Shown: piece by piece, positions 1 through 64,000 of the stretch
Position numbering within the stretch: position 1 is the stretch's first letter
Layout of the letters: each line of letters opens with the position of its first letter
Source of the DNA: a virus
Virus record (IMG/VR): IMGVR_UViG_3300029131_000181
Direction: 5' to 3' (one strand)
DNA: 64,000 bases
Notes under the pieces: model-generated
The model's database searches: none
The model's input: the letters and a program-made list of their open reading frames with translations, nothing else
Told to the model about the DNA's origin: nothing
Made by a program: the position numbers and the translations under genes

Positions 1-441
1 ACTGCTTCGAGACAAAAAGTATTTTTTGGCGATTTCCTTATCAGTCATTCCGGCTTTCGCATCTTCCAACATAGCCGCATTGCGAACTTTCGTGGCAGCA
101 GACTGCTTTTTCTTGTTCTTCTTAATCGTAGCTTGAGCGTATTCAGAAACAGTATAGTAGCACTGCTGATAGGTCACGCCATGCTTCTTTGCGATTTCAG
201 CAACCGTCATCCCGGCTTTCGCATCTTGAATCATAGCTTCGTCGAGAGGTGCTCTTTTTGCTTTCTTTGCAAGATTCTTTTCTTTTGCTAGGTCTCTCAC
301 CATGGCATAGCAATAAGAGCTTGAAAAATACGTTTCCTTGGCGATTTCCTTGACAGTTTTGCCAGAAAGATACATTTCCCGGACTTTTTCTCGGTCTTCT
401 TTGACCTGCTGCTTCGCAACATCTTTCTTTGATGCAGCCAT
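1..441 (-). CDS. HTH-repeat protein, partial (start ATG at 441, C-terminus beyond window edge)
   Basis: Reverse translation from ATG 441 is open to position 1 (MAASKKDVAKQQVKEDREKVREMYLSGKTVKEIAKETYFS...). It contains repeated 'x-G-x-T/S-xxEIAKKxxxS' helix-turn-helix-like units like the two downstream paralogues. It is missing from the ORF table only because it runs off the window edge. Confidence 0.55.
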   Translation of the reverse strand, partial: MAASKKDVAKQQVKEDREKVREMYLSGKTVKEIAKETYFSSSYCYAMVRDLAKEKNLAKKAKRAPLDEAMIQDAKAGMTVAEIAKKHGVTYQQCYYTVSEYAQATIKKNKKKQSAATKVRNAAMLEDAKAGMTDKEIAKKYFLSRSS

Positions 442-445
442 GCAA

Positions 446-964
446 TTATTCCTCACTTTGACAACTTTTACTTTTCCCTGGGCCTGGACTATACCGCTTC
501 ATGGCGCGATATACGCTTCCCTTTTTGAGCCCGTATTCTTCCGCAAGCTCTTTGACAGAAACGCCGTTTTTGTATTTCCTGACCATCTCGGCGTTTCTTT
601 TCTTGCCAGTCTCGATACGGTTTTGGCTGTGGATTTGTCGGCCATTCTTTCCGTGTGCATGAAGAATCCGATAAAAGAGCGTTCCACTGATGCCGTATTT
701 TTCCTGAAGCTCCGGAGATTTTGCGCCCATCTCATATTCATGAATCATCTGGGTTTGCCAGGCTTTCTTCTTTGCTTTTCTCTGCCGGGCCTGTTCTTCG
801 TAAAAGTCCTTCAGACTATATCGGACAGTAGAAACACAAATTTGATACTTTTCGGCCAGCTGTTCCTGGGACATACCGTTCTTGGCATCCTCCAGCATCT
901 TTTCATTTCGCGCCCTGACTTTGTCATGAGTTAGACACACGTGGGTAATCTTGTTAATCGGCAT
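446..964 (-). CDS. triple-HTH DNA-binding protein (paralogue family)
   Basis: 172 aa with three repeats of ~50 aa, each with a sigma-70 region-4 / HTH_23-like motif (ELAEKYQICVSTVRYSL; LQEKYGISGTLFYRILHAHG; LAEEYGLKKGSVYRAMKRY). AAGGAG RBS 9 nt before ATG 964. Confidence 0.65.
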   Translation of the reverse strand: MPINKITHVCLTHDKVRARNEKMLEDAKNGMSQEQLAEKYQICVSTVRYSLKDFYEEQARQRKAKKKAWQTQMIHEYEMGAKSPELQEKYGISGTLFYRILHAHGKNGRQIHSQNRIETGKKRNAEMVRKYKNGVSVKELAEEYGLKKGSVYRAMKRYSPGPGKSKSCQSEE

Positions 965-1481
965 TTTCGCTATTCTCCTTAGCTCTGGCTTTTACGTTAT
1001 ACTGGTAAATCCCATTTTGATGAAGGATAAGATAACCTAGTGAAGGGCTGATATTTACCTCCCTGCTCAACTCGATAATCGATTTTCGAGGATTTTTCTT
1101 GTAAGCATCAAGAAAAGTTTGGTTCCGCATCTTTTTCTCTTTTTTGAGAGCTGTTTCAATATGATTGTATTTTTGGCTTTCGTACTCTCCGCTCGAATGC
1201 AAGATTGCATAAATACGCTGCATGGAAATGCCGTACATCTTGCCCAATTCTCTGGCCGTCATACCGCCTTTATACTGTTTAACAATTTGCTCATTTCGAG
1301 TGGTAAGTCTCTTCCTCTTTTTTTCAAAATAACGAGGCGGCTCCTGCGTACCTTTTAGAATCTTGTAGCACATCGTTTCTGAAAGATTATAGTCCCTCGC
1401 GATTTCTAAAATCGGCTTTCCATTTTTGTAATCTTCGATGATGCTTTTATTGCGGTTCATGCGTTCTTCTTTGTTTGACAT
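954..1481 (-). CDS. triple-HTH DNA-binding protein (paralogue family)
   Basis: Three HTH repeats (ILEIARDYNLSETMCYKILKG; TARELGKMYGISMQRIYAILHSSG; IIELSREVNISPSLGYLILHQNG). Start moved to internal ATG 1481 (MSNKEERM) with GGAGG RBS. The 5' extension to 1619 overlaps the conserved promoter motif. Confidence 0.6.
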   Translation of the reverse strand: MSNKEERMNRNKSIIEDYKNGKPILEIARDYNLSETMCYKILKGTQEPPRYFEKKRKRLTTRNEQIVKQYKGGMTARELGKMYGISMQRIYAILHSSGEYESQKYNHIETALKKEKKMRNQTFLDAYKKNPRKSIIELSREVNISPSLGYLILHQNGIYQYNVKARAKENSENAD

Positions 1482-1593
1482 AAAGCCTCCGATAAAAAGA
1501 AAGAGCAGGTTCAAAACTGAGCCCGCCCTAGCCTTTCGGTCGGATTTTGCCCGACCAACGATGTTTTTTGATGCCTTTCGTTCTATATTTTGT

Positions 1594-1621
1594 ATTATAT
1601 GCAATTCGCACAGATGCACAA
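1594..1621 (-). promoter_or_regulatory. promoter P1 with conserved palindromic spacer element
   Basis: Minus strand reads TTGTGC-atctgtgcgaattgca-TATAAT (16 nt spacer). The spacer carries the recurrent TGTGCGAATTGC core. Confidence 0.5.
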
Positions 1622-1658
1622 TGTTTTTCTTTCTGGTAATTTATGGTAAGTGTTGTGC

Positions 1659-1698
1659 AAAAAAATAAGACCACCACCCTTTTTGGGGCAGTGGTCTT
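1659..1698 (-). terminator. intrinsic terminator after 1720..2169 gene
   Basis: Hairpin AAGACCAC...GTGGTCTT followed, in minus orientation, by a U-run (plus-strand A-run 1659-1666). Confidence 0.5.
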
Positions 1699-1719
1699 GA
1701 TTGCTATTGCTTTTGAAAA

Positions 1720-2169
1720 TCAATCCAGTAGTTTTCCGGCCTTGTATGAGTGGTACAAATAGCTCGGATTACAATAGTAAGTTGCAGTATTAAAATCTGA
1801 GATGTCATCGCTAATGAACGAGGAAAATACATCAATTACATCCTGGACACTAGGAGTGCTAGTACAGTCAAAGATGATGCGCTGGTACACTTTTCCGATA
1901 TCTGTATAAGATGGAACCTTGTAATGGCAGTTAGACACCGTATCATACGTTCCTTCCGGCACAGGAAAAAGCTCACAAATTTCATCGGCAGATTGCTCAA
2001 AGCTCTGGCAGTGAAACACATCCGCTGAGTCGAGAATTGCCTTGACTCCGTTTGTGCCAAGAGCAGAAACCACATCCTTGCGATGATTCCTCGTAACGCG
2101 GCCGATATATTCAATCAGGCTGCAGGTATAAAAGACATCGTTTTTGCTGTAGGTTGCAGTTTCAGTCAT
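1720..2169 (-). CDS. hypothetical protein
   Basis: 149 aa ORF with AAGGAGG RBS. ATGA start/stop overlap with the upstream DUF3990-like gene. Confidence 0.55.
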   Translation of the reverse strand: MTETATYSKNDVFYTCSLIEYIGRVTRNHRKDVVSALGTNGVKAILDSADVFHCQSFEQSADEICELFPVPEGTYDTVSNCHYKVPSYTDIGKVYQRIIFDCTSTPSVQDVIDVFSSFISDDISDFNTATYYCNPSYLYHSYKAGKLLD

Positions 2170-2618
2170 ACTTCAATCGCCTCCTTAAAAGAGAGACATT
2201 TCAAAGCGACTTCCGTGTGAAAGCTGATTTGATGCGTGGGATGCTTGAATTTTGCCAACGCCCAAAAAGCTTCACGGCTAATATCACCGCTTAGAAAGTC
2301 GTTGACGTAGTTCCAAATGGTGTCATCCGCCATGGGTCCTTCCACAATATCATAGTCATGATGTTTGCCCGAACGACATATAGCAATAAAATCAAGCCAC
2401 TCATCACTCATTTCGGGGAATTTCTTAATATTTAGCATAGGAGATTCTGTATATTCAAACACGTTGACAATACCACGAGACCTGCCTTTTTTTGACCAGC
2501 GAGCGGCTTGTTCGTAGTTGCTAGTGCAATAGAATCCCCATGAAAAATCTTTGGCGTACCTTGTTTTTCTGACCTCAGGGTTGCGGACTATTACATCGCT
2601 GCCATGATACAGAACCAT
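2166..2618 (-). CDS. DUF3990-like protein
   Basis: N-terminus MVLYHGSDV... after start refinement matches the DUF3990 signature (M-x-LYHGS). AAGGAAG RBS 7 nt upstream of ATG 2618. Confidence 0.55.
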   Translation of the reverse strand: MVLYHGSDVIVRNPEVRKTRYAKDFSWGFYCTSNYEQAARWSKKGRSRGIVNVFEYTESPMLNIKKFPEMSDEWLDFIAICRSGKHHDYDIVEGPMADDTIWNYVNDFLSGDISREAFWALAKFKHPTHQISFHTEVALKCLSFKEAIEV

Positions 2619-2739
2619 TATTATCACTTCCTTGCATATATTATACTTGTTTTTATGTGTTAACACAATCATTTCGTATGATTTTGGTTCCTACGCTTTT
2701 TGCTGAAAGAACCCGAATCAAAGTTTCGTTCTAGGAGTA

Positions 2740-4173
2740 TCAGCTGTTCGATTCACCCGGCAGCCACTGCTGAGGATAAGCGCGAAGCAGATTTTTCGGT
2801 ACGCAGTCATTCAGAGCGGAATTCTCAGCAAGAGCCATATCAATGATGTAGTAATCATTGCCGTTGCGCATTACATCGACGCTCCACTGCCCTGTCAACT
2901 CAATGCGAGGAATAACCTTCTTCAGCTCAGCCAGAACAGTTTGAACGCTTTCGTGGTAACGCTGGTTCAGAATGTCTTCATGCATCTTGTAGACAACATA
3001 ATCATGGCGTTCCTGTGGGCTGCTGACTTTTTTGAATTCGTTCTTCATAACATCGCTGCGCCAATAAGGACTTGCGCCAAGGATTTCCTTTGTATCAAAA
3101 TCCACAAACACGCGATATTCAGTGTGCAGCGGCAAACCGTTGTAGATGGTGGGGTTATTTTCTTTGTCCTTGATGTATTCTCTGACGACCCACTCGTTCG
3201 TGGTGTTCGCGCCGTAGAAGCAGCGATTGTTCAGAGGGGATGCCATCGAGCATGTCAGATGATTCAAAAACAAGAAATACTCGCCCATCTCATTGATTTC
3301 CTTCGGGTTATGGATATGAGCGTTGCGGAATTCGTATTTGGAAGAATACGTGCCCGTTTTGATAAAATAGTCTTCGTATCCATCAAGATGGAAGACTTTC
3401 TGGCAATAACGGTTCACGATTTCCTTTGTAACGGGATTCAACGTCTCGAAACCAAGGCGGGTAAGCTGCAGCATGGTGATAGGTACGCGAAGAATTTTTG
3501 TGTCCGGAACCTTGAAAAATGCGCTGCCGTACAATCCCTCTACCAGAGGAGGAAACCAGAAGCCCATAGAGTTGGGGTTCATCTCAAGCATCTGATAAGT
3601 GAAGTCATCAAGGTCGAGGATGTCAAGACCTTGACGGAACATGTTGTAGTAGAACATTTTTGTGCTGTCGTTCTTTGCATTCTTGTAGCCTGCGTAGTTT
3701 TGAAGCAATTCCTTGTACGACGGCTCAGAAATGTCAATCTTCATCAACTTTCCGGTGAGCTGCGGACGGAGTTCTTCGGGGTAGCGTTTCAACTCCTCGT
3801 TTGTAACCTCTGTCATAAAGTCGCGGTTGGCAGAGTATGTCACATAATAGCCACCGCGTTCCGCGTTGTAGATGTACAGACGCGTTTCAAGCACCAGTTC
3901 TGTGACGATGCGGTCAATGAGCGAATTGAGTTCCGGTGGGAAGTAGACCTTTTTGTCGAGAATTGCTTTGACTGTAGCTGTATCCCACTGGAGCATATTT
4001 TCATGCAGCTCTCCGCTTTCAAGAACCTGTGTCTTATAGACCTCATCAAAGGTTTTGAGGGCATCAGGGTCAGTTTTGAGCATTGCTGCAAGCTCCTCAT
4101 AAGAAAACGGCTTATCTTTCTTATCGGTTAAGATGGCGCTGATTTGTTCAAACATGTCTTTTGTTTCAGTCAT
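2740..4173 (-). CDS. ATP-grasp-fold protein (putative ligase), 477 aa
   Basis: C-terminal half shows an ATP-grasp-like strand pattern (DYFIKTGTYSSKYEF ... EYRVFVDFDTKEIL ... WSVDVMRNGNDYYIIDMALAENS). AAGGAG RBS before ATG 4173. Confidence 0.5.
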   Translation of the reverse strand: MTETKDMFEQISAILTDKKDKPFSYEELAAMLKTDPDALKTFDEVYKTQVLESGELHENMLQWDTATVKAILDKKVYFPPELNSLIDRIVTELVLETRLYIYNAERGGYYVTYSANRDFMTEVTNEELKRYPEELRPQLTGKLMKIDISEPSYKELLQNYAGYKNAKNDSTKMFYYNMFRQGLDILDLDDFTYQMLEMNPNSMGFWFPPLVEGLYGSAFFKVPDTKILRVPITMLQLTRLGFETLNPVTKEIVNRYCQKVFHLDGYEDYFIKTGTYSSKYEFRNAHIHNPKEINEMGEYFLFLNHLTCSMASPLNNRCFYGANTTNEWVVREYIKDKENNPTIYNGLPLHTEYRVFVDFDTKEILGASPYWRSDVMKNEFKKVSSPQERHDYVVYKMHEDILNQRYHESVQTVLAELKKVIPRIELTGQWSVDVMRNGNDYYIIDMALAENSALNDCVPKNLLRAYPQQWLPGESNS

Positions 4174-4190
4174 TTGTGGTCTCCTTTTCT

Positions 4191-4224
4191 AAAAAAGCCA
4201 CCGTTTCTGTAGGAAAACAGTGGC
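4191..4224 (-). terminator. intrinsic terminator between radical-SAM gene and ATP-grasp gene, abutting the ATP-grasp RBS
   Basis: Hairpin GCCACCGTTTC...GAAAACAGTGGC with U-run (plus-strand A-run 4191-4196), 20 nt after the stop at 4244 and about 10 nt before the RBS of the next gene. Confidence 0.5.
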
Positions 4225-4243
4225 AATGTATAAGTGATATGGT

Positions 4244-4984
4244 TTAGCTTGCAATGTACAACTCGCTGTTGGAAATGTTTTCCAGCCAGTTTTTGTTCAT
4301 TACATTACCAAAACGATATTTCTTCTGCGACTTGTAGGACCAATCGCAGCCGGAAACGACATCACCGATGGCGTTCAAGTACAGCTCGCCGCTGTAAAAG
4401 TCGATATCGCCGGTTTTGTTGAATTCGTATTCGAGCTTGTCTACATGAGGTTCACGCTTCTTATAGATATTCGAATCGAGATTCTTAGCACGCCCTTCGT
4501 TCAGTAAATAAGCCAGATGGAAGTCCGTTACCTTATCGTTACGGTTATATTTCAAGCCACTAAGGATACTTTCACTTTCATATGGGATTGCTTCGTGGAA
4601 GTTATCACTGCTGATGCAAAGACCGCACATATAGTCATCTTTTTCATCGCAGTAGGCCCACCACTCCAGACTCGCCATAGCAAGGTCAGCCATCTTATCG
4701 ACAGCTTTTCCGTTAGCGACCATGTAAAAGCTTCCAACGGCGATACCGCGCTCTTTGACAGCTTTCAAGGTGTATCGAATTGCCGGTATATTCAGAGAGA
4801 TTTCCCCACCGGTAAAGGTAAGAGAGCTGATATAAGCTCCCTTCTCAAAGTTGTCGAGAAAAGCATCGATGTACTTCTCCTGAATATCGATGCTTTCGGC
4901 ATCTCCGCGCAGGCAGTGCGCACAGCACATATTGCATCGGCGCGTAACTTCTATGAATACGTTGTTTGCGCTATAAATACGCAT
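4244..4984 (-). CDS. radical SAM domain protein
   Basis: CxxxCxxC cluster motif (RRCNMCCAHC) near the N-terminus, plus an FTGGE SAM-binding glycine-rich motif. 246 aa. Confidence 0.75.
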   Translation of the reverse strand: MRIYSANNVFIEVTRRCNMCCAHCLRGDAESIDIQEKYIDAFLDNFEKGAYISSLTFTGGEISLNIPAIRYTLKAVKERGIAVGSFYMVANGKAVDKMADLAMASLEWWAYCDEKDDYMCGLCISSDNFHEAIPYESESILSGLKYNRNDKVTDFHLAYLLNEGRAKNLDSNIYKKREPHVDKLEYEFNKTGDIDFYSGELYLNAIGDVVSGCDWSYKSQKKYRFGNVMNKNWLENISNSELYIAS

Positions 4985-5002
4985 TTTTTCATGCCCTTTC
5001 TG

Positions 5003-5329
5003 TTATTCTTCCTCGCAATCCTCGTAGTCGTCCATGAAGTTCTCGTTGCGGTCGACGACAACATTCACATCCGGCGGAGCGATTTTAGTCAGACCATAGT
5101 TCAAGAAGAACGAGCCGGGAATGTCATCGACATCGCCCCAGTTCCAGCAACCACAGTTGATTTCCAGCTGTCGTTTGCCTTCATCCGTCTTGAGATAGTC
5201 CTTGACAGCACTGCGCAGGACCGTTTCGGGGTCACGGATTTGCTCCGGATTGTAGCTAAACTGAATCAGTGTGCATTCCGTTGCGGATAAGCCAATGACC
5301 TCATTGGCGACGATAGTGAATACTTCCAC
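5003..5329 (-). CDS. hypothetical acidic protein
   Basis: 108 aa ORF with a strongly acidic C-terminus (DDYEDCEEE). Sits in an operon-like array. Confidence 0.45.
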   Translation of the reverse strand: MEVFTIVANEVIGLSATECTLIQFSYNPEQIRDPETVLRSAVKDYLKTDEGKRQLEINCGCWNWGDVDDIPGSFFLNYGLTKIAPPDVNVVVDRNENFMDDYEDCEEE

Positions 5330-5345
5330 CGTAAGTTCCCTCCCC

Positions 5346-5672
5346 TCACGCGTTGACGATACCGCCGTGCTTGGCCAGAACCGCGTCTACGGTTTCTACG
5401 GGCACATACCCGTAGACCGTAGCCAGCGGTGCCTCGTCGTCTTCAGCAAACGGCAGAAACTCTTCGACCTCCTCAGACAAGTAGCTGAGTTCGACCTTAG
5501 AGTAATTGCCGTCCGACAGGTCTTCGTTCGGTATGCAGTAGTGCATGCCACTTGCCTGAATCGACAGGGTGAAGCCGTCTGCACAAACTGCTTCCGGACG
5601 AAGTGCAGCAGTACCAAAGATGGTCTTGCTGAAGGTTTTGCGGAGAAATTCGTTGGTATTGAAAATAGCCAT
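5346..5672 (-). CDS. hypothetical protein
   Basis: 108 aa ORF. AAGGGAG RBS before ATG 5672. Confidence 0.5.
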   Translation of the reverse strand: MAIFNTNEFLRKTFSKTIFGTAALRPEAVCADGFTLSIQASGMHYCIPNEDLSDGNYSKVELSYLSEEVEEFLPFAEDDEAPLATVYGYVPVETVDAVLAKHGGIVNA

Positions 5673-5707
5673 AGTAATATGCTCCCTTTCTGTGTGTGAG
5701 ATGTTTC

Positions 5708-6448
5708 TTAGATGTACTTTTCCCAGAAGCGCTCGAACTCTTCGTCCGGCATCTGGGCTTCGGTTTCATCCATCACGCGGTCGTAAGTATCGCTGGAAAT
5801 GTCGGTCCCGACAAAATCAGCAACAGCCTCATGTCCGCGCTTCTGGATGGCATCCTTCAGGATAGCCCAACGACATTCGTGAATGGCATCATCCAGCGTT
5901 TTGTTGCCATCAGGCTGCCAATACTCGCCTGTCTGCTGAATTCTATAAAGCTCATCCAGCGCATCATCAACATTGTTTTCGAGAAGAATATCGTCAATAA
6001 AATTGATAGGATAATCCTTGCCGTTGATTTTCACTTCTGCATAACTGAACGAGTCATCATTATCGGGGCTTGCGCAGCATTCGACAGCAAAAACTTCATG
6101 GGTTTTGCGGTTGGCTTTGCATGGCAGATTGAACATTGCACCGGAATCAAAGCAGGACTCAATGCAGGCATTGACCACATCGCTTACGGGAGACTCTGCA
6201 GCCTCCTGATATTCCGGCATGTGCCAGATGTCGATGCTTGCCTTGTTGGTATCCTCAATGTTGCGGACCTTCAAGACACGGACACCCTTCTTCTCCATGT
6301 GAATGACGGCACGGCACAGGTCCACACGGATTTCGTGTGAATCCATAATGGTGCCACGGTCATCCTTAGGTAGGAAGATTTCGATAACTTTGTTGATATC
6401 GGGGGTTTCGGCGACGAAATAGACTTTGTCATCGTGAATTTTGAACAT
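5708..6448 (-). CDS. hypothetical protein
   Basis: Start placed at ATG 6448 (MFKIHDD) with AAGGAG RBS. An ATG at 6472 would abut the terminator U-tract and leave no room for an RBS. Confidence 0.55.
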   Translation of the reverse strand: MFKIHDDKVYFVAETPDINKVIEIFLPKDDRGTIMDSHEIRVDLCRAVIHMEKKGVRVLKVRNIEDTNKASIDIWHMPEYQEAAESPVSDVVNACIESCFDSGAMFNLPCKANRKTHEVFAVECCASPDNDDSFSYAEVKINGKDYPINFIDDILLENNVDDALDELYRIQQTGEYWQPDGNKTLDDAIHECRWAILKDAIQKRGHEAVADFVGTDISSDTYDRVMDETEAQMPDEEFERFWEKYI

Positions 6449-6473
6449 TGCATTACGCTCCTTCTTGTTCATA

Positions 6474-6511
6474 CAAAAAGGGCGGGCTCCCTAAAAACAG
6501 GAAGTCCGCCC
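6474..6511 (-). terminator. leader intrinsic terminator between promoter P2 and the 5708..6448 gene
   Basis: GGGCGGACTTCC...AGGGAGCCCGCCC hairpin followed by a U-run in minus orientation. It ends 10 nt before the RBS. Confidence 0.5.
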
Positions 6512-6585
6512 TTTAAGCGAAATTGTGAATGTACGAAAGGCATAAAACCCTTTCGATATAGAATGTTATCTATCGTACAATTTTT

Positions 6586-6613
6586 ATTGTAGTCGGTTCG
6601 CACAGCTTGTCGA
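6586..6613 (-). promoter_or_regulatory. promoter P2 with conserved spacer element
   Basis: Minus strand reads TCGACA-agctgtgcgaaccgac-TACAAT. Confidence 0.45.
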
Positions 6614-6631
6614 GTAAATCAGGTGCAATTT

Positions 6632-7792
6632 TTATGGTTTGCAAATCCCACACGCCGAATACCCTTCCTGGATGAGCTCATCGCGGGGCCCCATATAGTC
6701 GATTCGATTCTTTTGACTCATCGATTCGACTGCAGAGCAATCGGGTTTGTGAAACTTCATAGTGCTCGTGTTCAGAACGTATGTCTCGTCTATGACAAGT
6801 GAAGCTTTGTCCTGTTCATCCTTGGAATCTGCAGCACTACCGGCTTCAATCCGATTTTCATCATGATATTCACCGGAAGTGAAACTTACCTCTTTGCCAT
6901 CCGAGGTGCAGTAAATATCACCCAGCAGGTCTGTGCGATAAACCTCGACACCTTTGTTTTGCAACTTGTCGAGTGTTTCCTGATGTGGATGACCGTAACT
7001 GTTCCCTGTGCCACAAGAAATCACAGCATATGTTGGATTTACCGCATCCAGAAAAGCCTCTGAGGTAGATGTACTTGAGCCATGATGCCCTACTTTCAGA
7101 ACTGTTGACTGAATGTCTTGTCCCGATGCAAGTATCACGTTTTCCGCTTCCTGTTCCGCATCTCCGGTAAAGAGGAACGAGGTGTCTCCATAGACAATAC
7201 GCAAAACAATCGAAGTATTGTTCGTGTCATCGGGAACAGAATTAACACCAACTATCGTGAATTCTGCTTTCCCTAGAGTATAAGTGTCTCCCACATCCGG
7301 TATCGTGATGCCTCCGCCTTTCTGTTCCGCGTGGCTTGCAAAGTCCCGAAATGCTTTGCTGTCGTATTCTGTCACAGGGCATAGAGTCATGTCCGCAGTG
7401 ACGGCCTCAAAGGCACCGGACAAGCCGCCGATGTGGTCTTCGTGCGCGTGAGTCCCAACGACATAATCCAGGTGCCCATCGGTTTCACGCTGCATAACAG
7501 AATATAAGAGGTTAGAATCATCGACATTACCGCCATCAATAAGCATTGAGTGGCCGTCGCAGGTGATAAGGGCGGAATCCGCCTGCCCTACGTCTATAAA
7601 GTGAATGGTAAAGCTGCCGTCCACCGAACCGCCAGCCGTCTGTTCACTGCTTGCAGTGCTTTCTGAGACGACCCCGGTGCTGGATGGACTTTCCGATATT
7701 ATCGGATTCTGACCGCAGCCGGTGAAGCTGAGTGCAAGGAGCGTAGCGATGATTGCCGCCGTGCTCCGGAATAGATTGTTTTTGAGTTTCAT
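6632..7792 (-). CDS. lipoprotein with metallo-beta-lactamase fold and C-terminal Ada-like zinc-binding domain (ComEC-C-terminal-like)
   Basis: Signal peptide plus lipobox (LSFTGC). MBL motif HAHEDHIGG. C-terminal FHKPDCSAV...GYSACGICKP resembles Ada-type Zn-binding domains. Confidence 0.75.
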   Translation of the reverse strand: MKLKNNLFRSTAAIIATLLALSFTGCGQNPIISESPSSTGVVSESTASSEQTAGGSVDGSFTIHFIDVGQADSALITCDGHSMLIDGGNVDDSNLLYSVMQRETDGHLDYVVGTHAHEDHIGGLSGAFEAVTADMTLCPVTEYDSKAFRDFASHAEQKGGGITIPDVGDTYTLGKAEFTIVGVNSVPDDTNNTSIVLRIVYGDTSFLFTGDAEQEAENVILASGQDIQSTVLKVGHHGSSTSTSEAFLDAVNPTYAVISCGTGNSYGHPHQETLDKLQNKGVEVYRTDLLGDIYCTSDGKEVSFTSGEYHDENRIEAGSAADSKDEQDKASLVIDETYVLNTSTMKFHKPDCSAVESMSQKNRIDYMGPRDELIQEGYSACGICKP

Positions 7793-7810
7793 ACTTTTTC
7801 TCCTTTCAAC

Positions 7811-7849
7811 AAAAAAAGCGGACCTACCCCGCTATGGGATAAGTCCGCT
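7811..7849 (-). terminator. leader intrinsic terminator between promoter P3 and the MBL-lipoprotein gene
   Basis: AGCGGAC-(19 nt)-GTCCGCT hairpin plus a 7-U run, immediately before the GGAGAAA RBS. Confidence 0.5.
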
Positions 7850-7902
7850 TAAAATACAGATTGTGAATCCTACTGATTTTTAGTATCTGTTCACATTTTA
7901 TA

Positions 7903-7929
7903 TTGTACGGCGTTCGTATATTTTGGCAA
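7903..7929 (-). promoter_or_regulatory. promoter P3 (divergent variant of the conserved motif)
   Basis: Minus strand reads TTGCCA-aaatatacgaacgccg-TACAAT. Confidence 0.4.
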
Positions 7930-7932
7930 GCG

Positions 7933-8145
7933 CTATTTTTCCCCAAACTTGATGTCGATATATACAATCTCAAAGCACAGTGCAGCGCTCAAGGCAAATC
8001 CGAGAACGATATACGACGGGTGAGTTAAGGACCAGCCAGGATTCGCTAGATACCCATGCCAATATCTAATGTTAAGTACAAAAATAAACACCGGCAGAAT
8101 TAGATACCAGATGCTTTCCAGCACAATTTTGATGTCTTTTCGCAT
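7933..8145 (-). CDS. small membrane protein (2 TM helices)
   Basis: 70 aa with two hydrophobic helices. Confidence 0.45.
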   Translation of the reverse strand: MRKDIKIVLESIWYLILPVFIFVLNIRYWHGYLANPGWSLTHPSYIVLGFALSAALCFEIVYIDIKFGEK

Positions 8146-8146
8146 T

Positions 8147-8263
8147 TCACTCGCCTCGAAATTCGAGCGGAATCATGGTCCGGCGCTTTTGGCTTTCTGA
8201 ATACCAGATAACGCCAAATCCGACCAGGATAGCGAAAATGATGATTTTCAAAAGCTTCTTCAT
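8147..8263 (-). CDS. small membrane protein, 38 aa (not in the ORF table)
   Basis: MKKLLKIIIFAILVGFGVIWYSESQKRRTMIPLEFRGE. AAGGAG RBS 6 nt before ATG 8263. Stop TGA at 8147-8149, abutting the next start. Confidence 0.4.
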   Translation of the reverse strand: MKKLLKIIIFAILVGFGVIWYSESQKRRTMIPLEFRGE

Positions 8264-8440
8264 TTATTTCTCCTTTTATGCTGCGGATGCAAAGATGTCA
8301 CCGCAAGGGCAGTTATAAAACATTTTATACCGACTTGTCACGGCCGATATATCCCAATTCTTAATATCTCTCTCCTTTTTTAGAAAATTTTTATCGCTGC
8401 GAATATCTTTATGGCATCGTGATATTCGCAGAATAATTGT

Positions 8441-9106
8441 TTATGCTTTGCTCATTTTTGTCAGTCGCTTAGCAACTGACATGATGAGCCATTTCTGGGT
8501 TTTCTCCGAGAGTTGGCGGGGCTTGCATTCGATTTTCTTGCGAATCCCGCAGGTATTTTCGCCGTTGTAATATAGCAGAACTCCTATACCATCAGGAATC
8601 TCATCTTTGACTTTCTTGTATAGTGCTAACGGCATCGCATAGTAGTTACAGTGCCCCACAAAGTTGTGGCCATGGTCAGAGTGAAAGTCACTCACGGAAA
8701 CCTTAATTTCCACGCAGGTGACGACGGTGTCGATGGTGTATGTATGTTTCGTTTTGTACAGCCTGCAGAACCGTTCCGTACAAGGTTCGTTTCGAAAATT
8801 CCAGTCAGAGATATCTTTGGGGCATGATACCTCCTGCGTCCACTGCCGGACGGACGGCATAACTAAGTCTCTGTCCTCATCCCTGTACATTGAGAGTTTG
8901 CAGGTCCCACATTTTGTTTCTGATGTGAAGCACTCTTGAACCCGAACGAAGTCAACAAGGCCGGATTTTATCGAGCCACACTCGACAGGTACTTCCAGAG
9001 CGTCGAAGCCTTGACGGAACGAATCAACCCGGTATCCACCATAGTTGGCAGGATGCCAAACCTTTAGCGCTGATTCGATTTTTTGAGTCAGAAGAGTTTT
9101 TGCCAT
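8441..9106 (-). CDS. hypothetical protein, possible PD-(D/E)xK-fold nuclease
   Basis: Start refined to MAKTLL (ATG 9106). Candidate D...E-x-K arrangement (TIDTVVTCVEIKVS) and several Cys pairs. No confident family match. Confidence 0.45.
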   Translation of the reverse strand: MAKTLLTQKIESALKVWHPANYGGYRVDSFRQGFDALEVPVECGSIKSGLVDFVRVQECFTSETKCGTCKLSMYRDEDRDLVMPSVRQWTQEVSCPKDISDWNFRNEPCTERFCRLYKTKHTYTIDTVVTCVEIKVSVSDFHSDHGHNFVGHCNYYAMPLALYKKVKDEIPDGIGVLLYYNGENTCGIRKKIECKPRQLSEKTQKWLIMSVAKRLTKMSKA

Positions 9107-9120
9107 GGCTGCTCCAATCC

Positions 9121-9414
9121 TCATCGAATGATTTCGTGCGCAATAACGTCGGATTCCGTACAAAAGATATCGCTGTAATCGGCCTCATCATTGCCCGCAC
9201 AGACCTCATGCTGATATGGTGCCGTGCCCTTGCGTTCAATTTCAATGCGCCAGATACCGTTCGTATAGCGCACTACCAAAATCGTGTCATCATCCAAGAA
9301 CAGCCGGACTCCCTTGACATCGAAGCAACCAATTTCATCGACTCCATAGTTGGAATTTTCCAGGTAGACAAGGTCGTCACTGGACCCATAAATTTTGACC
9401 ACGTTGCACCTCAC
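9121..9414 (-). CDS. hypothetical protein
   Basis: 97 aa ORF in the co-directional array. Confidence 0.45.
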   Translation of the reverse strand: MRCNVVKIYGSSDDLVYLENSNYGVDEIGCFDVKGVRLFLDDDTILVVRYTNGIWRIEIERKGTAPYQHEVCAGNDEADYSDIFCTESDVIAHEIIR

Positions 9415-9686
9415 ACCGTTTTCTGTTCGCTGGTGACAATGCGCGGGATGAATAGAAATTCAGTTTTTCTTGTTTCAGCGTTGGTTCTCCGAATGACCGT
9501 GCCATCCCGAACGATTTTCACGCCATCCTTATTGATGACAGGCTTTTCTTTGCCGACGAAGTTCATCAGTTCCAGCTCTTCAACAGTGTAGTTATCCCGG
9601 TGCAGCCATTCCGTGAGCTCACCGTCATCGTCGAAAACCGGGACAGCCTCGCTCCCCAGCGTGCTCCTTGCTTCAAACTTATTCAT
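9411..9686 (-). CDS. hypothetical protein
   Basis: Start refined to MNKFEARS with AAGGAG RBS. The upstream extension is Cys/Lys-rich and not coding-like. Confidence 0.45.
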   Translation of the reverse strand: MNKFEARSTLGSEAVPVFDDDGELTEWLHRDNYTVEELELMNFVGKEKPVINKDGVKIVRDGTVIRRTNAETRKTEFLFIPRIVTSEQKTV

Positions 9687-9792
9687 AGTTTTTGTCTCCT
9701 TGCAACATTTTTTATGCGATTTATCGGAATTTTTGTGGCTATATCTTAGTTTTGCAACATCCATACAGCTGCAAAGACTCAAGTTGATGGCA

Positions 9793-10659
9793 TTACCCAG
9801 CTTTCTTGGTTTTCTTGGTTTCGGGCTTTACGATACCGCCGTTGGCATCGTAGACATTGTATGGGAAGTCACCGTTATTGACGCGCTTAGCAACGCGCTG
9901 CCCGGTGGCAGTCTTATAATACTGGTTCAGTCGGTTTGCAGTACGGAAAAAGGCAAACCTTGCATACTGTGTGCCGCGCTTGACACGGTTTTCGCGCAGC
10001 AGTTCGTCCCGCAGCGTGATAGCATAATGTTCGGCTTCATTGTTGGTGAACCCCGAATAGAACACGTCCATGAACTTCTCGATATAAATAGCGGGAACAT
10101 CGTTCATGGCAGCCACAATGATGGCCGCTGTTGTACCTGCGGAATTGAGTCCCGGCAGCGTAGCCTTCTTGATGCACTTGGTGGCGGATTCGATTTGCGT
10201 GCGGTATTTCATCAGCCATTCGCTCAAAGCTTCCTCGTGACTGAGGTTCGAGCCTGCGAACACGCGGCCGATGAGGTTTGCTGCGGAGAGAATCGTATTG
10301 TTCGTCCAGCTCATATCGTACTCGGACATCTGCACACGGTTCGCCATGGAGCGGATGTTTCCGGAATCGATGTGCTGAGACTTGGCGGCATTAAAGGTCA
10401 CGTTCATACGCACGGTCACACCGGACTCGACGATAGCGAGCAGCCGATGCTGTCCGTCAACCAGCGTGCCATCGGTGGCGATGGCAATACCCTGATGCGT
10501 AGTATCCCAATGTCCTTCTCTCATGTCCTTCGCCATCTTTTTGACTTTGGCGACGTTCACGTTCCGATTGTTATCGTTCCTCTCAAGCCATTTTGCTGCC
10601 TGTTCGGGCGAGATTTCGTAGCCATCCCGCGTTCTCTGATTGAAATTATAGCGTCCCAT
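9793..10659 (-). CDS. ParB/Srx-like N-terminal nuclease domain protein
   Basis: Motif LVDGQHRL (the ParB-N DGQHR box). About 288 aa. AAAGGAA RBS before ATG 10659. Confidence 0.75.
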   Translation of the reverse strand: MGRYNFNQRTRDGYEISPEQAAKWLERNDNNRNVNVAKVKKMAKDMREGHWDTTHQGIAIATDGTLVDGQHRLLAIVESGVTVRMNVTFNAAKSQHIDSGNIRSMANRVQMSEYDMSWTNNTILSAANLIGRVFAGSNLSHEEALSEWLMKYRTQIESATKCIKKATLPGLNSAGTTAAIIVAAMNDVPAIYIEKFMDVFYSGFTNNEAEHYAITLRDELLRENRVKRGTQYARFAFFRTANRLNQYYKTATGQRVAKRVNNGDFPYNVYDANGGIVKPETKKTKKAG

Positions 10660-10702
10660 TTGTGATTCCTTTCTGCCCAAGTAGGCGTGTGTTTGATATT
10701 TG

Positions 10703-11017
10703 TTATTGATATTCAGAAAAATTCCCTGATTTGTGATTATATTCGTGTTGGTCGAGTTGGCGTGGCTGCATCGAAACAGTGCGCAACGTTCTGAGTCTGT
10801 GCATAACGCCTCCTCTCACCAGCGGCGATAAGGTATCCCTGCCGCTGAGGTTATGAGTCCTAGCTCTGTCGTCTGAATCAGCCAGAATCGCCAGCAACTC
10901 ATCGAGGATGCCGATATAGTTGTCGTCATTGATATACTGGATGGTGTTAATCATGGCCGTTTTCAGTGCATTGATAGGTTCTCCGCGCATCGAGCCGGAA
11001 GTATCGACAACGAACAA
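10703..11017 (-). pseudogene. fragment of a vWA-domain gene (duplicate of part of 43690..45384)
   Basis: Translation MFVVDTSGSMRGEPINALKTAMINTIQYINDDNYIGI is near-identical to an internal segment of the 564 aa vWA protein. About 110 bp (roughly 10905-11015) is about 90% identical to roughly 44100-44212 at nucleotide level. No signal peptide, and the downstream sequence is unrelated. Confidence 0.55.
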
Positions 11018-11026
11018 AGCTATTTC

Positions 11027-11800
11027 TTAGTCTGTGCGGGTGTATCCGTGGTCAGCTAACCATTTATGTACTTCATTCGTGACGTCCAATGTATCGATGG
11101 AATAGCTGTTAACTCCCAGTTTGCCATTGGAAAGATTCATGCCGATATTATAAATGAGCTTGTGGCCTTTCATTTTGCCGATGGTCGTTGTGCTTCCTGC
11201 GGCGAATGTTTTGACTCCGACGCCGAGTTCCGAGTTATTCTCGTAGTCCAGCTCTTTGTAAGTAAAATTGTCTTGTACAAGAATCAGTTTTTTGAAAATC
11301 TGATGACTCTGCAAGATGCCATTATAAATGGAAAGGCAGTTTTGCCAATCGGCTTCAAAATCAATCCAGTTCCCGAATGTGGAAGCTGTCAATGGAGCAT
11401 TAGGACTCTGGTTGATAGCCGCTGCCTCTTGAAGCAGCAGTTTCTTAGGTGTTTTGTATTCCGCTACCGGATAGTTAATTTCGCCCTTGCACAGTATTTT
11501 CGCAAATGCTTTGACGGCAAGCTTACCAAAGATAACGCAGAAGCATCCGCAGAAACCAAAAAATGCGCCAAGCAGATAGAATACAAGTGTTGCTGTATGG
11601 ATGCTTTCGGGGTCGTATCTCTGCGCTGATGCCTCCGAAATAGCAAGGCCAATTGGAATCAGCAGCAAGATAATGCCGAAAATTATAAAGGCGATTCCCA
11701 TTGTTACCCACATCTGACCCGTACCTGCCGGGGTCGCATATTTCAGTGCTCTTTTCCGTTCTTTCTCAGACGGAATCATCTTATCCTTTTTGGCTGCCAT
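11027..11800 (-). CDS. membrane protein (2 TM), hypothetical
   Basis: 257 aa. Two hydrophobic helices near the N-terminus. AAGGAGG RBS. Confidence 0.55.
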   Translation of the reverse strand: MAAKKDKMIPSEKERKRALKYATPAGTGQMWVTMGIAFIIFGIILLLIPIGLAISEASAQRYDPESIHTATLVFYLLGAFFGFCGCFCVIFGKLAVKAFAKILCKGEINYPVAEYKTPKKLLLQEAAAINQSPNAPLTASTFGNWIDFEADWQNCLSIYNGILQSHQIFKKLILVQDNFTYKELDYENNSELGVGVKTFAAGSTTTIGKMKGHKLIYNIGMNLSNGKLGVNSYSIDTLDVTNEVHKWLADHGYTRTD

Positions 11801-11847
11801 GATTTCCTCCTCCTTTTAATCGTGAAATCTGTTGTTGATTTTCTGAA

Positions 11848-14568
11848 TCAGCCAAAGCTGAGCTGCTCTGAGTCAGTTGAAAAGAAAGCTGCCTTTTTCT
11901 TTGCCTGCTCTTTTGCACTCTTACTCATCGGTTTCTTCGTGCCGTCCAGATGATGCTTGCTCTTGTACGAATACCCTTTCCAGGCAGCCTGATAGGAAAG
12001 GTAGCCATATCCGTTAGCGTTGTCCAGGACCTTATCGGTAGCCGTCTCGACCACAACATAACGGGGCTGGTTGGGCTTTGAGAGCTCATCGCTTTTCACG
12101 ACACGGTAGCTCTTTTTCTCATCTACACCGTACTTGGAGAACGGCAATGCGGATTCCTTTTGGGGTTTGGCTTTTGCCTTGGTATTTTCGGTATTTCCTT
12201 CGACGGAATCCACCAGTTCAGAGTCAAAGAACGCCTCATCAAGCGGTACATTGGAGCTGTTCTGCTTCTTTGCTTCTTCGATTTTCTGATACATGGCATC
12301 TTCGACACGGCGCATCTTCCAGACCTTGATGAGGACCTTTTCCGGGAACGTGATGGTCAGTCCCTTTTCCGCCAGCATCTTTCGGACAGCAGGCGTAGCG
12401 AAAGACTTGTATTTTGCATACGGTCCTTCTTTGTGCTGCTCGATTTCATGGCTTACCTGAGTCATGTATTCCTCAAACGCCTTGTTCTGGTCGAGCCAGA
12501 AATCGACTTCGGAATAAGGAGAATCATGGTCCACGGTTTTTTGAAGTTCGCAACTCTTCGCATAAGCAAGACAAGCGTCTTTCACATCGGCAAAACCAAG
12601 CCCAAAATTATCGTTCAGAGTGTTTCGGCGTGCTCCATCCATCACGAAATAACGGCTTCCTTGCTTGATGATGGCGATACCATCTCCGGAAGTGATAGTG
12701 GTGGACTCTTCCGCATATCCGTCGTCAGTCCAGCGGTCGATAATCGATGCCGTATCCTGTACAAAGCCTTTTCGGCAGGTGTAATAATCCGCGCCGTTGT
12801 AAGCTCGTTTCGTGATGCACTTGAGGATTGCGTCAATCAGAGCGTCCTTATCCTTGATTTTTACGCTGTACATCAGGTTACTTTTCACGTTCCAGACAAC
12901 GCCATATGGAAGTCCCAGCGCAATCATAGAACACGCACACTGCAGAAAATGCTTGTGTGCCAGACTGCTGATGAACTTGATGCAGTAGACGGTGTTGTTC
13001 TTTACGACATCCGCAAGGCCCGAGGCATAAATCACTTTATGGTCATTAGTATGGATGTCGATATCTCCGCGTGCCTGAACATACTCATCGGGAGTGAACA
13101 CGGTGCCAAGCCGCATACTGAGCGACATTTTGGCTTTTGCGCTCACAAAAGGAGGCTTGACCTGTTTTACATACCGGCACTGATTCGTTTCAAGCGCCGT
13201 GAGCAGCAGAACCTTATCCTCGACCGTTGCGCCTTTCTTGATTTTCAAATACTGCATGTCCTTGTGTAGGTCCATGTAATAAGCGAGTGCGTCATCGATA
13301 TCATAGGAATTAAAGAAGCCTGCCTGCATGTAGATACTGATACAGGGGGACAAATCAATCATGGCATCCGCTGCCTGCACATCGATGGTCGTATTGTCGT
13401 TGTGCTCAATCGGTGTGACTTCCAGCAGCTTATAGCAAGCATCAACATCTTCGATGAATTTGTGGTCGAACATCTCGGAGAACGAAAACGGATGCCGGAA
13501 CACGCAATTCATTCCAGTCGGAGTCATCAGGGATTTATCGCTCAACGGATGGTCATAGTTCACGAAGATAATCCGCTGCTTTCCTCGGCTTGCTGCGACA
13601 CAAAACAGATTCCGAAGAATCTCATATCGTGACATCGGCTTGCTTGTGCGGGACGACCAGTATTCTTCAGTGAAATCGAACACGACACAGATAGGGCGCT
13701 CCATACCTTTACTGCCGTCAAATGTTGTGAAGATACCAACATCTGAGGAAGGTGCTACCGCCTTATCCCCGTCATTGTCCGCGATACTTGCATAGACGTG
13801 ATGCTTGTCATAGAGGTTTCCGGGGCGATTTTCCAGGTCATTGAGCACCTTTGTCATAGCTCCGATTCGAGCGCCCAGACACAAAACATCTTTCGGATTT
13901 TGTTTATTCAGAAACTCCGTCACCTCATCGACTGACATCTGTTCCACGATGCAGGAACCATTTACGCCGTTGATGGTCTTGCCCCAGATATTGCCGAGTC
14001 GTTCTGCCAAGTCATGAGAAATACGGAAGCATTTCGTGAAAACCACCTGTTCATGGCGGCCGAGAAAATCCTGCATGAACTCCCAGACATCCAGCGCTGT
14101 ATCATCGTAGATTTTCTGCTTCATATCGCCCACTGCGACGATTTGAAGGCCCGGATTCTGAGAACGGATATATTTGAGCAGTTCTGCAATCTCGTCATTG
14201 ATATCCTGATACTCGTCAATGATAAGAGTATCAATTGGCGGAATCGGAATTTTCTTTTCCAATACCATGGCAAGCTGTTCACCCTGCCCGCAATTCCGGA
14301 TTCCCTTTTTGTTCAGCAGCAGGCTTGCAAATCCATGATAGTTCTGAACCAAGACATTATGATTTTTGATTTTGTCTTTGGCGTCAAGTTTGAGTAATCG
14401 GTTATAGGTCAAGTACAGGATACGCCGTTCTGGAGGGTACGCATCACAGAGCACGTTGATGGTCGATGTTTTTCCGCTGCCAATGCAGGCATCACATAAT
14501 ACGTTTTTGCCCGACAATGCCAAATGTACGAATTCCTGTTGTTCGCTTGACAAGTTGTTCAGTGTCAT
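11848..14568 (-). CDS. UvrD/Rep-like SF1 helicase with C-terminal RecB-like PD-(D/E)xK nuclease domain
   Basis: Walker A ACIGSGKTST. UvrD-like N-terminal layout. C-terminal GDIDIHTNDHKV...CIKF...QCACSMIALG fits RecB/Cas4-like nuclease motifs II, III and QxxxY. Start moved to ATG 14568 (the listed M at 14574 is a TTG). Confidence 0.75.
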   Translation of the reverse strand: MTLNNLSSEQQEFVHLALSGKNVLCDACIGSGKTSTINVLCDAYPPERRILYLTYNRLLKLDAKDKIKNHNVLVQNYHGFASLLLNKKGIRNCGQGEQLAMVLEKKIPIPPIDTLIIDEYQDINDEIAELLKYIRSQNPGLQIVAVGDMKQKIYDDTALDVWEFMQDFLGRHEQVVFTKCFRISHDLAERLGNIWGKTINGVNGSCIVEQMSVDEVTEFLNKQNPKDVLCLGARIGAMTKVLNDLENRPGNLYDKHHVYASIADNDGDKAVAPSSDVGIFTTFDGSKGMERPICVVFDFTEEYWSSRTSKPMSRYEILRNLFCVAASRGKQRIIFVNYDHPLSDKSLMTPTGMNCVFRHPFSFSEMFDHKFIEDVDACYKLLEVTPIEHNDNTTIDVQAADAMIDLSPCISIYMQAGFFNSYDIDDALAYYMDLHKDMQYLKIKKGATVEDKVLLLTALETNQCRYVKQVKPPFVSAKAKMSLSMRLGTVFTPDEYVQARGDIDIHTNDHKVIYASGLADVVKNNTVYCIKFISSLAHKHFLQCACSMIALGLPYGVVWNVKSNLMYSVKIKDKDALIDAILKCITKRAYNGADYYTCRKGFVQDTASIIDRWTDDGYAEESTTITSGDGIAIIKQGSRYFVMDGARRNTLNDNFGLGFADVKDACLAYAKSCELQKTVDHDSPYSEVDFWLDQNKAFEEYMTQVSHEIEQHKEGPYAKYKSFATPAVRKMLAEKGLTITFPEKVLIKVWKMRRVEDAMYQKIEEAKKQNSSNVPLDEAFFDSELVDSVEGNTENTKAKAKPQKESALPFSKYGVDEKKSYRVVKSDELSKPNQPRYVVVETATDKVLDNANGYGYLSYQAAWKGYSYKSKHHLDGTKKPMSKSAKEQAKKKAAFFSTDSEQLSFG

Positions 14569-14574
14569 AGCCAA

Positions 14575-14735
14575 ATTCGGACTTCCAACTTTTCACGGGT
14601 TGCCCCGTTACTCAGTATGGATTTCTGCTTCATAGAGCGAGCTTACCGCAAGCCGCAGCTCTTGATAGAGGCTCGCTCTCCACAGACTTTAAGATTCGGT
14701 CGTCCTGACCGTACTGTTCGCCTGTGGTTATGAGG
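14575..14735 (-). ncRNA. candidate TnpB ωRNA / right-end element
   Basis: The region overlapping the tnpB 3' end contains GCTGGC-gta-GCCAGC and GAGCGAGC...GCTCGCTC hairpins. The position matches where TnpB ωRNAs are encoded. Confidence 0.3.
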
Positions 14736-15837
14736 CGGCTGGCGTAGCCAGCATGTCCATTCCTTTCTTTAGAATGTTTTCTGCTGCATTTTTATCCCTA
14801 TCGTGTGATGTGTTACATTTCGGACAGACCCAATGCCGAACATTGAGGTTTTTTACCTCTTTGTTTTGGTAGCCGCAGCAAGAGCAGGTCTGGCTGCTTG
14901 GATAGAAGGTTGGTATTTTTACAACTACTCTTCCTGCCCAACTGGATTTATAATCAAGTTGTCGGAAGAACTCTCCCCAAGAAACATCGGAAATACTTTT
15001 AGCAAGGTTATGATTGCGAACCATACCATTTACATTGAGGTCTTCTACACAGATGATTTGGTTTTCTTTCACCAGTGTAGATGACAACTTGTGTAGGGCA
15101 TCTTTTCGCTTATTGGTCACTTTTTCGTGGCAGCAAGCCACCTTGATACGTTGCTTCTCCCAGTTGGCAGAACCTTTCTTTTTGCGTGACAGCTTTTTCT
15201 GCTCACGCTTTAGTTTAGCTTCCGCTTTCTGAAGATATTTATTGTTTGGATATTCTTTTCCATTGCTGTCAACAGCAAAAGATTTGATGCCAACATCTAA
15301 ACCGATGACGGTATCTTTAACCGGAAGCGGCATTACTTCTACTTTGCAAAGAATACTTACATAGTATTTGCCGCTTGCTGAGCGACGGATTGTTGCCTTA
15401 CAGATGCGTCCCTCAATGTTGCGACTCTTACGATAACGCATCTTCCCAAGTGTCGGAAGCTGAATGTACTTATCGTCAACTTTAATGCTTTTTGCTTTTG
15501 TAGTTGTATAGCTTTCTTCTCCCCGTTTTCGTTTGAATTGGGGGAACCCTTTACCGTCTTCGAAAAAGCCTTTATAGGCATTATTTAACTGACGACAGCT
15601 ATATTTGAGTGCTTGACTATCTACTTCAGCAAGCCAAGGAAGATAAGTTTTCATCTGAGGAAGCAGATTTTGTGTATCAATATAGCTCATACTTTCACCG
15701 CGCCGTTGATAAGCTTTTATACGCCTATCTAGCATAGAGTTATATACAAAACGGCAGCAGCCGAGCGTTTTATTGATTTTGACTTTCTGTTCTTCTGTTG
15801 GCTCTAGCCGAAATTTATAGCCTTTATGTACTTTCAA
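14728..15837 (-). CDS. tnpB: TnpB (OMEGA RNA-guided endonuclease, IS605 OrfB)
   Basis: Ruv[11 protein letters not shown], Ruv[10 protein letters not shown], zinc finger CSCCGYQN...[18 protein letters not shown] (RuvC-III). TTG start with AAAGGAGG RBS. Confidence 0.9.
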
Positions 15838-15921
15838 AGTGGCTCACCTCCTTTATGGACTTTTGTGCTCATGAGTTATTCAGACCCCCCGGAAAAAGTT
15901 GAATAGCCCCAAATTCTCCTT

Positions 15922-15968
15922 AACAAACAAAATGCCCCGGCAGCATCCAATTCAGAAGCCGCCAGGGC
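15922..15968 (-). terminator. leader terminator between promoter P15 and the original helicase RBS (now followed by the tnpB element)
   Basis: GCCCCGGCAGC...GCCGCCAGGGC imperfect hairpin plus U-run, then an orphaned AAGGAGAA RBS. Confidence 0.4.
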
Positions 15969-15991
15969 ACAATTCTTATCTTATTAGGGTT

Positions 15992-16019
15992 ATTATATCT
16001 GATTCGCACAGATGTGCAA
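15992..16019 (-). promoter_or_regulatory. promoter P15 with conserved spacer element
   Basis: Minus strand reads TTGCAC-atctgtgcgaatcaga-TATAAT. Confidence 0.5.
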
Positions 16020-16078
16020 GCTTTATTTTACTATGTTTCATCTTGCTTCTGGGCAAAAAAAGAACGCCCACCAGCAAT

Positions 16079-16549
16079 TTACAGCTTCCAAATCTCGACA
16101 TTTACATTCCAGGCTTTAGCCGCATCGCTGATGATGTCCAGAACCGTGTTCCAATCGCCTCCGGCAAGGCCGCAGCCTAAACCATATGGCAGCCGGATAG
16201 TTACGTCCTGATTATTTCGAGCGCAGTCTCTAAAAAACGAGAACAGCGCAGTCGCCAATGCAGCATAATTCGTCTGTCTTTCACCACGGCCATAGCCATT
16301 TTGGCCGAACAGGTTCACGATGTACAGCTTCGGTTCTACCAGAACCTCCTGGTAAGTACCGAGCTTGTTGCCGTTGTTTCCATAGCAAAACTCCAGATAG
16401 CGCTGATATACCACCGGCCATTGGATGCAAATTTGCATGGCAAGTCCAGCTCCCATCACGCCTTTGCAATTTACTTGCTGGCAAATGTAAGTTGGCTTAC
16501 TCGCAGAAAGTCGTGAAAAAATATTGCCATCAACAAAATTTATGCTCAT
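16079..16549 (-). CDS. macro-domain protein (ADP-ribose binding/processing)
   Basis: ICQQVNCKGVMGAGLA and YGLGCGLAGGDW fit the macrodomain glycine-rich ADP-ribose-binding loops. Start refined to MSINF with AAGGTGG RBS. Stop/start overlap with the upstream lipoprotein gene. Confidence 0.7.
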   Translation of the reverse strand: MSINFVDGNIFSRLSASKPTYICQQVNCKGVMGAGLAMQICIQWPVVYQRYLEFCYGNNGNKLGTYQEVLVEPKLYIVNLFGQNGYGRGERQTNYAALATALFSFFRDCARNNQDVTIRLPYGLGCGLAGGDWNTVLDIISDAAKAWNVNVEIWKL

Positions 16550-16550
16550 C

Positions 16551-16958
16551 TCACTTACCACCTTTTCCAAATTTCGAGGCATTTCCCGGATAAATCGCAT
16601 AGCCCGTGCGATAATCAACGCTATCGTCTCGGTATACGAGCTCTACATTCGACATGCTGGTATAAAAGACTTTATCACGATAACGGCTATCGTTGATTTC
16701 AAACTTGATGTTTTGCCCGTTGTCCACGATTTCGTAGCTTACAAGAGCAGATACAGTCCAGATGTTATCATAGCGAAAATGAATGTAATTGTATTCCGGT
16801 TCCGTATCAGCGCTTTCCGGTGTAGCCAGCATCTGACTCGGAATGTCTTCGAGTTCAGACATTGTGGTACTTGTCACAGTGCTGATTGCGTCCTCACAGC
16901 CAGCCAAAGGTAGAGCCAGGCAGCACAGCACCAAAGCAGTTCCAATAAATTTTTTCAT
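16551..16958 (-). CDS. lipoprotein
   Basis: Signal peptide plus lipobox LPLAGC. GGAGAAA RBS. Confidence 0.65.
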   Translation of the reverse strand: MKKFIGTALVLCCLALPLAGCEDAISTVTSTTMSELEDIPSQMLATPESADTEPEYNYIHFRYDNIWTVSALVSYEIVDNGQNIKFEINDSRYRDKVFYTSMSNVELVYRDDSVDYRTGYAIYPGNASKFGKGGK

Positions 16959-16981
16959 AGTTATTTCTCCGTCTGATTTTT

Positions 16982-17012
16982 ATTGTACGCAGTTCGCACA
17001 AAAGAAAAAGCT
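16982..17012 (-). promoter_or_regulatory. promoter P4 with conserved spacer element
   Basis: Minus strand reads ...ttttgtgcgaactgcg-TACAAT. The -35 is weak. Confidence 0.4.
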
Positions 17013-17283
17013 ACCCAACAGCCATAAGGCCACTGAGCAGCTTAGTGTGAATTCTATTGTGTGCATAGTATCTTTCGTACAAATTCGATGGTATGAGATT
17101 CGCACGCCGGGTCAAGACACATCGGCAGCTACGCATCCTGGCACCTACGGTTCCAACGGCAAAAAGCGCAGCTACGCAACAAATAAGCAAAAAGAAAAAG
17201 CCGCCCACCCGGTCAGGGGTGAACGGCAGGAAACGCTATCTATGTAAAAAAACGACTGAGTTCGTCAGAGGTCTTGTAATCTA

Positions 17284-18807
17284 TCAGGCAGCCATCTTCG
17301 CTGCGGTTTTGCCCTTCGGACCCTTCTTCCGTGCATTGGCTTCAAGCTCCTTCTTGTTGGTATCATACCAAACCTCGAACTCCTTGAAGTTGTTCAACGC
17401 CCAAATCTCAGGAGAAGCCTTGCGACCGTAAGTTTCTTCCAACAGGTGGATAACTTTGCGGCCAACTTCTTCCATGATTTCGGCATCGTATTTGCCGCCA
17501 CCGCAGTAAAACCCTTCAGGCATAATAATGTCGTATTTAGGGTCAAGAACTTCAAGCCCCGGCTCCAAAACGCGAATGCCTTTGTAGCCAGCTTTGCGTA
17601 CAGCTTCAAATTTGAAGCGGTCCTTTTCGGCAGCATCTGCGTGCGGATATTTTCCATTATACTCATAAATGAGTCTCTGGATATGGTCCACGAAGTCTAA
17701 TCCCAAAAGACTATTTTCGCCCAAGATGTTTCGAACATCAAAGAAGGGGTTGGCAATTCCGTTTTCACCGGCAAATGCCAACATGGGACGTGTGTAAAAC
17801 CACTCCGGCTTGGAAATGGCATTGATTCTTCGCATTTTGCAGTCGTAGCATCCAGTAAGACCGTTGTTCACAGAACGAACAATATTGTTAATTGCAGCTT
17901 CGAATTCTTGCCCGCAATCACGGCATTTGAAGAAGGCTTTTTTGTTGCTTTGAACAGTTACTTCTGAAGCAGAAAGCTTGTTTTTACTACTCCACATGGA
18001 GGCTGCTTTCGGACATTGCGACGCAAGGTCATTGATGCCGGGAACAACCCTCCGACCTACGCAAACTAGGCATCCAGTGTTGCCGTTTTTTACAGCACAA
18101 ACAACATCTCCAATTATGGCTTTGAACTCTTGCCCACAATCCGGGCACACAAAGAAAGCTTTTTTCCCGCTTTTAGCTGTGACTTCTGAAGCGGAAAGCT
18201 TATTTTTATTACTCCACATAGCGGCTGCTTCTGGGCACTGTGACGCAAGGTCATTGATGCCAGGGGCAACTCTTAGTCCTCTGCAAACAGGGCAACCTGT
18301 GTTTCCGTTACTTACAGAATAGACAACGTGTTCGATTTTGGCTTCAAATTCTTCCCCGCAGTCCGGGCATACGAATATCGCCTTTTTGTTGCATTTGACA
18401 GCAATTTCCGAGGCAGACTTTTTGTTTTTGTTACTCCACATAGCTGCAATTTCCGGGTATTTCGACGCAAGGTCGTTGATGCCGGGGATAATCTTTCTTC
18501 CTGCGCAAACAGAGCAACCCGTGAATCCCTTGTCTACAGAACGAACAACATTAAAGATTCTGCTTTCAAATTCCTGCCCGCAATCAGGACACACAAAAGT
18601 GAGTTTTTTATTGCTTCCAGTAGTAACTTCAAAGGCAAGTTTCTTATCTTTTTCGCTCAGCATTGCAGCTACTTTTGGGCAAGCAACAGCAAGGCAATTT
18701 TTCTTAACCACTTCATACGGCATCTCAATGCCAAGAGCCGGAATAGGAGCGCAAGAAGCGCAGTTGCAAGAGTTAGCGTGCATCATAATTTTCATGTTAG
18801 TATTCAT
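17284..18807 (-). CDS. zinc-ribbon repeat protein (4x treble-clef DUF4379-like repeats) with C-terminal Vsr/DUF559-like endonuclease domain
   Basis: Four tandem ~75 aa repeats, each FVCPDCGQEF...GNTGC.VC.G...PGINDLAS...AAMWS.KNK. C-terminal IYEYNGKYPHADAAEKDRFKFEAVRKAGYKGIRV matches the Vsr/DUF559 E-x-DG...H...D..R...L...G..V.R pattern. Start refined to MNTNMK with AAAGGAG RBS. Confidence 0.7.
   Translation of the reverse strand: MNTNMKIMMHANSCNCASCAPIPALGIEMPYEVVKKNCLAVACPKVAAMLSEKDKKLAFEVTTGSNKKLTFVCPDCGQEFESRIFNVVRSVDKGFTGCSVCAGRKIIPGINDLASKYPEIAAMWSNKNKKSASEIAVKCNKKAIFVCPDCGEEFEAKIEHVVYSVSNGNTGCPVCRGLRVAPGINDLASQCPEAAAMWSNKNKLSASEVTAKSGKKAFFVCPDCGQEFKAIIGDVVCAVKNGNTGCLVCVGRRVVPGINDLASQCPKAASMWSSKNKLSASEVTVQSNKKAFFKCRDCGQEFEAAINNIVRSVNNGLTGCYDCKMRRINAISKPEWFYTRPMLAFAGENGIANPFFDVRNILGENSLLGLDFVDHIQRLIYEYNGKYPHADAAEKDRFKFEAVRKAGYKGIRVLEPGLEVLDPKYDIIMPEGFYCGGGKYDAEIMEEVGRKVIHLLEETYGRKASPEIWALNNFKEFEVWYDTNKKELEANARKKGPKGKTAAKMAA
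17930..18640. repeat. intragenic tandem nucleotide repeats (~225 bp units, about 85% identical)
   Basis: For example, 17950-18090 versus 18175-18310 align base for base with few substitutions. They encode the zinc-ribbon repeat units. Confidence 0.6.
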
Positions 18808-18837
18808 GATAGATTTCTCCTTTGTTATCAATAAAAA

Positions 18838-18888
18838 TAAAAAAGCAGCCACCCTTCCCTCTTTTGAGGGCAAAAGCGACTGCTTTAC
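18838..18888 (-). terminator. intrinsic terminator
   Basis: Long imperfect hairpin AAGCAGCC...GGCTGCTT with U-runs in minus orientation. Confidence 0.4.
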
Positions 18889-18927
18889 GTTCAATGGGTA
18901 TTGAGTTGTTATTCATGAAGAATTGCT

Positions 18928-19113
18928 TCACTCGTCCAGCATAACCTGCAAACGGGCGTTGAATTCCTTCATGTCGGCGCTTTCCTCGGCTGCAGCAAGG
19001 ACACGCGGATAAATTTCCGGATTCATGCTCTTCAGCATGTTCAGAGTAGAAAGAAGCAGAGGGTTGGTGATAGTCATAGTAAGCATCTCCTTGTTATTCA
19101 TAGTAATGTTCAA
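18928..19113 (-). CDS. small hypothetical protein (61 aa)
   Basis: ATGA overlap with the upstream gene. Confidence 0.35.
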   Translation of the reverse strand: MNITMNNKEMLTMTITNPLLLSTLNMLKSMNPEIYPRVLAAAEESADMKEFNARLQVMLDE

Positions 19114-19949
19114 ACGTTGGTATTCGTGCGATGGCCTTTCAGCGTGCCCTTGTTGAACTGTGTCAAACGGGCGTGCTTCAGAACAAATCCGTCTTCGAAT
19201 TGAACGTCAACGGCGTTTGTGCTGATGATGCGAATGATGGTTGCTTTCGAGCCATCATTCATGGTCTTGGTCATAGGTCCGCTATACTCGACCTTAAAAT
19301 CGAAAGGAAGCGGCTTATGCTTGGTGCAGCAGGGACAAGAAGAACTGCCGTTATTGATGCAGTGGACAAGAGAATTCACGTGAGTGACGTATTCTTCTCC
19401 GCAATCCGGGCATACAATGACGACCTTCTTGCAGCTATTGGCACTTACTTCACGCGGGGAGAAAGCGTTTTTGCTGCTCCACATTTTTGCCACGGCAGGA
19501 GATGTGGTTGCCAAGTCATTGGTTCCGGGAACGACTTTCATGCCACGGCATACGGGGCAAGTGAAGGTTCCATTCTCGATGTCTTTGACCAAAGAGATGA
19601 TTTTTGTTGTGTACTCTGCATGACAATCAGGGCATACAACAATCACCTTTTCGGGACTGTCACAGCGAACTTCGTCGGGATGAATCGTGTTTTTAGGACT
19701 CCACATAGCTGCAATTTTGGGATACTTGGTAGCCAAATCATTGACTCCGGGAACAAGCTTTTCGCTATGGGTTTCTTCGGCTTTGAATGCCGTAGTTACC
19801 TTACGGTTTTTGACCGTTTTGAATCGGCAGACAGGGCAGGCAGTTACGCCACGCTGCTTAGCTCTAACAAGGTTTGCCTCGTAGGTTGTGTATTTGCAAC
19901 CGCAATCGGGGCAGATGGTGATGACTTTTTCGTTCATGTTAATGTTATT
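19110..19949 (-). CDS. zinc-ribbon repeat protein (paralogue of 17284..18807), no recognisable nuclease domain
   Basis: Repeats ITICPDCGCKY...ACPVCRF, VVCPDCHAEY...CPVCRGMKVVPGTNDLAT, VIVCPDCGEEY...SSCPCC. Start refined to MNNINMNEK. The 5' extension overlaps a terminator and a promoter. Confidence 0.6.
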   Translation of the reverse strand, partial: NNINMNEKVITICPDCGCKYTTYEANLVRAKQRGVTACPVCRFKTVKNRKVTTAFKAEETHSEKLVPGVNDLATKYPKIAAMWSPKNTIHPDEVRCDSPEKVIVVCPDCHAEYTTKIISLVKDIENGTFTCPVCRGMKVVPGTNDLATTSPAVAKMWSSKNAFSPREVSANSCKKVVIVCPDCGEEYVTHVNSLVHCINNGSSSCPCCTKHKPLPFDFKVEYSGPMTKTMNDGSKATIIRIISTNAVDVQFEDGFVLKHARLTQFNKGTLKGHRTNTNV

Positions 19950-20009
19950 CATGATAGTTCCGGGTGCTGCTCTTGATGCAATCTCCACAGCGGGTCGGTC
20001 GCTTCTGCA

Positions 20010-20045
20010 AAACAAAAAGGACAACCTCAAAATGAGGCTGTCCTT
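20010..20045 (-). terminator. leader terminator between promoter (20101..20128) and the zinc-ribbon gene
   Basis: AAGGACAACCTC-aaaat-GAGGCTGTCCTT perfect 12 bp stem plus U-run. About 55 nt upstream of the start codon. Confidence 0.5.
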
Positions 20046-20100
20046 GCAAAAGCGGAATGTTAAAAATAAATTGGTAAGTGGTATCTTTGATACAACATCT

Positions 20101-20128
20101 ATCATAGCCATCTCGCACACATTGTCAA
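20101..20128 (-). promoter_or_regulatory. strong sigma-70-like promoter
   Basis: Minus strand reads TTGACA-atgtgtgcgagatggc-TATGAT (16 nt spacer). The spacer resembles the conserved element. Confidence 0.55.
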
Positions 20129-20130
20129 AC

Positions 20131-20168
20131 AAAAAAAGACCCTGCCCGCATTTTGCTGCGAGCAGGGT
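20131..20168 (-). terminator. intrinsic terminator after the acidic-protein gene
   Basis: ACCCTGCCCGC...GCGAGCAGGGT hairpin flanked by A- and T-runs. Possibly bidirectional. Confidence 0.5.
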
Positions 20169-20188
20169 TTGCTTTTGCACTGTTGTGC

Positions 20189-20509
20189 TTAGCCTTCAAG
20201 GTCGAAGGTGTAGCTGTCTTCTTTCATTGCAACAAGGCCCTTAAACGTCTGGCACTCGGCGTCGTCCAGGAATGCCTTGATGGTCAGGCTGGTATCCTCG
20301 TTATCCAGCCATTCGGGACGCATACGGACAACGAGGTCGTGCAGCTCTCCGACGACATAGGCCATCAGGTCCTGGTCGCCCAGGGCCTCACCAATTGCTT
20401 CATCATCGTATTCGACAGGGAAGCTGATGGAAGCGGCGAGGCCGTCGAGTTCGTCAAAATCTTTGGGACGGATTACAGTGGCTTCAAGTTTCAGAATGCT
20501 AGTGCTCAT
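20189..20509 (-). CDS. small highly acidic protein (106 aa)
   Basis: About 25% Asp+Glu with few basic residues. AAGGAG RBS. Directly downstream of promoter P5. Confidence 0.55.
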   Translation of the reverse strand: MSTSILKLEATVIRPKDFDELDGLAASISFPVEYDDEAIGEALGDQDLMAYVVGELHDLVVRMRPEWLDNEDTSLTIKAFLDDAECQTFKGLVAMKEDSYTFDLEG

Positions 20510-20557
20510 GGTAAAATCTCCTTTTTGTGTGTTGTGGTTTGTCTTTCAACATTTTTA

Positions 20558-20585
20558 ATTGTACGCAATTCGCACGCTGTAGCAA
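20558..20585 (-). promoter_or_regulatory. promoter P5 with conserved spacer element
   Basis: Minus strand reads TTGCTA-cagcgtgcgaattgcg-TACAAT. Confidence 0.55.
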
Positions 20586-20638
20586 TACAAAATTTCTTAT
20601 ATTGGGTTCGCAATTTCTTGTATTTGCCTTGGGATTCT

Positions 20639-20720
20639 GCACAAATCAAGACCTATGAAAGGGTGAAATCCTACACAAATCAAGACCTTAACACACCCCA
20701 AAAACAACACAAATCAAGGA
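20639..20720. repeat. three 14-15 bp direct repeats (A/G)CACAAATCAAG(A/G)(C/A) at exact 34 bp spacing (iteron-like)
   Basis: Copies begin at 20639, 20673 and 20707. The surrounding region (20590-20775) has no convincing ORF. Confidence 0.55.
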
Positions 20721-20776
20721 TTTTGCTTCACCAATTCTTGCCGCCGTGTACACCGCACACCAGGCAAAACGCCTCA

Positions 20777-21070
20777 TCAATGCTCCTGCAGTTCATCGAC
20801 CTGAATCCGCGTGGGCCCATGAGCATGTTCCCGCACAAAATATAGGTTTCGCTCATGCCCCGGCCGCTGATACTTATGGTGTTCCCAAAGACATGAACGG
20901 TTGAGCCATCTCGACACATGGCAAACATTATATACGTCTCGCTTTCTGTTTTTGTTTCTTATCATTCTAGGCAAATCGCATAATGAGTCAATTTCAGACA
21001 TTCTGGAATAAGCATCCATTAGGCAGCGTTCCCTTTTGAGGTTGTTGGCTACATAATAACCACGTGGCAT
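20777..21070 (-). CDS. hypothetical small basic protein (uncertain)
   Basis: 97 aa ORF starting immediately after the TAA of the upstream gene (TAAATG). Arg/His-rich. Could be non-coding. Confidence 0.25.
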   Translation of the reverse strand: MPRGYYVANNLKRERCLMDAYSRMSEIDSLCDLPRMIRNKNRKRDVYNVCHVSRWLNRSCLWEHHKYQRPGHERNLYFVREHAHGPTRIQVDELQEH

Positions 21071-21880
21071 TTATTCTTCCGCACTAATCATCAGCCCATG
21101 AATGTAGTTTTTTGAATGGCTTTTCCCACTTTTTAACGCTTTTACATCAATAATAGCAGCTCTATAAATAGGCTGTTTCAACCTTCTAAAGCCATCGGAC
21201 AATTTGTCGTAATATTTATATGGTGCGTACCAAATCATGTAATCTGCATCACTATTTTTTATGATGCTTTGAAATTTTATATCATGTGCATAGAAGTGGA
21301 GCTGTGACGGAGAGACATAATTGATTTGACCTTTTTCAGGGATAATATAAGTTTGACCGGCGAAAAGTTGCGTATATGCAGTGGATTCGTCATAAACAAA
21401 AAATATAGTTTTGAAGTTTTCATGGTTTTGTTGGTAAAGTGGAATTTTGTTATTGTGACTCGAAACAACTCGCTCAAAGGAATCAAAATACCACTTGAAT
21501 TGATGGTCCTCCATTGTAGGCAAGTCCGTAACAGCGTTTATTACGACATCTTGTGTTTCGCTTGTAATGACGCCAGCATTTTTGAATTTTCTATACACTT
21601 GACTTTCTTTTTCTGCTTTTGGATTATATAATTTGCCTTTTTTCCCTTTCCTCGTATTATCCTCTATCTTCATAACATCCATCATAAGGCCATATTTATC
21701 CGAGTAAAAATCCGGTGGTGGTGCATTATGTGCAGAGGTATCTATCCATTCATTCCAGAAGTTTTTGCTTTGAATGATGGAACGCAGTTCCGCTTCTTCT
21801 TTTGTATTACATAATAAGCAAATTTCTTTTGTTGGCTCTGTTTGAAATTTACGAATTAACTGTTTTTCTGATTCAATCAT
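21071..21880 (-). CDS. hypothetical protein
   Basis: Start refined to MIESEKQ with an AAGAGGG RBS. AT-rich gene. Confidence 0.5.
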   Translation of the reverse strand: MIESEKQLIRKFQTEPTKEICLLCNTKEEAELRSIIQSKNFWNEWIDTSAHNAPPPDFYSDKYGLMMDVMKIEDNTRKGKKGKLYNPKAEKESQVYRKFKNAGVITSETQDVVINAVTDLPTMEDHQFKWYFDSFERVVSSHNNKIPLYQQNHENFKTIFFVYDESTAYTQLFAGQTYIIPEKGQINYVSPSQLHFYAHDIKFQSIIKNSDADYMIWYAPYKYYDKLSDGFRRLKQPIYRAAIIDVKALKSGKSHSKNYIHGLMISAEE

Positions 21881-21912
21881 AACCATCGCCCTCTTTCTGC
21901 GAAACAAAAAGC

Positions 21913-21986
21913 TTCCCACCGCAGTCAGTGTGATACTGATTACGATGGAGGATTAAACCTTTTGTGATAGTCTTATTATACCACGC
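21913..21986 (-). promoter_or_regulatory. repeated promoter/5'-leader element copy A (extended -10 TGGTATAAT)
   Basis: About 75 bp, about 85% identical to 23291..23368. Minus strand reads gcgTGgTATAATaag followed by a conserved leader. Confidence 0.45.
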
Positions 21987-22173
21987 TTCGTGAATTACTC
22001 GAATTACTCAAGGCCAATCTTAGTACACCCCTCCTTCAGGTGGGGTAGTTGACTTGTATGAGGTTCGCATAATCGGTTAACCGTCATACCTCATGAATCC
22101 GACCAGACCGGACTTTAAATTTCTTTGTAAACAAAAAATAGTCCGCACAGAACTGAATCTGTACGGGCTCGTA

Positions 22174-22638
22174 TTAGTCATGAGGATGTTCGTGGCATGG
22201 TTCAGGCGGCATACCATGCGGGTCAGGCTCTTGGAAGTGACCATGGTCCCCGATGATTTCCGAAGTACGGATACCGTTCGCTTTCCGGCAAGCCTCAATG
22301 GTTTTAGAAAGCACTTCCTTGACATCGCGCGGGTTCTTGATACGACGGATATCGATTTCCGGTGTCATAGCATCCGTGGAGCAGAGATGGATGCTGCCAA
22401 CACGGCACAGACGCTCATAGAAGTTCTGCTTGAATGCGATGTCCCGGACGCGGTACAGCTGAATCTCGTCCTCGCGCAAATTGAAGCAGCCACGCTGGAT
22501 GATGAGTTTGGTCTCGGTCAGGGTGTACTTCGTAAAGGATAGCGGCAGAGAAAAAATGGTGTGGCGTTTTCGGTCGGTCCAGAGAATTTTCTCCTTGTCC
22601 AAGTCGATGCCGAACTCGCCGTTTTTGAGGGTGGACAT
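22174..22638 (-). CDS. bacterial PH-domain (bPH_2/DUF304-like) protein with His-rich C-terminus
   Basis: The pattern TETKLIIQRGCFNLREDEIQLYRVRDIAFKQNFYERLCRVGSIHL fits the bPH_2 fold. Extended -10 TGGTATAAT at 22731-22739 upstream. Confidence 0.6.
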   Translation of the reverse strand: MSTLKNGEFGIDLDKEKILWTDRKRHTIFSLPLSFTKYTLTETKLIIQRGCFNLREDEIQLYRVRDIAFKQNFYERLCRVGSIHLCSTDAMTPEIDIRRIKNPRDVKEVLSKTIEACRKANGIRTSEIIGDHGHFQEPDPHGMPPEPCHEHPHD

Positions 22639-22815
22639 GGTATGGTTCCTTTCGTTATGTGATTGGTTTTGGTTATTGGTATTCTGCTTGATGGTGTGTG
22701 GAATGATGTTATAGTCTTTATATTGAGTATATTATACCATGCTGTGATGATTTTAGCAATTCCATTTAAAGTGTTAGTACGCAAACAAAGCCCGGTTCAC
22801 TATTGGTCTCCAATA

Positions 22816-23265
22816 TCAACCATTTTCTAGGTTCCCTGTGCTCTTGTTTGTTGCGGAAAGGACGTATTCTTTGCCGTATAGTGTTACCCAAAAATTGTTA
22901 CAACTACCATTAAAATAGCCACGATTTTTCAAGTCTTCGAAACGTAGGCGCGCTTTTCTTGTCGCTTCTTTTTGGTTTGCGTTGTTTTCTCGGTCTTTGT
23001 ATCCATTTCCCGTCATAAAAAGCATTCGCAATTCAGAGTTGTTATCAATCACTATAGGAACACTATCTTGACCATTTGCGAGTTCTAGTGCCTTTTTCAA
23101 TATTGTAATAGATTCCTTGCCATCAATCTTGGAAAGCCATTCTTCAGCGTCCTTAGTAGTCACTGTCACTTTTTCATTTCTCATAACAGCTTTTTTTCGC
23201 TTATTATGGTAATAAGTATAAATGTGCTGTGCCACAATTTTCTTGTCGTCATTTTCGCTTTTCAT
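22816..23265 (-). CDS. hypothetical protein
   Basis: 149 aa ORF preceded by repeated promoter/leader element copy B. Confidence 0.5.
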   Translation of the reverse strand: MKSENDDKKIVAQHIYTYYHNKRKKAVMRNEKVTVTTKDAEEWLSKIDGKESITILKKALELANGQDSVPIVIDNNSELRMLFMTGNGYKDRENNANQKEATRKARLRFEDLKNRGYFNGSCNNFWVTLYGKEYVLSATNKSTGNLENG

Positions 23266-23290
23266 ACAGAATCCTCCTTAAAATAAACAG

Positions 23291-23368
23291 CCTCCCACCG
23301 CAGTCAGCATACTACTGATTACGATGGGAGGCTCAAAACCTTTTGTGATGGTTCTATTATATCACGCC
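23291..23368 (-). promoter_or_regulatory. repeated promoter/5'-leader element copy B (extended -10 TGATATAAT)
   Basis: Homologous to 21913..21986. Confidence 0.45.
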
Positions 23369-23399
23369 TTGCGAAAAACTCAAGGCAAATTTCAATAAC

Positions 23400-23789
23400 T
23401 CAGTCAATATCTAAGTTACCAAAATCATCTGCAGGAGGCTCGTTGTACCAGTCATACTCCTCTGCTTTTTCATCATCCAAATCGTCATCAAAGAAGTCGT
23501 CATCAGTGACGGGAATGTCTTCCCTGATGTCCTGCTGTGGCACGAACGTGGCAGCGGTAGCGGTATAGTCGCCGTCTTCGAGCACAATCTGCACGGTTGC
23601 GATATCCCCTACTTTGGGGACAGAACCGTTCTGAACGGATGCATCGGGGTTACGCTGGACATCCACCTCGACATCGAGCGCCGGGATGAAGACCACGATG
23701 GTCTTGTGGGTGACGGTAGTCACGGTTCCGGAGTAAGCGGCTTCGTTTTCGTGAATGTCCTGGCGGACGGTTTTCTTAGTATTAAACAT
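23400..23789 (-). CDS. hypothetical acidic protein
   Basis: 129 aa. C-terminal half is Asp/Glu-rich (DDDFFDDDLDDEKAEEYDWY). GAGGTAGAAG RBS. Confidence 0.5.
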   Translation of the reverse strand: MFNTKKTVRQDIHENEAAYSGTVTTVTHKTIVVFIPALDVEVDVQRNPDASVQNGSVPKVGDIATVQIVLEDGDYTATAATFVPQQDIREDIPVTDDDFFDDDLDDEKAEEYDWYNEPPADDFGNLDID

Positions 23790-23809
23790 TAACTTCTACC
23801 TCGCTGATT

Positions 23810-24270
23810 TTGTATGCTTCATCGTGGACCTCCCCACCTAAACCTTTCGGCTATAGTTGGGGCTTCTCCGTGGGTTGTAACCCCACGGTAAGTCTCTGCG
23901 TAACCCGAAGGTAGAGATACGACCCGAACTTAGCTAACAATGCCTGACGGCATTGGTCGCCACATAGGGGTTAGTCTCCCGCAAAGTTCTCGCAACACAG
24001 TGTAATCCCAACAGATGGGCCCGGGCTGTTGAGTCGCCACGGGGGGCTCAACAGTGAATGCAACTGTTTAAGGGAGTACAATGTGCATTGGGTTCTACGC
24101 TCAATGTCAGGAACTTTAGCCTTACACTGAGACCATGCCTTCTTTGACATGGGTTTTGTTACCTCGCGGATGAAATACCGGGCACCAATGTTATAATTGG
24201 GAGCTAGAAAACCCGCAGGCTTTCCTGTGGTATGAACGGCTCCTGTTTTTGAATTTTTTTGTAAAATAAC
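23810..24270. ncRNA. ORF-free structured region (candidate ncRNA or long structured 5' leader)
   Basis: About 450 bp without ORFs between divergent genes, with higher local GC. Perfect hairpins CCGTGGG-ttgtaac-CCCACGG and CAACAG-N11-CTGTTG. Ends on the plus strand with GGAGC...GCTCC plus a T-run (24205-24270). Confidence 0.2.
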
Positions 24271-24353
24271 GACCTAGCAGCTTGGCCAACGGTATAGAAT
24301 GCATGTATAATATATGTATGAAATGATACTACATAACTGTCGGAGGAATCTTT

Positions 24354-24758
24354 ATGGCATTGCCCGGTATGCTTGAGCTTACGAAGGAACAAACGCAACG
24401 GCTTGTGAATATCATCGAGGATAAGCAAGGTTGTATTTGCAACGTATCTAATAGTATGCGCACAGTCTGGATTACTTCTGATGACGGTGAAAATGAACTT
24501 AGGGTTTCATTTCTTTGTAATTTTGCTTTGGTTATTTCACGTGTTAGGTTTTCTATAAAGCGTCATGGTACAATGTCTCTGTTGCTCGATGCGTTGAAAG
24601 AAATTTGCGAAGACTATGGTGTGCATCGTATCGTTATGCAATCTGTACTAACTCGTGAAATGGAAGTCTTTTGTCATAAAGCTGGGTTTCGAGCAGACCC
24701 GAACGCAACAATGGAGGTTGATGGGATTCTTACAGGGGATTATAAATTGGATTTTTGA
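24354..24758 (+). CDS. GNAT-family acetyltransferase-like protein
   Basis: C-terminal GTMSLLLDALKEICEDYGVHRIVMQSVLTREMEVFCHKAGF resembles the GNAT acetyl-CoA binding core. GGAGG RBS. Plus-strand promoter TTGGCC-N18-TATAAT upstream. Confidence 0.5.
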   Translation: MALPGMLELTKEQTQRLVNIIEDKQGCICNVSNSMRTVWITSDDGENELRVSFLCNFALVISRVRFSIKRHGTMSLLLDALKEICEDYGVHRIVMQSVLTREMEVFCHKAGFRADPNATMEVDGILTGDYKLDF

Positions 24759-24844
24759 AAAAATACGACATTTGTATTCCCATCTGTGCCGGTGAACATA
24801 CCGAACATGAAATAGCGATATTTTTTCATGATATGCTCCCACCA

Positions 24845-25981
24845 TTACATATCCGACTTCGCCGCATTACACTTCTTGCACAGCATCTGCAGATTGTCAT
24901 CAGTGGTATGTCCGCCCTTGCTCCAAGGAATGATGTGGTCGCCTTCCATATCCTCAAAGGCGTACTCGGTGTTGATGCCATTTGCAACGCACAAGGGGCA
25001 CTTGTGACCCTGCCGCTCATAGGCGCGGAGTTTCTGCGACTCAGTAAATGCACGAAGGGACAGATGCTTTTCGTCGCGCCAAGTGCGGTCAGAGAGGATG
25101 AACGGGACAATGCCTGCCTTCTTGGTCACGTCATCATCCAGCACGAGTTTCTTGATATCAGCGTCCAGAGCGTTGCTATTATACTGCTTTGCATGGTACT
25201 TGTTGTAGAGTAGTCCCCATGCCTGTGTATCCGTAATTCCCTTCCGCTTGGTCGGGAACAACATTTTAGCCCAGTTGATTACAGACTGGAAGTAAAGCCA
25301 GAGGTCATTGGCGTCCTCGTCATGCTGGTGAATCGCCATGTACATCTGCCCGGATTCCAGACCATCACGGTCAGCAATCCACGCCAGTGCCTTTTCCAGC
25401 AACTCCTGCCGAATCGGGTTACCTTTCAGGTATCCGTCAGCCATCTTCGCAGCAACACAGTTGCGTTTCGAGAAGTAGTTCTTGGCATCGGCCAGCCACG
25501 GTCCTGTATAAGTAGCGTTCAGCAGCTCCTGCGGAGTCAACACCTCACCGGCGATGTTGATGCGCTTGAACCATTCCAGTTTCTCGGCTTCGGAGCCTTC
25601 ACAGATATTCACGGTCAACTCGTAGTCCAGAATTTTCTGTTTTTCCTCATCTGTCAAGTTCTGGAAGAACTTGTCGTTGCCGTTGATTTTGACGGGGAAA
25701 TCCTTGTTGACATACTGTGCAATGGAAATTGTCCGCTGTTGTCCATCGAGAACCTCGTAGGTATCTGGACCGGTCTTGGACCAGTACATGAGGTTCAACG
25801 GGAATCCGTTCATTACCGAATCAATGACGGCTGCACGCTGTTTATCGGAGAAGCAAAAATTTCTTTGGTAGCTTGGCCTAATCGTGAGGCGATTGTTGTA
25901 CCCATATACGCCACTGTCTCCGTCATCCGAATAGTTCTCTACAAGGTCGGATACCTTGATTTTGGTTTCTGTGATTTTCAT
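24845..25981 (-). CDS. DUF262 (ParB-like NTPase, GmrSD N-domain) + HNH endonuclease fusion
   Basis: DGQQR motif (EVLDGQQRTISI). C-terminal HNH: CPLCVANG...EGDHIIPWSKGGHTTDDNLQMLCKKCNAAKS. Confidence 0.8.
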   Translation of the reverse strand: MKITETKIKVSDLVENYSDDGDSGVYGYNNRLTIRPSYQRNFCFSDKQRAAVIDSVMNGFPLNLMYWSKTGPDTYEVLDGQQRTISIAQYVNKDFPVKINGNDKFFQNLTDEEKQKILDYELTVNICEGSEAEKLEWFKRINIAGEVLTPQELLNATYTGPWLADAKNYFSKRNCVAAKMADGYLKGNPIRQELLEKALAWIADRDGLESGQMYMAIHQHDEDANDLWLYFQSVINWAKMLFPTKRKGITDTQAWGLLYNKYHAKQYNSNALDADIKKLVLDDDVTKKAGIVPFILSDRTWRDEKHLSLRAFTESQKLRAYERQGHKCPLCVANGINTEYAFEDMEGDHIIPWSKGGHTTDDNLQMLCKKCNAAKSDM

Positions 25982-26862
25982 AACAATTTCCTTTCTCTGC
26001 CCACAATGTTAATATCGTCAGCACTTTTTATAATTGCTTTTATTATATTCTGCGTCAACTCATATTTAGAAATTACATGCTTTTTGGCAGATGCATAAGA
26101 AGCGGCATTCAGACGCATCACATCCTTTTCTTTCGCATTGCGAATCAATCTATTCTCCTTTTGCAACGAAGAGTTGCTGCCGCATGATGTAACGCAGTAA
26201 ATTTTTGGCGACAATATTGTGATAACCATATGATTTGATAAACTATATTCTGTGCCTGTGTTATTCAAACAGCCTGTACCCAGCACAAGCCCTATATCCG
26301 GAAGTAAAATGGCGCTATTGTTTGCTTTATAGATAACGGTTCCTGAACTGTAATATCCAATTTTTACTTTATAGTAGTTCCACTCATTATCAGATAACTT
26401 TGGATGGTTCCCCGTCTGTATAAATTTCATGAAATTGCAAAATGCTTCTTCTGTATCGAACAGTTTTTTTATTTCGTCTATATACGATGGTAGCCTGAAC
26501 AGCATACGCAAGGCATACTCTCCAAGCCAATGCGCAGATTCTTCGGATATTCTATTTTCCGAATTCAAATAAGTTGTTTTATCAATTTCATTAAGAATTT
26601 CGTTCAACTTTTTCGCATCAGAATTCTCAATATCATTGCTCAGGAGTCCTTTTTCAATCTTCCCACGATAGCATTCGTTCCATTTTTTGAGCTCTGGATA
26701 TTCATATAAATTGTTTTCCGCTGCAATACCTTTTACATTTGCCCCTACATGTATAATTTTTCCAGTTTCCTTGTTATATACAAAAAAATTTCCGTCTTTT
26801 CCAGCGAATTTTTTCAGTCGGTATTTTGGCAAATAATGTTGATTTTCATTTTGTACCTTCAT
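25978..26862 (-). CDS. DUF4238-like protein
   Basis: N-terminal NQHYLPKYRLKKFAG resembles the DUF4238 HY(V/L)P(Q/K)F signature. Very AT-rich. ATGA overlap with the downstream HNH gene and about 17 nt overlap with the upstream MTase gene. Confidence 0.6.
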   Translation of the reverse strand: MKVQNENQHYLPKYRLKKFAGKDGNFFVYNKETGKIIHVGANVKGIAAENNLYEYPELKKWNECYRGKIEKGLLSNDIENSDAKKLNEILNEIDKTTYLNSENRISEESAHWLGEYALRMLFRLPSYIDEIKKLFDTEEAFCNFMKFIQTGNHPKLSDNEWNYYKVKIGYYSSGTVIYKANNSAILLPDIGLVLGTGCLNNTGTEYSLSNHMVITILSPKIYCVTSCGSNSSLQKENRLIRNAKEKDVMRLNAASYASAKKHVISKYELTQNIIKAIIKSADDINIVGRERKLL

Positions 26863-27955
26863 CGCCTTGCTTCCTCCTTTTTCTGATAAAAATTCTCTGA
26901 TAAACTGCAGAAAGCTGCACGCCATCAGGGCTTACCGAAAAGTCGCTCCTTCCTCTTTTAACAACTTTTGGTGACATCTTATCTCTTAATGCACCAGAGC
27001 CGGAGATTGTTACGCCATCCGCCTTGAAGAACTTAAAGCCAAGGCTTGTATAATCTTTATCGGCTCTGCAAGGCGTATCATCGAACATGGAACCACCAAC
27101 AATCTCAAACTGCTCCGGATTATACTTATCCAAAAAAGTGATAGGCACGCCCATAACGCCTTCATAGTCCACCGGAATATTCGCAACCCTATCCACATTG
27201 ATGGCCATGTAGTTATCATAGCGGGGGTAGCGCTCTTCCACGTCCGGCAGAGGGTTTCCGTCATCGTCATAGTACCGCTGCCAGAGAATCAGTTTCTCGT
27301 GGCGCTTCTGGATGTCGAGGTTAGTAAACCATCTTGTTAGACCGTTGATTTTCTTTGTTATTCCATTGGGGGTATCAAACTCGGATGGTGAGCTATAACC
27401 AATCCACACTTTGTTTTCTTTCAGAAGTGGAAAAAACTCTTTGTATGTAATGGCGTTCTTATTCCCGATAATCAGGAACTTTTTGCCGTGCTGCATCAGT
27501 GTGCCAACATACTCACGGAATAAGCTGAATGGCGGATTGGTCACCACGATATCACTTTCATCCAGCAAGTCAAGGCATTCCTTGCTCCGGAAATCGCCGT
27601 TGCCTTCCAGCAGGGTTTTTACACCGACTTCCACATCATTATCATCTCCGCCCTCGTACTCCATCTTGTAGGTTGGTTCGGTGTGGTCATAGTGCGTAGA
27701 AATCAGCTTCTTTAAGCCAAGTTCTGCAAAGTTCAGGTGAAAATACCGCCAGAAAGCGGACCATGTCGGGTCGTCACAGTTGCAGAATACAACCTTGCCT
27801 GCGAAATGCTTCTTGTAGTGCCGCAATTCCTCTGCGACATCCTCGATTCTGGTGTAGAACTCATCATTCTTCGCGTCCTTCGCCTTATGAAGGTTATCGT
27901 TCTTTGCCATGTCTATATCTCCCAATAAAAAATCCAGCACCGAATTACTCAGCAC
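26846..27955 (-). CDS. DNA methyltransferase (N6-adenine/N4-cytosine class, NPPF motif)
   Basis: DEFYTR ... FCNCDDP ... TNPPFS motifs. Confidence 0.8.
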   Translation of the reverse strand: MLSNSVLDFLLGDIDMAKNDNLHKAKDAKNDEFYTRIEDVAEELRHYKKHFAGKVVFCNCDDPTWSAFWRYFHLNFAELGLKKLISTHYDHTEPTYKMEYEGGDDNDVEVGVKTLLEGNGDFRSKECLDLLDESDIVVTNPPFSLFREYVGTLMQHGKKFLIIGNKNAITYKEFFPLLKENKVWIGYSSPSEFDTPNGITKKINGLTRWFTNLDIQKRHEKLILWQRYYDDDGNPLPDVEERYPRYDNYMAINVDRVANIPVDYEGVMGVPITFLDKYNPEQFEIVGGSMFDDTPCRADKDYTSLGFKFFKADGVTISGSGALRDKMSPKVVKRGRSDFSVSPDGVQLSAVYQRIFIRKRRKQGDEGTK

Positions 27956-29813
27956 TGGATGTATTTTCCGTATTACAATGACCGCATGATGTTTTCTTGT
28001 TTTCTACAAGACTTTGGGTTATCGCAAAGCATTCGTTTCCGCAATCACATTGACATTTCCATCGAGCATGACCGTTTTGGCTTCCTGCTCTCTCAATGAC
28101 CTTTAGCTTACCAAAGTGCATATTAGCTAAATCGTAAGTTCTTCCTTTTTTGACGAACTTATCGCGTGATGGATTTGCTTTCAAAAAGGCATCTGCTTCC
28201 TCTTCTGTCATGCTTTCGTATTCATTGGCAAATAACCAATGATATCCTCCGGCAACTGTACGTAGCTTGTTGCAGCAGTTCAAGATAGGCGAACCGCCGC
28301 TAATCCCGTATTTAAGAGAAGCCTCTTTTGCTGTAGAAAATCTCTCTTTTGTTTCAACGCAAATCACACTCTTGAAGTGTTTTTGTTTATAGCATTCAGG
28401 GCAGTTATGCCCGTATACTCTATCGGCTATTATCATCTTGTAGGAATGACCGTTTTTGCATTTCCACCAGCATTTTTCTGCAGACCCGGATGAGAAATAT
28501 TCGGGCTTCAAATTCTTGTTTTTTTCGTAATCCCATTCAGCAACAATTTCAGGATGTTCTGTAGCAAGGTTGTTCTTTTCGTTCCGTCTTCTTTTGCCTG
28601 TTGTACAAACAGGACATGTTGCGTTTTCTTTTGCTCTGCCATTGATGGGTGCTTCCCATTTATGCCCGCACTTAGAGCAAATCCAATGAACCATTTCTGA
28701 GCTAGATGATGACACCATCATCGGGTCAATGCCTACATTCAGTTCGTAGTCCCATTCTTTCAGGAGTTCCGGATGCCGTCCGCCCATACTTCGTTCAGCT
28801 TTGTAATCTTTGTATTGACGATAGATGTCTTTTGAATCCTTTTGTGTATCAATGTTAGGTTCAGAAACGCCAAGCATCTCTAAGCATTGGCGAATTGCTG
28901 CGTCGAGCGTTGCGTGCCCTCTATTGTTTTCTCTGATGATATTCTCGCTATTACGAATTTCCTGAAGCCCATGCTCGCGAATACGAATTATCCGAATTCC
29001 ATTCTGCTTGCATTTTTCGGACTTTTCTTCGTCATTTTTCACTCTTTTCTCATCAGAATGGTATCGAACACCATCGTATTCTACTGCAGTGCGAATGGAG
29101 GGGATGTAAATGTCCAGCTCTTTTCCAATAACTTTCTTGTTTCCAATAACAGCCTCTGAAAAATACTTTTTTGCATAATACGCTACTGCTTGTTCTTGGA
29201 ACGAGGTCTGTCCTTTATCGATAGTGCTGCATATCGGGCAACTCTTGATACGCTGGATGTAATGATATACGCTTGCCTGCCATTCCGTGCCACAAGCAGA
29301 GCATTTCCACCATACAACAATATTGCTTCCTTGTGTCAGCATACTGACATCTACGTCCTTATTTTTTGCAAAGTCATAGTCTTGCATAGCTTCTGCATTA
29401 TCTACAAGCATTTTCGAAGCTTCGGTAATGTGTTTGCAACAACCGCAAGACTTCACTTTTCCCCGCAGCAAAGAAGAGCGATAAGCAACAAATTCTTTTC
29501 CGCAGCTACACATACAGTTATAACGAATGTTTCTATGCCCCGTGCTTCCAATCGCATCTTCTGCCAAAGAAATAACTTTGATACCGTTGTGTTCTTCGCC
29601 AACCAAATCCTGGTATGTACGTTTACGGTCTTTACCTCGGCAGTCTTTACACTTTAACCCTTTCAAGAGCGCGTCGATACCAATTATCATTGTGTTTCCG
29701 CAGCAGTTACATTTCACCAAATAGGTATCTGCTTTTGAATTAGAGCCGGGGATAGTTTCGAAAACTGTTAAATCTCCGTATGTTTTGCCTGTTCTATTTA
29801 TTTTCGCCGCCAT
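27945..29813 (-). CDS. zinc-ribbon repeat protein with internal Vsr/DUF559-like nuclease motif (paralogue of 17284..18807)
   Basis: Multiple C-x2-C...C-x2-C ribbons (KCNCCGN...CKDCRG; WKCSACGTEW...CPICS; CWWKCKNGH...CPECY). AVEYDGVRYHSDEKRVKNDEEKSEKCKQNGIRIIRIRE matches the Vsr/DUF559 pattern. Stop overlaps the MTase start. Confidence 0.65.
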   Translation of the reverse strand: MAAKINRTGKTYGDLTVFETIPGSNSKADTYLVKCNCCGNTMIIGIDALLKGLKCKDCRGKDRKRTYQDLVGEEHNGIKVISLAEDAIGSTGHRNIRYNCMCSCGKEFVAYRSSLLRGKVKSCGCCKHITEASKMLVDNAEAMQDYDFAKNKDVDVSMLTQGSNIVVWWKCSACGTEWQASVYHYIQRIKSCPICSTIDKGQTSFQEQAVAYYAKKYFSEAVIGNKKVIGKELDIYIPSIRTAVEYDGVRYHSDEKRVKNDEEKSEKCKQNGIRIIRIREHGLQEIRNSENIIRENNRGHATLDAAIRQCLEMLGVSEPNIDTQKDSKDIYRQYKDYKAERSMGGRHPELLKEWDYELNVGIDPMMVSSSSSEMVHWICSKCGHKWEAPINGRAKENATCPVCTTGKRRRNEKNNLATEHPEIVAEWDYEKNKNLKPEYFSSGSAEKCWWKCKNGHSYKMIIADRVYGHNCPECYKQKHFKSVICVETKERFSTAKEASLKYGISGGSPILNCCNKLRTVAGGYHWLFANEYESMTEEEADAFLKANPSRDKFVKKGRTYDLANMHFGKLKVIERAGSQNGHARWKCQCDCGNECFAITQSLVENKKTSCGHCNTENTSSAE

Positions 29814-29958
29814 ATTGAATTTCCCTCTTTAATAAAAAATCCTATGCAGAATCTCTCTGCATAGGATGCCTTTTTACTTATTTGAATAAGGCTGTTTATT
29901 TCTTCCGTCTGAATCTATTATGTCACGGGCTGGTCCCCACAAAAAAATGAGCGTTAAA

Positions 29959-30013
29959 TGTGCGGAAACGCACAAAAAACGCACGCACACATTTTTTGAA
30001 TGATGCGTGCGTT
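29959..30013. promoter_or_regulatory. two palindromes in the divergent intergenic region: TGTGCG-gaaa-CGCACA and AACGCACGCA-N16-TGCGTGCGTT
   Basis: Perfect 6 bp and 10 bp inverted repeats. The half-site TGTGCG equals the core of the conserved promoter-spacer element. Confidence 0.5.
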
Positions 30014-30109
30014 TATGATAGCTTTTATTTAATGAAATGAGAGAATATATAGTGGCACTTCAGAGTAGGGCTTTCTGCTTTCCCCTGTACCCTGTCGTTG
30101 ATGGATGCT

Positions 30110-30236
30110 TTTCATTTGCGCCCGCACTTGGTGCAGACCCAGTAAACAGCATTTGTGCCGGAAGCTGTTACCTGCATCGGGTCGATGCGGGTGTTGAGCT
30201 TACGGTTCCAGTTGTCGCGCAGTTCCGGATGAAATT
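30110..30236 (-). pseudogene. remnant of a zinc-ribbon-repeat gene (3' fragment)
   Basis: Minus-strand translation FHPELRDNWNRKLNTRIDPMQVTASGTNAVYWVCTKCGRK* matches the E(H)PE...W...KN...CxxCG repeat unit. No start context. The plus-strand 161 aa ORF here is rejected. Confidence 0.4.
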
Positions 30237-30245
30237 TAGAAAACA

Positions 30246-30279
30246 CAAAAAGAAGCCGCAGAAACCTATCCTCTGCGGC
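30246..30279 (-). terminator. intrinsic terminator about 20-50 nt downstream of promoter P6
   Basis: GCCGCAGA-aacctatcct-CTGCGGC hairpin plus U-run. Confidence 0.5.
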
Positions 30280-30303
30280 TACACTTATTTATCTTATATT
30301 TCC

Positions 30304-30330
30304 TATCATATCCAATTCGCACGGATGCAC
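30304..30330 (-). promoter_or_regulatory. promoter P6 with conserved spacer element
   Basis: Minus strand reads TTGTGC-atccgtgcgaattgga-TATGAT. Upstream (30328-30368) are four GGCAAAA repeats with about 11 bp phasing. Confidence 0.5.
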
Positions 30331-30488
30331 AAGGCAAAATTGTGGCAAAACCGTAGCAAAACAGTGGCAAAGACAAGGTACATGGGACTTGTTCCGTTGC
30401 TGAACAGGAAATGCCAAAAAACAACTGCTTTGCTCAAATATGTCATCTCGTGTATTTTCTTGTCATTTATTGTAAATTCGCGCTTGCT

Positions 30489-30530
30489 TTTTGGTGCGGG
30501 ATGTGCTATTATAATTACATAAGATGACAG
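30489..30530 (+). promoter_or_regulatory. plus-strand promoter for the 30569 gene
   Basis: TTGCTT-N17-TATTAT/TATAAT. The GAAAGGAG RBS follows. Confidence 0.4.
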
Positions 30531-30568
30531 CATTGTACAGCTAACGACATATTTGAAAGGAGTACACC

Positions 30569-31969
30569 ATGATTTATGTTAACCTCGCCATGCCCGTGAT
30601 TTTCTATAAGCAGCTGCCCGGCATCGCTAAGAAGCTGGATGTGGATGCTGATTTTTTGAAAGGCTTTCTCACCAACGCCAGGTGTTATGTCGAGGATGCC
30701 GGAAAAGGTGAAGTGCTTGAGCTGGACAACTCGGCCGACACGATAACGAAAGTTGTCGCAACCCATGAGAAGCGTTTCTATGGCGCGGAAGCCATTGTGG
30801 AATTCGCCAAGAGCAAAGGCGTGGATATTCCTGCACTGAACCATTTTGAACTTGGTGCAGATATCTCTGCCCATGCAACGGAAGACCAAGTTGCCAACAT
30901 CACTGCATTGGCCGCACGAGTCGAGCGCCTCAATAATCGGTACAAGAGTCTTGCCCGGCTTGAAGCCCCGGACGTCATCCTGATGAACGAAGCAAGGATG
31001 GTGCGTGACGCAGTAGAGCAGCTGGAAGATAACAGCGGTACATACTCCCCGGCTCTTGACCAGAACGGGGTTGCCTATCAATCCTTGAAGGATATTGGGT
31101 ATTCTCTTGTCACCGGTTGGGACAAGTCGGTACTTGAAAAGAACAGCAATAAGGATACGGAGGCCACCTTTCCCAAAGAGCCCGACTTTCAAAGGCTGGC
31201 ATCGCTGGTCAAAAAAGCCATCGGAACCCGCACACAGGGTAAGTTTGCGTTTCAAGCGGGGCTGACTCGTGGATATATCAGTAACCTTGCGAACGGCAAC
31301 GCGAAAGCTCAGCCGACCGAGAATACCATCAAGAAAATTGCAAGCGCAACAGATGCTGTCACGGAGAACGAGCTTCGTATCGCCTGTGGGTATGAGCCCT
31401 TGCCTGACGACGGGAAAGACAAGCTCTCTATGCAGCGTGCAAGCATGTCTGATGACGCATGGCAGAAAGACAACGTGGATGCATTCCTCTCTTTTCTGAA
31501 TGAAACGATTCCAATGTCCACTCCTCTTTCGTCCACTGAAATTCTTCAAGCTCTTTTCAAGGAAAAATACGGTGACAAGAACGACCAGATTCTGCTGGAA
31601 AAGGTCTCTGCCCCCGGCACCTATCGTACGGAAGGTACGGCTGCTAATGTCATTCTACCCATTCGTCTTTGTTGGTTCAGCTTCAAGCGGATGCTGATGC
31701 AGACTCTCTATGTAGGACTTATCGGGCATTACAGCAAAAACGATGAGCTGTACATTACCGGATACATTTCTTCTGTGAAAGAGCTGCATGACGCGGTTCC
31801 GGCGCTGCGAGGCGGCATTGATGCGGCCTATGACGCGAGTCTGCCGGAGGGAATCGACATCATGAAGTTCCCGGTATTTTACACGGCTTCCAATGTTCAG
31901 GAAGCATACAAGCGGGTCCAGCAGAAAATCGTCTCCAAAATTGACGAGTCAGCCGCCGTAAGCTTGTGA
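30569..31969 (+). CDS. hypothetical protein with internal XRE-type HTH
   Basis: 466 aa. Segment RTQGKFAFQAGLTRGYISNLANGNAKAQPTENTIKKIASA fits the Cro/C1 HTH. Confidence 0.6.
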   Translation: MIYVNLAMPVIFYKQLPGIAKKLDVDADFLKGFLTNARCYVEDAGKGEVLELDNSADTITKVVATHEKRFYGAEAIVEFAKSKGVDIPALNHFELGADISAHATEDQVANITALAARVERLNNRYKSLARLEAPDVILMNEARMVRDAVEQLEDNSGTYSPALDQNGVAYQSLKDIGYSLVTGWDKSVLEKNSNKDTEATFPKEPDFQRLASLVKKAIGTRTQGKFAFQAGLTRGYISNLANGNAKAQPTENTIKKIASATDAVTENELRIACGYEPLPDDGKDKLSMQRASMSDDAWQKDNVDAFLSFLNETIPMSTPLSSTEILQALFKEKYGDKNDQILLEKVSAPGTYRTEGTAANVILPIRLCWFSFKRMLMQTLYVGLIGHYSKNDELYITGYISSVKELHDAVPALRGGIDAAYDASLPEGIDIMKFPVFYTASNVQEAYKRVQQKIVSKIDESAAVSL

Positions 31970-32042
31970 CTTCAGTCATGAGTTAGGCGACTTTTCTCTT
32001 GATTTGTAATCTCACATATGGTATAATAATTATGGTGATATT

Positions 32043-32462
32043 ATGCAAATGTTCGTCAATAATAACCTGTCATATGGTAGAGGTTATGTTTACAATATTC
32101 AATATCATATTGTGTGGTGTACAAAGTACAGAAAACCAGTTTTGATAAACGAAACAGAACAATCGCTAAAAGAGTCTCTGCAGCAGACCGCCGAAACCAT
32201 AAAAATCAATATTGTAGAAATGGAATGCATGCCTGACCATATTCACCTGTTGGTGGAGTGTTCACCGCAGCATTTTATCCCGGATATGATAAAAGTGCTT
32301 AAAGGCAACAGTGCAAGAGCTATTTTTATCGCCAATCCGGACTTGAAGAAGCAACTTTGGGGCGGGCATCTTTGGAACCCAAGCTACTTTATTGCAACCG
32401 TCAGTGATAACACGCGCAAACAAGTACAAGAATACATTGCATCTCAAAAAATAAGAAACTGA
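32043..32462 (+). CDS. tnpA: IS200/IS605 Y1 HUH transposase TnpA
   Basis: HUH motif PDHIHLLV. Catalytic Tyr region NPSYFIATV. 139 aa. Confidence 0.85.
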   Translation: MQMFVNNNLSYGRGYVYNIQYHIVWCTKYRKPVLINETEQSLKESLQQTAETIKINIVEMECMPDHIHLLVECSPQHFIPDMIKVLKGNSARAIFIANPDLKKQLWGGHLWNPSYFIATVSDNTRKQVQEYIASQKIRN

Positions 32463-32480
32463 TGAAAGGGGGGCTTCGCA

Positions 32481-33812
32481 GTGAAAATCACTTCCAGCTA
32501 TGCTGTGGAAATCAAAAAGCAGAAAATGTTCGACAATACTATAAAGATTTATCGCGAAGCCGTTTCTTTCTTGATTGGTTGTTTTAACAAAGAATGGGAT
32601 TCTATTCAAAAAGTAGAGGGTGCCAAATCTCGAAAGAGTTTTGCCGAGAAGTTAATTCATACTACAAAATACAGCACTGCTAAATATGATTTCGATGCCA
32701 AGTTTTATAAGTTCCCTAGTTACCTGCGCAGAGCGGCTATTCAAGCAGCACTCGGCTCTGTAAGCAGCTACTACAGTAGCCATAAGAACTGGGAAGCAAA
32801 CGGCAAGGTTGACAGGGAGCCAAAACTTCAATGCGATAGATTTTGCTTCCCGGCTTTTTATAAGACCGTTATGTATGAGGAAAGCAACAAACCAAACCAG
32901 TGCTATCTGAAGCTGTATAAAAACAATGACTGGGTTTGGGTTCCTATCGCAATGCGTGCCACCGATGTCAAATACATCACGAAATACTGGTCACATTGCG
33001 AAAAGAGTGCTCCTGCACTCGAAAAGAAGTACGGGAAGTATTTCCTACGCTTTGCCTTCGAGGAAGAGGTAAAACTCTCCGAAACTGAAATTCAAGACAG
33101 GCGTATCTGCGCTGTAGACCTTGGTCTCAATACTGACGCCGTGTGCAGCATCATGACTGCCGATGGAACTGTCCTTGCAAGAAAATTTATCAATTTTGCA
33201 AGTGAAAAAGACCATCTGTATCATGTGCTCAACCGTATTAAGCGTAAGCAAAGAGAACATGGACCTAAGAGTGCTGCTGCTATGTGGCGTTACGCCAAAG
33301 CCTTGAATAACGATATAGCGAAAAAGGTTGCTGCTGCGATTACTGAATTTGCTGTGCTTTATTCTGTAGATGTGATTGTTTTTGAACATTTGTCATTTAC
33401 AGGCAAAAAGCACGGTGGCAGTAAGGCACAGAAGCTGTCGATGTGGAAGCGTAATTCCATACAGGATTATGTGGAACACAAGGCGCACCGCTGCGGTATC
33501 CGGATTTCGCGTATCTGTGCTTGGGGGACAAGCAAACTCGCCTTTGATGGCAGTGGTGCTCTCAAGCGTGATGAAACCAATCGTGCCCTTGCAACGTTTG
33601 CAAGCGGCAAACAATACAACTGCGACCTAAGTGCGAGCTACAATATTGGCGCTCGCTACTTTGTCAGAGAGTTGCTAAAACCCTTGCCAGCGATGGTAAG
33701 GTCTCAGCTTTCGGCTAATGTTCCGGATGTTGAGCGTAGAATCCAAGTTACACTTGCCACGCTTAAAGTTCTGTATCCTGAGCTTAAAAAACTCAGTACA
33801 CAGGCAGCGTAA
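32481..33812 (+). CDS. tnpB: TnpB (OMEGA RNA-guided endonuclease)
   Basis: RuvC-I CAVDLGLNTDAV, RuvC-II VIVFEHLSF, RuvC-III NCDLSASYNIGARY, CxxC-type Zn region. Confidence 0.85.
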   Translation: MKITSSYAVEIKKQKMFDNTIKIYREAVSFLIGCFNKEWDSIQKVEGAKSRKSFAEKLIHTTKYSTAKYDFDAKFYKFPSYLRRAAIQAALGSVSSYYSSHKNWEANGKVDREPKLQCDRFCFPAFYKTVMYEESNKPNQCYLKLYKNNDWVWVPIAMRATDVKYITKYWSHCEKSAPALEKKYGKYFLRFAFEEEVKLSETEIQDRRICAVDLGLNTDAVCSIMTADGTVLARKFINFASEKDHLYHVLNRIKRKQREHGPKSAAAMWRYAKALNNDIAKKVAAAITEFAVLYSVDVIVFEHLSFTGKKHGGSKAQKLSMWKRNSIQDYVEHKAHRCGIRISRICAWGTSKLAFDGSGALKRDETNRALATFASGKQYNCDLSASYNIGARYFVRELLKPLPAMVRSQLSANVPDVERRIQVTLATLKVLYPELKKLSTQAA

Positions 33813-33985
33813 GATGTACAGATGCTAACTGAGTTATTAGTTTTCTTGCGGTGATGGCTCCCGTCTGGACGCCTGAGCTGAGGGATTACCGTATCTTTCG
33901 TTAGAACGCCGCTACCCATAAAAGGAGCGGGAAGCCCGCGACTTTAGTCGTGGGAGGATTCACTGTAAGGCTTCCGTTATCGCTT
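33690..33985 (+). ncRNA. candidate ωRNA / right end of the IS
   Basis: Structured GC-rich sequence overlapping the tnpB 3' end and beyond (for example GCGGTGATGGCTCCCGTCTGGACGCC..., GGAGCGGGAAGCCCGCGAC). Confidence 0.3.
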
Positions 33986-33990
33986 ATGCG

Positions 33991-34260
33991 ATGAACAATG
34001 AGACGGTTCTCTGTGCAGGACAGGACATCTTTGACGGGATGCTGGGCAGCAAAGAAACCGATGCAGAAAATTGCTCTTGCGTTTCTGTCTCTGACAAAGA
34101 GTTTGCCCGTCTGCATTCCAAGTTTGGCCTCAAGAAAGAGGACGTTCTGGAAGCTATCAAGGCATACGCGCAGGAGCTCGGTCTGGAGTACGGCCCCGTC
34201 AACTATTTCATGATGTGTGACCCGAAATACGCAAATGACCTTGGCGAAGTTGTTCAGTGA
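33991..34260 (+). CDS. hypothetical protein (possibly the 3' remnant of a gene interrupted by the IS)
   Basis: 89 aa coding-like ORF with no RBS, starting directly at the IS right end. Confidence 0.35.
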   Translation: MNNETVLCAGQDIFDGMLGSKETDAENCSCVSVSDKEFARLHSKFGLKKEDVLEAIKAYAQELGLEYGPVNYFMMCDPKYANDLGEVVQ

Positions 34261-34314
34261 GTTGTTCTGAATGCGGCAAGGTGATTCGCTGCCATAATGG
34301 ATGAGGTGTTTCCT

Positions 34315-34749
34315 ATGACACAAACCGATACCAATACCCGTATTACCGGCCTTGGCTTTTACTTGGATGAAATCGAAAAGCCGATATTTTGCATTTTTCT
34401 TGAGAATCATCGTCAGACTATAGATGCCATGAGCGCATCTGCTTCTGTTCGTGCATTTCTTGACCGTATATGTCTCGATAACGGCCGCATTAACTACGAT
34501 GAGGCGGATAGGCTTTTGGCGAAAGATGAGGATTGTGCTTTGCTCGGTAAATGTCTTGCCTCCGCCCTTAATCACGAATTTGGAGAAGAGTTGCTCTCCT
34601 GCCACTATAGCAGCTCAACTGATATTAACCGTCCGTGCCTTATCCTTTTACCTGAAAAAGTCAAGGATGAACCGGCCATAGCATGTGTGCAAAAGGCAGC
34701 AAATGAGCTGCTCGTCGATTTCGAGCATGTGTGCCACGACACCCACTAA
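34315..34749 (+). CDS. hypothetical protein
   Basis: Start refined to MTQTDTN with GAGGTG RBS. 144 aa. Confidence 0.45.
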   Translation: MTQTDTNTRITGLGFYLDEIEKPIFCIFLENHRQTIDAMSASASVRAFLDRICLDNGRINYDEADRLLAKDEDCALLGKCLASALNHEFGEELLSCHYSSSTDINRPCLILLPEKVKDEPAIACVQKAANELLVDFEHVCHDTH

Positions 34750-34751
34750 AC

Positions 34752-34795
34752 AAAAAAAGAAGGCTGCTACCCGTGATGGGCGGCAGCCTTTTGTC
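34752..34795. terminator. bidirectional intrinsic terminator between convergent blocks
   Basis: AAGGCTGC-tacccgtgatgggcg-GCAGCCTT hairpin flanked by an A-run and a T-run. Confidence 0.55.
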
Positions 34796-34821
34796 TTAAA
34801 AAAGGAAATGACTCGCAAATA

Positions 34822-35274
34822 TTATTTACTCGTTTGTTTTTTTAGCTTGTCCCTCGTTTCCATCAGAATAATCCCAAGCCGGTTCTGACCCGGGATGTTC
34901 CGGCATTTCGGGCAATGGCAGTTTCCCCAGTAGTTATCGTGCCAACTGGTGGTATCTTCCTCGATTGGCTGCGTTCCCGTTTCGAGGAGACGCTGCTTGA
35001 GGTCTTTATTCTGTTCGAATTTAGCCATCACCACGCGGCGCATTACATCGTCCCGGGTTTCGTCCCAGTTGGCAGGGAAAGCCACATGACGGCCAAAATG
35101 CTTAGCCGTTGCCGGAGGCATGTCTGAAAATTGTTTGCGCTCTTCCAGCGGAACCTTGTGGCTCTGAAACGCTGCTTCGGCATTCTTGTAACGAATCCCA
35201 TTCATCACAAATTCGCAAGAATAATAGTTACTCATAAACCAGTAGCGAGGGGTATCTTTTCTAAATCGAATCAT
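34822..35274 (-). CDS. NADAR (DUF1768, YbiA-like) domain protein
   Basis: YWFMSNYY...F...GIRYKNAEAAFQSHK...WDETRDDVMRRVVMAKFEQNKDLKQRLLETG...WGNC follows the NADAR consensus closely. TAGGAGA RBS. Confidence 0.75.
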   Translation of the reverse strand: MIRFRKDTPRYWFMSNYYSCEFVMNGIRYKNAEAAFQSHKVPLEERKQFSDMPPATAKHFGRHVAFPANWDETRDDVMRRVVMAKFEQNKDLKQRLLETGTQPIEEDTTSWHDNYWGNCHCPKCRNIPGQNRLGIILMETRDKLKKQTSK

Positions 35275-35295
35275 ACGAATCTCCTATTCTCTATC

Positions 35296-35850
35296 TCATG
35301 CGGCGGTTTTATTGCCGCTGTTCTTTTTCTCTACTGCTGTACTCAAAAGACCATCAAACAACTCAACTGCCGTAGACACAAACAGCTGGCTCTGAACCGA
35401 GATTTTTCCCGGCTCCGGAGTCTGCTCTTTCATGTGCGCAGCAGCATTATAAATTGCCGCCAAAACCCCATGCTTCATCAAAACCACTTCTCTGATATCG
35501 GGACTTTCAGCGGCAAGGAAGCTGGCGAGGTTGTAGGCCCGCCCAAGCATCAGCTCATCGTACAGCGGAGCGTTGTGCTGGACCATGGTAGTGTAAACAG
35601 CAGGTTGTTCTCCGAAAGTGCTGAATCGGATGCCTCGGAATCCAGAATTCAGCTCATACAAAAGCGCGAGGCGTTCGGTTAGAAATACTGCCGTCTCAGC
35701 AGTCTTCTTTGCCGTTTTATCAGATAACGGAGCGGCATTGTTCTGCTGTGCCGCGTGCAGAATTTTTTTGGCTAAAAGCCGTTTCGCGTATTCCTGCACA
35801 TCGTGGTCAAGCTCATAGTAAATGTGGCTTGCCGTCTTGTTTGTACGCAT
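35296..35850 (-). CDS. hypothetical protein
   Basis: 184 aa ORF. AGGAGG RBS. Tightly coupled downstream of the helicase gene. Confidence 0.5.
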   Translation of the reverse strand: MRTNKTASHIYYELDHDVQEYAKRLLAKKILHAAQQNNAAPLSDKTAKKTAETAVFLTERLALLYELNSGFRGIRFSTFGEQPAVYTTMVQHNAPLYDELMLGRAYNLASFLAAESPDIREVVLMKHGVLAAIYNAAAHMKEQTPEPGKISVQSQLFVSTAVELFDGLLSTAVEKKNSGNKTAA

Positions 35851-35854
35851 CTTG

Positions 35855-38050
35855 TTACCTCCTGGTTCTTGCCGCCTTCTGTTGTTCGACCCACGCTTCG
35901 GCTTCCTCTACTGTGGCATACACTGCCGTCTCACCGCGCCGGGCAATCTGCTTTCGGGCATTCTGAGCTGCCTGCTCACTCTTGTAAGTTTCATAGCCAA
36001 TGTAGGACCCATCCCATCGGGCAAGGCAGCAATAATATTCGTGGCTCTTAGCGGGAGCTGTCGGGACAAAGGGAGGAGGTACTGCGGGTGTTGCCTGAGT
36101 CGGCTGTGCGGCAGGAATCGGTGTTCCAGTCTTTCTGGCAATTAGATTCTGCTTTTCTGCCATCCAGGCATCAGCTTCCTTCGTATAATAGAAGTACTTT
36201 GCTTCGCAAGTATTGAACAGTGAATAATACAGATTCAACATTTCTTTTTCACTGTTGCAGACCTTCTTGCGAGCCAAATTGTAGCTTGCATCGTAGTAGC
36301 AGCAGATGAAAGCATCCCCACGCGGTGCTTTCTTCGTCTCGTCTTCCTTGTAGTCTGGATACAGCTTGGCGAGGTCTTCTGCCGTATTCTTTTCCGGGTC
36401 CAGCGTGGATGCGTCGAACCCATTCGGAAGTTTCCAGTCATGAGAACTGATGATGTCCAAAAAGCTGCTTGCATAGCGCAATGTCCAGCGCCCAACATGG
36501 ACGAACCCAAAACTTTCAAGACACCGAATCTGTTTCGGGGTAGCCATTCCGCTGGCTCTGCGAGCAATGAGTCGTTTGAGAATTGCAGCGGCAAGGCCCT
36601 GAGATTTGATGGCATCCCCTTTTACGCCGTAGCACGAAATACTATCGATGATGTCATCGGAAGGCTCCTGCCTCTCACTCTCAAACATCGGCTGATAATC
36701 GTTGAGTTCCGGCGCTTCGATGCTGAAAATGTACTGCAGCGGGTCAACCAATCCTCTCGGCTTTTGACGCTGTGCCTTGAGCTTGCGCTGAATCGTATCC
36801 TGCTTTTCGAGTTCACACAGTGCTTTCCGCTTTTCCTCGTCCAGCTCAGTCTGTGCTTCCTCGATTGCCTCAATCAGCCCCAATTCAGGACTCCCGAAAT
36901 TCTCCTGGCTATTCGAACCGGTGAGTGCCGCATCCGCCAGCATATCGGTGGTCTTTTGTGCCACTTCTTGGTCTTCACAGAAAATATCAGCAGGATGGCA
37001 AAGACTATGTTTCTTTGTCAGCCACAGGAAATCCAGCACGAGAAGATTCTTTTTCCCTTCACACAGACGTGTTCCGCGTCCCACAATCTGCGCATACAGG
37101 CTGCGGCTCCTGGTAGGACGCAGGCAAATGATGCAGTCAACGGTCGGGCAATCCCAGCCTTCCGTCAGAAGCATCGCGTTCGTGAGCGCCTTGTACTCGC
37201 CGTTGTCGAATCCTTTCAGAACGTCCTCGCGGTCCGCAGACGCGCCATTGACTTCTGCAGTCTTGAAGTTCCGCTTATTGAGGATATTGCACAGTCTTTT
37301 GCTGATTCGTACCAGAGGCGTAAAGATAACGGTCTTTCGGTTCTGGCATTCTCGTACAATGGCATCCGCAATCGTGTCCAGATACAGGTCAAGAACATTG
37401 CCGAGGTCCTGAGCACTGAAATCACCGGCGTTGATATGGACTTTGCTGATATCCACCTTGACAGGAATCGTCTTCGTGTTGATTTTGCAGAGATAACCTT
37501 CCCGAATTGCATCCGGAAGCTTATATTCAAATGCAAGACTATCAAAGATATCAGATAGGGATTTCATGTCGCTTCGGTCGGGTGTTGCGGTCACGCCCAA
37601 CACTTTGGCATCGATGAAATGCTCGAGAATTCCCTTGTAAGTTTTGGTTGCCGTGTGATGCGCTTCATCAATGATGATAGTCCCGAAATAATCACGCGGA
37701 TACTTCATTAACCGATTCTGCTTAGAGAGAGTCTGTACACTGGCAACCACGACCATCTTATCGGAATCGAGCGCCGAGCTTTGTGCTTTCTCTAACGCGG
37801 TCTCTAGCCCCGTCACCATCTTGAGCTTGTCGCTTGCCTGCTGTAAAAGCTCTTCCCGGTGCGCAAGAATCAAAACGTGTTCGCCCTTTGCCACCTGGTC
37901 GTTCACGATGCTTGCAAACACAATAGTTTTGCCGGTTCCGGTCGGCATCACAACCAGCGTTTTCTTATTCCCGGCATCCCACTCCCTGTGAATCGCTGCA
38001 GCAGCTTCCTGTTGGTAGGGCCGGGAGTCAATCTTCTTTGTCATTGTCAT
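35855..38050 (-). CDS. SF2 DEAD/DEAH-box (ResIII-like) helicase
   Basis: Walker A PTGTGKT, DEAH box IIDEAHH, motif VI QIVGRGTR. 731 aa with a Pro/Ala-rich C-terminal extension. Confidence 0.8.
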   Translation of the reverse strand: MTMTKKIDSRPYQQEAAAAIHREWDAGNKKTLVVMPTGTGKTIVFASIVNDQVAKGEHVLILAHREELLQQASDKLKMVTGLETALEKAQSSALDSDKMVVVASVQTLSKQNRLMKYPRDYFGTIIIDEAHHTATKTYKGILEHFIDAKVLGVTATPDRSDMKSLSDIFDSLAFEYKLPDAIREGYLCKINTKTIPVKVDISKVHINAGDFSAQDLGNVLDLYLDTIADAIVRECQNRKTVIFTPLVRISKRLCNILNKRNFKTAEVNGASADREDVLKGFDNGEYKALTNAMLLTEGWDCPTVDCIICLRPTRSRSLYAQIVGRGTRLCEGKKNLLVLDFLWLTKKHSLCHPADIFCEDQEVAQKTTDMLADAALTGSNSQENFGSPELGLIEAIEEAQTELDEEKRKALCELEKQDTIQRKLKAQRQKPRGLVDPLQYIFSIEAPELNDYQPMFESERQEPSDDIIDSISCYGVKGDAIKSQGLAAAILKRLIARRASGMATPKQIRCLESFGFVHVGRWTLRYASSFLDIISSHDWKLPNGFDASTLDPEKNTAEDLAKLYPDYKEDETKKAPRGDAFICCYYDASYNLARKKVCNSEKEMLNLYYSLFNTCEAKYFYYTKEADAWMAEKQNLIARKTGTPIPAAQPTQATPAVPPPFVPTAPAKSHEYYCCLARWDGSYIGYETYKSEQAAQNARKQIARRGETAVYATVEEAEAWVEQQKAARTRR

Positions 38051-38060
38051 ATTTCACCTA

Positions 38061-38092
38061 AAAAAACAAGCAGGCCCGAAATGAGCCTGCCT
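38061..38092 (-). terminator. intrinsic terminator abutting the helicase RBS
   Basis: GCAGGC-ccgaaatga-GCCTGC hairpin plus a 7-U run, immediately upstream of the AGGTGAA RBS. Confidence 0.45.
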
Positions 38093-38106
38093 TACATTTT
38101 CCCAAT

Positions 38107-38307
38107 TTAGTTCATTGCCCGCTGCATCACAAATATGATGCCGGTTGCCAAAACCATAACGCCAATGTCTCTGACAACGGTTCCGACCCGTTTATCATTG
38201 GTAATGTCCTGATTCCATTCAAATCCCCAACCAATCATAGCGACACCAACCACAATCAAAATAACACCAACAATCGTTAAGCTCTCTTCTGATAAACCGT
38301 ACATCAT
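38107..38307 (-). CDS. small membrane protein (66 aa, 2 TM)
   Basis: MMYGLSEESLTIVGVILIVVGVAMIGWGF... GGAAAGG RBS. The longer listed ORF overlaps promoter P7. Confidence 0.45.
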   Translation of the reverse strand: MMYGLSEESLTIVGVILIVVGVAMIGWGFEWNQDITNDKRVGTVVRDIGVMVLATGIIFVMQRAMN

Positions 38308-38321
38308 GCATTTCCTTTCCG

Positions 38322-38358
38322 CAAACAAAAAGCCCCGCACAAGCAATTCATGCGGGGC
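38322..38358 (-). terminator. leader terminator between promoter P7 and the small membrane protein gene
   Basis: GCCCCGCA-caagcaattca-TGCGGGGC perfect 8 bp stem plus U-run, about 15 nt before the RBS. Confidence 0.55.
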
Positions 38359-38391
38359 AGCGATTCGATATACTTCTACTTTATATTTGCT

Positions 38392-38419
38392 ATTGTACGC
38401 AATTCGCACAGATTAGCAA
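38392..38419 (-). promoter_or_regulatory. promoter P7 with conserved spacer element (best consensus copy)
   Basis: Minus strand reads TTGCTA-atctgtgcgaattgcg-TACAAT. Confidence 0.55.
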
Positions 38420-38476
38420 TAGAAAATTACAAAAAATTCCCGCATGAGCGCTATCACTCACGCGGGAAAATGCTGC

Positions 38477-39085
38477 TTAGTACTCGGTGCAGAGAACCGT
38501 CAAAAGGCTGGAGAAGTAGTACATTGCGATGGTCGTGATTTTCACAGCATCGCTTCCCTGCCCGTTTGCAAGGCGTGTAAAAGTTCCGCCGTTCTTGAGT
38601 CGGGTCATGGTCAGGTACATGAGCATATAGGTGTTCACATAGACGTCTGTATATCGCTGACCGTCGTCCTCGTAGCGCTGCGGGATACATTCCTGACTCA
38701 ACATTTCAATGAGCTGATACCAGGATTTCAGGAACAGCGGGCTCTTCGGCTCATTCAGAGCATTCTGAGCCTGCTTCTGGTATTCCTTCAAAGTCTCCTC
38801 TTTCAGAGGCATAAACTCAACGTTCGCAAACTTATCGCGGTTGTAGTAGAGCCACAGCGTAGCGTTGGACAGGTCCATGCAGATACCGGCGAGCTTCTCC
38901 GCCTTTTCGTCTTCCAGCTGAGTCACCGGAACGCTCGGGTCATCGATTTCGGCATCTTCGGAAGTCATGTCCACAATCCGGTAGCTGTTCTCCTCTGCCC
39001 GAATTTCAGAACTGACGAAGCGCTTGAAATCGTCAACGAGAGTCCGATAAGCTTCGAGCTGAGCATTTTCTTTCTGTTCACTCAT
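38477..39085 (-). CDS. hypothetical protein
   Basis: 202 aa. TAGGAGA RBS. Confidence 0.55.
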   Translation of the reverse strand: MSEQKENAQLEAYRTLVDDFKRFVSSEIRAEENSYRIVDMTSEDAEIDDPSVPVTQLEDEKAEKLAGICMDLSNATLWLYYNRDKFANVEFMPLKEETLKEYQKQAQNALNEPKSPLFLKSWYQLIEMLSQECIPQRYEDDGQRYTDVYVNTYMLMYLTMTRLKNGGTFTRLANGQGSDAVKITTIAMYYFSSLLTVLCTEY

Positions 39086-39123
39086 GTTTATATCTCCTAT
39101 TCGTTCTATCTTGGATTTTTATT

Positions 39124-39152
39124 TATTGTATGCGTATCGCACGTTTTTGCAA
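39124..39152 (-). promoter_or_regulatory. promoter P8 with conserved spacer element
   Basis: Minus strand reads TTGCAA-aaacgtgcgatacgca-TACAAT. Confidence 0.5.
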
Positions 39153-39290
39153 GAGTTCTGGCCCTAAGCACATTTTTGGCAGTTTGTCAATGGCCGCAGA
39201 ATATCAAAGTGCTGTTAAAGTTCAGGCGGAAAAACGTTCTGGAACCAACAAACCCGGGCTCCCGCCTCTTGCATTTGTTTACCGCCTTTT

Positions 39291-39998
39291 TCAGCCTGTG
39301 TTCTGGCTGTTCTTCTTGACATCGGCTGCAACCTTCAAGCGGCGTATGTACTCTTCCAGTTCCTCCAGCGTATAGGTCTCTTCCATCTCAATCGGATTCT
39401 TAGCGTCTTTGGGCAGGTAGCTTTTCGTGCAGACGAATTCAGGAGTTGTCACGGGACAATCCAGAACCGTTTCATCGTACAGTTCCTTCTCAATGTTGCG
39501 GTAGAGAAAGAACGGGATATGCCGTCCGCAATCGTCATCCGATTCCGTCCATTCCGGGAGTTCCTGAATCTCGCGGCCATATGTTTCATACAATACCGTG
39601 TTTGCCCGAGCATTGCCAAGCAGGGTATTGTACAGCTTGAAGTTTTCCCTCACTTCACGGCGAAAGAACTTCGGGAGCGAGAACTCCTCGAATTCCAGCT
39701 TCGTATCAGAACGTAGATAGTAGCGGTACTGCGCCTCGACCGGCATGAATTCAGTCGTGTTGTTCAGTTCTTTCAAAGCGTTGAGTCGTTCACTCGTTTT
39801 TTTGACATTATGCCTTGCATAGCACAGATACGCTGAAACCAGAATCATCAGAAGAAGAGCTGCAAGGATAATGACAATGAGCCATTCCTCGCCTTCCATA
39901 TGCGGCAGGTGTTTCAGAATACTATCCTGGATAGCATAAGGAAGGTCATCGAACCATTCATAGAACCCAATCGGGTCCTGATAAGTATGGGGAGCCAT
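39291..39998 (-). CDS. single-pass membrane protein, hypothetical
   Basis: 235 aa. One TM helix (LIVIILAALLLMILVSAYL). Confidence 0.55.
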   Translation of the reverse strand: MAPHTYQDPIGFYEWFDDLPYAIQDSILKHLPHMEGEEWLIVIILAALLLMILVSAYLCYARHNVKKTSERLNALKELNNTTEFMPVEAQYRYYLRSDTKLEFEEFSLPKFFRREVRENFKLYNTLLGNARANTVLYETYGREIQELPEWTESDDDCGRHIPFFLYRNIEKELYDETVLDCPVTTPEFVCTKSYLPKDAKNPIEMEETYTLEELEEYIRRLKVAADVKKNSQNTG

Positions 39999-40016
39999 GA
40001 TTCACCCTCACCGCCA

Positions 40017-40904
40017 TCAGTAAATAAACTTGCATTCCCGGCGTTCCCGGCCATTGCCGCACCAGTAATGCCGCCAGCGGGGAGTTTTGCCTTCCCCATT
40101 CTTTTTGTATTCTTTGGCCGCATTCTCACCAACGGTATATGTCTTGACGTTGATTCGCTGTGCCTTTCCCTGAAACACGAATACCGGGCGGTCACGCTTT
40201 TTGGAAGTTTCCAAGCAGACATCAGGGTTCTTGCTGGCAAGATAGTTGGCGCACAGGATTGCCAGCCGGACATAAGGTGTGCCGCCGTCAAAGACCGAAG
40301 GGACTGCTTCCATCACAGCCGGTACGCTGATACCATTTACTTGCCGCTGCCCTGCTGCCTTTTCCAGGTATTCTTTCGTGCTCCGAGTTGCTTCCGTCAA
40401 ACTCTGATTTTCCTTGGCCCAGGCAGGCAGAGTCAGGAACGTGAAATCATCGTGGCTGCCCTTAGTGGGGCCGACAAGAACGATACCGAAAGCTGTGGTT
40501 TTCTCTTTTTCGTCGAATTCCACATGCACGAACATACCGTTGTAGTCGTAGCTGTCATACACCGGGATAAAGAAATCACGAACCGGGAGTCGCTGCAGGA
40601 TATCCTGATGAATTGCCACGTCATCCGTATCCATCAGCATTTTCTGAAACTCGTAGTCAAAATCATAGACCGTCTTCGTCTGATTCCAGCAGCCAATGGT
40701 AAAGCAGGGAAAAATCTGCGCAGCCAAAACACGCTCAAAACCCGGCGTGTTCATTCTCTGCGCCGCTGTCATGCAGCACAGCATCGCGGACTTGTTGTAT
40801 TCTTCCAGCGTTTTTCCACACGGGTCACTGAATCCAAAATGGTTTCGGGTTTGTTTGGTAACGGCATTCGCCGTCAATGCGATTCTCAGCTGTTCATTGG
40901 TCAT
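40017..40904 (-). CDS. hypothetical protein
   Basis: 295 aa ORF. ATGA overlap with the upstream gene. Confidence 0.55.
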   Translation of the reverse strand: MTNEQLRIALTANAVTKQTRNHFGFSDPCGKTLEEYNKSAMLCCMTAAQRMNTPGFERVLAAQIFPCFTIGCWNQTKTVYDFDYEFQKMLMDTDDVAIHQDILQRLPVRDFFIPVYDSYDYNGMFVHVEFDEKEKTTAFGIVLVGPTKGSHDDFTFLTLPAWAKENQSLTEATRSTKEYLEKAAGQRQVNGISVPAVMEAVPSVFDGGTPYVRLAILCANYLASKNPDVCLETSKKRDRPVFVFQGKAQRINVKTYTVGENAAKEYKKNGEGKTPRWRHYWCGNGRERRECKFIY

Positions 40905-41500
40905 TTGTTATCCTCCAAATTATTTTTGATTTTTGCCATATGCAAACAGCGCTGGACCATCCCAATGGTGAATTTGCGAGTCGTCAGTACTGTCATGAGC
41001 TTGCCTTCATTACCCTTGATAGTTCGTTCCAAAATGTTCCAGGATTCGCTTTCGGGCTTGACATTGGTATATAAGTCCAGCGGAACATACAGCCACGCGA
41101 TTTCACTGTCCTGCATCACGGCATAGGATTGTAGGATTTTATCAATTGCCTCCACGCCGACCTTCCAGCTGGTGATTATGGTCCGGCTGATATCGTATAC
41201 AATCAGGTGCGGTGCTTCATTTGCTTCCGTATCAACTTCAATGACATGAGCAATATACGGTTTCCCGTCCACCAGCTTATACCGATAAATGATGGACGGG
41301 ATTTTCTCTCGAATCAATCTGTCATGTTCAAGCGCCAAGTCCGCGTACTCGCCCGTTGCATCAATGATGATGACTCGTCCCTGACAGGTCCTCAGTGTCG
41401 CTCTAATTTGCTTGCGGCACCAGGCAGAGCTGCTCTCTTTGTACTCCGTCGAGACAAGAAAGAAATTCCTGCCCGGTGTGATAATGGGTTCATAGCTCAT
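40901..41500 (-). CDS. hypothetical protein
   Basis: 199 aa. AGAGGA RBS. Confidence 0.55.
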   Translation of the reverse strand: MSYEPIITPGRNFFLVSTEYKESSSAWCRKQIRATLRTCQGRVIIIDATGEYADLALEHDRLIREKIPSIIYRYKLVDGKPYIAHVIEVDTEANEAPHLIVYDISRTIITSWKVGVEAIDKILQSYAVMQDSEIAWLYVPLDLYTNVKPESESWNILERTIKGNEGKLMTVLTTRKFTIGMVQRCLHMAKIKNNLEDNK

Positions 41501-41539
41501 TGTTTATCCTCTGTAGCTTTTGTAATTCATTCACTTTTA

Positions 41540-41567
41540 ATTGTCTGCAATTCGCACAGTTTCGCAA
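41540..41567 (-). promoter_or_regulatory. promoter P9 with conserved spacer element
   Basis: Minus strand reads TTGCGA-aactgtgcgaattgcag-ACAATT. Confidence 0.45.
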
Positions 41568-41600
41568 CATGATATTGTCTGTGAATACCAGTTATCGGAG

Positions 41601-42239
41601 TCATAGTCCTTTGACAAAATTCGGGTCGTAGTGGGACAGGACTTCCTCGTTCAAGCTGTATTCGCAGTTGATAGTCGTTGCGTCATCCACATACATGCCT
41701 CGGTTTGCGTAGTATATTCCATCAATATAAATGGCGAACATGACGGACGGCATCAGTGCCTTTTCATTCACTGCGTAAATCAGGTATTCATCCAGATTAT
41801 CCTTGACCACCGCGCTCTTATTGATTTGGGCGATTTGCTGTCCGCCAAGAAATACAGGGCAGCATACTCCTTCTTTTCCAAAACCAATTTTGTAGCTCTG
41901 GTATTCCTCGCCATACAGCTGCATGGCGATAGAATTGTATCCTTGGAGGAATCCGGTTTTTGTATGGATGACGGAAATCTCGCCTACCCTGCGGTTGTTC
42001 TCACAGATAGCAAAAGGGTGTCTCAGAATATCTTTCGTGTTGATGCCGCGCATGTACGCCCTTGCGTCAGCAGCTGGCATGTATTGCAGCAGGAACTTGG
42101 AATCATTCAGCCGGATGCCATAACCTTGCCGCAGCACTTTCGGAATATAGTGTGCCTGCCCGATAACGGCCTTGCCTTTCACGATATCGAAGGTGAACTC
42201 ATATCCTTTCGATTTGGTTTGCTTCACAATCCATTGCAA
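41601..42239 (-). CDS. hypothetical protein
   Basis: 212 aa ORF. Confidence 0.55.
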   Translation of the reverse strand: MQWIVKQTKSKGYEFTFDIVKGKAVIGQAHYIPKVLRQGYGIRLNDSKFLLQYMPAADARAYMRGINTKDILRHPFAICENNRRVGEISVIHTKTGFLQGYNSIAMQLYGEEYQSYKIGFGKEGVCCPVFLGGQQIAQINKSAVVKDNLDEYLIYAVNEKALMPSVMFAIYIDGIYYANRGMYVDDATTINCEYSLNEEVLSHYDPNFVKGL

Positions 42240-42667
42240 AACTCAATCGCCTCCTTTTGCCTTCTCACTCGCTGGATAACCTTGTAAATACCAGGAACCG
42301 AGAGCTGATATTTTTCGGATAGTTTCTGCACCGGCACGCCGCTCTCGTATTCTCGAAAGATATTCTCATTGCGCGGTCTTTGTCTAATTTTGATGCGCTC
42401 ATTTCTACGGTTTTCAGTCAGGCCCGCATCGTTGGCAACCATGCTGCAATATCCTTCTGCCACGTTGAATTTTGCAATCATTTCCTTGAGAGGGACACTG
42501 GCTTTGTACGCAGCAAGAATTTCGGCCTTTCTAGCATCCTCTACCTGCGCCAACTGAATTCTGGCCTCCTGTTTCGCGTCGTCTAACGCTCGATAGCATG
42601 TACGGACGCTCAACCTGTATTTTGCGGCAAGCTCCTCAATGGAATAGCCGTTGCCGTAGTCTTTCAT
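42224..42667 (-). CDS. triple-HTH DNA-binding protein (fourth member of the family at 1..1481)
   Basis: Repeats IEELAAKYRLSVRTCYRALDDA; LKEMIAKFNVAEGYCSMVANDAG; VQKLSEKYQLSVPGIYKVIQRV. Start moved to MKDYGNG because the 5' extension is the promoter P10 motif. Confidence 0.55.
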   Translation of the reverse strand: MKDYGNGYSIEELAAKYRLSVRTCYRALDDAKQEARIQLAQVEDARKAEILAAYKASVPLKEMIAKFNVAEGYCSMVANDAGLTENRRNERIKIRQRPRNENIFREYESGVPVQKLSEKYQLSVPGIYKVIQRVRRQKEAIEFCNGL

Positions 42668-42751
42668 GATATTGCAATTTCGCTCAATCAACTTTTTGCT
42701 TGCAAATTTTGAGATGGTACTCAACTCCTTTGCTTTACGCTTTATTTCTGA

Positions 42752-42779
42752 TTGTCTGCAATTCGCACAAATGGGCAAC
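42752..42779 (-). promoter_or_regulatory. promoter P10 with conserved spacer element
   Basis: Minus strand reads TTGCCC-atttgtgcgaattgcag-ACAATC. Confidence 0.45.
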
Positions 42780-42829
42780 TATTTTTGCGAAATAAGAAGG
42801 CAGGCTCCGAAAAGAACCTGCCATGCATA

Positions 42830-43211
42830 TTAGAGGTTAAAGATGCCCAGCCAGCGCCGAAACTTGATGCCGAACAATTCCTGTGCCTGCTCGTAGTTCA
42901 TGATAAGCTGGTTGCCGCCAGAAATCAACACTATGCCGTCCGGCGTATAAGCCGTTTCCGTAAGCTTTATTGACGGCCTTTTTGAGCTCCTCTTGAAACT
43001 CCTGCTCTTCCATTTCGTTCTTTCTGAATGCTTCCGCAAACGCCTTGTACAAGTCATAGGTCTCTTTGTCGGGGTTAAATGGTGCGGTTCTGTAGTATTC
43101 TGTTACGAACCACTTTTTGCCATCGATGCTGGTCAGATAAAATCTTGTATTCGGAATCGGAATGCTTCCCATCATGTCAATCACCATCCTCCACGACCAA
43201 GGCGAACCCAC
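42830..43211 (-). CDS. hypothetical protein with apparent frameshift near 43040-43060
   Basis: The N-terminal part in one frame (…EELKKAVNKAYG) and a coding-like C-terminal part in another (…TPDGIVLISGGNQLIMNYEQAQELFGIKF) meet near an A5 run (ctcaaaaagg). Confidence 0.35.
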
Positions 43212-43570
43212 TCGGTTTTCGTGGTGTGCGAAGTATGATGAGCATATACTTCATATTGCAGCTTGCGCTCATACTCTGCTCTTGACGCTTGTTCTTCCTT
43301 CAGCTCCTTGACTGTGGCGAGCAGCTTATCTTCTCGACCTTCCGCTTCACCCTTGGCAAAAGCTGCTTTTTCGGCTTCTTCGATGCGCTGGTATCTGCTC
43401 TTTCGCTCTTTCTCGATGTAGAGTAACCCGTTGGCTACTGCATCAAGGAACGCTTGCATCTCAGATTCCGGGATAGGTTCTTGGCTTTCTCTGCTTTTGG
43501 ATATACAGCAAAAGCCCTCATCGTCGTAATGGATGAAATAGGGTGAGTTCGGAACCTGTTGTACTCGCAT
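43181..43570 (-). CDS. hypothetical coiled-coil protein
   Basis: 129 aa ORF. Confidence 0.45.
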   Translation of the reverse strand: MRVQQVPNSPYFIHYDDEGFCCISKSRESQEPIPESEMQAFLDAVANGLLYIEKERKSRYQRIEEAEKAAFAKGEAEGREDKLLATVKELKEEQASRAEYERKLQYEVYAHHTSHTTKTEWVRLGRGGW

Positions 43571-43689
43571 AGGGCACTTCTTCCTTCCGTCTCAAAGACA
43601 ATTTGCCGGGACTGTCTCCCGTTGCCCGCTGCTCGCCGCGTGGAGGCTGTCTTTTGGAGCAGCTGCGCGGACAAAACCGCGCTTTTGAG

Positions 43690-45384
43690 TTACATCTCTG
43701 CGTTAAACAGGTTGCGGAGCTTGTAGGTGATATCCTCGCTGTTGCCGACGATAGCTGCCGCTTCGTTGATGGAAGCGAGCTCCGAAAGACTATCCGCTGC
43801 GTAGTTGTAGCTGATGGTGTAAATGGGGATATCCATACCGGCAATGATGTTCTTCGTATCGGAGAAGCCATATCCGGTATTGTTGTCACCGTCCGTGAGC
43901 ACAAAGATGATGGGCGTGCAATTCCCACCCAGTTCCTGAGATTTCTGGTAGATGCGGTCCATAGCAACGCAAAGACCGTTGTACATTGCGGTGCTGCCGT
44001 TCGCATCGAGGGAGTTCACGGCACCCTTATACAGAGTTTTCTGGGTCAGAGAGAACTGGTTAATGGGCAGGTATTCCCTGACATCTGAATCAAAGCCAAT
44101 GATGCCGATATAGTTGTCGTCATTGATATACTGGATGGTGTTTATCATCGCGGTTTTCAGGGCATTCAGGGGTTCGCCGCGCATCGAGCCGGAAGTATCG
44201 ACAACGAACTCTGCCACAATAGGAATGCCTGAGTCCTTCTCTTCTTTCCAGACACTCTGAGCCTGTGCGATGGTGTTGCCATCGTATGCCTTGCCTGTAT
44301 AAGCATAGTCGTCAAGACCATTGAATCCGTCCTTGGTCGCCTCTGCCTGGTTCTGAGCGCAGAAGGAAACGAAGGCAGCAATAACTTCCTTCTTCTCCGC
44401 AGAGACATTCCCGATGGAATACAGAGGATTATCGTGCCGTACACCGAACGGGATGAACTCGTAGTTGCGCTGTAAGGTCGGGTCATTCTGATAAGACTGA
44501 TACTCCATGACAACGCCGTCCACGATGCCCTTGTCTGCCGACTGGACCATCTGCTGGGTCGTGAAGGATACGAGAGGGACGTTCGCTTGAAATTTCTGGA
44601 AATTCTCAACAGCAGCCGTATCGACAATCGTATCGCTGCCGCTGCTCGCAAGAGCCTCAAGCAGAAAATTAAGACCCGTAGCACTTGTGTAGGGGTTCGA
44701 GTATCCCATCATGAGTTTGCCATCGATGGTTGCGTTCAGAACGGAAGAAACAGACGCTTCACCGTATTCAGAGCGAAGCATATCCCCTGTCTTCTTTGAT
44801 ACGAGAATACCCGCCACATTGCCGACCAGACGGTCAGCCTCAACGGTCAATTCTACGCCCTCGTTCTTCACCAGCTCGCCAAAGAGCGTATTTGAGGGGG
44901 TATAGCACTCGGGCTGATACTTTCCCGTCGAGATGTACTCAGCCGCCGTACCGGACGGAATGGAGCGCAGGGAGACACTCATAGTCTTGTCTCCGGAAGT
45001 CTTGTTGTGCTGGGCGTTGAACTTCTTTGCCATTTCGGTCAGGAAAGAATCTGAGCCGGACTCTGCTGCTTTCTCGCCAGAGGAAAAGATTTCGATGTTC
45101 ACATCTCCGTTTCCTACGACCACGAATGGGTAGGAGGATTCAATGTCGGGCAGTTCATCCTTTGCATCAAGGAATTCAGAGACATCCAGCTGCTGAGGAT
45201 TGACCTTGACCTCCTGCACGCCGATGCGCTTCATCTTGCTGCTCAAGTTGGCATATGCCTGCTCGGACGTCATTGTACTAATGCTGACGTTTGAGTCCCT
45301 CATCACCGTCATCGAAAATACTCCGAGAACAACGCCTACCACAGCAATGGTTGCAACCACAGGGAAAATGTTCTTTTTTGTCAC
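43690..45384 (-). CDS. membrane-anchored vWA-domain protein (TerY-like)
   Basis: N-terminal TM helix. C-terminal von Willebrand A domain with MIDAS DTSGSM and later LTDGDNN. Confidence 0.75.
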   Translation of the reverse strand: MTKKNIFPVVATIAVVGVVLGVFSMTVMRDSNVSISTMTSEQAYANLSSKMKRIGVQEVKVNPQQLDVSEFLDAKDELPDIESSYPFVVVGNGDVNIEIFSSGEKAAESGSDSFLTEMAKKFNAQHNKTSGDKTMSVSLRSIPSGTAAEYISTGKYQPECYTPSNTLFGELVKNEGVELTVEADRLVGNVAGILVSKKTGDMLRSEYGEASVSSVLNATIDGKLMMGYSNPYTSATGLNFLLEALASSGSDTIVDTAAVENFQKFQANVPLVSFTTQQMVQSADKGIVDGVVMEYQSYQNDPTLQRNYEFIPFGVRHDNPLYSIGNVSAEKKEVIAAFVSFCAQNQAEATKDGFNGLDDYAYTGKAYDGNTIAQAQSVWKEEKDSGIPIVAEFVVDTSGSMRGEPLNALKTAMINTIQYINDDNYIGIIGFDSDVREYLPINQFSLTQKTLYKGAVNSLDANGSTAMYNGLCVAMDRIYQKSQELGGNCTPIIFVLTDGDNNTGYGFSDTKNIIAGMDIPIYTISYNYAADSLSELASINEAAAIVGNSEDITYKLRNLFNAEM

Positions 45385-45385
45385 G

Positions 45386-46198
45386 TTAAATTTCTCCTTT
45401 CAAGTTGTTATATCGTTTCATAGCCTCACGACTGATATCTTCATCCTGTTCAATATCCTGCGTCGTCTTGTTAATGACAGCATCGAGCTTTGACATTGCG
45501 AGCACAACCTCTGTATCCCACGGATTCTGGGCAGAACGTTGGTTCAGAGCGTATGCTAAAGAATCCAATCGGAGGATTAAGCGCTCATTGTCATGAACTA
45601 CCTTATCCACGGTACTTACGATACCATTGTAGATTTCTTTCTTTTTCTGCGCTTCTTCTTTGTTTCCAAACGAGATAGAGCCTTGACAGAAAGCCTTGTA
45701 TTCCGTTTCATCAAACATTGAAGCCGAGCGAATCGCGTCATCCAGTCGGTCATAGAAGATACGTTCTGCGGATTCCAATAACGTTAGGCACTTGGCTTGT
45801 TCCCCGGATGTCTTGCTATCCTGGGTCATGCTGTAGGCAACGGCCATTTTTTGCCCGAAGCGCCGTACCTGATACAGCATTTGGTCAGCCTGCTCTGAGA
45901 AGACGCTTTTTGTCTTTACTGCCGTTTGAATTTTGTTGGTATACAGCTCTTCTTTGCTTGTAGGCCGTTCAGATGCAGCAGAAGCCGCAGCTTTCTGCTT
46001 TTTGAGAAAATTGCGATATGCAATGTAGGCGCAGAGCAGCAGGAACAGGACTGGCGTGCCATATTTCGCAAGGAGGATAAGGAACAGCGATGTTCCGTGC
46101 ATGTATTCGATAGTGTAATAGGTGCTGATATAGGTTTCGACCATGTAGACTATAGCCGCTGCTATGATAATCAAACTCACGCCGAGCATTAACTTCAC
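45386..46198 (-). CDS. membrane protein, XpaC-like (TelA/XpaC-associated family)
   Basis: Two N-terminal TM helices followed by a coiled-coil cytoplasmic domain. Its stop is 1 nt from the vWA start. Confidence 0.45.
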   Translation of the reverse strand: MKLMLGVSLIIIAAAIVYMVETYISTYYTIEYMHGTSLFLILLAKYGTPVLFLLLCAYIAYRNFLKKQKAAASAASERPTSKEELYTNKIQTAVKTKSVFSEQADQMLYQVRRFGQKMAVAYSMTQDSKTSGEQAKCLTLLESAERIFYDRLDDAIRSASMFDETEYKAFCQGSISFGNKEEAQKKKEIYNGIVSTVDKVVHDNERLILRLDSLAYALNQRSAQNPWDTEVVLAMSKLDAVINKTTQDIEQDEDISREAMKRYNNLKGEI

Positions 46199-46259
46199 CT
46201 CTCCGGTTTTACTCTATTTGCTATCAAGAGGGCTTGATACGAAGTATCTTTTGCTTCTA

Positions 46260-46288
46260 ATTATCTTCGATTCGCACGATTCAGCAAC
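46260..46288 (-). promoter_or_regulatory. promoter P11 with conserved spacer element
   Basis: Minus strand reads TTGCTG-aatcgtgcgaatcgaag-ATAATT. Confidence 0.45.
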
Positions 46289-46409
46289 AAAGCCTTAACA
46301 TGCAAAAAAGACAGTCACCCTAATTGGATGGCTACCATGAACTTTTCGTTTGCGTCACAACAGAAAAAAGGATGGCTCTTTCGAGTCACCCTCTTTTTAT
46401 TCGTTGTCT

Positions 46410-48053
46410 TTAATCTTTGGCCTTTTTGTCTTTCATGATAGCCTTCTCTTCTTCGGTCACATCCGGTCGAAAATGAGTGACTTCCTCACCGTTGAGACTC
46501 TTCTCATGAATTAGATAGCCGCCTTCTACGCGTTCCATAGCATTGACACCTCCTTCCTTTTCACTATTCACAGGCTGTTCGCCTTGATTCATGATGTTGA
46601 TGTTGCGGTCGGTCTTTGCCTGGATGCTGTTGGCACGGACAATTTCGCCCATGTCGATTCCGGTCGCTTCTTTCACCGTCTGCATGGTTTGAGCCATCAG
46701 GATAGGAACGTTCCCGGAAACGCCGGATACGCCGGAGGCGTCACCGCCAATGATAGAAACCTTATCAATGCTGGACAAAGGCTGAGCCACGCTTTTGGCA
46801 ATGTCAGGAAGAACCTTGATGAGCATTTCAGCCACAGCCGCATCGTTATACTGCTTATATGCCTCTGCTTTCTGTTTCATGGCTTCCGCTTCAGCCAAGC
46901 CTTTCTGACGAATCGCTTCAGCTTCTGCCTTACCGACAAGTTCAATGCCTTCTGCTTCCTGCTGCTTGGAGAACTTCTGTGCCTCAGCTGCACGTTCCGC
47001 CTCATATTTCTTGGCTTCTGCCTCTTTCTGGCGGCGGTACAGGTCAGCATCTGCCTGTTTGCGGACTTCCGCATCCAGTTTGCGCTGCTGGACCTCGGCT
47101 TCCTGTGCGGCAAGGTCTACCATTTTCTTCTGCTTGGCGATTTCAGCATCCGCTTCCGCTTCTTTGATTTCTTTGGCGCGGAGATTCATCTGAATCTGAC
47201 CGGCAGCATCTGCGTCAGCCGCAGCTTTATCAGCTTCAGCTTTCAGCTTTGCCTTGGCGAGCTGCAATTCATTGTTGCGTTTTGCAATCGCAGTCTGCGC
47301 TTCAACTTCCTTGGCATTTGCAGCCATCTCAGCATCGGCCTTCGCGCAGGCTACATCACGGGCAGCCTGAGCACGGGCAATTTCAGCCTGTTTTTTCACA
47401 AGCTCTTCCTGTTCAATGCCGATAGCCTCAATGACGCCGTGGTTGTGGCCCTGAACATCCACCGCATCCCTGATATCCTGGACGTTAAAAGTCACGACCT
47501 CAAGTCCCATCTTAGCAAGGTCGGGGCGAGCATTCTCGATAACGCTCACAGCCATCTGCTTGCGGTTCGTCAGAATTTGGTCGACGGTCATGTCAGAGAC
47601 AATCTCACGCAAATTGCCCTGCAGAACGTCATTAACTTTCTCATTGATGCCCTGCTCGTTCATGCCCAGAAAGTTCGAGATGGCTGCCTGTTGGCGGGAC
47701 ATGATGTACGCCTTGGCGTCTTTCAGACCGGATGCCTTCACTTCTTCATCCAGAACGGTAGAGTTTTCGCTGTAGACTTGAATCGTGACAACAGAGTCAA
47801 TCCAGAGACTTACGCCGTTCTTCGTCTTAACACCTGTTTCAGGAGTTTTGACGTCAATTTTCAGAAGGCGCATATTTAGCCGGTCAGCCCGCTGAAGAAC
47901 GGGCAGAACAAATGTACCTTTTCCGCAAACTACTTTAGGCTTAGACAGACCAAAGCCGGTCACAACGATAGCCTCCGTGGGCGGAGCTTTCTTGTAGCAG
48001 AGAAATCCAAAGAGAATAATCAGGGCTGCCACAATCGCAATCACATATACCAT
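46410..48053 (-). CDS. flotillin / SPFH (band-7) family membrane protein
   Basis: N-terminal TM, SPFH domain, and a long Ala/Glu/Lys-rich coiled coil (EAEAKKYEAERAAEAQKF...) typical of FloT/YuaG. Confidence 0.8.
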   Translation of the reverse strand: MVYVIAIVAALIILFGFLCYKKAPPTEAIVVTGFGLSKPKVVCGKGTFVLPVLQRADRLNMRLLKIDVKTPETGVKTKNGVSLWIDSVVTIQVYSENSTVLDEEVKASGLKDAKAYIMSRQQAAISNFLGMNEQGINEKVNDVLQGNLREIVSDMTVDQILTNRKQMAVSVIENARPDLAKMGLEVVTFNVQDIRDAVDVQGHNHGVIEAIGIEQEELVKKQAEIARAQAARDVACAKADAEMAANAKEVEAQTAIAKRNNELQLAKAKLKAEADKAAADADAAGQIQMNLRAKEIKEAEADAEIAKQKKMVDLAAQEAEVQQRKLDAEVRKQADADLYRRQKEAEAKKYEAERAAEAQKFSKQQEAEGIELVGKAEAEAIRQKGLAEAEAMKQKAEAYKQYNDAAVAEMLIKVLPDIAKSVAQPLSSIDKVSIIGGDASGVSGVSGNVPILMAQTMQTVKEATGIDMGEIVRANSIQAKTDRNINIMNQGEQPVNSEKEGGVNAMERVEGGYLIHEKSLNGEEVTHFRPDVTEEEKAIMKDKKAKD

Positions 48054-48146
48054 AATTTTTGTTTCTCCACATTCAGTTTTTTAGCTGCTAAGATTCTCAT
48101 CCCTACTGCATCGGTATCGCCCCATCTCACAATCGCTCTGTCTTTA

Positions 48147-48174
48147 ATTGTCTGCAATTCGCACGATTCCGCAA
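48147..48174 (-). promoter_or_regulatory. promoter P12 with conserved spacer element
   Basis: Minus strand reads TTGCGG-aatcgtgcgaattgcag-ACAATT. Confidence 0.45.
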
Positions 48175-48210
48175 TAAACAAAACCCACAGGTGAGAGAAT
48201 GACCTGTGGG
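48173..48210 (-). terminator. intrinsic terminator about 100 nt downstream of promoter P13
   Basis: CCCACAGGT-cattctctc-ACCTGTGGG perfect 9 bp stem plus U-run. Confidence 0.55.
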
Positions 48211-48306
48211 CTTCGAAAAGAGGTAATTATGCGCAAGCAGACACGGCATCGATTCGTGGCGACCAACTACAATCACTACAAATGTCTCTTGCCGTTTCTC
48301 TTGTAC
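48185..48306 (-). ncRNA. candidate ~120 nt small RNA (promoter P13 to terminator)
   Basis: Bounded by a consensus promoter and a strong terminator. No credible ORF. The listed 78 aa ORF spans both promoters. Confidence 0.3.
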
Positions 48307-48313
48307 AATTCTT

Positions 48314-48341
48314 ATTGTACGAAGTTCGCACAGCAGCGCAA
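48314..48341 (-). promoter_or_regulatory. promoter P13 with conserved spacer element
   Basis: Minus strand reads TTGCGC-tgctgtgcgaacttcg-TACAAT. Confidence 0.5.
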
Positions 48342-48374
48342 GAGCAAATTTGCTTGGTTCCAAATATTTTCAAG

Positions 48375-48415
48375 TTGCAAAATTAGCTAACTTTGTGTAT
48401 AATATAATTAGCTAA
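48375..48415 (+). promoter_or_regulatory. TA-operon promoter with flanking direct-repeat operator
   Basis: TTGCAA-N17-TATAAT. AATTAGCTAA occurs twice (48381-48390 and 48406-48415), bracketing the -10. Confidence 0.55.
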
Positions 48416-48430
48416 AAGGAGGTGTCAGTT

Positions 48431-48673
48431 ATGATTACTGCTACTGCAACCGCAACTGAAATGCAGAATAATTTTGGAAGATACTTGAATCTCGTTATGT
48501 CTGGTCAGGAAATAATCGTAACAAAAAACGGCCGTGAAGTGGGTCGTTTCATTCCCAAAGATGCTGCCGTTTCCTATCTCACAGATTCCCTCACCGGCAT
48601 CCTTAAAGGAAATTACAACCTTGACGAAGTGAAAGAGGAAAGGCTGAGAGAAAAGTATGACCTTACTGATTGA
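48431..48673 (+). CDS. Phd/YefM-family antitoxin
   Basis: 80 aa. N-terminal TEMQNNFGRYLNLVMSGQEIIVTKNGREVGRFI matches the YefM/Phd fold. AAAGGAGG RBS 9 nt before ATG 48431. Confidence 0.7.
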   Translation: MITATATATEMQNNFGRYLNLVMSGQEIIVTKNGREVGRFIPKDAAVSYLTDSLTGILKGNYNLDEVKEERLREKYDLTD

Positions 48674-49064
48674 CGCTAACATCGTATTGGATGTATTGCA
48701 AAACCGAGAAAACTTTGTGAAGGAATCCGCGATGATATGGAAGCTATGCGAAACAGAGCAAGCAAAAGGCTATATTTCCACGCTATCCTTCGCAAATATT
48801 ATGTATATTCTCCGAAAAGAACTCACTTCCGATAAAATCGAAGAAGTATATCACAAACTGTGTTTGATTTTTGAATTTGCTGATTTCAGTTCTTCTATTC
48901 TTTCAAAAGCTGTTGAAATGAACTGGAAGGATTTTGAAGATGCAGTTCAAAGTGCTACTGCAGAACAAATTCATGCCGATTATATTATTACAAGAAACGT
49001 TCGTGATTTCACAAGAAGCAAAGTAGTCGCATTTACTCCGACAGAACTTCTAATGAGAATCTGA
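48657..49064 (+). CDS. PIN-domain (VapC-like) toxin
   Basis: LLIDANIVLD N-terminal acidic motif and further conserved Asp residues. 17 nt overlap with the antitoxin gene. Confidence 0.7.
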   Translation: MTLLIDANIVLDVLQNRENFVKESAMIWKLCETEQAKGYISTLSFANIMYILRKELTSDKIEEVYHKLCLIFEFADFSSSILSKAVEMNWKDFEDAVQSATAEQIHADYIITRNVRDFTRSKVVAFTPTELLMRI

Positions 49065-49236
49065 CGTTCGAGCCTCACGCGACCCCCTTAGAAAGTGTTG
49101 CGTATCCGGACGCGCAGGTCGTTAACGCCAACACATTGCAAAAGTAAAGCATTCATGAACGATTTTGCGATTTAGCCCTGTAATCACCAAAATATGGTAT
49201 AATGCATTTGTAAAGAAATGTAGAAAGAAAAGAATT

Positions 49237-50634
49237 ATGACAATCGGAGATATCCTGATACAAATAAATCAAGCAAATCTCGACACGATGCTTCCCCTTA
49301 CAGCAGTGAAAACAAGCGCAGATATCGAACGGTACTACAAAGAAGGCTACAGTGTCGGCATAACGGCCGACGAATTTGCTAAGAAGTATCCGAGGCTTCC
49401 TGTCGCCAGAATCTATGCTACGCACAATATGCTTGCTCCTCTTTATTATTGCGAGCTCGATAGCACGACCGTTCCCATTGTTCTCTCTCTGAACATTTAC
49501 GGGGACAAGCGTCTGGCTGTGAACGGCGAATCGGACGAAAAGTTTCAGCAGAGAGTTCTGGATATGGCCGAGAAAATCTCATCGGGAAACGCCCCCTTCA
49601 TTCGCAGCTACCTCTTTTCCCTGGAAAACAGCCTTCGTGTGTCTGTTCTTTCCAGGTACATTGAGTTGTCTAACCCTGACGAGGACCTGTACTCACTCTT
49701 TCTGGACCTTTATCGTACCAGCGACTTTGGCTTCTCTGCTCTCAAGGAGGATGACCTCCAAAAAGTCTTTGCCGAAAAATCTCAGAAACAAAAGCAGGAT
49801 ACTATAAAGAGGCTATCCAGCCTGCCGGATACCGTGACTGTTTATCGTGGGGAAGGCAGCAAGTCTACTACATACAAAAAGTCCTTTTCCTGGACCACGA
49901 GCTACAAGGCAGCCTGTTTCTTCGCCTGCCGCATTCCGAGTCTCGAGAACAGCAGAATCATCACTGCCCATATCAACAAAAGTGATATTATCGAGTATTT
50001 TCCGGACGATGAGGAAAAAGAGGTCCTTGTCCCCACGGCTGCCGTAAAAGATGTAAAGGTCGATGTGCTTCTCGGTATCAACGCTCTGACAGACGAAATC
50101 CAGGCGTTCTACCCTCTCTACCAGCACTACCGGAGCCGCATTTCCACTCTGTATGATGCTTATGGCCGGGCTAATGATGAGGAGCACGACGCCGAGCATA
50201 CGCTGCGAGTTCTCTTTGATGCGCTGCTTTTGGTTCAGGTTCAGGGCATTGCCTTAACAAGAAAAGAATCCCACCAGCTATGTGATGCGATTCTTTACCA
50301 TGATATTGGGCGGACAAACGATGATGTCGATGACAGCCACGGAGCAAAGTCTAGGGACATTTATTATGACACAGTCTCCGACTGCAATCCGGCAACTGCT
50401 TTCCTCATCGAGTATCATTGCTTGGATGACCGCAAGGCTCTTGCAGACCTCAAAACATCCAATATTCGAAACAAAGAACGGGTGTGGCTGCTATATACGA
50501 TTCTCAAGGATGCAGATGCTTTAGACCGTGTGCGGTTCGGGATGCGGGCCGTGGACCCTAAGTATTTCCGCAACGAGATAACCCACAAACTACTGCCCAC
50601 TGCGCAGAGCTGTGTAGGGCAGCTGAAACTATGA
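49237..50634 (+). CDS. HD-domain phosphohydrolase with ~330 aa N-terminal domain of unknown function (weak R-S-E ADP-ribosyltransferase-like signature)
   Basis: C-terminal HD motifs (EHTL...LYHDIGR...DHGAKS...LKDADALDR). N-terminal VTVYRGEG...SFSWTTS...EEKEVLVP loosely resembles Arg / STS / ExE ART motifs but with atypical spacing. Start moved to ATG 49237. Upstream extended -10 TGGTATAAT at 49195-49203. Confidence 0.6.
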   Translation: MTIGDILIQINQANLDTMLPLTAVKTSADIERYYKEGYSVGITADEFAKKYPRLPVARIYATHNMLAPLYYCELDSTTVPIVLSLNIYGDKRLAVNGESDEKFQQRVLDMAEKISSGNAPFIRSYLFSLENSLRVSVLSRYIELSNPDEDLYSLFLDLYRTSDFGFSALKEDDLQKVFAEKSQKQKQDTIKRLSSLPDTVTVYRGEGSKSTTYKKSFSWTTSYKAACFFACRIPSLENSRIITAHINKSDIIEYFPDDEEKEVLVPTAAVKDVKVDVLLGINALTDEIQAFYPLYQHYRSRISTLYDAYGRANDEEHDAEHTLRVLFDALLLVQVQGIALTRKESHQLCDAILYHDIGRTNDDVDDSHGAKSRDIYYDTVSDCNPATAFLIEYHCLDDRKALADLKTSNIRNKERVWLLYTILKDADALDRVRFGMRAVDPKYFRNEITHKLLPTAQSCVGQLKL

Positions 50635-50644
50635 GGAGGATACT

Positions 50645-52174
50645 GTGCAGAACGAAAATGGTGTTTTGGCAGTGCAGGAAGATTTCGGTAATGCCTTAGT
50701 CGATAAATACGCACCGGTATGGGATAAGAAGTATCGGAGCAAAGGCGAGTCTATCTGGGTATTTCAGAGAAGAACCCTGTCCAGCGCTTGCCAGGTTGCG
50801 ACGACATTGCATGACATAGATTTTGGGAAAGCATCTACTTTCCTCTTTCACCTGGCCCGTGGAGCTGAGGAGTGCAAACCCATCATTGATGCCGTCAGCT
50901 CTCAGGTAGAGCTTGCCATGGCAAACCCCGACAAGTTCATTAAAGGCTATCATCAGTTTTTGCAGGGGCTCACAAAGCCCATCAAGAAGAATAAGGACTA
51001 TGCTCTGTATTTCAAGGCTATTGCTTATGCGCAGGAATGTGTTTATTCAGGATTATCCATTGACGGAGTTATGGAACGTAATGATTCTGTCCTGTACGCG
51101 GTAATCGATATGCTGATGCAGGGGAGCGAATACCTCAAGCCTCAGGAATTCGATATTGTGAACAACATTGTCGGTATCTCAACTGAGAACGAGCCAATCA
51201 TCATCCGGGACCCCTATCCCCTCGCCGATGTTCCTGTCTATTATAGTGATGCTCTTTTCAACAATCGGCCATACGACAAATGTGAATCTCAGATTTCTGA
51301 AGACAGACGCTTGGATATGGTCTTTTCGTACTATAAGCGTTATGGTTATGAGGACGTTGCCGACTTCGACAGCATCAACAACCTCGCTTTGCTCTCACAT
51401 CTGTATACGAACACAGTCCTTTCGATGGCTACCTATGTGAACGAGTATACCGTGGACATGCTGCCGGACAAGCCGCTGATTGAGAATACTCCGAACATGT
51501 GGTCCTGGTGGCCAAAGCCCATCTCACCAAAATATACGACAGAGTTTCTGAAAGATACGCTGCACCATCGCCGCAGAACTCTTCCCGCCAACGGTGCATT
51601 GTTTCAGTTTGATGCCTGCCAACTGATACAGGAAATTAAGCTGAAAGAGACTTGCCGCGACAACGAGATTGTGTGTCTGTATAAAATCGTAACCAAGTTC
51701 GGTGACCTGGCCGGATACTATAACACAAGCACCGAGTGGTTTTATATTTTGACTGACCGAGCTCAATTTCCAGAGCTGGTTGACAGCGTCACGAATCTGA
51801 TTCTCTGGCTGTACACTTCTCTCGTCTGTGATTTGCCGGATGTCCTGCCCACTGATGCGTCGTTCCGGTCTTCGTTTGTGACACACGCGGATACTCCATT
51901 CGGGATTCGTTGTCTGATGATTGGCGGCAAGCCCCGCGATTATCGCAAGAAAGACAATGAAGACGATGAGCCGCTGCGAGTGTTCGACAAGTCCAAGTAT
52001 GATGCTTCGTCCAAGAACATCAATGGTTTTATTCGTCGCCTGCCTGCCGGGCAGAAAGCGAGTGAACGTGCTACCATGATAGCTGAAAGCTATGGCTATG
52101 AGCTGAAGAGTGATGAAACCTATGTAACGCCGTTCGTTAGAAGGCAGTGGCTGAAAAAGAAAACTGAAGAATAA
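50645..52174 (+). CDS. hypothetical protein (509 aa), translationally coupled to the HD protein
   Basis: GAGGAGG RBS overlapping the upstream stop. GTG start at 50645 (alternative ATG 50658). Confidence 0.55.
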   Translation: MQNENGVLAVQEDFGNALVDKYAPVWDKKYRSKGESIWVFQRRTLSSACQVATTLHDIDFGKASTFLFHLARGAEECKPIIDAVSSQVELAMANPDKFIKGYHQFLQGLTKPIKKNKDYALYFKAIAYAQECVYSGLSIDGVMERNDSVLYAVIDMLMQGSEYLKPQEFDIVNNIVGISTENEPIIIRDPYPLADVPVYYSDALFNNRPYDKCESQISEDRRLDMVFSYYKRYGYEDVADFDSINNLALLSHLYTNTVLSMATYVNEYTVDMLPDKPLIENTPNMWSWWPKPISPKYTTEFLKDTLHHRRRTLPANGALFQFDACQLIQEIKLKETCRDNEIVCLYKIVTKFGDLAGYYNTSTEWFYILTDRAQFPELVDSVTNLILWLYTSLVCDLPDVLPTDASFRSSFVTHADTPFGIRCLMIGGKPRDYRKKDNEDDEPLRVFDKSKYDASSKNINGFIRRLPAGQKASERATMIAESYGYELKSDETYVTPFVRRQWLKKKTEE

Positions 52175-52320
52175 ACACGAAAGCGCCCACCGAAGATGGT
52201 GAGCGCTTTAATTTTTCCGTTCCAGAAAAATTTTCCCAAAAATACTAAAAGTTTTTTGAACTCAGAAAAGTTTTGCTGTTTTCCCAAGATTTTTTTTGGT
52301 TTTGGAAAATTATGCGGCTA

Positions 52321-52998
52321 TCATTGGGGATTCACTATCGGCGTTGCTGTTCTTGCTTGTGGGTCAATGGAATAAGTGGCGTCAATGCATACCGTATTGC
52401 TCCCTGTGTCTTTTCTCACAAAAACTGGCATTACAATTTCTGTGATGGATGTTGGGTCATTGCCATTCTCTGCATAGGTTTCGGCATATTCCTGCCAACG
52501 GATATCCACGTAGGCATTAGAATGTGGTTCCAGCAATGTTGTTCCTCCCGGGGTACACTCAAAGCCATTGATGGAGCCTTTATCCAGAATGACATCGATA
52601 CGGTCGTTGGTTTTGTTTTCGTAGTAGGCTTTTGCCGTATAGCCCATGAAACTATCAGAATAAAATCCGCAAACGACCATGCTGCAGGCATTATTGTCGA
52701 ACAGCACAATATCCGTGGGCTGAATCTCGTGTTTTGGTTCTGTCGCGTTCTCTTCACCTTTCGGATAAATCACAAAGTCATCATCGACAGGGTCATCACG
52801 ATTCGACACATCCCATTCTGCTTCATCATAGACATCGATGTGAAGTTTGACGGTATCGATGTCTTGCGGTTTCACTCCATAGATTTCCAGTCCTGCTTTA
52901 TCCCACGAAACGACCTCGGTGGTTTTCACTCCTGGTCCAATTTCCGGGAACCAACTGGTATCTGCCGGGATTCCATAAAATTTGTGCGTAGGGCACAC
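52321..52998 (-). pseudogene. lipoprotein gene, 3' portion (split by the IscB element)
   Basis: About 60% identical to the C-terminal 225 aa of the intact paralogue 55365..56444 (for example YPKGEENATEPKHEIQPTD; GSINGFECTPG). Lacks signal peptide and start context. Confidence 0.6.
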
Positions 52999-53106
52999 CG
53001 TCTACAGTCGTTTGCGACTTAGGCGGTGAGGAATGCGCTAACCAAGATTTGATTTGAGGTAAACTTAGTTAACGCAAATACCCTGCTACTCCTTTCTTTG
53101 AATGAT

Positions 53107-54504
53107 TTAAGATACTTTTTCCCATGCGGGATGTATGGAATCTGCTGCTTTTACAATTTTGAGTTTTTTAAGGCTCGCGGATTTTTGACCGTTTTTTGCG
53201 GGTGCTTTGAATTCTACATTTACGGCACCCTTTTTATTGGTATGAGTGCCATGCACAATGAGAACTTTTCCGTTGAGAGAGACTAAATCACCCGGATTAA
53301 GGTTTACCTTTTTGCGTAATAGAGCGCGATGCCCTGCGTATGTCCTCTTGCCACGATATTTGTGCAGGTTTTCCGAATCCTTTTTATGGCTGCGGCTGAT
53401 TCTACCGTTGAAGAGTTTTTTTCCGGTAGCTATTTCTCCTGTACGAATGTCAATGTAGCGAGAATCATAAAACTTTTCAAGGATGCGATTATTACGCCTT
53501 ACCTTTTCATAATGTTCAAACGTACAGCGGCAGTTTGGATGAAACTCGCCCATTGCATATGCATCATTATTATGACTCTTTTCAAGATGAAGCGCGATAC
53601 GTTTTTCTTTTGTCATTGCGCCATAAGTGACGGTGACAAAATCTTTTCCAAAAGCAGCATAGAGTTCATTGACAATTTGCCACCTAACGGTGTTCATAAA
53701 AGCCGCACCGGAAAGGTCGGCAAACTTTACATTTTCTCCGAAGCCATAAAGCTTACCGCTTTTTTGGTGATTGGCAGGCGTATGGCACTTTTCGCATACC
53801 GTTAGAAGTTCGTCCAGACTGTTGCCGTGACGACCTTTCCAGTAGAACATATGATGCATATGTAAAATCGCACCTTCTGTAGCTTTACGCCCACAAACCT
53901 TACAGACATAGTTATCGCGGTAAAATACCGCTTCCCGCAAGGTTGCCAAGTTGTAGCGGGGACCTTTCTGGTAGTCTACACCTTCCGGTTTTGATTCGCC
54001 TTTCTGGATGGCTTGCAGCAACATTGTGTCGAAAGAACCAACCTCAACCGTTGCATGAGTAATGGGCATTACCGCACAATACATCTTAACAACGTTGACA
54101 TTGAGTTCTTTCTTATGTCTCAAAGATGGAGCAAGCCAACTCTCGCCGCGTTTGCGATTATCGAAACGCGGTTTACGGTAGCGCAGTCTGTTTCTTCGGG
54201 AACGACGCATCTTGCGACAATCATCGTGATGTTCCTTCTCATCCTGTAATGTATCATACTGCGCAGATACATACTCGTGAGATTGACTTTTCACACTGAT
54301 GCCGATGTAGTTGTAGCCAACATCCTCACAGATTTCGATGGGTTGTGTGTTTGTTTTGCTGTCATACAGCAGCTGGATGGTAAAAGGATGATGCTTAACG
54401 ATTTTTGCTTTTCCGTCTTTCAAGAGGCGGCGTACCTTGCCAAGACGGAAGGTAGGCATTAAGCGTTCACCACTGTTGCTGAGAACGCAAACGCAAGTGC
54501 TCAT
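53107..54504 (-). CDS. iscB: IscB (OMEGA RNA-guided nuclease, Cas9 ancestor)
   Basis: N-terminal PLMP-domain motif (GERLMPTFRLGKVRRLL). HNH CKVCGRK...HMHHMFYWKGRHGNSLDELLTVCEKCH. RuvC-III NNDAYAMGEF. 465 aa. Confidence 0.85.
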   Translation of the reverse strand: MSTCVCVLSNSGERLMPTFRLGKVRRLLKDGKAKIVKHHPFTIQLLYDSKTNTQPIEICEDVGYNYIGISVKSQSHEYVSAQYDTLQDEKEHHDDCRKMRRSRRNRLRYRKPRFDNRKRGESWLAPSLRHKKELNVNVVKMYCAVMPITHATVEVGSFDTMLLQAIQKGESKPEGVDYQKGPRYNLATLREAVFYRDNYVCKVCGRKATEGAILHMHHMFYWKGRHGNSLDELLTVCEKCHTPANHQKSGKLYGFGENVKFADLSGAAFMNTVRWQIVNELYAAFGKDFVTVTYGAMTKEKRIALHLEKSHNNDAYAMGEFHPNCRCTFEHYEKVRRNNRILEKFYDSRYIDIRTGEIATGKKLFNGRISRSHKKDSENLHKYRGKRTYAGHRALLRKKVNLNPGDLVSLNGKVLIVHGTHTNKKGAVNVEFKAPAKNGQKSASLKKLKIVKAADSIHPAWEKVS

Positions 54505-54883
54505 GCAAGATACTCCTTTCGTTAAATAGTAATGAAACTATAAGTCAGGGCTTGCGCCCCGTGGTCCACTTCGCCAATGTTATGCACTGTTTTAGCCTTT
54601 CGGCATGGCTTACGCACTTCTCCTACCCTTAGAGATGTTTAACGTAATATGTATCAACGGCTTGCACCATTGACACATACGCTGCCCGCAGAGCCCGACA
54701 CTTGTGGAGCATATCGGGGTGCCTATATTATTAGTACACAACGTAGTTTTCCCCACTGCCGGAGCAATGGGCTTAGGCTAATCAACTGGGCTTACAGGTT
54801 GCCCCGCAAGCCCCGTCTATAACCGGTGAACCGGTTTAGGCGGGGTTGTTGACTCAAGGACGAGCTGCTTGTGATAGCGCAAA
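54505..54883 (-). ncRNA. IscB ωRNA (candidate), encoded immediately upstream of iscB
   Basis: About 370 bp ORF-free GC-rich region with many hairpins (GGGGCTTGCGGGGC..., CCACGGGGCGCAAGCCC...). The architecture is as expected for IscB. The guide would lie at the 54850-54883 end. Confidence 0.5.
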
Positions 54884-55220
54884 GAGTTTTGTCATCCGTT
54901 TTATTTTGGAAATCAACGGTCCAGTAGTAGCCATAGCTGTCATCATAACCCACGTTCTGCAAGATGATGGTACAGGTATCGTTGTCGGCAATCGTCTGTG
55001 GCTGGAAACTCTCATCGAACTGGATGTCGGGTTCAGCCGTTGCATTATCGGCAGCACTACTTGCAGTACTCGTTGAAGAGTCGCTGGTGCTTTCCTCGGG
55101 GGATGCAGCATCAGATGTAGCTGCACTGCTGGCAGCAGTACTGGTAGTGTTAGAGCTGCTACAGGCGGCCAGGGAAAGGGCAAGCAAAGCCGAAAGTGCT
55201 AATGATACAACCTTTTTCAT
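54884..55220 (-). pseudogene. lipoprotein gene, 5' portion (signal peptide + N-terminal domain), interrupted by the IscB element
   Basis: MKKVVSLALSALLALSLAAC lipobox. Homologous to the paralogue up to ...FQNKTDDKTL, then reads into the IS and terminates. Confidence 0.6.
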
Positions 55221-55364
55221 GATTTTCTCCTTTTTTCTTTGTATAAGGCTATTATACATCAAAAGCGCTTCGGCATTTTACTTTTCCAGAACGAAACCTT
55301 TATTTACAAAGTTGCAAACGAAGCCTGGGAAAGTTAATAATTTTAATCGCAGGAGGGCGTCAAA

Positions 55365-56444
55365 TTATTCCGATGTTGTCACGGAATTTGTCTGAGGGTT
55401 AATAGTGAAAGTCTCATCTACATAGATGTCCCGAGTGCTGGAATTGTTTATAACGATTGGCATCACCATTTTGGTGACAGAGGTGGGGTCTTTACCGTTG
55501 GCCTCATAAGTATCTAAATAATCGTAATAGTAGATGTCTACATAGGCATTAGTGTGCGCATCAATTCCCATTGTATCTGTTTCAGGGAAGCACTCAAAGC
55601 CATTTATGGAACCTCCACTTCTAAAGGCAAACATGATTTCTTTATCCGTCTTGTTTTCTATGTAAGCTTTGGCCGTATAACCGTGTAGGCCGTTGGGGTC
55701 AAATCCACAAATCATCAGGGCGCAAGCGTCATTGTCGGCCAGTACGAGGTCTGTGGGTTGGGTTTCATGCTTTGGCTCGGTTGCGTTTTCTTCCCCTTTT
55801 GGATAAACCACGAAATCGTCATCAACAAAGTCATGCCGTGGGATAACATCATAATCTAATTCGTTATAGACATCGAGATAAAAACTTACCGTATTGATAT
55901 CCTGCGGATTGATGTTATAAATTTTAAGCCCGGAACTTTCCCAATGATGAATCTCCGTTTCCTCTTGACCAGGTTCAACACTCGTAAGCCAAAGGCTCGC
56001 ACCCACGCCATTCAATGTGCAGTCATCAAACGAGTAACCGAGTTTTTTATCTGATGTCTTATTCTTGAAATAAAGCTTCCAATAATAGCCGTAATCATCA
56101 TCGTAACCAACGCTCTGCAAGATAATGGTGCATTCTTCATTATCAACAAGTGTCTGTGCCTGGAAATCATTATCGTATGTAATTTTGGGTTCGGGGGACG
56201 GCGTAGGTAAATCGCTGCCTGTGCCGTTCCACACCCTTTCATATGTTTTGCCGTCTTCTGTAGTATATGTCTCTCCTACTTTAATCCCGTCAGGGCTGTA
56301 ATCTTGCGTGCTATTGGAAGTGCTATTTGACGAAGCACTTGACTTGGATTCACTTGAGGCTGCAGCAGAACTATCTGCCTTGCCACAGGCAGCCAACGAG
56401 AGGACGAGCAAAGTCGAAAGTGCTAATGATACAACCTTTTTCAT
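55365..56444 (-). CDS. lipoprotein (intact paralogue of the disrupted gene)
   Basis: Signal peptide plus LAAC lipobox. Start refined to MKKVV with AAGGAGAA RBS. 359 aa. Confidence 0.7.
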   Translation of the reverse strand: MKKVVSLALSTLLVLSLAACGKADSSAAASSESKSSASSNSTSNSTQDYSPDGIKVGETYTTEDGKTYERVWNGTGSDLPTPSPEPKITYDNDFQAQTLVDNEECTIILQSVGYDDDYGYYWKLYFKNKTSDKKLGYSFDDCTLNGVGASLWLTSVEPGQEETEIHHWESSGLKIYNINPQDINTVSFYLDVYNELDYDVIPRHDFVDDDFVVYPKGEENATEPKHETQPTDLVLADNDACALMICGFDPNGLHGYTAKAYIENKTDKEIMFAFRSGGSINGFECFPETDTMGIDAHTNAYVDIYYYDYLDTYEANGKDPTSVTKMVMPIVINNSSTRDIYVDETFTINPQTNSVTTSE

Positions 56445-56964
56445 AGTGTTCTCCTTTTTTCTGTTTGTCAGAGCCATTATACACCAAAAGCACTTTGACT
56501 TATTTATTTTGGGAATATTTATCGCCAATTTGAGCGGATTGCACAAATAGCAAGAAGAAAATCAGTGCATATATGCTTCGACATTTTCCTTTCCCCTCTG
56601 CATTTTCCAGAACGAAACTTTTAATGCAGGCTTTCCCAAACGAAACTTTTGGGAGTTGTGATTTGAACTTGACAGCATTTGCGGCAGCTGAGATTTTGCT
56701 ATTCGCCTGTTCCGATTGTCTCACCACAGATACGAAGCAGCGCATTTCGCTTTTGTGAGATACATCTCATATTTGGAAAGGCTGCGACAAAATTCTGAGG
56801 TTTCAGCGGCTCGCTTGCGACATTTTTCCAACTTTTTGGGCAGCAAAAAAGCCCTACCAGAATGGTAGAGTCTTTGCATGTTTTCTTTCGGTCATACGAG
56901 TAGGAAGCGTCATTTATCCGATATTCTTTCGCGCAAAAAAATGAACTTGCTTCGAGGTGAAGCG

Positions 56965-57005
56965 TAGCAAGTGCTTAGCAAGTTTTTAGCAAGTTCGTAG
57001 CAAGT
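56965..57005. repeat. four perfect TAGCAAGT repeats at exact 11 bp phasing (plus two degenerate copies to 57028)
   Basis: Copies at 56965, 56976, 56987 and 56998, in the 560 bp intergenic region upstream of the lipoprotein gene. Confidence 0.6.
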
Positions 57006-57039
57006 ATGCAACAAGCTCATGACAAGTACAATGTCTACT

Positions 57040-57082
57040 TTTCCGTAGCAAAAAGAAAAGCCACCAAACGATTTTACTCGCT
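57040..57082 (-). terminator. intrinsic terminator after the GIY-YIG/helicase gene
   Basis: GCCGCCAAGCG-aguaaaau-CGUUUGGUGGC hairpin (with G·U pairs) plus UUUUCUUUUU in minus orientation. Confidence 0.45.
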
Positions 57083-57111
57083 TGGCGGCTTAGCTATATT
57101 CCTATACTGTT

Positions 57112-60100
57112 TTATCCAAATAACTCATCCAGCTTTTCGCTCAACGTCCCATCCTTTGCATAAGGCAATGCATCGCACATACGAAAGTTATACTGCTTTC
57201 CGTTATGCTCCTCAGAGAACCCAAGAATATAGTTGGTTGCAATGCGATAAATAATTTCGGACGGAGCCAGACCGTAGACCTGCTTTTCAAAGATGTGTTC
57301 GAGCCGCTCCTTGGAGTTCGGGAACGCAGCTTTCATGCCTTCGCTCTGGTACAGACGCTTCACGATTTCGGTAATGTACAGGCCCGATTTCATGTACAGG
57401 TCAATAAAGGTCTTGTCCGGGTCATTAAAGCATCCGGGATTTTCTTCTTCCAAAAGCGATACCATCTTTGCCACGGTTGCTTTCGGGGTAAAGATTTGGT
57501 TCGTGCGCTGCGGCGGAATGTAGTCGAAGATGTCCTTTTCGTTCGCCGGGTCAAAATAGTTTGCCAGTTCACGCTTTAACCGCAGGAACTCTTTGATGGA
57601 ATCATCAAACACGACTTCATCAAACAGCTTCCCGTCAAAGTGCTTCGTTTCGCCTGTGGCGGTATCCTTGTAATCACCGCCATCGCGCAGGAAACGGAAC
57701 TGCTCCAGCGTGATGCTGGTGACTTCTTGGAAAACTTCATCGGGAACGATTTGGTCGAAGTTGGCAAGAGTGGTATCCTCTGTGCCATAGGCCATCAGAA
57801 ATGACGGTATCGTGCGGGCAAAACCGCGTAGATGGTCGCGGATGGTATCTTCCACATCGTTCTTTTTGCGTTCCTCGATTTGTGTCTCATAGCTGCGGAC
57901 AGTCTCTTTGGCGGCATCTTCCACGAAGCTGCTGACCGTATCATTCAAAGCTGTTTTCAGCTTTTCAGTAGCCTCTGCCTTTTTCTGGTCGAATTCCTGA
58001 TTGATTTTTGCCTGTTCGTGGGGCGCAGCAGCAGCCAACTGCTCATGGCGTTCTTTTTCGATTTGGTTGGTTTCGATACGATAGTCGCCGTAAGTCCGCG
58101 CCACCAAACGGTCCGCATCCTCGCCCAGCTTCTTCTCTACACGCTTGGCATCCGATGCCTTAATTTCCGAGTCATAATTGGAGGTGGCAGCAGCCACGAT
58201 GGGTTTAACAGCCTGCGCCTTGAAAGCCTCCTGCAACGCTTCCAGCGCCTTATCCTTGGGCTGGTTGTCAACGGCGACTTTATCAATAGCCTGCGTGACC
58301 TGCTCGCTGACAGTCTCATAGATTTTATCGCCAAAAATATCATCGGCCAAACCGATAACATAGCCCTCATCTACTTCGACATCGCCGTTTTCATCAACAT
58401 GGACGCGGTCCAAATCTTCTTTCTTGACTTCCTGCTTTTTCGGTTCGTCCACAGGGGTGAACTTTGTAATAATGTTCACAACCGCCTGCGGAGCACCGAA
58501 GATGTTGGAAATGTTCTGGAACAGATAATTGGACATAAATCCGCGATTCACAACTTCTGTGGAGCGAATCTTTCGCGGAATAGAAAGTACCTTTTCGGCA
58601 TCCAGTTCCACCATTTCGCCGTCTTCATCCTCGCCGATGACCGGGAAGAAGTTCAGCAGTTCCTTGATGTGCTTTTTGCGGGTTTCGGTATCACCGCGAC
58701 CATCGGAAGTGCTGGCATACAGGTCGTTCGCGAACTCCTCAAAAATCATAAGAGTTCGCGCAGGGTCGAAGTCGAAGATATAAGCATTCTCCTTGCGGTA
58801 GAACTTGCCTTTGTCGTGGAACAAGCACGGATTCTGCGCACGGAACGCCGCCTGCATATACAGGGATGCACTCTTGATGCTGCTCAGCATCAGCACAGCA
58901 GTCCATTCTGGAATCGTAACGCCCGTGGTGAGCTGTCCGACAGACAGTGTAATTGTCTTGTCGTTCTGGGCGATAGCCTCGGTCACGCTGTCAAACGCTT
59001 TCTTGGCAGAATCATCATCGTTCAATCTACCGTCACCCACTGCCGCGACGACCTTGTAATCCTTGAAAACAGGATGGTTGTTCAGCTTGCGGGCTAGAGC
59101 CTTGGCGCTGTCCACACGGTTCAGCAGCCAAAGCGTATGCTTTAATTCATCGCGTAATTCCGGTGTGGAGAACGGGAACTTAGTCTGTGTAGTCAGCGCA
59201 TCAAGGAACTTGTCCACAGCGCTGTCATGCACAAAGTTTCCGGCCTGATTGACTGCAAAAAACTCATTTAGGTCAAACGCCCATTCTTCTGTCTCGCCGT
59301 TGATTTCAATGCCCTGCTTCAGTTCATCCCGAACGACCTCGGACATCTGATAGGTGAACATATTGAGCTGCGGCAGATTCGCGTAGGGATTCTGCTCGCT
59401 CTGGTCACCCTGCCAATCGCGTTTTTTCTTCTGCTCGTCGGCATAGGTCCAGTTATAGATGGCGTCCTCTTTGAATTTTTCGCTGGCAATGGCCTTAAAC
59501 GGCGTGCCGGACAGATGCAGCGTAAAGTTGCGGTCAATATGGTCGAACGCCACATCCGTCTTGTAGGTATCTACGCCCTCGTGGGCTTCGTCAATAATCA
59601 GAACATCCCAATGAATGTCATTGACTTCTTTCAGCTTTTCAAATTCACCGCCAAAGTAAATGGAGCCTTTGAGGTCCTGCAAGCTGACGAACTCGATGCA
59701 CTTGTAGTCGTCGTTGTTCAGCATATCCAGATACTGATTGCGGCTCACAACAAAAGGCTTCCCCTGCAGGGAGCTGGTATCGCTCACAAACAGATACCCG
59801 GAATCGGGACCGAGGAACTTCTCGTAGTCGGAATACCACGAGTTTGCAATCGCAGGGCGGTTCGTCACGATAAGGACCGTGTCTGCGTCCATCTGTTTGC
59901 AAAGCTCATAGGCCGTAAGTGTTTTGCCGAAGCGCGGCTTTGCGTTCCAGAGGTATTCACCCTTGGTATGCAGGCGGCTGTAATTCAGCGTTTTCTCTAC
60001 CGCATCCTCCTGCTCCTCACGCAGATTATACGGGGTTGCGGCGGTCAGCGATTGCAAAATACCGCGATTCGCACGGAAATCATAGAAGTGGTTGCGGGAA

Positions 60101-60408
60101 ACAGGCCCCGTCACATGGAACCATTCGTTCTTGGGGTCGTTCTCAATGTTCAGCTTGCGCAGATAGCGGTGGAAATCTTTATCGGTAAATGTATCGCCGG
60201 AGCCATCCTCGAATGTAGCATTGCCGCGCCATTCTTCTTTGTATTCCACATCGGCAGTATGGGTCTGCTGGCTCAATCGCTTGTCTACATCCTGCTCGGT
60301 GTAGCCGATTTTCGTCCAACCGTTATGGCGGGCAATCTCAGGAGTGGTATAGGCATAAATCATCGGAACAACGCGGTCCGTTGTTTTGATGACGATTTTA
60401 GTGCTCAT
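57112..60408 (-). CDS. GIY-YIG nuclease + SF2 helicase fusion with C-terminal methyltransferase-N-half-like region (1098 aa)
   Basis: N-terminal PMIYAYTT...GWTKIGYTEQDVDKRL (GIY-YIG-like). Walker A KPRFGKT. DEAH LIIDEAHEG. C-terminal NQIFTPKATVAKMVSLL...DPDKTF and QVYGLAPSEIIYRIATNYIL resemble γ-class MTase motifs X, I and II. Confidence 0.7.
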   Translation of the reverse strand: MSTKIVIKTTDRVVPMIYAYTTPEIARHNGWTKIGYTEQDVDKRLSQQTHTADVEYKEEWRGNATFEDGSGDTFTDKDFHRYLRKLNIENDPKNEWFHVTGPVSRNHFYDFRANRGILQSLTAATPYNLREEQEDAVEKTLNYSRLHTKGEYLWNAKPRFGKTLTAYELCKQMDADTVLIVTNRPAIANSWYSDYEKFLGPDSGYLFVSDTSSLQGKPFVVSRNQYLDMLNNDDYKCIEFVSLQDLKGSIYFGGEFEKLKEVNDIHWDVLIIDEAHEGVDTYKTDVAFDHIDRNFTLHLSGTPFKAIASEKFKEDAIYNWTYADEQKKKRDWQGDQSEQNPYANLPQLNMFTYQMSEVVRDELKQGIEINGETEEWAFDLNEFFAVNQAGNFVHDSAVDKFLDALTTQTKFPFSTPELRDELKHTLWLLNRVDSAKALARKLNNHPVFKDYKVVAAVGDGRLNDDDSAKKAFDSVTEAIAQNDKTITLSVGQLTTGVTIPEWTAVLMLSSIKSASLYMQAAFRAQNPCLFHDKGKFYRKENAYIFDFDPARTLMIFEEFANDLYASTSDGRGDTETRKKHIKELLNFFPVIGEDEDGEMVELDAEKVLSIPRKIRSTEVVNRGFMSNYLFQNISNIFGAPQAVVNIITKFTPVDEPKKQEVKKEDLDRVHVDENGDVEVDEGYVIGLADDIFGDKIYETVSEQVTQAIDKVAVDNQPKDKALEALQEAFKAQAVKPIVAAATSNYDSEIKASDAKRVEKKLGEDADRLVARTYGDYRIETNQIEKERHEQLAAAAPHEQAKINQEFDQKKAEATEKLKTALNDTVSSFVEDAAKETVRSYETQIEERKKNDVEDTIRDHLRGFARTIPSFLMAYGTEDTTLANFDQIVPDEVFQEVTSITLEQFRFLRDGGDYKDTATGETKHFDGKLFDEVVFDDSIKEFLRLKRELANYFDPANEKDIFDYIPPQRTNQIFTPKATVAKMVSLLEEENPGCFNDPDKTFIDLYMKSGLYITEIVKRLYQSEGMKAAFPNSKERLEHIFEKQVYGLAPSEIIYRIATNYILGFSEEHNGKQYNFRMCDALPYAKDGTLSEKLDELFG

Positions 60409-60409
60409 A

Positions 60410-61438
60410 TTATGCCATCTCCTTTACATGAGATTCGATGAAGTCGATTTCCTGCTGTGAAAGACCATACTTCTTGTATAGTTGCTGGTCAATGTCGCGG
60501 ATGGAAGCCGACCAGTTAATGTCAGAGTTGGGGGTGAAATCTTGTAAAGGAACATTCTTCCATGCAGAAATCGATGTGTGCTGCGTAACTTTTAATGTCC
60601 CAAGCATTGCACGGCAAAACTTTGTCTTTATATATTTCACAACACGCTCTGCTTCATCAGAAGTTTCAAATCGTCCCATGCTGATGAATGTCTGTGTAAA
60701 TCCTACATTCGGGCCTTCAACATGAGGAGGATAAATTGCTTCACCAAATTTACCAATTCCGGTTGCTTCTGGCATGACCGCTTTGTAGTAATTCAAATTG
60801 GTTTTATTGTCTATATATTCTCGTTTAATGTACTTATAAACACGCGCATTATTTACTCGCCCAAGGATTGACACATATTCGCCATTAGCTGGTTTTTGAG
60901 AGTAGAACACTTCTGGAATAGAATCAAAGACATTGGTTTTTACTTCATATTCATTTCCCTTACTGAGTTTTGCCTTTAGTTGCGGATTTTCGTCATGCAT
61001 CAACTGTGTAAATTTATAAGCCACTGGCGAATACACTATTGTGCTAAAAGCAATAAAATCTTCCGCATGAAGTATCTTTTTTGCAATGCCGTTGAGTTCT
61101 GGTTCCTTAAAAAAGTGCTCTATAGGTCCGAAATCTTTTCGCTTGTCACGATAGGTAACTGCGACACCGCCTTTAATATCTGTGTTCGGGAAAATGCTTG
61201 CACTAAGCGGTCTATAGTACAAGACTTTATAATGTGGGTCAGAAAGCATTTTTCTATTCCACTTTTTATCGGTATCACCAGCATCGAACAAAAAACGTGC
61301 CGGATGAATCATTTCGACTACCGTTGCCACTTCGAAGCCAGATTCCAAGAAATAATTATAAACAGAAGGAGCCTTTGTATTATCACCAATACCCGTATCT
61401 TGATACGGAGGGTTGCCAATTGCATAATCGAACTTCAT
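60410..61438 (-). CDS. N6-adenine DNA methyltransferase C-terminal half (motif IV NPPY + target-recognition region)
   Basis: MKFDYAIGNPPYQDTG at the extreme N-terminus. No AdoMet-binding motif I in this ORF. AAAGGAGAAAAG RBS. Confidence 0.7.
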   Translation of the reverse strand: MKFDYAIGNPPYQDTGIGDNTKAPSVYNYFLESGFEVATVVEMIHPARFLFDAGDTDKKWNRKMLSDPHYKVLYYRPLSASIFPNTDIKGGVAVTYRDKRKDFGPIEHFFKEPELNGIAKKILHAEDFIAFSTIVYSPVAYKFTQLMHDENPQLKAKLSKGNEYEVKTNVFDSIPEVFYSQKPANGEYVSILGRVNNARVYKYIKREYIDNKTNLNYYKAVMPEATGIGKFGEAIYPPHVEGPNVGFTQTFISMGRFETSDEAERVVKYIKTKFCRAMLGTLKVTQHTSISAWKNVPLQDFTPNSDINWSASIRDIDQQLYKKYGLSQQEIDFIESHVKEMA

Positions 61439-61442
61439 ATCG

Positions 61443-62438
61443 TCACTTTTCTCCTTTCATTTGGTTGTAAGAAATTGTCCGCATAGCACGCCAATCACGG
61501 ATTTTACATTCGTATTTCTTATTTTGCTTAGCCGCCTCATCGAACAGTGTTTCCTGTTCAAAATCACTTGCAAACAGGGATAGCTGCTCGTAGTCGTCTG
61601 ATATGTACAGTTCTTTGCCCGGAATCGTCCCTTTTAGGCCGTCCATCTGCCATATGTTCCAGCAGATTACATTGGCAATCTGGTTCAGTTCCTTGGCAGT
61701 CGGCTCCCGCTGCCATCGCTCCTGCATATAGTCCACGAAGGTCATCAGCAGGTTGATACGGGCAACAAGCAGGTTGTCACCCTGATATTCGTAGCCGTAG
61801 GTACTTTCAAAGGCTCGCCGCGTCCATTTCAGCCAGTCAGCCTCATTATTGGTATTCTCGTTTACGACCCGCAGCTTTCTGTCCAGAATCCCAATTCTGT
61901 TTTCAATCGGAAGTTCTTCGCCGGTAGCGGCATCATAGCGGGATACCAAATAAGGGGCCTCGCCGCAGGTGATTTCCAGCCGCCGAGAATCAACATACCG
62001 CTGCCAATCCCGTTCTTTCTCAAAGTAAACAGGCTCTTTCGTTGGCTCCCAGTGTTCACCGTTCAGCGTATTAAATACGTTCTCGCGTCCAAACCAATCG
62101 TCATCGCATTTATTGTTCATATAGCAGACGACCCAAGAGGGCGTAAAGACCTCGGCTTTGGATTTCGTTCTTGCCGCCTGTTCTTCTTCCGCTTTCAAAA
62201 TGCGCGGCTGGATAAGATTGGCATATACCCCGGAAATCAGCTCCGGCGTGATTTGATTATCCTGCCGATAGCCATCGCCGTATCGTTCATAAGTATTTGT
62301 TGCCCAGATTATATTTTCACCTGTCGTCTTATCTTCCAGCAGAAACCGCATTGCCGTTCTGACCGGATAAGAATACAGGTCAATCAGTTTGCCCAGATGT
62401 GCCACCCCCGCGCAGCGCAGGAAGCAGCCAGAACCCAT
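61443..62438 (-). CDS. DNA methyltransferase N-terminal half (motifs X and I)
   Basis: KAEVFTPSWVVCYM (motif X FTP) and RRLEITCGEAPYLVS (motif I-like (D/E)xxCGxxxYL). The start codon is uncertain because a hairpin directly abuts ATG 62438. Confidence 0.55.
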   Translation of the reverse strand: MGSGCFLRCAGVAHLGKLIDLYSYPVRTAMRFLLEDKTTGENIIWATNTYERYGDGYRQDNQITPELISGVYANLIQPRILKAEEEQAARTKSKAEVFTPSWVVCYMNNKCDDDWFGRENVFNTLNGEHWEPTKEPVYFEKERDWQRYVDSRRLEITCGEAPYLVSRYDAATGEELPIENRIGILDRKLRVVNENTNNEADWLKWTRRAFESTYGYEYQGDNLLVARINLLMTFVDYMQERWQREPTAKELNQIANVICWNIWQMDGLKGTIPGKELYISDDYEQLSLFASDFEQETLFDEAAKQNKKYECKIRDWRAMRTISYNQMKGEK

Positions 62439-62440
62439 CC

Positions 62441-62480
62441 TTACGGAGTTCTTCTCCGTAAGGAAAGGGACGTCCCTTTC
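62441..62480. promoter_or_regulatory. hairpin CCTTACGGAG-N5-CTCCGTAAGG followed by the perfect 16 bp palindrome AAAGGGACGTCCCTTT
   Basis: Read directly from the sequence. Located immediately upstream of the MTase N-half ORF. Confidence 0.5.
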
Positions 62481-62695
62481 GCGCTGATTGTTATTTTTGC
62501 AAACGTTTCTTGCTATTTTATATGGCAGCCTTTCTCTTTAAGCTGCATTTCTGTTATTTGATATTTGCTTTTTATTGCTGTGCAGTTTCAAGCAGGTATC
62601 AAGCTCTTCGTTGAGATTGTATCGGCTGTGGTTCTTGAACTTGAAAATATTATAGCATATAGCACCGTTTCTCTCAACGCTTGTTTTATCGGCAC

Positions 62696-63421
62696 TCATC
62701 CGCCTTTAACTGTCTCAAACTCCAAAGTAATGGTATCCACGATACAAAAAGCCTGTGACCCGTATGGGGTTCCATCACGATAAGTAGAAAACGTATCACA
62801 GGAAAGTACTCCGCCTTCCAGATACACTTCTTTGACCGGCGTATGTCCTACCACTTGCAGATATTCGCCGCCGCGATACAAACGTTTTGCATTCTGATTT
62901 GGAGACAGCTGCGGGCGATACCAGATAGGAGAATCTGTTGCCCACATTGTTTCACAGCTCATTTGGTTGATAGCTTTGACAGCCGCGAGAACATTTTTTC
63001 GGTTCTGTGGTGCTACCCGGAGCTGAACAAAGAGATTTGCAAGGCCGCCGTGCATGAAAAGTGTTTTGTCAATTTTGTGGATATATGCAAGCTGACTTTT
63101 CTTTGGCAAGGCATTTGTCAACTTTTTAATTTCTTGACACACGAGTCCTCTCTTTTCCGGATGGAATCCGGTTTCCGGCTCTCCCCAAATGTAGCTCAGG
63201 TCATGGTTCCCGTAGCACCAGAGAGTATCTGGATGTTCCTTGGCAAACGTGATTGCGGTTTCATAGGTCTCCAGATACTGCGCATCATCATGTACCCCGA
63301 AATCATCTGCCAGGTCCATAAGACAGATAGCTTTGTCTGCAATGCCTTTTTTCATGATGGTATTTGCCTGCGCAAACATCCAGGGTTTCAAATGGCAATC
63401 TGGAATGACTAAGACCTTCAT
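62696..63421 (-). CDS. calcineurin-like metallophosphoesterase (Ser/Thr phosphatase-like)
   Basis: Motifs DCH (VIPDCHLKP), DLADDFG, GNHD, GH (VVGHTP). GAGAGGTG RBS. Confidence 0.75.
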   Translation of the reverse strand: MKVLVIPDCHLKPWMFAQANTIMKKGIADKAICLMDLADDFGVHDDAQYLETYETAITFAKEHPDTLWCYGNHDLSYIWGEPETGFHPEKRGLVCQEIKKLTNALPKKSQLAYIHKIDKTLFMHGGLANLFVQLRVAPQNRKNVLAAVKAINQMSCETMWATDSPIWYRPQLSPNQNAKRLYRGGEYLQVVGHTPVKEVYLEGGVLSCDTFSTYRDGTPYGSQAFCIVDTITLEFETVKGG

Positions 63422-63457
63422 GGCTCTTCACCTCTCTTTTTTGTGTTTACTATTTAG

Positions 63458-63486
63458 ATTATATACGATTCGCACCGAACGTCGAG
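63458..63486 (-). promoter_or_regulatory. promoter P14 with conserved spacer element
   Basis: Minus strand reads CTCGAC-gttcggtgcgaatcgta-TATAAT. Confidence 0.45.
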
Positions 63487-63703
63487 AATTCCGTTCTGGA
63501 GAATCATTGTGTTCGGCCGCCATGGCATCGTGCTGCCGGGCCAAGCTGAGCCACGCCAAATAATGTTGAATCGGAATTCAGTGAAATTGAATTCAACGTT
63601 TTTGAGAATACAAGAAGAGCCCCCGCCAAAGAGCGGAGGCTTGTTTTTGTGCAGCAAAGCTCAAAGTCCTAGGGGTATTTTTCCAAATGCCAGGAAATCT
63701 CCC

Positions 63704-63997
63704 TCATATTTTGTGCGAAGACACTTCCTGTTCGTTCTTCCCAAGTGGCTGAGCCTGAAGCAAGGCGCTCACGTCGAAACTGGAAGCGTTATACACCGTT
63801 ACGCCATGTTCCAGAGCGTATTTTACCGTATATGCTGTGCCTCCAGTATTTCTAGTACAATAAGAGATGCAATAGGCAGAACAATCCACTAAATGCCGGT
63901 CTCTTAAAAGATATACTCCCCTGCTTGGCTCTTTCGCCGCATAGACAATCTTATCCACCTGTTTGTCTATCTTCTTTGCGTGCCGCTGCTGTTCCAA
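63704..63997 (-). CDS. hypothetical protein, possible DprA/SLOG-like Rossmann fragment (N-terminus may lie beyond the window)
   Basis: GGTAYTVKYALEHGVTVYN loosely resembles DprA/SLOG C-terminal motifs. Only 3 nt of upstream sequence is available. Confidence 0.3.
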   Translation of the reverse strand: MEQQRHAKKIDKQVDKIVYAAKEPSRGVYLLRDRHLVDCSAYCISYCTRNTGGTAYTVKYALEHGVTVYNASSFDVSALLQAQPLGKNEQEVSSHKI

Positions 63998-64000
63998 GCT

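Follow-up and report, generated by a model that had tools for sequence, protein, structure and literature searches.

A 13-bp box, YGTGCGAAYYGCR, was found at positions -25 to -13 of 19 promoters in the 64-kb stretch of phage DNA analysed here (the window), always in the same register. The box is asymmetric, and it is the mark of one promoter class, which we call class I; canonical promoters with no box coexist with it in the genome. We consider it probable that the box is a factor-binding element that defines class I. Our reading as a whole is tentative, namely that the box docks one phage protein which jointly controls the class, most likely negatively. The binding of a protein to the box, the identity of this protein and the sign of the regulation are what we infer from the sequence, which is compatible with either sign.

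Occurrence of the box in the window

The phage is uncultivated and comes from the human gut. It is a jumbo phage, with a genome of about 260 kb, and its family is very prevalent in the gut. An iterated weight matrix gave 19 sites in the window (19 copies per 64 kb), 19/19 on the minus strand, against 0 to 2 in shuffled sequences (n=20). An exact-type search of the window for TGTRCGAATTGCGYACA, allowing up to 2 mismatches, returned 8 matches versus 0.01 expected. The weight matrix recovered all 15 minus-strand promoters that an earlier note had listed between 1.6 and 63.47 kb, as well as the one it had called a variant, near 20.1 kb. Three further sites, at 17082, 20958 and 22047, were not on that list.

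The word GTGCGAA is present in 15 copies on the minus strand of the window and in 3 on the plus strand. Nearly all minus-strand copies (14/15) are in promoter register, with 1/15 outside it. In relatives, the same word is found in 94 distinct contexts on the gene strand versus 11 antisense. A gene start lies 20-130 nt downstream of each site, the genes having been called independently on metagenome contigs. ORFs 954..1619, 42224..42778 and 48127..48363 have apparent extensions at their N-termini because they read through the motif, as already noticed. The sites are the following.

1588..1622, minus: class I promoter, -35 TTGTGC, GTGCGAA at 1605-1611, -10 TATAAT, matrix score 41.3; drives a tandem-HTH protein operon
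6580..6614, minus: class I promoter by weight matrix, -35 TCGACA, core 6597-6603, -10 TACAAT
7896..7930, minus: class I promoter by weight matrix, variant core ATACGAA at 7913-7919, -10 TACAAT; upstream of the metallo-beta-lactamase (Apyc1-like) gene 6632-7792
15986..16020, minus: class I promoter by weight matrix, core 16003-16009, -10 TATAAT
16976..17010, minus: class I promoter, poor -35 TTTTTC, core 16993-16999, -10 TACAAT; Shine-Dalgarno and ATG directly after, no leader terminator
17082..17116, minus: class I promoter, -35 TTGACC, core 17099-17105, -10 TACCAT
20095..20129, minus: class I promoter (the former variant), -35 TTGACA, core GTGCGAG, -10 TATGAT
20552..20586, minus: class I promoter, no leader terminator; ortholog kept in diverged relative L002, position 770
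20958..20992, minus: weak class I site, core ATGCGAT, -10 TAGAAT, matrix score 24.6
22047..22081, minus: weak class I site, core ATGCGAA, -10 TACAAG, matrix score 24.0
30299..30333, minus: class I promoter, core 30316-30322, -10 TATGAT; divergent from the XRE-HTH gene
38386..38420, minus: class I promoter, best palindrome-like copy, TGTGCGAATTGCGTACA
39119..39153, minus: class I promoter, core GTGCGAT, no leader terminator
41534..41568, minus: class I promoter, -10 GACAAT, no leader terminator
42745..42779, minus: class I promoter upstream of the 147-aa tandem-HTH gene
46254..46288, minus: class I promoter, -10 GATAAT
48141..48175, minus: class I promoter, -10 GACAAT; upstream of an SPFH/flotillin gene
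48308..48342, minus: class I promoter, TGTGCGAACTTCGTACA; leader with terminator 48215-48179, then promoter 48141
63452..63486, minus: class I promoter, -35 TCGACG, -10 TATAAT; upstream of a metallophosphatase gene

Register and conservation

When aligned, the sites are sigma-A-type promoters with cTTGc, a 16-nt spacer, TAyAAT and an A-rich discriminator. Transcription is predicted to start about 8 nt downstream of TAyAAT, and these promoters are presumably used by sigma-A polymerase. The element does occupy the spacer, as the earlier note had it, in the register TTG-N7-GTGCGAA-N5-TAnAAT. This register is kept in 47/51 family sites with a strict TAnAAT, and TTG stands at N7 in 76/94 family sites. 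In the family alignment, the TTG of the -35 is as conserved as the -10.

Within the box, TGCGA at -23 to -19 is the invariant part. C-21 is the same in 57/57 clusters, and also in 125/125 clusters, whereas spacer positions -30 to -26 are randomised (0.1-0.3 bits). For this reason the box must be under selection and is not merely inherited. The same box is present in a diverged clade with protein identities of only about 50%. An invariant box in fixed register implies a common factor or contact, and to this extent the proposal that one regulator gates the set is supported; the set itself is narrower than proposed, as the second promoter class makes clear.

Two promoter classes

The box-less form, class II, is TTGnnn-N14-TGnTATAAT, with a canonical extended -10. 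Such promoters occur on the same strand as class I, at 62677, 23383 and 22759, and also ahead of tRNA arrays just outside the window. Two of them are given here.

22721..22759, minus: class II promoter, box-less, TTGCTA...TGGTATAAT
62639..62677, minus: class II promoter, box-less, TTGAGA-N14-TGCTATAAT

The box is thus absent from promoters that the phrase "essentially every" would have covered. Nor is it a property of the minus strand, since in relatives L144-L147 a gene on the opposite strand is driven by a box promoter on that strand. The orientation of the box tracks that of the gene.

The genes behind box-less promoters (a type IIG-like restriction-modification cluster, a PH-domain protein, an IS element and tRNAs) look like accessory cassettes, which fits a state with class I off and these genes on. 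Class I genes include anti-defence functions (Apyc1-like, AcrVA2-like, methylases). Anti-defence genes should be made at once on entry; their place behind class I fits early promoters that are later shut off, and has no particular fit to lysogenic silencing.

Proposed role of the box and candidate regulators

We propose that the box is where a single sequence-specific DNA-binding protein of the phage docks; this protein would probably be monomeric, or asymmetric in some other way. It would switch all class I promoters, and with them dozens of gene cassettes, together, and the box-less promoters (tRNA arrays, restriction-modification-like cassettes) would escape this control. The effect is most likely negative, as a protein on -25 to -13 would keep RNA polymerase off, in the manner of MrpR on SPBRE in SPbeta and of C1 on its asymmetric operators in P1. 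The result would be a coordinated silencing, in a carrier or lysogenic state, or an early-gene shut-off. That the box-binding factor is a repressor is a tentative assignment. At 13 bp, an asymmetric site of this kind is comparable in size to known phage-wide operators. The candidates for binding it are the tandem-HTH (Mor/C-type) proteins and a divergently transcribed XRE protein.

954..1481, minus: candidate regulator, 175 aa, three Mor/C-type HTH modules
30569..31969, plus: candidate regulator, 466-aa XRE-type HTH protein, divergent from the box promoter at 30299
42224..42667, minus: candidate regulator, 147 aa, three tandem HTH modules, Pfam Mor 50.5 bits

The gene at 954..1481 is the first of its operon, which has further poly-HTH paralogs, one at 446-964 and one of 317 aa that runs off the window. 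The protein of 42224..42667 also matches the PHROG "late transcriptional activator" and has an AlphaFold2 model with pLDDT 83. Fold comparison also places Mu C in a transcription initiation complex (9L0X) among the best matches, with a score that is not significant. The tandem-HTH proteins are arrays of HTH modules without the Mor dimerisation part; they would be suited to asymmetric sites. Several of their genes are themselves behind box promoters. The XRE gene has no box of its own and its position is kept in all relatives. The window showed no integrase and no homologue of MrpR or C1, and none of its ORFs matches SPbeta proteins.

The same tandem-HTH proteins could be activators, and the box a positive element. 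An activator or sigma adaptor, made by the phage or delivered with the virion, would then recruit or re-programme sigma-A polymerase at class I, with a logic like that of the T4 MotA box or Mu Mor/C. We hold this to be rather unlikely, even though several observations point to it. The register to the -10 is fixed. Class I hexamers are moderate (7-11/12 consensus matches, a 16-nt spacer, TTGc rather than TTGACA, no TG at -15/-14) in a genome that has strong canonical TGnTATAAT promoters; this is the look of activator-dependent promoters and counts against a repressor. So do the Mor and PHROG matches, and the Mu C fold, although not significant, points the same way. On the other hand, the -35 TTG is as conserved as the -10, unlike in MotA- or Mor-dependent promoters, and the centre of the box, at -21, is under the polymerase footprint. 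Activation from under this footprint is known only for MerR-type dimers on long spacers. Furthermore, the candidate activator genes sit behind box promoters, and anti-defence genes should not await a newly made activator.

Leaders and intrinsic terminators

Behind about half of the box promoters, a conserved leader with an intrinsic terminator lies before the start codon (8-9/19 in the window, about half of 148 family clusters). These terminators are kept in diverged relatives, with compensatory changes. The leader-terminated units begin with a -10-like TRTR at +1 (TATAAG or TGTACG), and TRTR start and leader terminator are associated (counts 60/19/14/55, odds ratio 12, p 1e-11, uncorrected for relatedness). 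One leader RNA family, composed of a three-way junction and a terminator, has 138 copies in related loci and 4 in the window, and has no match in Rfam. Besides the leader behind promoter 48308, given above, the leaders in the window are listed below.

1498..1587, minus: leader starting TATAGAACG, terminator hairpin 1533-1498, ahead of the ATG at 1481
6473..6579, minus: canonical copy of the leader family, covariance model R1, 81.4 bits, E 1.8e-13; in order UGUACGAUAGAUAAC, three-way junction, CGUACA, AUUCACAAU, terminator
7809..7895, minus: degenerate family member, TGTGAACAGATAC...ATTCACAAT and terminator, R1 44.5 bits
15932..15985, minus: short leader AATAAGATAAG, terminator hairpin 15970-15932; TnpB gene next
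17001..17081, minus: family member, TGTACGAAAGATAC...ATTCACAC and terminator, R1 21.8 bits
20012..20094, minus: degenerate family member, TGTATCAAAGATACC... and terminator, R1 35.1 bits
30245..30298, minus: short leader TATAAGATAAAT and terminator; DUF4379 gene fragment next
38332..38385, minus: short leader TATAAAGTAGAAG, terminator 38358-38332, ahead of a 66-aa gene and helicase operon

The unit at 17001..17081 ends at the next promoter, so it looks like a stand-alone short RNA. The leader at 30245..30298 is conserved in relatives L005, L127 and L133, with compensatory changes, and terminators at the place orthologous to 38332..38385 are kept in L114 and L005. The leader terminator, which must be read through for the gene to be expressed, would be a second layer of control, separate from the box.

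Lambda Q acts from a Q-binding element between -35 and -10 of PR', and a loading site of this type had been suggested for the box. A phage antiterminator would bind the box after polymerase leaves the promoter and pauses at the -10-like start, and would then ride with it through the leader terminator and later ones. The location of the element in the spacer, the TRTR starts and the conserved leader terminators agree with this suggestion. Against it, the box is conserved equally at promoters with neither leader terminator nor TRTR start, and therefore cannot single out terminated units. With a promoter for each cassette, there is no need for read-through over long distances; a structured leader RNA would be an equally good or better antitermination signal; and no Q-family protein or domain was found among about 70 window proteins scanned. 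The suggestion is in our opinion improbable.

Cassettes are arrayed along the region, each comprising a terminator, a promoter and often a leader, and whole promoter, leader and terminator modules of about 140 bp recur more than 100 times. This resembles the PeSL-flanked hyperplastic regions (PMC2839356, PMC4122927), and the likeness among sites could come from copying and recombination of cassettes, or from an intrinsic spacer feature that tunes the host polymerase, with no dedicated factor. Recombination would homogenise whole stretches, yet -30 to -26 is random next to the invariant TGCGA. We know of no base-specific polymerase contact at -24 to -18 of such strength, and give this explanation little chance.

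There is also little probability that a different holoenzyme, with a phage-encoded or alternative host sigma or polymerase, reads the 36-bp consensus and that the likeness to sigma-A is partly coincidence. The information, ~30 bits from -35 to +2, is above that of ordinary sigma-A promoters, a distinct canonical class exists alongside, and huge phages often encode sigma factors. However, the hexamers and spacing are plainly sigma-A-like, and no sigma or polymerase gene is present in the window or in the 20 kb of flanking sequence read. By inspection, the box is unlike the known consensuses of sigma-54 (wrong -24/-12 spacing), sigma-H, ECF and sporulation sigma factors.

Symmetry of the box

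The earlier note had described a palindromic, dimer-type operator, TGTRCG-N5-CGYACA, with its right half overlapping the -10. Individual copies do give this impression: at 48308 (TGTGCGAAC/TTCGTACA) 7/8 pairs are complementary, and the copies at 38386, 20552 and 16976 resemble it. At position -10, in the hexamer, C is the most frequent base, and it is also common at -14; next to one box promoter lies the gene of an XRE-type HTH protein, a type that is usually dimeric. Among 125 non-redundant family clusters, selected without regard to the right arm, only 3.2/8 arm pairs are complementary. The right arm matches the left only where the -10 hexamer forces the match, and the five positions free of this constraint give 1.78/5 versus a random expectation of 1.25. 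G stands at -15 in 81% of sites and A at -13 in 64%, where a dyad would need T and G, respectively, and C at -10 is present in only 36%. In the diverged clade, where the -10 is TAAAAT, TATTAT or TAGAAT, the right arm is lost and the left half of the box is unchanged. The palindrome at 29959-29974, taken before as a related element, reads GTGCGTT... and has neither TTG nor -10 in register; it is not called by the weight matrix and does not belong to the set. Because the box is asymmetric, a symmetric dimer-bound operator is very unlikely.

Comparison with known systems

In T4-type phages, PeSL cassettes are promoter-terminator modules proposed to be copied and recombined (PMC2839356, PMC4122927). 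As here, promoter and stem-loop modules are repeated between small accessory cassettes in plastic regions. In a PeSL the terminator comes first and an early promoter follows, whereas the present units have promoter, structured leader and terminator before their own gene; host, sigma and sequence are all different.

The lambdoid Q-binding element with PR' and tR' shares with about half of the box sites a spacer element, a -10-like start and a short-leader terminator. Lambdoid phages have a single promoter of this type per genome, whereas the present phage has dozens, with the box also where no terminator follows.

The T4 MotA box and the Mu Mor/C promoters also depend on a phage-wide, asymmetric box in fixed register that defines a promoter class for host sigma-70 and a phage protein, and our candidates carry Mor/C-type HTH modules, although as tandem arrays that lack the dimerisation part of Mor. 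In T4, the MotA box stands in place of the -35 and has its centre at -30, and Mor/C bind upstream of or over the -35, whereas the present box is centred at -21 and the -35 TTG is kept.

The operators of P1 C1 and the "stoperators" of mycobacteriophage L5 gp71 are asymmetric sites of 13-17 bp, bound by a monomeric repressor at many promoters genome-wide. They are like the box in being asymmetric and scattered over many promoters. Their position relative to -35 and -10 varies, and those of L5 also occur inside transcription units; the register of the box is strict, and it is hardly ever found outside promoters.

The reading of the box as a repressor target, made in the earlier note, is reasonable and has a direct precedent in the SPBRE spacer bound by MrpR. 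MrpR (YopR), the master repressor of Bacillus phage SPbeta, binds SPBRE by ChAP-seq and EMSA (PMC10516654). We reconstructed SPBRE from the SPbeta sequence as tAGACAAAtAcAAAwAATATGTATAtAAt, with 10 copies. Like the box, it is a phage-specific motif of ~15 bp, in fixed register in the spacer and -10 of sigma-A-type promoters; a large Firmicutes phage carries it at about 10 operons, and its orientation is always that of the genes. The two sequences are unrelated and the window has no MrpR-like protein. The box is denser, with 19 copies in 64 kb, and many of its units add a leader terminator; repression is by MrpR there, and by a proposed repressor here. The device is of a known kind and the present version is new.

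Distribution of the spacer element in the window

The 17-mer that the earlier note had described as a palindromic element of the promoter spacers matches the window eight times at up to two mismatches, against 0.01 expected. A 35-nt weight matrix, built from 10 seed sites and then iterated, raises this to 19 sites, 19 of 19 on the minus strand. In 20 shuffled windows it gives only 0 to 2. All 15 positions listed in that note were recovered, and the "variant" near 20.1 kb is also a member. The matrix calls three further sites.

Additional matrix sites
17082, minus strand, weight matrix site
20958, minus strand, weight matrix site
22047, minus strand, weight matrix site

The core of the element (hereafter the box) is the heptamer GTGCGAA, with 15 minus-strand copies where a second-order Markov model expects 5.6, and 3 plus-strand copies. 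The promoter register holds for 14 of the 15. All sites are intergenic, 20-130 nt 5' of a gene, and gene calls on independently assembled metagenome contigs begin just 3' of each site. The apparent N-termini of ORFs 954..1619, 42224..42778 and 48127..48363 are, as had been suspected, read-through of the motif. The "perfect palindrome" at 29959-29974 is not a member of the set, as it reads GTGCGTT, has no promoter elements in register and is not called by the matrix.

A box-like stretch, AGCAAGCGCGAATTTACAAT, is present at 30440-30480 (minus strand), in the intergenic region between promoter 30299 and the gene of the XRE protein (466 aa, 30569..31969, plus strand). Its GCGAA lies 2 nt, not 5, from TACAAT, and it may be what is left of a promoter, or an independent site.

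Promoter anatomy and conservation of the box

The site consensus is cTTGc-N6-YGTGCGAA-YYGCR-TAyAAT-(A-rich, 5-6 nt)-T-R. By their sequence, these sites are sigma-A-type promoters, termed here class I, with a -35 reduced to TTG(c), a 16-nt spacer, a -10 of TAyAAT and no TG at -15/-14. The box spans -25..-13 relative to the inferred start, between -35 and -10, where the earlier note had placed its element. Throughout, function is inferred from sequence.

Register statistics pool the window with 31 related loci. Of the 51 sites that have a strict TAnAAT, 47 keep the order TTG-N7-GTGCGAA-N5-TAnAAT. GTGCGAA has 94 distinct contexts on the gene strand versus only 11 antisense, and 76 of the 94 have TTG at N7; in these as in all counts across relatives kinship is not accounted for, the loci not being phylogenetically independent. 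At least 54 of 57 clusters keep the TTG at -34..-32, and the box is centred at -21. Positions -30..-26 are nearly information-free (0.1-0.3 bits) while C-21 is invariant, so that selection maintains the box, and common descent of recently copied promoters does not suffice to explain it. Logos of matrix-selected sites are partly circular, and an anchor-defined site set was used where this matters.

That set requires only TTG, the left core (at most one mismatch), A-11 and T-7, ignoring the right arm to avoid circularity, and yields 267 distinct sites, which fall into 125 clusters at under 80% identity. A symmetric dimer operator, TGTRCG-N5-CGYACA, with both arms conserved and complementary, is not what these clusters contain. 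Of the 8 arm pairs only 3.2 are complementary, the three that match best are fixed by the -10 hexamer, and the five free arm positions have a mean of 1.78 complementary versus 1.25 at random. The dyad is further contradicted by G-15 (81%) and A-13 (64%), with C at -10 reaching only 36%. In a diverged clade of the family the -10 has become TAAAAT, TATTAT or TAGAAT, with the left half unchanged. The arm statistics and these -10 changes define the conserved element as an asymmetric 13-mer, YGTGCGAAYYGCR, at -25..-13. Good dyads arise by chance in a few window copies (48308, 38386), and these are what had been seen. An N4-type cruciform or hairpin promoter was rejected, since the dyad is unconserved.

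Two promoter classes

A scan of viral contigs with the correct register found at least 116 loci (950 kb), nearly all from this family. Among the matches listed for these loci there are 283 matrix matches, and both strands are matched in only one locus. A scan of bacterial genomes, made off register with N6 instead of N5 before the -10, gave at least two matrix matches in 0 of 102 loci, a result that carries no information on hosts, prophages or lifestyle. The box had been taken as a property of the minus strand; it follows gene orientation instead, as an opposite-strand gene in four related loci (L144-L147) has its promoter box turned to its own direction. Nor is it found in "essentially every promoter", as canonical promoters lacking it (class II) occur on the same strand.

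Class II promoters, identified from sequence
62639-62677, minus strand, TTGnnn-N14-TGnTATAAT promoter
23345-23383, minus strand, TTGnnn-N14-TGnTATAAT promoter
22721-22759, minus strand, TTGnnn-N14-TGnTATAAT promoter
31999-32037, plus strand, class II promoter
14274, 19031 and 20377 of the related locus L140, outside the window, class II promoters ahead of tRNA arrays

Class II promoters front a restriction-modification-like cluster, small accessory genes, a PH-domain protein, an IS200 transposase and the tRNA arrays. No box promoter was found in the 10 kb past the left window end. Together, the box-less promoters and this box-free stretch indicate two or more promoter classes in the phage, one of them defined by the box. 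Virion genes were sought near box promoters of the related loci (at least 116), and Pfam searches of the 10 commonest new ORF clusters returned DNA ligase, esterase and unknowns only.

From 22081 to 30299 there is no box promoter. A type II restriction-modification pair that looks complete lies at 24845-27955 (minus strand), its two genes flanking a DUF4238 gene. An EcoRI-like methylase (366 bits) is paired with an endonuclease that combines GmrSD_N and HNH (PADLOC REase_II, 2e-129). Four plus-strand genes (135, 489, 509 and 249 aa) occupy 48657-53022 inside the minus-strand array, behind a canonical promoter at 48375-48403. These genes have no Pfam match, and PADLOC reported nothing for the plus-strand block (48.6-53 kb) or for the XRE protein. 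Given the PADLOC result, the plus-strand genes could not be argued to be defence genes expressed in lysogeny.

Leader RNA and terminators

At eight or nine of the 19 window promoters, a strong intrinsic terminator follows 20-105 nt past the inferred start, ahead of the Shine-Dalgarno sequence and start codon.

Class I promoters with a leader terminator
1588, minus strand, promoter with terminator
6580, minus strand, promoter with terminator
7896, minus strand, promoter with terminator
15986, minus strand, promoter with terminator
17082, minus strand, promoter with terminator
20095, minus strand, promoter with terminator
30299, minus strand, promoter with terminator
38386, minus strand, promoter with terminator
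48308, minus strand, promoter with terminator

Across 148 family clusters, a leader terminator is associated with a T-R-T-R start, TGTACG... or TATAAG... (counts 60, 19, 14 and 55; odds ratio 12, p 1e-11, uncorrected for relatedness). The median leader is 126 nt with a terminator versus 33 nt without one.

Most terminated leaders form a single family. Its elements are, in order, UGUACGAUAGAUAMC, a small hairpin (UAGAU/AUCUA), a variable GC hairpin, CGUACA, AUUCACAAU and the terminator, with CGUACA pairing with the leader 5' end in a closing stem that yields a three-way junction. There are 134 distinct copies, and in 113 of them the box core lies exactly 23 nt 5'. With a covariance model built here, whose E-values are rough, 138 copies were detected across 867 kb of related loci (L148-L246), and four in the window.

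Window copies of the leader family, by covariance model
6473-6579, minus strand, best copy, 81 bits
7809-7909, minus strand, degenerate copy
17001-17081, minus strand, degenerate copy
20012-20094, minus strand, degenerate copy

By pair counts, the variable hairpin and the terminator carry many compensatory changes. Pairing holds in 89.8% of cells versus 40-48% with slid partners, and the observed values were reached in 0 of 500 shuffles. The closing stem is 90% paired and nearly invariant. The diverged clade keeps leader terminators at orthologous promoters, with different stem sequences. Compared with Rfam, the leader reached no family's gathering score and matched nothing credible even at E up to 1, and by inspection no feasible alternative pairing that would compete with the terminator was seen.

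Downstream of promoter 30299 with its terminator, 30100-30260 (minus strand) contains part of a DUF4379 (treble-clef zinc finger) gene. The long ORF 30037-30522 on the plus strand is probably no gene in its own right but the antisense shadow of this fragment.

Phage family, host and gene content

Megablast of the window found no match among GenBank phages, and protein searches gave distant relatives only, namely helicases of Faecalibacterium and Streptococcus phages (about 50%) and a protein of an SPbeta-like Staphylococcus phage (41%). In these searches no cultured or annotated relative of the family was found. Many independent human-gut assemblies encode identical proteins, on contigs of 253-272 kb, and one family protein is listed in 2,124 blocks of an assembly collection. 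IMG/VR holds dozens of relatives, with the XRE protein at 94-99% identity in 25 loci, and a second clade at about 50% protein identity. Just past the left window end, arrays of at least 13 tRNA genes (L140 14549-20294) include one with an odd anticodon loop. We conclude that the source is a jumbo phage of about 260 kb, uncultivated and very prevalent, although it may instead be a phage-like plasmid.

An HDV-like ribozyme of the Faecalibacterium prausnitzii type is present at 43594-43663 (minus strand), with a VWA gene (43690-45384) on one side and the next ORFs on the other. Of the Rfam matches in the window, only this one exceeds the gathering score (RF02682, 60.4 bits versus 44). Two features hint at a host in the Clostridia: the ribozyme type, and the helicase, whose nearest relatives come from phages of Faecalibacterium and Streptococcus.

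The window proteins include helicases, nucleases, methylases, IS200/IS605 genes, several tandem-HTH proteins and anti-defence-like genes. The last comprise a metallo-beta-lactamase (with a faint signal to the anti-Pycsar protein Apyc1), an AcrVA2-like protein, a NADAR protein and a DUF3990 protein, related to ADP-ribosyltransferases.

Anti-defence-like genes behind box promoters
6632-7792, minus strand, metallo-beta-lactamase (Apyc1-like) gene
40017-40904, minus strand, AcrVA2-like gene
34822-35274, minus strand, NADAR gene
2166-2672, minus strand, DUF3990 gene

A Y1 transposase and a TnpB-like gene of the IS200/IS605 type adjoin the XRE gene at 32043-33812 (plus strand). A separate TnpB lies at 14728-15837 (minus strand), just after a box promoter and leader terminator. 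In another locus (L145) TnpB sits elsewhere in the same neighbourhood, indicating that IS200/IS605 elements are mobile within the family.

Candidate binding proteins

A tandem-HTH operon at 1-1481 (minus strand), which continues into L140 (9484-12437), encodes three Mor/C-type paralogs (175, 172 and 317 aa) and, after them, an AAA ATPase. The window has one more paralog, of 147 aa, at 42224-42667. The 147-, 175- and 172-aa proteins have three Mor/C-type modules per chain, and the 317-aa paralog has more. The C-terminal Mor-type HTH is present (Pfam PF08765, 50.5 and 38.1 bits versus a cut-off of 24.9), with matches spanning profile positions 54-99 of 107, that is, the HTH part only. The Mor/C N-terminal dimerisation domain was not matched in these proteins, the chains being three tandem HTH modules. 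Foldseek found no significant match of a tandem-HTH model in the PDB; its top non-significant matches are tandem-HTH monomers reading asymmetric DNA (Cbp2 2LVS, Tc3), and also Mu C and Mor. Conservation in the XRE protein is higher in the HTH region than elsewhere, and its gene always points away from a box promoter.

The tandem-HTH proteins are candidates for binding the box, the other candidate being the XRE protein. Speculatively, the three KTGC units in the box promoter (-34, -24 and -17) may match the three HTH modules of the candidate proteins.

How the box may work

The sigma-A-like hexamers suggest that host sigma-A polymerase uses class I promoters, and the extra 13 bp of the box would be read by something other than this polymerase. 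The box is thus probably an element that binds a factor and defines a class, of either sign. As to the sign, coordinated negative control is a tentative reading, yet the one we favour. Its precedent is SPBRE, the repeated operator of Bacillus phage SPbeta, with its master repressor MrpR. A protein sitting on -25..-13 would exclude polymerase, and class I would be switched off together while box-less genes stay on. The nature of the box-less genes also counts in its favour, as the restriction cluster (type IIG-like), the PH-domain protein, the IS element and the tRNAs look like functions able to stay on while class I is off. Fixed register is no argument against an operator, since SPBRE has it too.

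Alternatively, the factor could be an activator. The moderate core elements of class I resemble those of activator-dependent promoters, and the tandem-HTH proteins bear an "activator" family label.

The box had also been proposed as a loading site for an antiterminator, like that of lambdoid Q at PR'. Here too a DNA element lies between -35 and -10, and the -10-like start and downstream terminator are found, mutually associated, at about half of class I sites; spacer position, start and leader terminators recall lambda PR'. At the other half, promoters with neither terminator nor TRTR start have the box equally conserved. Each cassette also has its own promoter, and Pfam and PHROGs searches of about 70 window proteins found no Q or other antiterminator family. 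The leader RNA or first transcribed bases are better candidates for marking antitermination units. It is unlikely, though conceivable from the arrangement, that box, first transcribed bases (TGTACGAUAGAUA... or TATAAG...), three-way-junction leader and terminator form a multiplexed promoter-proximal antitermination system. Polymerase would then resist terminators from more than 50 separate promoters in each genome, through a single phage factor or, as with put, through the leader RNA itself. Such a system would set the immediate-early versus delayed-early timing of the entire accessory and anti-defence gene set, and a phage-wide regulon of this kind would be a new scale for antitermination.

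The promoter model (class I, class II, leaders with or without terminator) allows transcription units to be mapped, gene starts corrected and regulatory gene classes assigned, in a family extremely common in human-gut metagenomes. Class I drives many anti-defence and nuclease cassettes, whose timing bears on how such phages beat host immunity. The 13-bp box, the few candidate HTH proteins and the structured leader of about 100 nt, absent from Rfam, are tractable handles.

Comparison with known systems

Several known elements do not fit the box. Sigma-54 promoters have GG and GC elements 10 bp apart (TGGCAC-N5-TTGC), and a sigma-54 (-24/-12) promoter was rejected, as GTGCGAA is directly followed by YTGC with no GG 10 bp upstream of GC. 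The Firmicutes LexA (Cheo) box is a CGAAC-N4-GTTCG dyad; GCGAAC occurs in some copies only and the GTTCG arm in none, in agreement with the earlier note, which had also set aside the CcpA cre. The cre does not fit by eye against its consensus, and the same kind of comparison rejected sigma-H, ECF and sporulation sigmas (spacing and sequence unfit), the Spo0A 0A box (TGTCGAA, the class I box having one base extra) and the lambda CII repeat TTGC-N6-TTGC.

The asymmetric boxes known to recur across a phage genome fall into two groups, one being the operators that monomeric or asymmetric repressors bind (P1 C1, L5 gp71, SPbeta MrpR) and the other the T4 MotA box. The MotA box replaces the -35 and is centred at about -30, 11-13 bp from the -10, whereas the class I box is centred at -21 and the -35 TTG is kept.

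In layout the box resembles SPBRE, which we reconstructed from the SPbeta sequence as tAGACAAAtAcAAAwAATATGTATAtAAt, a sigma-A-type promoter with its spacer conserved in fixed register. The ten copies lie exactly at genes where MrpR was mapped. Like SPBRE, the box is one motif inside the sigma-A-type promoters of many operons, oriented with the gene (19 window sites, 125 clusters). The proteins differ: when every window ORF of 60 aa or more was compared with SPbeta by tblastn, no homologue appeared at 1e-4, and the scanned window proteins have no integrase-type Pfam match that would indicate an MrpR-like tyrosine-recombinase fold.

P1 operators and the MotA box are known promoter boxes. Phage promoter boxes and promoter-terminator cassettes are likewise known kinds, as in SPBRE and PeSL (PMC10516654, PMC2839356, PMC4122927). 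A literature search with the box k-mer gave chance primer matches only. Relative to the searchable literature, what is new, and not described there, is the sequence of the box, its position in the spacer with the -35 kept and its pairing with a structured leader and terminator, a pairing of which a prevalent jumbo phage of the gut has more than 100 copies.

Follow-up and report, generated by a model that had tools for sequence, protein, structure and literature searches.

Among the described systems nearest to the leaders reported here are protein-dependent attenuators (BglG/SacY-LicT RAT sites, HutP, PyrR, ANTAR targets) and transcriptional riboswitches, in which a conserved structured RNA near the promoter precedes an intrinsic terminator, an upstream segment can pair instead with the 5' arm of the terminator, and this alternative helix is too weak unaided, so that termination occurs by default. 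In phage lambda, PR'-tR'/Q combines a constitutive-looking promoter with a close, strong terminator and yields a short tR' RNA (6S RNA or StxS) by default (PMC7547250). Premature-termination RNAs of the 5'UTR, whose function is unknown, were detected by ONT-cappable-seq in phages 201phi2-1, phiKZ, and PAK_P3 (PMC11512511). PeSL cassettes of T4-type phages carry a terminator, promoter, and SD in that order, with the stem-loop upstream of the promoter (PMC4122927), and pLS20-family conjugative plasmids use a zipper-type attenuator together with ConAn processive antitermination (PMC13401043).

In the window (the whole 64-kb stretch analyzed, from IMG/VR record IMGVR_UViG_3300029131_000181), the leaders of the main family (sites 1 and 2) share the features listed above for attenuators and riboswitches, with termination as the predicted default, but such leaders are present in dozens of copies per phage genome before functionally unrelated genes, and their putative antiterminator is a local 5-bp hairpin with no overlap with the 5' domain. 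As in lambda, a strong terminator close behind the promoter would have to be overcome before downstream expression, the interval between -35 and -10 holds a conserved element, and the default product is expected to be a short terminated RNA. However, lambda has one such unit before one long late operon, whereas this phage has dozens of insulated units, a promoter element not specific to terminator-bearing units, leaders with covarying RNA structure, and no Q-family gene found in the window. The jumbo phages 201phi2-1, phiKZ, and PAK_P3 likewise have a stop directly behind the transcription start, before phage genes; theirs are a few unrelated sites in each genome, established experimentally in Pseudomonas phages with their own RNA polymerases, whereas the present family is sequence-conserved and multicopy, has sigmaA-type promoters and antiterminator pairing, and is known from sequence only. 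The likeness to PeSLs lies in repeated composite cassettes with a sigma70-like promoter, stem-loop, and SD that flank genes in variable regions, and in swapping between copies (e.g., L008 versus L107 among close relatives), but here the terminator sits between promoter and SD. Like pLS20, the phage is a mobile element of a Gram-positive host in which a terminator in the leader, together with an alternative antiterminator fold, would control gene expression. There, on the other hand, one 456-nt leader serves a 32-kb operon and the antiterminator extends a long central stem via flanking complementary segments, whereas the phage transcript starts with its first stem and has a leader of ~100 nt, and copies of the cassette stand in front of most genes.

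Promoter-terminator units in the window

The host belongs to the gut Clostridia and the phage genome is large (140 kb or more, probably ~224 kb), the window being at most about half of it. An earlier sequence-only reading had listed seven sites with a hairpin and T-run; all seven are present where it placed them, although they belong to the minus (coding) strand, and their RNAfold dG ranges from -15 to -29 kcal/mol. The arrangement of a promoter and a close GC hairpin with T-run was confirmed and had been under-counted: strong hairpins of this kind (dG -13 to -31 kcal/mol) lie 20-130 nt after at least 10 of ~18 window promoters. Promoter-terminator units at 1.5, 17.0, 23.3, 30.3, and 48.2 kb and terminator-then-RBS sites at 18.8, 27.9, and 29.8 kb had been overlooked. 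In most window units the leader terminator finishes a few bases 5' of the RBS, and five more terminators in the window stand directly before an RBS and lack an associated promoter; those claimed at 4224-4191 and 38092-38060 (minus strand) do so. The proposed distance of 0-15 nt from T-run end to RBS held at sites 1, 2, and 5 and at 4.2 and 38.1 kb. Site 3 keeps its RBS, but a 1.33-kb TnpB element splits it off from the ATG (14568), and at site 4 a convincing RBS is absent after the T-run. A strict scan of the window placed 17 of 18 hairpins with at least 10 bp on the coding strand. A deliberate, conserved, and genome-wide layout is supported. The units other than sites 1 and 2 are as follows.

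16019-15992 (-): site 3 promoter
15970-15924 (-): site 3 leader terminator
15908-14578 (-): TnpB (IS200/605-type) element, between the site 3 SD (15921-15916) and helicase ATG (14568)
20168-20131 (-): site 4 gene-end terminator
20128-20101 (-): site 4 promoter
20045-20009 (-): site 4 leader terminator, clear RBS absent after it
38468-38431 (-): site 5 gene-end terminator
38419-38392 (-): site 5 promoter
38358-38323 (-): site 5 leader terminator, then a small membrane protein gene with RBS and ATG (unit to 38302)
38092-38048 (-): intercistronic terminator (38092-38060) and RBS/ATG of a 731-aa helicase
4224-4171 (-): intercistronic terminator (4224-4191) and RBS/ATG of a 477-aa gene
1621-1594 (-): promoter of the 1.5-kb unit, which spans 1621-1479
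1529-1502 (-): second of two hairpins in the 1.5-kb leader, with U-rich tail
17115-17088 (-): promoter of the 17-kb unit, leader beginning GUACGAAAGAUAC...AUUCACAC
17043-17000 (-): 17-kb terminator, T-run merging into a second promoter (17000-16982)
23383-23263 (-): 23.3-kb unit, other promoter type (TTGAGT-N16-TGnTATAAT)
23332-23290 (-): 11-bp GC stem of the 23.3-kb unit, tail UGUUUAUUUU, then AAGGAGG and ATG
30332-30305 (-): promoter of the 30.3-kb unit
30280-30246 (-): 30.3-kb leader terminator, a decayed gene fragment next in the window
48341-48314 (-): promoter of the 48-kb unit, leader ~130 nt
48210-48173 (-): 48-kb terminator, second promoter (48165-48147) immediately after
18886-18805 (-): terminator directly before the RBS of an HNH/homing-endonuclease gene
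27960-27908 and 29867-29811 (-): sites equivalent to that at 18.8 kb

The apparent exceptions (sites 3, 4, and 30 kb) adjoin mobile-element genes, although insertion is demonstrated at site 3 only. There, AATTTGG stands on either side of the TnpB element, and in relatives L098, L105, and L171 the unit lies directly upstream of AAGGAG-N8-ATG; clade-B orthologues (~70% identical) of the helicase leader carry a hairpin of other sequence in the same place. The ORF downstream of site 4 (ATG 19952) resembles a homing endonuclease, and relatives of the 30.3-kb unit have two leader terminators in tandem, then an RBS and gene. At site 5, two strong terminators (38358-38323, then 38092-38060) have to be passed before the helicase gene, and relatives show a compensatory change from GCCCCGC/GCGGGGC to GUCCCGC/GCGGGAC. 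The 1.5-kb leader precedes a Mor/HTH regulator gene with its RBS and ATG. An HDV-like ribozyme was also observed in an equivalent leader position (43663-43594).

A multicopy leader family

Sites 1 and 2 are members of a multicopy leader family, of which related viral contigs yielded 269 distinct copies, at least six of them in a single 34-kb contig. The family order is promoter, 5' domain, single-stranded AAUUCACAAU, pentamer, terminator, and RBS, as in the following features.

6613-6586 (-): site 1 promoter (TCGACA, spacer with TGTGCGAA, N5, TACAAT), fitting the consensus of 150 unique units
6578-6531 (-): site 1 leader 5' domain, from predicted +1 (nhmmer E=2e-20)
6530-6522 (-): site 1 conserved single-stranded linker AUUCACAAU, nearly invariant in alignment A1
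6521-6505 (-): site 1 antiterminator-like helix, UUCGC (6521-6517) with GCGGA (6509-6505)
6514-6475 (-): site 1 leader intrinsic terminator, hairpin and UUUUU
6463-6446 (-): site 1 RBS AAGGAG and start codon ATG 6448
7929-7902 (-): site 2 promoter, degenerate core TATACGAA
7894-7811 (-): site 2 leader, short-form 5' part (E=4e-7)
7868-7856 (-): site 2 linker AUUCACAAU-CUGU
7850-7811 (-): site 2 terminator
7805-7790 (-): site 2 RBS and ATG, after the terminator

ATG 6448 is likely the true start of the 5708-6448 gene, and the site 2 leader is kept in a clade where the downstream protein is only ~70% identical. The promoter core was found in 260 of the 269 copies, the terminator in 266, and an RBS with start codon in 256, with 17 nt as the median spacing between T-run start and RBS start. 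Random 166-nt segments of these loci contain such a hairpin in 19% of cases, and the recurrence of the layout is far beyond chance. Likewise, the order promoter-terminator-ORF was recovered in 224 of 346 promoter contexts.

Two hairpins, CGAUA..UAUCG and GAAAGG..CCUUUC, lie inside the site 1 helix P1 (GUACG/CGUAC). Across the family, P1 is closed in 69 of 77 MFE folds and has G.U-compatible variants, and P2 covaries, with 46 distinct paired sequences, every one of them abutting P1. These comparisons indicate that the leader 5' domain is a structured RNA, the invariance of its 5' GTACGAnAGATA being in part a consequence of copy selection. Sequence and Rfam comparison of the leader gave no match to any known leader.

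The promoters look genuine by their sequence. The consensus of 150 unique units is of sigmaA type: TTG at -35, A-11, T-7, and TGCGA (-23 to -19) do not vary, the spacer measures 16 nt, and GTACGA begins 7-8 nt past the -10. The sequence-only reading had linked this promoter-embedded element to a dedicated antitermination regulon; TGCGA, however, is also present in promoters without a leader terminator (63476, 42769, 41558, 39143, 20576, 17000) and is therefore no marker of such a class. Two DNA-binding activators of Mor/HTH type are encoded in the window and would be simpler candidate readers of TGCGA.

Putative antiterminator pairing

A pentamer (UYYGC) located 4-11 nt upstream of the terminator is able to pair with the five bases that open the terminator's 5' arm (GCRGA); at site 1 these are GCGGA 6509-6505, the base of that arm. 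The pairing can be formed in 154 of 161 leaders. Its covarying position is C-G in 87, U-A in 44, U.G in 28, and C.A in 2 (Fisher p=6e-18), or 54, 33, 18, and 2 after collapsing to 102 5'-domain types (p=2e-12), statistics that are inflated by shared descent because the copies are paralogous and pentamer and arm are just 4-11 nt apart. Duplex energies were -6.39 kcal/mol with the own arm versus -5.78 with swapped arms and -3.59 with shuffled linkers, own-arm duplexes exceeding swapped arms by ~6.8 sd. Antiterminator pairing is thus supported at the sequence level. The switch is confined to the GTACGA family, and the pairing is absent from the other leaders (sites 3, 4, and 5 and the 1.5-, 23-, 30-, and 48-kb units). 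With only 5 bp, the helix has a dG of about -6 kcal/mol, whereas that of the terminator is -20 to -25. Being ~13 kcal/mol weaker than the terminator, the pairing presumably needs a trans-acting factor to hold it.

Terminator strength and insulation

Leader terminators are not intrinsically weak: their median dG is -21.9 kcal/mol versus -18.7 for gene-end terminators, supporting a strength equal to that of the latter. Compensatory changes were found in 8 of 12 terminator pairs, and hairpin sequences are swapped between close relatives with structure kept (e.g., L008 versus L107), a pattern suggesting that the hairpins behave as terminators. In most units the gap between terminator and gene is too small for a second promoter, which leaves the genes dependent on read-through, as the sequence-only reading had proposed; its other suggestion, the release of a short leader RNA, matches the expected default product. 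A further terminator lies upstream of the promoter in 115 of 215 units (terminator-promoter-leader-terminator-gene). This individual insulation, with dozens of units per genome, fits local control better than one processive modification and speaks against the processive logic of lambda PR'-tR'/Q type as originally put forward, as does the finding of a putative switch at the RNA level within the leaders sampled best.

Proposed mechanism and alternatives

We see about an even chance that these regulatory cassettes, which head most transcription units, are default-off attenuators that need antitermination. In the predicted cassette, a sigmaA-type promoter would fire into a structured leader RNA, followed by an intrinsic terminator and the RBS; RNA polymerase would halt efficiently in the leader by default, releasing a ~55-130-nt RNA with the gene off, and expression would need regulated read-through of the terminator. 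In the main family, the pentamer:GCRGA pairing would uncouple the hairpin from its U-run, presumably held by a trans-acting factor that recognises the 5' domain and single-stranded AAUUCACAAU. Antitermination would probably act locally through the leader RNA; a processive system like that of lambda Q is less well supported. No candidate trans-acting factor for the leaders was identified in the window, nor was the cognate RNA-binding protein family of known leader attenuators. Q, N, NusG/LoaP, ANTAR, and CAT-type genes were not found in the window, which is at most ~half of the genome, so that one may lie elsewhere. A metabolite-sensing riboswitch was also considered and is unlikely because the genes behind the leaders are diverse in function.

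The model of the sequence-only reading, promoter-loaded processive antitermination as in lambda PR'-tR'/Q, appears unlikely. A phage protein would bind TGCGA between -35 and -10 and engage RNA polymerase paused at a -10-like element (TACGAT, ~+2 to +7), after which the polymerase would resist the leader terminator and every terminator beyond it. The invariance of TGCGA over 150 unique promoters, the TAnnnT-type hexamers in the conserved initial transcribed sequence, the genes behind two successive strong terminators (e.g., the site 5 helicase), and the intercistronic terminators abutting RBSs at 4.2, 18.8, 27.9, and 29.8 kb would all fit. However, TGCGA is equally found in promoters without a leader terminator and has simpler putative readers in the two Mor/HTH activators, processive read-through would make gene-end terminators pointless among dozens of insulated units, the covarying RNA structure and pentamer:arm pairing are left unexplained, and scans of 60 proteins with PHROGs and of 40 with Pfam turned up no Q-like family. 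It is unlikely that the hairpins are constitutive partial terminators that fix or lower the output of strong promoters and insulate neighbours, with no dedicated factor. Compact intergenic architecture with terminators all along the coding strand agrees with such a role, the weak antiterminator helix could merely tune terminator folding kinetics, and 5'-UTR premature termination occurs in other giant phages without a known regulator (PMC11512511). Yet leader terminators match gene-end ones in strength, two in series (site 5; the 30-kb unit in relatives) would leave little expression, and the conservation of the 5' domain, AAUUCACAAU, and GCRGAC across ~70%-identity clades goes beyond passive need.

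That the terminated short RNAs are themselves the product, a multicopy phage sRNA family with AAUUCACAAU as seed against host or phage targets, we regard as improbable. The architecture is sRNA-like (5' stem domain, conserved single-stranded stretch, terminator), the 17-kb and 48-kb units end at a second promoter that makes the downstream gene independent of the upstream unit, and there are precedents in StxS from lambda-type PR'-tR' (PMC7547250) and the 5'UTR-derived sRNAs of 201phi2-1. But 256 of 269 terminators directly precede the RBS of a gene without another promoter, as expected if the unit is primarily a leader, and the motif complement is not enriched on the transcribed strand (27 versus 338 in 1.7 Mb of related sequence); an sRNA would also be compatible with default-off attenuation as a by-product and is not a true alternative to it. 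More improbable still is a role of the hairpins in RNA stability or processing (5' stabilisers, RNase sites) or as translation enhancers instead of terminators. In Firmicutes, 5' stem-loops at +1 shield mRNA from 5' exonuclease, and P1 begins at the predicted +1; the U-rich tract directly 5' of the SD and the HDV-like ribozyme in an equivalent leader position (43663-43594) point the same way. Nevertheless, a T-run stands right behind a GC-rich stem in 266 of 269 copies, the leader hairpins are indistinguishable from gene-end terminators, and their strong coding-strand bias is as expected for terminators, so that a stabiliser role may suit the 5' domain but leaves the terminator unexplained.

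If default-off attenuation is the true reading, most genes of this phage would probably need a further factor to switch on.

Promoter-terminator units on the coding strand

Nearly all genes of the window lie on the minus strand, and the five units (sites 1-5) for which the sequence-only reading had proposed a promoter followed by a leader terminator were all present where it had placed them; their strand is minus, and two details were corrected. Read along the RNA strand, each unit runs from the promoter through the leader, a GC-rich hairpin, and a T-run to the ribosome-binding site (RBS) and the start codon. The layout in which a terminator adjoins an RBS without a promoter of its own, claimed for two sites, was confirmed at both. 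The original list was real but under-counted, as further units and RBS-adjoining terminators exist, and the 64-kb window holds at least 10 promoter-terminator units.

Promoters and terminators of the window
Site 1: promoter 6613-6586, terminator 6514-6475, minus strand
Site 2: promoter 7929-7902, terminator 7850-7811, minus strand
Site 3: promoter 16019-15992, terminator 15970-15924, minus strand
Site 4: promoter 20128-20101, terminator 20045-20009, minus strand
Site 5: promoter 38419-38392, terminator 38358-38323, minus strand
Terminators adjoining an RBS without their own promoter: 4224-4191 and 38092-38060, minus strand
Additional promoter-terminator units: 1.5, 17.0, 23.3, 30.3, and 48.2 kb
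Additional RBS-adjoining terminators: 18.8, 27.9, and 29.8 kb
Promoters with the spacer element TGCGA but no leader terminator: 63476, 42769, 41558, 39143, 20576, and 17000

The leader hairpins have the features of intrinsic terminators, namely a GC-rich stem directly before a U-run, on the transcribed strand and with conserved structure; termination itself is predicted. Free energies of the hairpins at the originally named sites range from -15 to -29 kcal/mol. In strength, leader terminators equal or exceed those at gene ends (median -21.9 versus -18.7 kcal/mol). A strict scan placed 17 of 18 hairpins with at least 10 pairs on the coding strand; this stricter scan of the tool was used since our own permissive one (42 minus versus 45 plus) was too noisy for statistics. 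At site 3, the RBS after the terminator is intact, but a 1.33-kb TnpB element (OrfB_IS605 / Cas12f-like; 15908-14578, minus strand), with AATTTGG on either side, now separates the SD of the UvrD-like helicase gene from its ATG, sitting exactly between the two. Three relatives (loci L098, L105, and L171) lack the element and carry an uninterrupted AAGGAG-N8-ATG. The RBS proposed for site 4 did not hold up, as none was convincing downstream of the T-run; the next ORF there is homing endonuclease-like. The terminator of the 30.3-kb unit is followed by a decayed gene fragment, and the same unit in relatives has two tandem leader terminators, then an RBS and a gene.

A common design is seen in about 17 intergenic promoters, all of them on the coding strand. 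The consensus of 150 unique copies comprises a T-rich upstream stretch, TTGCca with an invariant TTG, a 16-nt spacer, and a TAgAAT -10 element in which A-11 and T-7 are invariant. Within the spacer, TGCGA is invariant at -23 to -19 (for example in the window promoter 38419-38392), which to our knowledge is not a known sigmaA promoter feature. This element had been read as a mark of antitermination units; however, it also occurs at promoters without a leader terminator. The promoter of the 23.3-kb unit is of a different, extended -10 type. Two paralogous transcription activators of the Mor/HTH family are encoded at 954-1483 and 42224-42667 (both minus strand), the latter behind a promoter without a leader terminator, and they are plausible candidate readers of the TGCGA element.

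A family of structured leader RNAs

The leaders of sites 1 and 2 have motifs in common with each other and with relatives in which the flanking protein is only ~70% identical. These relatives are IMG/VR viral contigs of 20-389 kb, and a pattern search of viral contigs returned more than 116 stretches, with at least six copies on one 34-kb contig. The resulting family (GTACGA family) was analyzed through 269 distinct copies in related contigs. A promoter core was present in 260 of the 269, a hairpin with a T-run and a free energy below -12 kcal/mol in 266, and an RBS with a start codon in 256. The median distance from the start of the T-run to that of the RBS is 17 nt, so there is no room for a further promoter between terminator and gene.

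The leader alignment (A1) revealed a constant anatomy. Helix P1 (GUACG/CGUAC) begins at the predicted +1 and is followed by one or two inner hairpins. Then come a single-stranded linker, A(A)UUCACAAU, and a pentamer, U[UC][CU]G[CU]. The 3' part consists of a 4-11 nt loop, the terminator 5' arm starting with G[CU][AG]GAC, the U-run, and the RBS. When run on the MAFFT alignment, RNAalifold detects the terminator only; the variable interior of the 5' part is misaligned, and P1, the second helix P2, and the pentamer were therefore tested per sequence. P1 closes in 69 of 77 folds, 46 different P2 sequences all preserve the pairing, and 8 of the 12 terminator pairs have undergone compensatory changes; the folding z-score of the leaders is moderate only (-1.6). 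Close relatives were also observed with the same 5' domain and an entirely different terminator sequence. The leader thus carries a conserved structured domain with covariation support. In two relatives (L138:3825-3919 and L199:1921-2014), TTGTGAAT just upstream of GTACGA is complementary to AATTCACAA after P1, and the inverted repeat thereby extends across the predicted transcription start. Either the true transcription start of this variant lies upstream of the predicted one, or the repeat has a role in the DNA itself.

In a profile search of the window with nhmmer, the only family members were sites 1 and 2 (E=2e-20 and E=4e-7, respectively); the 17-kb unit matched marginally, through its 5' end. 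This rules out a single leader family for all sites. The other units have different leaders, so the promoter-terminator-RBS arrangement is a general genome design built from several leader types. Searched against Rfam at both the gathering threshold and E<=1, the whole window yielded no family match in any leader; the only hits, HDV-F-prausnitzii and HEARO, lie outside the leaders.

Probable antiterminator pairing within the leader

In 154 of 161 leaders, the pentamer can base-pair with the five bases at the start of the terminator 5' arm. At the variable pair position we counted C-G in 87, U-A in 44, U.G in 28, and C.A in 2 leaders (Fisher p=6e-18), and collapsing the set to 102 5'-domain types left 54, 33, 18, and 2 (p=2e-12), although these statistics overstate independence because the two segments lie side by side and the copies are paralogous. 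Tolerance of U.G together with avoidance of C.A points to pairing at the RNA level. Duplexes of the pentamer with its own arm averaged -6.39 kcal/mol, as compared with -5.78 (sd 0.09) for swapped arms and -3.59 for shuffled linkers. Antiterminator and terminator pairings are mutually exclusive in the GTACGA family; this does not extend to sites 3-5, and no antiterminator pairing was seen by inspection at site 5. Forcing the antiterminator helix at site 1 gave -28.2 kcal/mol versus -41.7 for the terminator fold. Given this deficit of ~13.5 kcal/mol, the antiterminator helix would lose to the terminator if unaided. A conserved 5' domain and linker sequence combined with a weak predicted antiterminator is the pattern of factor-dependent attenuators.

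No match to the Q (including any lambda Q-like gene), N, NusG-like, ANTAR, or CAT families was found among 60 window proteins queried against PHROGs or 40 against Pfam, the window representing at most half of the genome. The proteins encoded by terminator-less units had no Arg-rich or zinc-finger hallmarks. The leaders precede diverse genes, for an MBL-fold protein, for helicases and a lipoprotein, and for proteins without known function. No binding partner was found, and the leaders show neither the defined ligand or binding protein nor the functionally coherent genes of a riboswitch or attenuator. The complement of AAUUCACAAU was not enriched and gave no antisense or small-RNA partner; likewise, no antisense partner is evident from the complement of AUUCACAAU, which is not enriched on the transcribed strand. 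Attenuation through a leader peptide was ruled out by inspection, as the leaders contain no SD with an ATG.

Mode of control and comparison with known systems

The downstream genes had been proposed to depend on regulated read-through, by the logic of lambda PR'-tR'/Q or of processive antitermination. The analysis bears this out in part: the genes probably form a regulon that depends on read-through, and by default each unit should be off and yield a short RNA. On the other hand, the evidence favours a locally acting, leader-RNA-based antitermination over a promoter-loaded Q-like mechanism. Lambda PR'-tR'/Q, with which the window units have their logic in common, is a single unit that heads a long, processively read operon and carries a Q-specific promoter element. 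In the window and its relatives, TGCGA is found at promoters with and without a leader terminator and is thus not specific to the antiterminated unit; nor is there one unit per long operon, with at least 10 units in 64 kb and at least six on a 34-kb contig. Lambda Q relies on RNA polymerase pausing close to the promoter, in a sigma-dependent manner, where the initially transcribed region has a -10-like element; in the GTACGA family, TACGAT or TATGAT stands at about +2 to +7, a candidate for such an element. Of 215 units, 115 have a further terminator just before the promoter, as compared with 19% of random windows, which indicates that each unit is insulated in the order terminator, promoter, leader, terminator, and gene. 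The many insulated units favour local rather than processive control. Processive antitermination of the leader terminators, which we favour less, finds some support at site 5, where the helicase sits behind two strong terminators.

Other leader-based systems were also compared with the family described here. The lambda N/nut leader has boxA and a boxB hairpin with a conserved loop, whereas A1 holds no boxA/boxB-like pair: its constant hairpins are P1 and the terminator only, and both stem and loop of P2 vary (46 versions). The put RNA of HK022 forms two stem-loops just downstream of the promoter and acts in cis on RNA polymerase without a protein; the 5' domain of the family here contains two hairpins within P1 and has no sequence similarity to put. 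PeSL cassettes of T4-type phages place a stem-loop immediately upstream of an early promoter, with SD and start at the 3' end (PMC4122927), and are ruled out by the reverse order in the window (promoter, stem-loop, SD). The zipper attenuator of the pLS20 family, in which segments flanking a long central stem pair and extend it into an antiterminator (PMC13401043), is ruled out as well, since the transcript starts at P1 and leaves no upstream segment; the antiterminator here forms on its own, as a local hairpin whose loop measures 4-11 nt. Premature 5'-UTR termination of unknown function has been observed experimentally in giant Pseudomonas phages (PMC11512511), and StxS is a short PR'-tR' RNA acting as a small RNA (PMC7547250). 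Our literature search found no description of a sequence-conserved, multicopy phage leader with antiterminator pairing, and searches for the leader motifs themselves gave chance matches only.

The local, leader-RNA-based reading can be extended, rather doubtfully, to a genome-wide riboregulon, in which a family of ~100-nt leaders in dozens of copies would let one signal flip a shared terminator/antiterminator switch for most genes. The signal might be a phage early protein, a host factor, or a small molecule. Such a riboregulon, on that same doubtful footing, would be a viral counterpart of T-box or nut logic, applied genome-wide and on a new RNA fold. All functions discussed here are predictions read from sequence.

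Relatives and probable host

Megablast of 30 kb of the window against 50,697 phage records returned no match, and no close relative was found among deposited phages. The sole phage likeness found was a distant one, between the window helicase and helicases of Faecalibacterium and Streptococcus phages (~50% identity). DYBQ01000001.1 (223,830 bp), a contig of a human-gut catalogue MAG labelled 'Clostridiales bacterium', carries at least nine exact leader copies and is probably the window's phage, or one closely related to it, that was binned as bacterial; DYBQ01000017.1 is from the same MAG. Outside this 224-kb contig, a scan of bacterial genomes for the leader gave about the number of matches expected by chance (roughly 30 by our own estimate). 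We regard the window as belonging to a jumbo phage that infects gut Clostridia, which fits with its sigmaA-type promoters and strong AGGAGG-type ribosome-binding sites. No tRNAs were found in the window.

Mobile elements and other features

Several of the HNH/homing-endonuclease-like genes have a terminator adjoining their own RBS. The HEARO match and the HNH-domain ORF next to it are probably a phage-borne IscB/omega-RNA pair.

Mobile elements and other features of the window
2166-2672, minus strand: DUF3990 protein (E=1e-51), weakly similar to the ADP-ribosyltransferase domain of polyvalent proteins
17284-18822, 19110-19952, 24845-25981, and 27945-29813, minus strand: cluster of HNH/homing-endonuclease-like genes
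About 30244-30120: decayed zinc-finger gene fragment
32043-33812, plus strand: pair of IS200/605-type TnpA (139 aa) and TnpB-like protein (443 aa), in a plus-strand island (30.0-33.8 kb) of an otherwise minus-strand genome
43594-43663, minus strand: full-length match to HDV-F-prausnitzii, an HDV-like ribozyme (60.4 bits, gathering score 44), placed like a leader between two genes, with its end ~10 nt from the RBS and ATG (43570) of the downstream one; upstream of that gene, a small hairpin follows the stop codon of a 564-aa gene
53107-54504, minus strand: 465-aa HNH-domain ORF
54561-54853, minus strand: HEARO (IscB omega-RNA) match directly upstream of that ORF (70.1 bits, E=4e-12, under the gathering score of 83)

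The distance from the 17-kb leader to the helicase is ~3.9 kb in one relative (L082) versus ~18.8 kb in the window, so that the region of ~18-35 kb looks like an insertion-rich variable region. In two other relatives (L092 and L094), unrelated sequence replaces the site 5 promoter, the leader, and the first half of a small membrane-protein gene, within which there is a recombination junction.

Implications for the phage

Mobile elements such as TnpB and homing endonucleases tend to land within promoter-terminator cassettes. Provided that the terminators function as predicted, an abundant jumbo phage of the human gut would keep most of its genes off by default, behind active promoters. Release of these genes by a single mechanism that targets a common leader RNA would constitute a compact and experimentally tractable master switch, and the leaders would join the few known phage cis-regulators as a new family of structured RNA. 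They could also provide orthogonal promoter-attenuator parts for Firmicutes. In gut-virome transcriptomes, such control would leave a signature of abundant 55-130-nt RNAs ending at the leader T-runs, as opposed to read-through.

Follow-up and report, generated by a model that had tools for sequence, protein, structure and literature searches.

A solo-tnpB element has integrated into the 10-nt spacer that separates the Shine-Dalgarno (SD) sequence of a phage helicase gene from its ATG, and 8 bp of the target (GAATTTGG) have been duplicated. The element is located in a stretch of viral DNA of 64,000 nucleotides, which is referred to here as the window, and it is probably a non-autonomous TnpB/ωRNA (OMEGA) transposon belonging to a phage-borne lineage of IS605 descent, whose ends were exchanged for inverted repeats of approximately 24 bp (5'-GG...CC-3') and which is mobilised in trans and possibly homes.

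The insertion between the helicase Shine-Dalgarno sequence and the start codon

The core of the element comprises 1,330 bp (15908 to 14579 on the minus strand) and is flanked on both sides by GAATTTGG, at 15916-15909 and 14578-14571 in minus-strand reading (Table 1). These positions agree with those of a first-pass annotation, in which it was proposed that a solo tnpB had been inserted between the ribosome binding site and the start codon of a UvrD/RecB-like helicase gene, that excision of 1,338 bp would restore a regular RBS-spacer-start arrangement, and that the empty site could be looked for in related phage genomes. When positions 15908 to 14571 (1,338 bp) are removed, AAGGAGAATTTGGCTATG results, and the predicted empty site, AAGGAGAATTTGGCT-ATG, is present in 13 of the 24 related phage contigs that do not carry the element; this sequence is the native upstream region of the helicase in L001, L003, L012-14, L016-20, L022 and L030. 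Insertion junctions identical to each other, with the element between them, are found in 22 genomes (the window and 21 related contigs), and GAATTTGG is single-copy in the empty genomes and doubled in the occupied ones. The repetition of GAATTTGG is not due to chance, since the same sequence lies naturally upstream of the helicase in the empty relatives. The octamer, which had been placed correctly and taken merely as a marker of the junctions, is a real 8-bp target-site duplication that accompanies terminal inverted repeats.

In those occupied loci that contain the complete helicase gene (L004, L007, L025, L027 and L031), tblastn aligns residues 1-906 of the protein; the ORF has 908 codons in L004 and 906 in L097. 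The predicted pairing with the anti-SD is -8.2 kcal/mol at a spacing of 8 in the empty allele, versus -4.1 kcal/mol at a spacing of 15 in the occupied one. There is an in-frame TTG at 14574, 7 nt past the GGAAG of the right end. This GGAAG was considered as a replacement SD and rejected, because its pairing at a spacing of 13-15 nt reaches no more than -4.1 kcal/mol and it is absent from other subfamilies. A "panhandle" between the left-end and right-end RNA, which would bring the original SD back to the ATG, was not adopted either, given that approximately 17 single-stranded nucleotides would remain. Translation of the helicase after the loss of its SD has no explanation in the preferred reading of the locus, and counts against that reading.

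Table 1. Positions of the element, its flanks and other features of the window
Feature	Coordinates	Strand	Remarks
Element core, 1,330 bp	14579..15908	-	Runs GGCTATTCAAC... to ...GTTGGAAGTCC; similarity to independent copies elsewhere begins and ends exactly there; missing from empty sites
Target-site duplication, left copy, GAATTTGG	15909..15916	-	Present once in empty genomes
Target-site duplication, right copy, GAATTTGG	14571..14578	-	Supplies nt 1-8 of the predicted guide
Left terminal inverted repeat, GGCTATTCAACTTTTTCCGGGGGG	15885..15908	-	17 of 24 positions match the reverse-complemented right end; ends co-vary across subfamilies
Right terminal inverted repeat (reverse complement GGACTTCCAACTTTTCACGGGTTG)	14579..14602	-	Doubles as the 3' arm of the terminal hairpin in the 3' RNA
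tnpB, 369 aa, TTG start	14728..15837	-	Pfam matches HTH_OrfB_IS605, OrfB_IS605, Cas12f1-like_TNB
tnpB Shine-Dalgarno, AAAGGAGGTG	15845..15854	-	Predicted anti-SD pairing -17.9 kcal/mol, spacing 5 nt
Leader hairpin followed by U-run	15932..15970	-	Between promoter and SD; dG -29 kcal/mol, z -6.68; kept in 37/37 relatives aligned there
Promoter-like motif, TTGCAC-16 nt (TGTGCGAAT core)-TATAAT	15992..16019	-	At least 12 copies in the window (families D2, D3, D9); kept in all relatives
Predicted ωRNA scaffold	14579..14776	-	Overlaps the 3' end of tnpB and extends to the right end; MFE -80.3 kcal/mol, z -4.39
Predicted guide, GAATTTGGCTATGACACTGA	14559..14578	-	Flank nt 1-20, with the helicase ATG; unpaired in the fold; position by analogy with TnpB/ωRNA systems
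Displaced helicase SD, AAGGAG	15916..15921	-	Separated from its ATG by 1.35 kb
UvrD/AAA_19-type helicase gene, 906 aa from ATG	11848..14568	-	Pfam matches AAA_19, UvrD-helicase
Y1 tnpA of another IS	32043..32462		Adjoins a 443-aa protein (32481..33812); sits elsewhere in a relative
IscB	53107..54504	-	RRXRR+HNH

TnpB, its expression and the predicted ωRNA

The three Pfam matches of TnpB have E-values of 1e-20, 1.1e-28 and 3.8e-24, and all of them pass the Pfam cut-offs. The catalytic residues D181, E265 and D346/D348 are invariant in an alignment of ten sequences, and the motifs GLDVG, VEDL and HDRD are visible in the ORF; the nuclease residues being intact, this protein is not a repressor of the TldR type. 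All copies of tnpB are intact, and a dN/dS of 0.05-0.07 (about 0.06) indicates, at the level of codon substitutions, that the gene is under purifying selection.

The left end of the element was scanned for a promoter-like site and none was found, and tnpB appears to be read from the upstream phage promoter instead of one of its own. Both a phage promoter and a leader terminator had been assigned to this region in the first-pass annotation, and a copy of a repeated promoter-like motif and a strong hairpin with a U-run are indeed located there. Nevertheless, because the intervening hairpin looks like a terminator, transcription of tnpB from this promoter has to be regarded as putative. A generic promoter scanner misses the motif at 15992..16019. 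In all the gene tables examined, the element and its downstream gene are on the same strand, a co-orientation that would be explained by the dependence of tnpB on an upstream phage promoter. In several copies that are 99% identical to the one in the window (L033-36, L053, L054 and L068) the left end has been lost and a phage promoter motif has been gained directly upstream of tnpB, and L262 resembles them; judging from their sequences, this looks like the fixation of tnpB expression without mobility.

A structured RNA extends from the 3' end of tnpB to the right end of the element, and its conservation and covariation are seen in the alignment: the scaffold shows compensatory changes in 11 of 30 consensus pairs among nine diverged relatives, and has motifs in common with canonical relatives. 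The hairpins of ωRNA type that had been predicted for this 3' region are in agreement with the fold (z -4.4), with these compensatory changes and with the first 20 nt of the flank, which are unpaired. An Rfam scan of the element RNA found no family, whether at the gathering threshold or with E≤10, and there is no model for the 3' RNA. By analogy with known systems, the 3' RNA would be an ωRNA, whose guide would consist of the first 16-20 nt of the flank, that is, the duplication and the start of the helicase gene.

With regard to the target of this putative guide, the 22 nt past the right end are identical in the 13 empty genomes. In the occupied allele the left junction retains an 8-nt match alone, and the target at the right junction is preceded by AAGTCC, not by AAGGA. 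The context before the target is merely purine-rich (RRGA), versus YCCGA at the right end, and does not define a TAM; with so loose a context (RRGA), the cleavage of empty sites is putative.

Apparent spread among phage relatives

The 22 occupied and 24 empty genomes are interleaved in the trees of both flanks, and in the same 12 genomes the diversity of the element is 0.010, versus 0.059 for the adjacent 1.5 kb of the helicase gene, a difference of approximately six-fold. Measured in this way, the element at the helicase site is young relative to its flanks and is present in many diverged phage backgrounds, although strong purifying selection could be partly responsible for its low diversity. 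The phage that carries it is uncultured; a megablast of the locus against GenBank phages gave no match, and the helicase gives merely a match of 63 aa.

The interleaving and the low diversity of the element fit a recent spread among gut phages through recombination and, possibly, homing driven by the nuclease. In the mechanism proposed here, a DDE-type transposase supplied in trans would make staggered cuts of 8 bp and integrate the element, TnpB-ωRNA would then cut sites without the element, whether these belong to co-infecting relatives or arise by precise excision between the 8-bp repeats, and repair from an occupied genome would copy the element into the cut site (homing). The latter would explain the high frequency of the element despite the loss of the helicase SD. 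The population pattern is compatible with biased inheritance by RNA-guided cleavage, without being proof of it, and any drive would be incomplete, since a perfectly matching target is still found in 13 of the 24 empty genomes. A single SNP in the flanks tracks occupancy: it is situated 23 nt to the right of the element and is A in 21 of the 22 occupied genomes and G in all 24 empty ones. It is probably not a resistance allele, given that position 23 from the right end is beyond a guide of 16-20 nt; co-conversion or compensation may explain it.

The notion that TnpB drives this spread can be disputed. The element may have been disseminated by ordinary, frequent recombination between co-infecting phages, with TnpB as cargo or with a role in retention after excision alone, and the heavy mosaicism of the flanks, the scrambling of both trees among the empty genomes as well, the survival of the perfect target in those 13 genomes and the lack of a definable TAM are all in favour of such a process. 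However, the element is present in 22 of 46 genomes even though the helicase has been stripped of its SD, which suggests spread despite a cost, and the six-fold deficit in diversity relative to the adjacent gene, the strong purifying selection on tnpB and the position of the sole linked flank marker, on the side of the expected TnpB cut, make recombination without TnpB unlikely as the whole explanation, if still worth considering.

It is also conceivable, but rather improbable, that the copy is kept for the benefit of the phage, either as an RNA-guided weapon against the helicase start of element-free phages or as a TnpB-bound RNA that regulates helicase expression. This idea draws on the guide, which covers an essential-looking gene of competing phages, and on the 99%-identical copies that exchanged their left end for a promoter motif upstream of tnpB. 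The copy in the window, however, has both ends and the duplication and so still constitutes a mobile element, the helicase site is empty in half of the relatives, and the intact nuclease residues are not those of a TldR-type repressor.

Ends, target preference and mode of movement

It is well known that IS200/IS605 elements insert directly 3' of a fixed target of 4-5 nt (the TAM) and that they do so without a target-site duplication. Relatives of the present element at ≤50% identity are canonical in this sense, with hairpins that occur at either end as direct repeats and with right ends in ...GTCAA, and Y1 tnpA lies directly upstream in about 25 of 80 of their bacterial loci. The left end of the element, in contrast, has no hairpin, and the presence of inverted repeats together with an 8-bp duplication implies that it is not a canonical member of the IS200/IS605 family. 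Within five subfamilies the identity of the inverted repeats is 17, 18, 21, 18 and 18 of 24, and between subfamilies the repeats differ strongly. In the two most diverged subfamilies (L150 and L264) the identity of the ends within the subfamily is higher than every value between subfamilies, while the other three are indistinguishable. This divergence means that an enzyme acting in trans would need to co-diverge with the ends.

Perfect 8-bp duplications are found at nine independent insertions of the family (GAATTTGG, GAGAGATA, GAAAAACA, GAGTGTTA, GAGTAATA, GATGTAGT, GAAAATAG, GAGATTCC and GAAAAGTC), every one of them beginning with GA, and two of the nine have been verified against empty alleles. 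The empty allele of the second of these sites is inside the window itself, at approximately 8365-8372, where the alignments of the left and right flanks overlap by 8 nt. In other insertions both 8-mers begin with GA and differ internally, for which "coupling sequences" like those of Tn916 were considered and rejected, since the empty alleles of two of them show adjacent deletions (34+8 and 48+8 nt); the search for an empty allele of a third mismatched insertion found none.

The duplications are usually preceded by purines (GGAG|GA), which, together with their initial GA, explains the frequency of insertions between an SD and a start codon. In about half of the family's independent insertions an SD has been separated from its start codon, and at 10 of about 29 independent sites a long ORF begins 7-10 nt past the right end (3-10 nt past it at 13 sites). 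New insertions directed by the guide were rejected as an origin, because the sequence upstream is not shared among insertion sites. The preference for GA is seen on the right-end side alone, and this asymmetry counts against a DDE mechanism, inasmuch as one-sidedness is unusual for DDE enzymes.

As for the enzyme responsible, no transposase for the element was found among the 30 largest ORFs of the window or beside any member of the family. A scan for the right-end motif gave no match in 185,579 species genomes and, in IMG/VR, nothing beyond the sites already found via the protein; a scan of IMG/VR for the left-end repeat gave mostly chance matches and a terminator-like look-alike, with no autonomous partner. 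Mobilisation of the ISL3 type was considered as a candidate. The ends of ISL3 elements begin with GGCTCTT, and these elements make 8-bp duplications; no link between ISL3 and TnpB was found in the literature.

Another possible source of mobility is the Y1 tnpA of the other IS in the window (32043..32462). Three OMEGA-type loci had been counted in this stretch of DNA, and the solo tnpB, the iscB and the Y1 tnpA locus are indeed present. The assignment of the adjoining 443-aa protein to TnpB is only tentative, as its sole Pfam match, to Cas12f1-like_TNB, is below threshold (E 8e-4, 19.9 bits versus a cut-off of 26.3). If the element were an ordinary IS200/IS605 member (of the IS1341 type) moved by such a Y1 TnpA, the octamer would be a coincidence or reflect a likeness between the target and the cleavage site of the right end. 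It is true that bacterial and cultured-phage members of this TnpB lineage have a Y1 tnpA directly upstream, and that the one in the window occupies a different place in a relative. Yet this origin is very improbable in view of the nine independent insertions with different perfect 8-bp repeats, two of them verified by empty alleles, of the last bases of the left flank, which vary between insertions and leave no fixed target of 4-5 nt, of the left end without the hairpin that canonical relatives show at both ends, and of the surroundings of the other IS, in which the ends of the element were searched for without a match.

Finally, it is extremely unlikely that TnpB works as an autonomous transposase, with the RuvC nuclease, the RNA and the inverted repeats excising and integrating the element with an 8-bp stagger near a purine-rich GA motif: the search near the copies, in which no transposase was found, the co-divergence of the inverted repeats with TnpB and the terminal RNA hairpin (as expected of an end-binding protein encoded by the element) and the one-sided target preference, on the side of the guide, would suit it, but no TnpB is known to perform strand transfer, known TnpB cuts lie 15-21 bp from the TAM and not with a fixed 8-bp stagger beside a dinucleotide, the insertion sites have no common upstream sequence for a guide to match, and a host-encoded enzyme may be at work.

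The preferred reading, a trans-mobilised OMEGA transposon with exchanged ends, places the element between several known systems. With the TnpB-ωRNA elements of the IS200/IS605 family (ISDra2, IS608, Geobacillus IS605 and the solo-tnpB "IS1341 group") it shares the same three Pfam domains with an intact RuvC triad, a 3' structured RNA with common motifs, a guide predicted from the flank past the right end and a size of approximately 1.3 kb; it differs from them in its terminal inverted repeats, as opposed to directly repeated subterminal hairpins, in its 8-bp duplication, in having no fixed 4-5-nt target at the left end and in carrying no Y1 tnpA within the element. TnpBs associated with DDE transposases have been described (Altae-Tran et al., 2023, PMC10691335); their elements end in inverted repeats, and solo copies are mobilised in trans. 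According to that description, the resemblance includes the inverted repeats, a tnpB whose 3' end is no more than 250 bp away from the end of the transposon (150 bp in the present element) and a solo tnpB that presumably relies on an enzyme in trans (PMC10691335), while the differences are that no DDE partner was found here, that, of the relatives with a transposase beside them, the closest are associated with Y1 and that the clade of the present element is confined to phage-like contigs. Neither a target preference for the interval from SD to ATG nor a GA-N6 duplication was found in the main text of that paper (PMC10691335). The Fanzor/TnpB proteins of eukaryotic and giant-virus TIR transposons (PMC3627910) are likewise TnpB-family nucleases with inverted repeats and target duplications, whereas the present element lives in bacterial phages, has no transposase and encodes a prokaryotic-type TnpB that is 50% identical to those of Bacillota IS605 elements.

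The homing endonuclease genes of T-even phages (Seg, Mob, I-TevI) are also selfish nuclease genes between conserved phage genes, patchily distributed among close relatives, and the low diversity relative to the flanks and the linked flank marker, which suggests co-conversion, add to the likeness; here, unlike there, target recognition would be RNA-guided, the ends are those of a transposon and the element jumps to many unrelated sites. IStrons (a group I intron plus IS605/IS607 with tnpB) are comparable as tnpB elements inserted in sense in expressed regions whose host gene must stay expressed, but the present element has no ribozyme, a left end of merely 70 nt, no intron found by Rfam and no sign of removal at the RNA level.

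Cas12 descends from TnpB, which also serves as a tool for genome editing and whose natural biology is known almost wholly from Y1-mobilised IS605 elements in bacterial chromosomes. The elements described here would represent a phage-living clade in which the IS605 ends were swapped for inverted repeats and an 8-bp duplication, and which has landed repeatedly between a ribosome binding site and a start codon. Should TnpB-only autonomy be true, the long-standing puzzle of the mobility of solo tnpB (IS1341-type) elements would be solved. At the helicase site, the population pattern is the one expected if a gene drive operated among co-infecting phages, and the system makes testable RNA-guided homing between viruses, the continued usefulness of a nuclease-guide module after a change of transposase, and the tolerance of a phage to the loss of the SD of its helicase gene.

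Insertion site and target-site duplication

Empty sites in related phages prove that the element was inserted at the helicase gene. On the minus strand the junctions (slashes) read ...GTTTGTTAAGGAGAATTTGG/GGCTATTCAAC...(1,330 bp)...GTTGGAAGTCC/GAATTTGGCTATGACACTG..., and the octamer GAATTTGG stands at 15916-15909 and 14578-14571, where the first-pass annotation had placed it. A scan of IMG/VR guided by the helicase protein gave 31 loci on phage contigs of 120-220 kb, 95-99% identical. In L001, L003, L012-14, L016-20, L022 and L030, which lack the element, the gene is preceded by precisely ...GTTAAGGAGAATTTGGCT ATGACACTGAAC..., and L004, L007, L025, L027 and L031 carry it with a right (helicase-side) junction identical to that of the window. 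When human-gut metagenome contigs were added to the IMG/VR loci, 22 genomes were occupied and 24 empty; the latter hold the exact target (13/24) or the variant spacers GATATAGCT, GATATGGCT or GATTAGAGTT (11/24). The pattern that the annotation named as contrary to its proposal, relatives with other flanks and no ribosome-binding site and ATG that could be rebuilt, was sought in these relatives and did not appear.

The octamer is a target-site duplication. Element copies 80-99% identical occupy many other sites in related phages, their similarity always beginning GG(C/T)(T/C)ATTCAAC and ending ...GGA(A/G)GTCC. Independent insertions differ in the perfect 8-mer on their two sides: GAATTTGG, GAGAGATA, GAAAAACA, GAGTGTTA, GAGTAATA and GATGTAGT in the window's subfamily group, GAAAATAG and GAGATTCC in a 75%-identity subfamily (three copies, phage-like contigs), and GAAAAGTC in a relative at 59% identity. 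The empty allele of the GAGAGATA site lies in the window itself (~8365-8372), where the alignments of the two flanks share exactly 8 nt. At two insertions the 8-mers do not match; these are cases of adjacent deletion, their empty alleles showing 34+8 nt and 48+8 nt missing beside the element; one of these deletions takes out a terminator hairpin and a Shine-Dalgarno (SD) sequence. All duplications begin GA, usually preceded by purines (GGA/GA, GAG/GA), and the native right-side 8-mer of both deletion cases also begins GA, after GGAG or CGAA. The only two right flanks that do not are those of L048 and L143. The L048 member (2470-3770; also L105, L118 and L124) sits within a phage tRNA array, in the tRNA-Asn/tRNA-Met interval, its right end abutting a 5'-truncated tRNA.

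The two ends form an imperfect inverted repeat, identical at 17-21 of 24 positions, and have changed in concert in the diverged subfamilies L150 and L264. The right repeat is predicted to be the 3' arm of the RNA's terminal hairpin, so that the left end resembles that hairpin's 5' arm. Four loci (L236, L238, L241, L252) carry GGCGCTTCAACTTTTT(C/T)CGGGGG and a T-run, 21/23 identical to the left end, with a short hairpin before and unrelated DNA after, possibly a leftover solo end or a terminator of similar sequence.

A long same-strand ORF starts 7-10 nt past the right end at 10 of about 29 independent right flanks, and within 3-10 nt at 13 of them. At such sites the duplicated 8-mer is the SD-to-ATG spacer, and the element splits the SD from the start codon. 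Predicted anti-SD pairing for the helicase is -8.2 kcal/mol with a spacing of 8 at the empty site and weakens to -4.1 kcal/mol with a spacing of 15 at the occupied one, and an in-frame TTG at 14574, 7 nt past GGAAG, may be the start used. Occupied loci with the complete gene match over residues 1-906; the ORF has 908 codons in L004 and 906 in L097, both occupied.

TnpB, its RNA and transcription

The RuvC residues D181, E265 and D346/D348 are invariant in the TnpB alignment. Because tnpB is intact in all copies, with a TTG start, and between-subfamily dN/dS is 0.05-0.07, the protein is under selection and, judged from its sequence, functional. Its own SD is strong (predicted anti-SD pairing -17.9 kcal/mol).

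The segment between the tnpB 3' end and the right end has a predicted fold with z = -4.39 that leaves 20 nt of flank unpaired. This RNA is conserved, with compensatory changes in 11 of 30 consensus pairs (nine relatives, 57-91% TnpB identity), and shares the GTAC-stem, CTGTGGAGA and GAAGCAGAAA motifs with canonical relatives. It fits a predicted ωRNA (TnpB guide RNA) whose guide would start at flank GAATTTGGCTATGAC... and hence cover the helicase start codon; the earlier ωRNA proposal thus holds for structure, covariation and predicted guide, with RNA ends that are putative.

A promoter scan of the 70-nt left end found no promoter-like site, every copy is oriented like its downstream gene, and in several copies the left end is missing and tnpB is preceded by a fused-on phage promoter motif, which together support a dependence of tnpB on read-through transcription. 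In L033-L036, L053, L054, L068, L120 and L141 this motif (TTGCCTGGTTGTGCGAACTGGATACTGTAAAAT) replaces the first 54 nt, and a 501-codon ORF begins 8 nt downstream; these left-end-less copies look immobilised and are possibly domesticated.

The promoter and leader terminator claimed upstream are borne out as a motif copy and a U-run hairpin; that tnpB rides on the promoter assumes transcription passing the hairpin into the gene. The hairpin, kept in 37 of 37 relatives aligned there, could act as a terminator/attenuator or stabilise the 5' end. The motif, minus-strand TTGCxx...TGTGCGAAT...TAxAAT, has at least 12 copies in the window, one upstream of the element. Its conserved spacer core TGTGCGAAT is unusual, and a sigma-70 scanner misses it because the -35 matches TTGACA at only 3/6 positions.

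Features of the window and related loci
Feature	Position	Strand	Details
tnpB ORF	14728..15837	-	369 aa; single ORF between octamer copies; matches HTH_OrfB_IS605, OrfB_IS605, Cas12f1-like_TNB
Helicase ORF	11848..14568	-	906 aa; downstream of element; AAA_19/UvrD-type
Leader hairpin	15932-15970	-	13 bp, GC-rich, then U-run; -29 kcal/mol, z -6.7; between promoter and helicase-operon SD
Promoter-like motif, e.g.	1583-1628, 15981-16026, 20551-20594, 30294-30341, 38381-38428, 41529-41576, 42740-42785, 48136-48183	-	
Immobilised-looking tnpB copies	2501-3607 (L033-L036, L053, L054, L068, L120, L141)		99% identical to window copy
Empty alleles, deletion cases			L269-L284 vs L056; L285-L297 vs L049-051
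Second element	32043-33812	+	Y1 tnpA (139 aa) and 443-aa protein, weak TnpB/Cas12-like match
IscB gene	53107-54504	-	RRXRR E=5e-46, plus HNH
HDV-like ribozyme	43594-43663	-	HDV-F-prausnitzii (RF02682); full-length, 60.4 bits vs gathering score 44
Direct repeat	10907-11015, 44101-44209		109 nt, 93% identical
Three tandem 222-nt repeats	17848-18513		69-76% identical; within 536-aa gene of DUF4379 treble-clef zinc-finger units

Relatives of the element and other features

IS200/IS605 elements lack terminal inverted repeats and target duplications (review PMC13565253), whereas the window element has inverted-repeat ends and an 8-bp duplication. Its nearest bacterial relatives are in Bacillota, at most 50% identical, and in about 25 of 80 bacterial relatives a Y1 tnpA (the IS200/IS605 transposase gene) lies directly upstream. 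The usual architecture, hairpins in direct repeat and right ends in ...GTCAA or ...TTCAAG, is seen in canonical viral relatives and in cultured phages (Enterocloster phage CB473P3, Bacillus phage SPG24). The window's TnpB clade (57-100% identity) was found on phage-like contigs only, and its right-end motif in none of 185,579 species genomes scanned. Altae-Tran et al. (PMC10691335) describe some TnpB branches that go with DDE transposases and invariably have inverted terminal repeats, and solo copies that can be mobilised in trans; these DDE-associated TnpBs are the closest kind described. No DDE enzyme occurs among the window's 30 largest ORFs (helicases, methylases, HNH, GmrSD, zinc-finger proteins and similar), nor any transposase in the examined neighbourhoods of family members. 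TnpB genes are common in phages (225 GenBank phage records match at E<=1e-40), and both they and DDE-type TnpB elements are already known; the literature searched did not describe any TnpB-only clade that is confined to phages and combines inverted repeats, GA-N6 duplication, SD-ATG spacer targeting and a gene-drive-like population pattern.

As to the three OMEGA-type loci annotated in the window, the solo tnpB and IscB stand, as does the tnpA of the third, the TnpB match of which is weak. An identical Y1 tnpA lies in the relative L011 (2171-2587), about 3.5 kb upstream of the helicase and in opposite orientation; by this difference in position, the second element is mobile within the same phage population. 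Unrelated phage-like contigs (L152, L262) have IscB genes close to family members as well. The ribozyme match, which follows the VWA-domain gene at 43690..45384 after 27 nt, is a hint that the host may be of Faecalibacterium type. The first copy of the direct repeat falls within a short VWA-like ORF (10703..11017) that diverges afterwards and is apparently a shortened copy of the 564-aa VWA gene. DUF4379 recurs in two neighbouring genes (19110..20180, 27945..29813).

Spread between phage genomes

The element has spread recently across genetic backgrounds. Occupied and empty genomes are interleaved throughout neighbour-joining trees (1.5 kb right, 0.8 kb left), and nucleotide diversity in the 12 occupied genomes with all parts is 0.010 in the element versus 0.059 in the helicase 5' region, about the same as among empty genomes. 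Occupancy is tracked by a single SNP among 410 positions of the right flank and the final 110 of the left: at 14556 (helicase nt 13, 23 nt past the right end) GAC becomes AAC (Asp5Asn), with A in 21/22 occupied and G in 24/24 empty genomes. In L027 codon 5 has changed further, to AAT. Since independent transpositions into resident G alleles would lack the marker A, the likeliest history is a single insertion, after which homologous recombination with very short conversion tracts carried the element from one background to another.

ISDra2 TnpB cuts 15-21 bp from its target-adjacent motif (TAM). The linked marker lies on the side, and at about the distance, of the cut expected in an empty allele, and by this analogy, which draws on one SNP only, is compatible with nuclease-driven homing; the change itself may mark co-conversion, be a scar of repair or compensate for an effect on translation. 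In a leader of 120 nt that is otherwise conserved, the SD-ATG spacer, which makes up the TAM-proximal part of the predicted target, varies most; this could reflect cleavage escape or simply weak constraint.

A trans-acting enzyme making 8-bp staggered cuts would mobilise the element, although the repeats co-diverge with TnpB and the RNA, which is awkward for such an enzyme. The lack of any transposase found, the one-sided GA preference, the undefined TAM and the unexplained helicase translation are further points that fit the overall account, homing included, poorly. With tnpB expressed by read-through and flank sequence as its guide, the element would home by cutting empty alleles, including those remade by precise excision between the 8-bp repeats.
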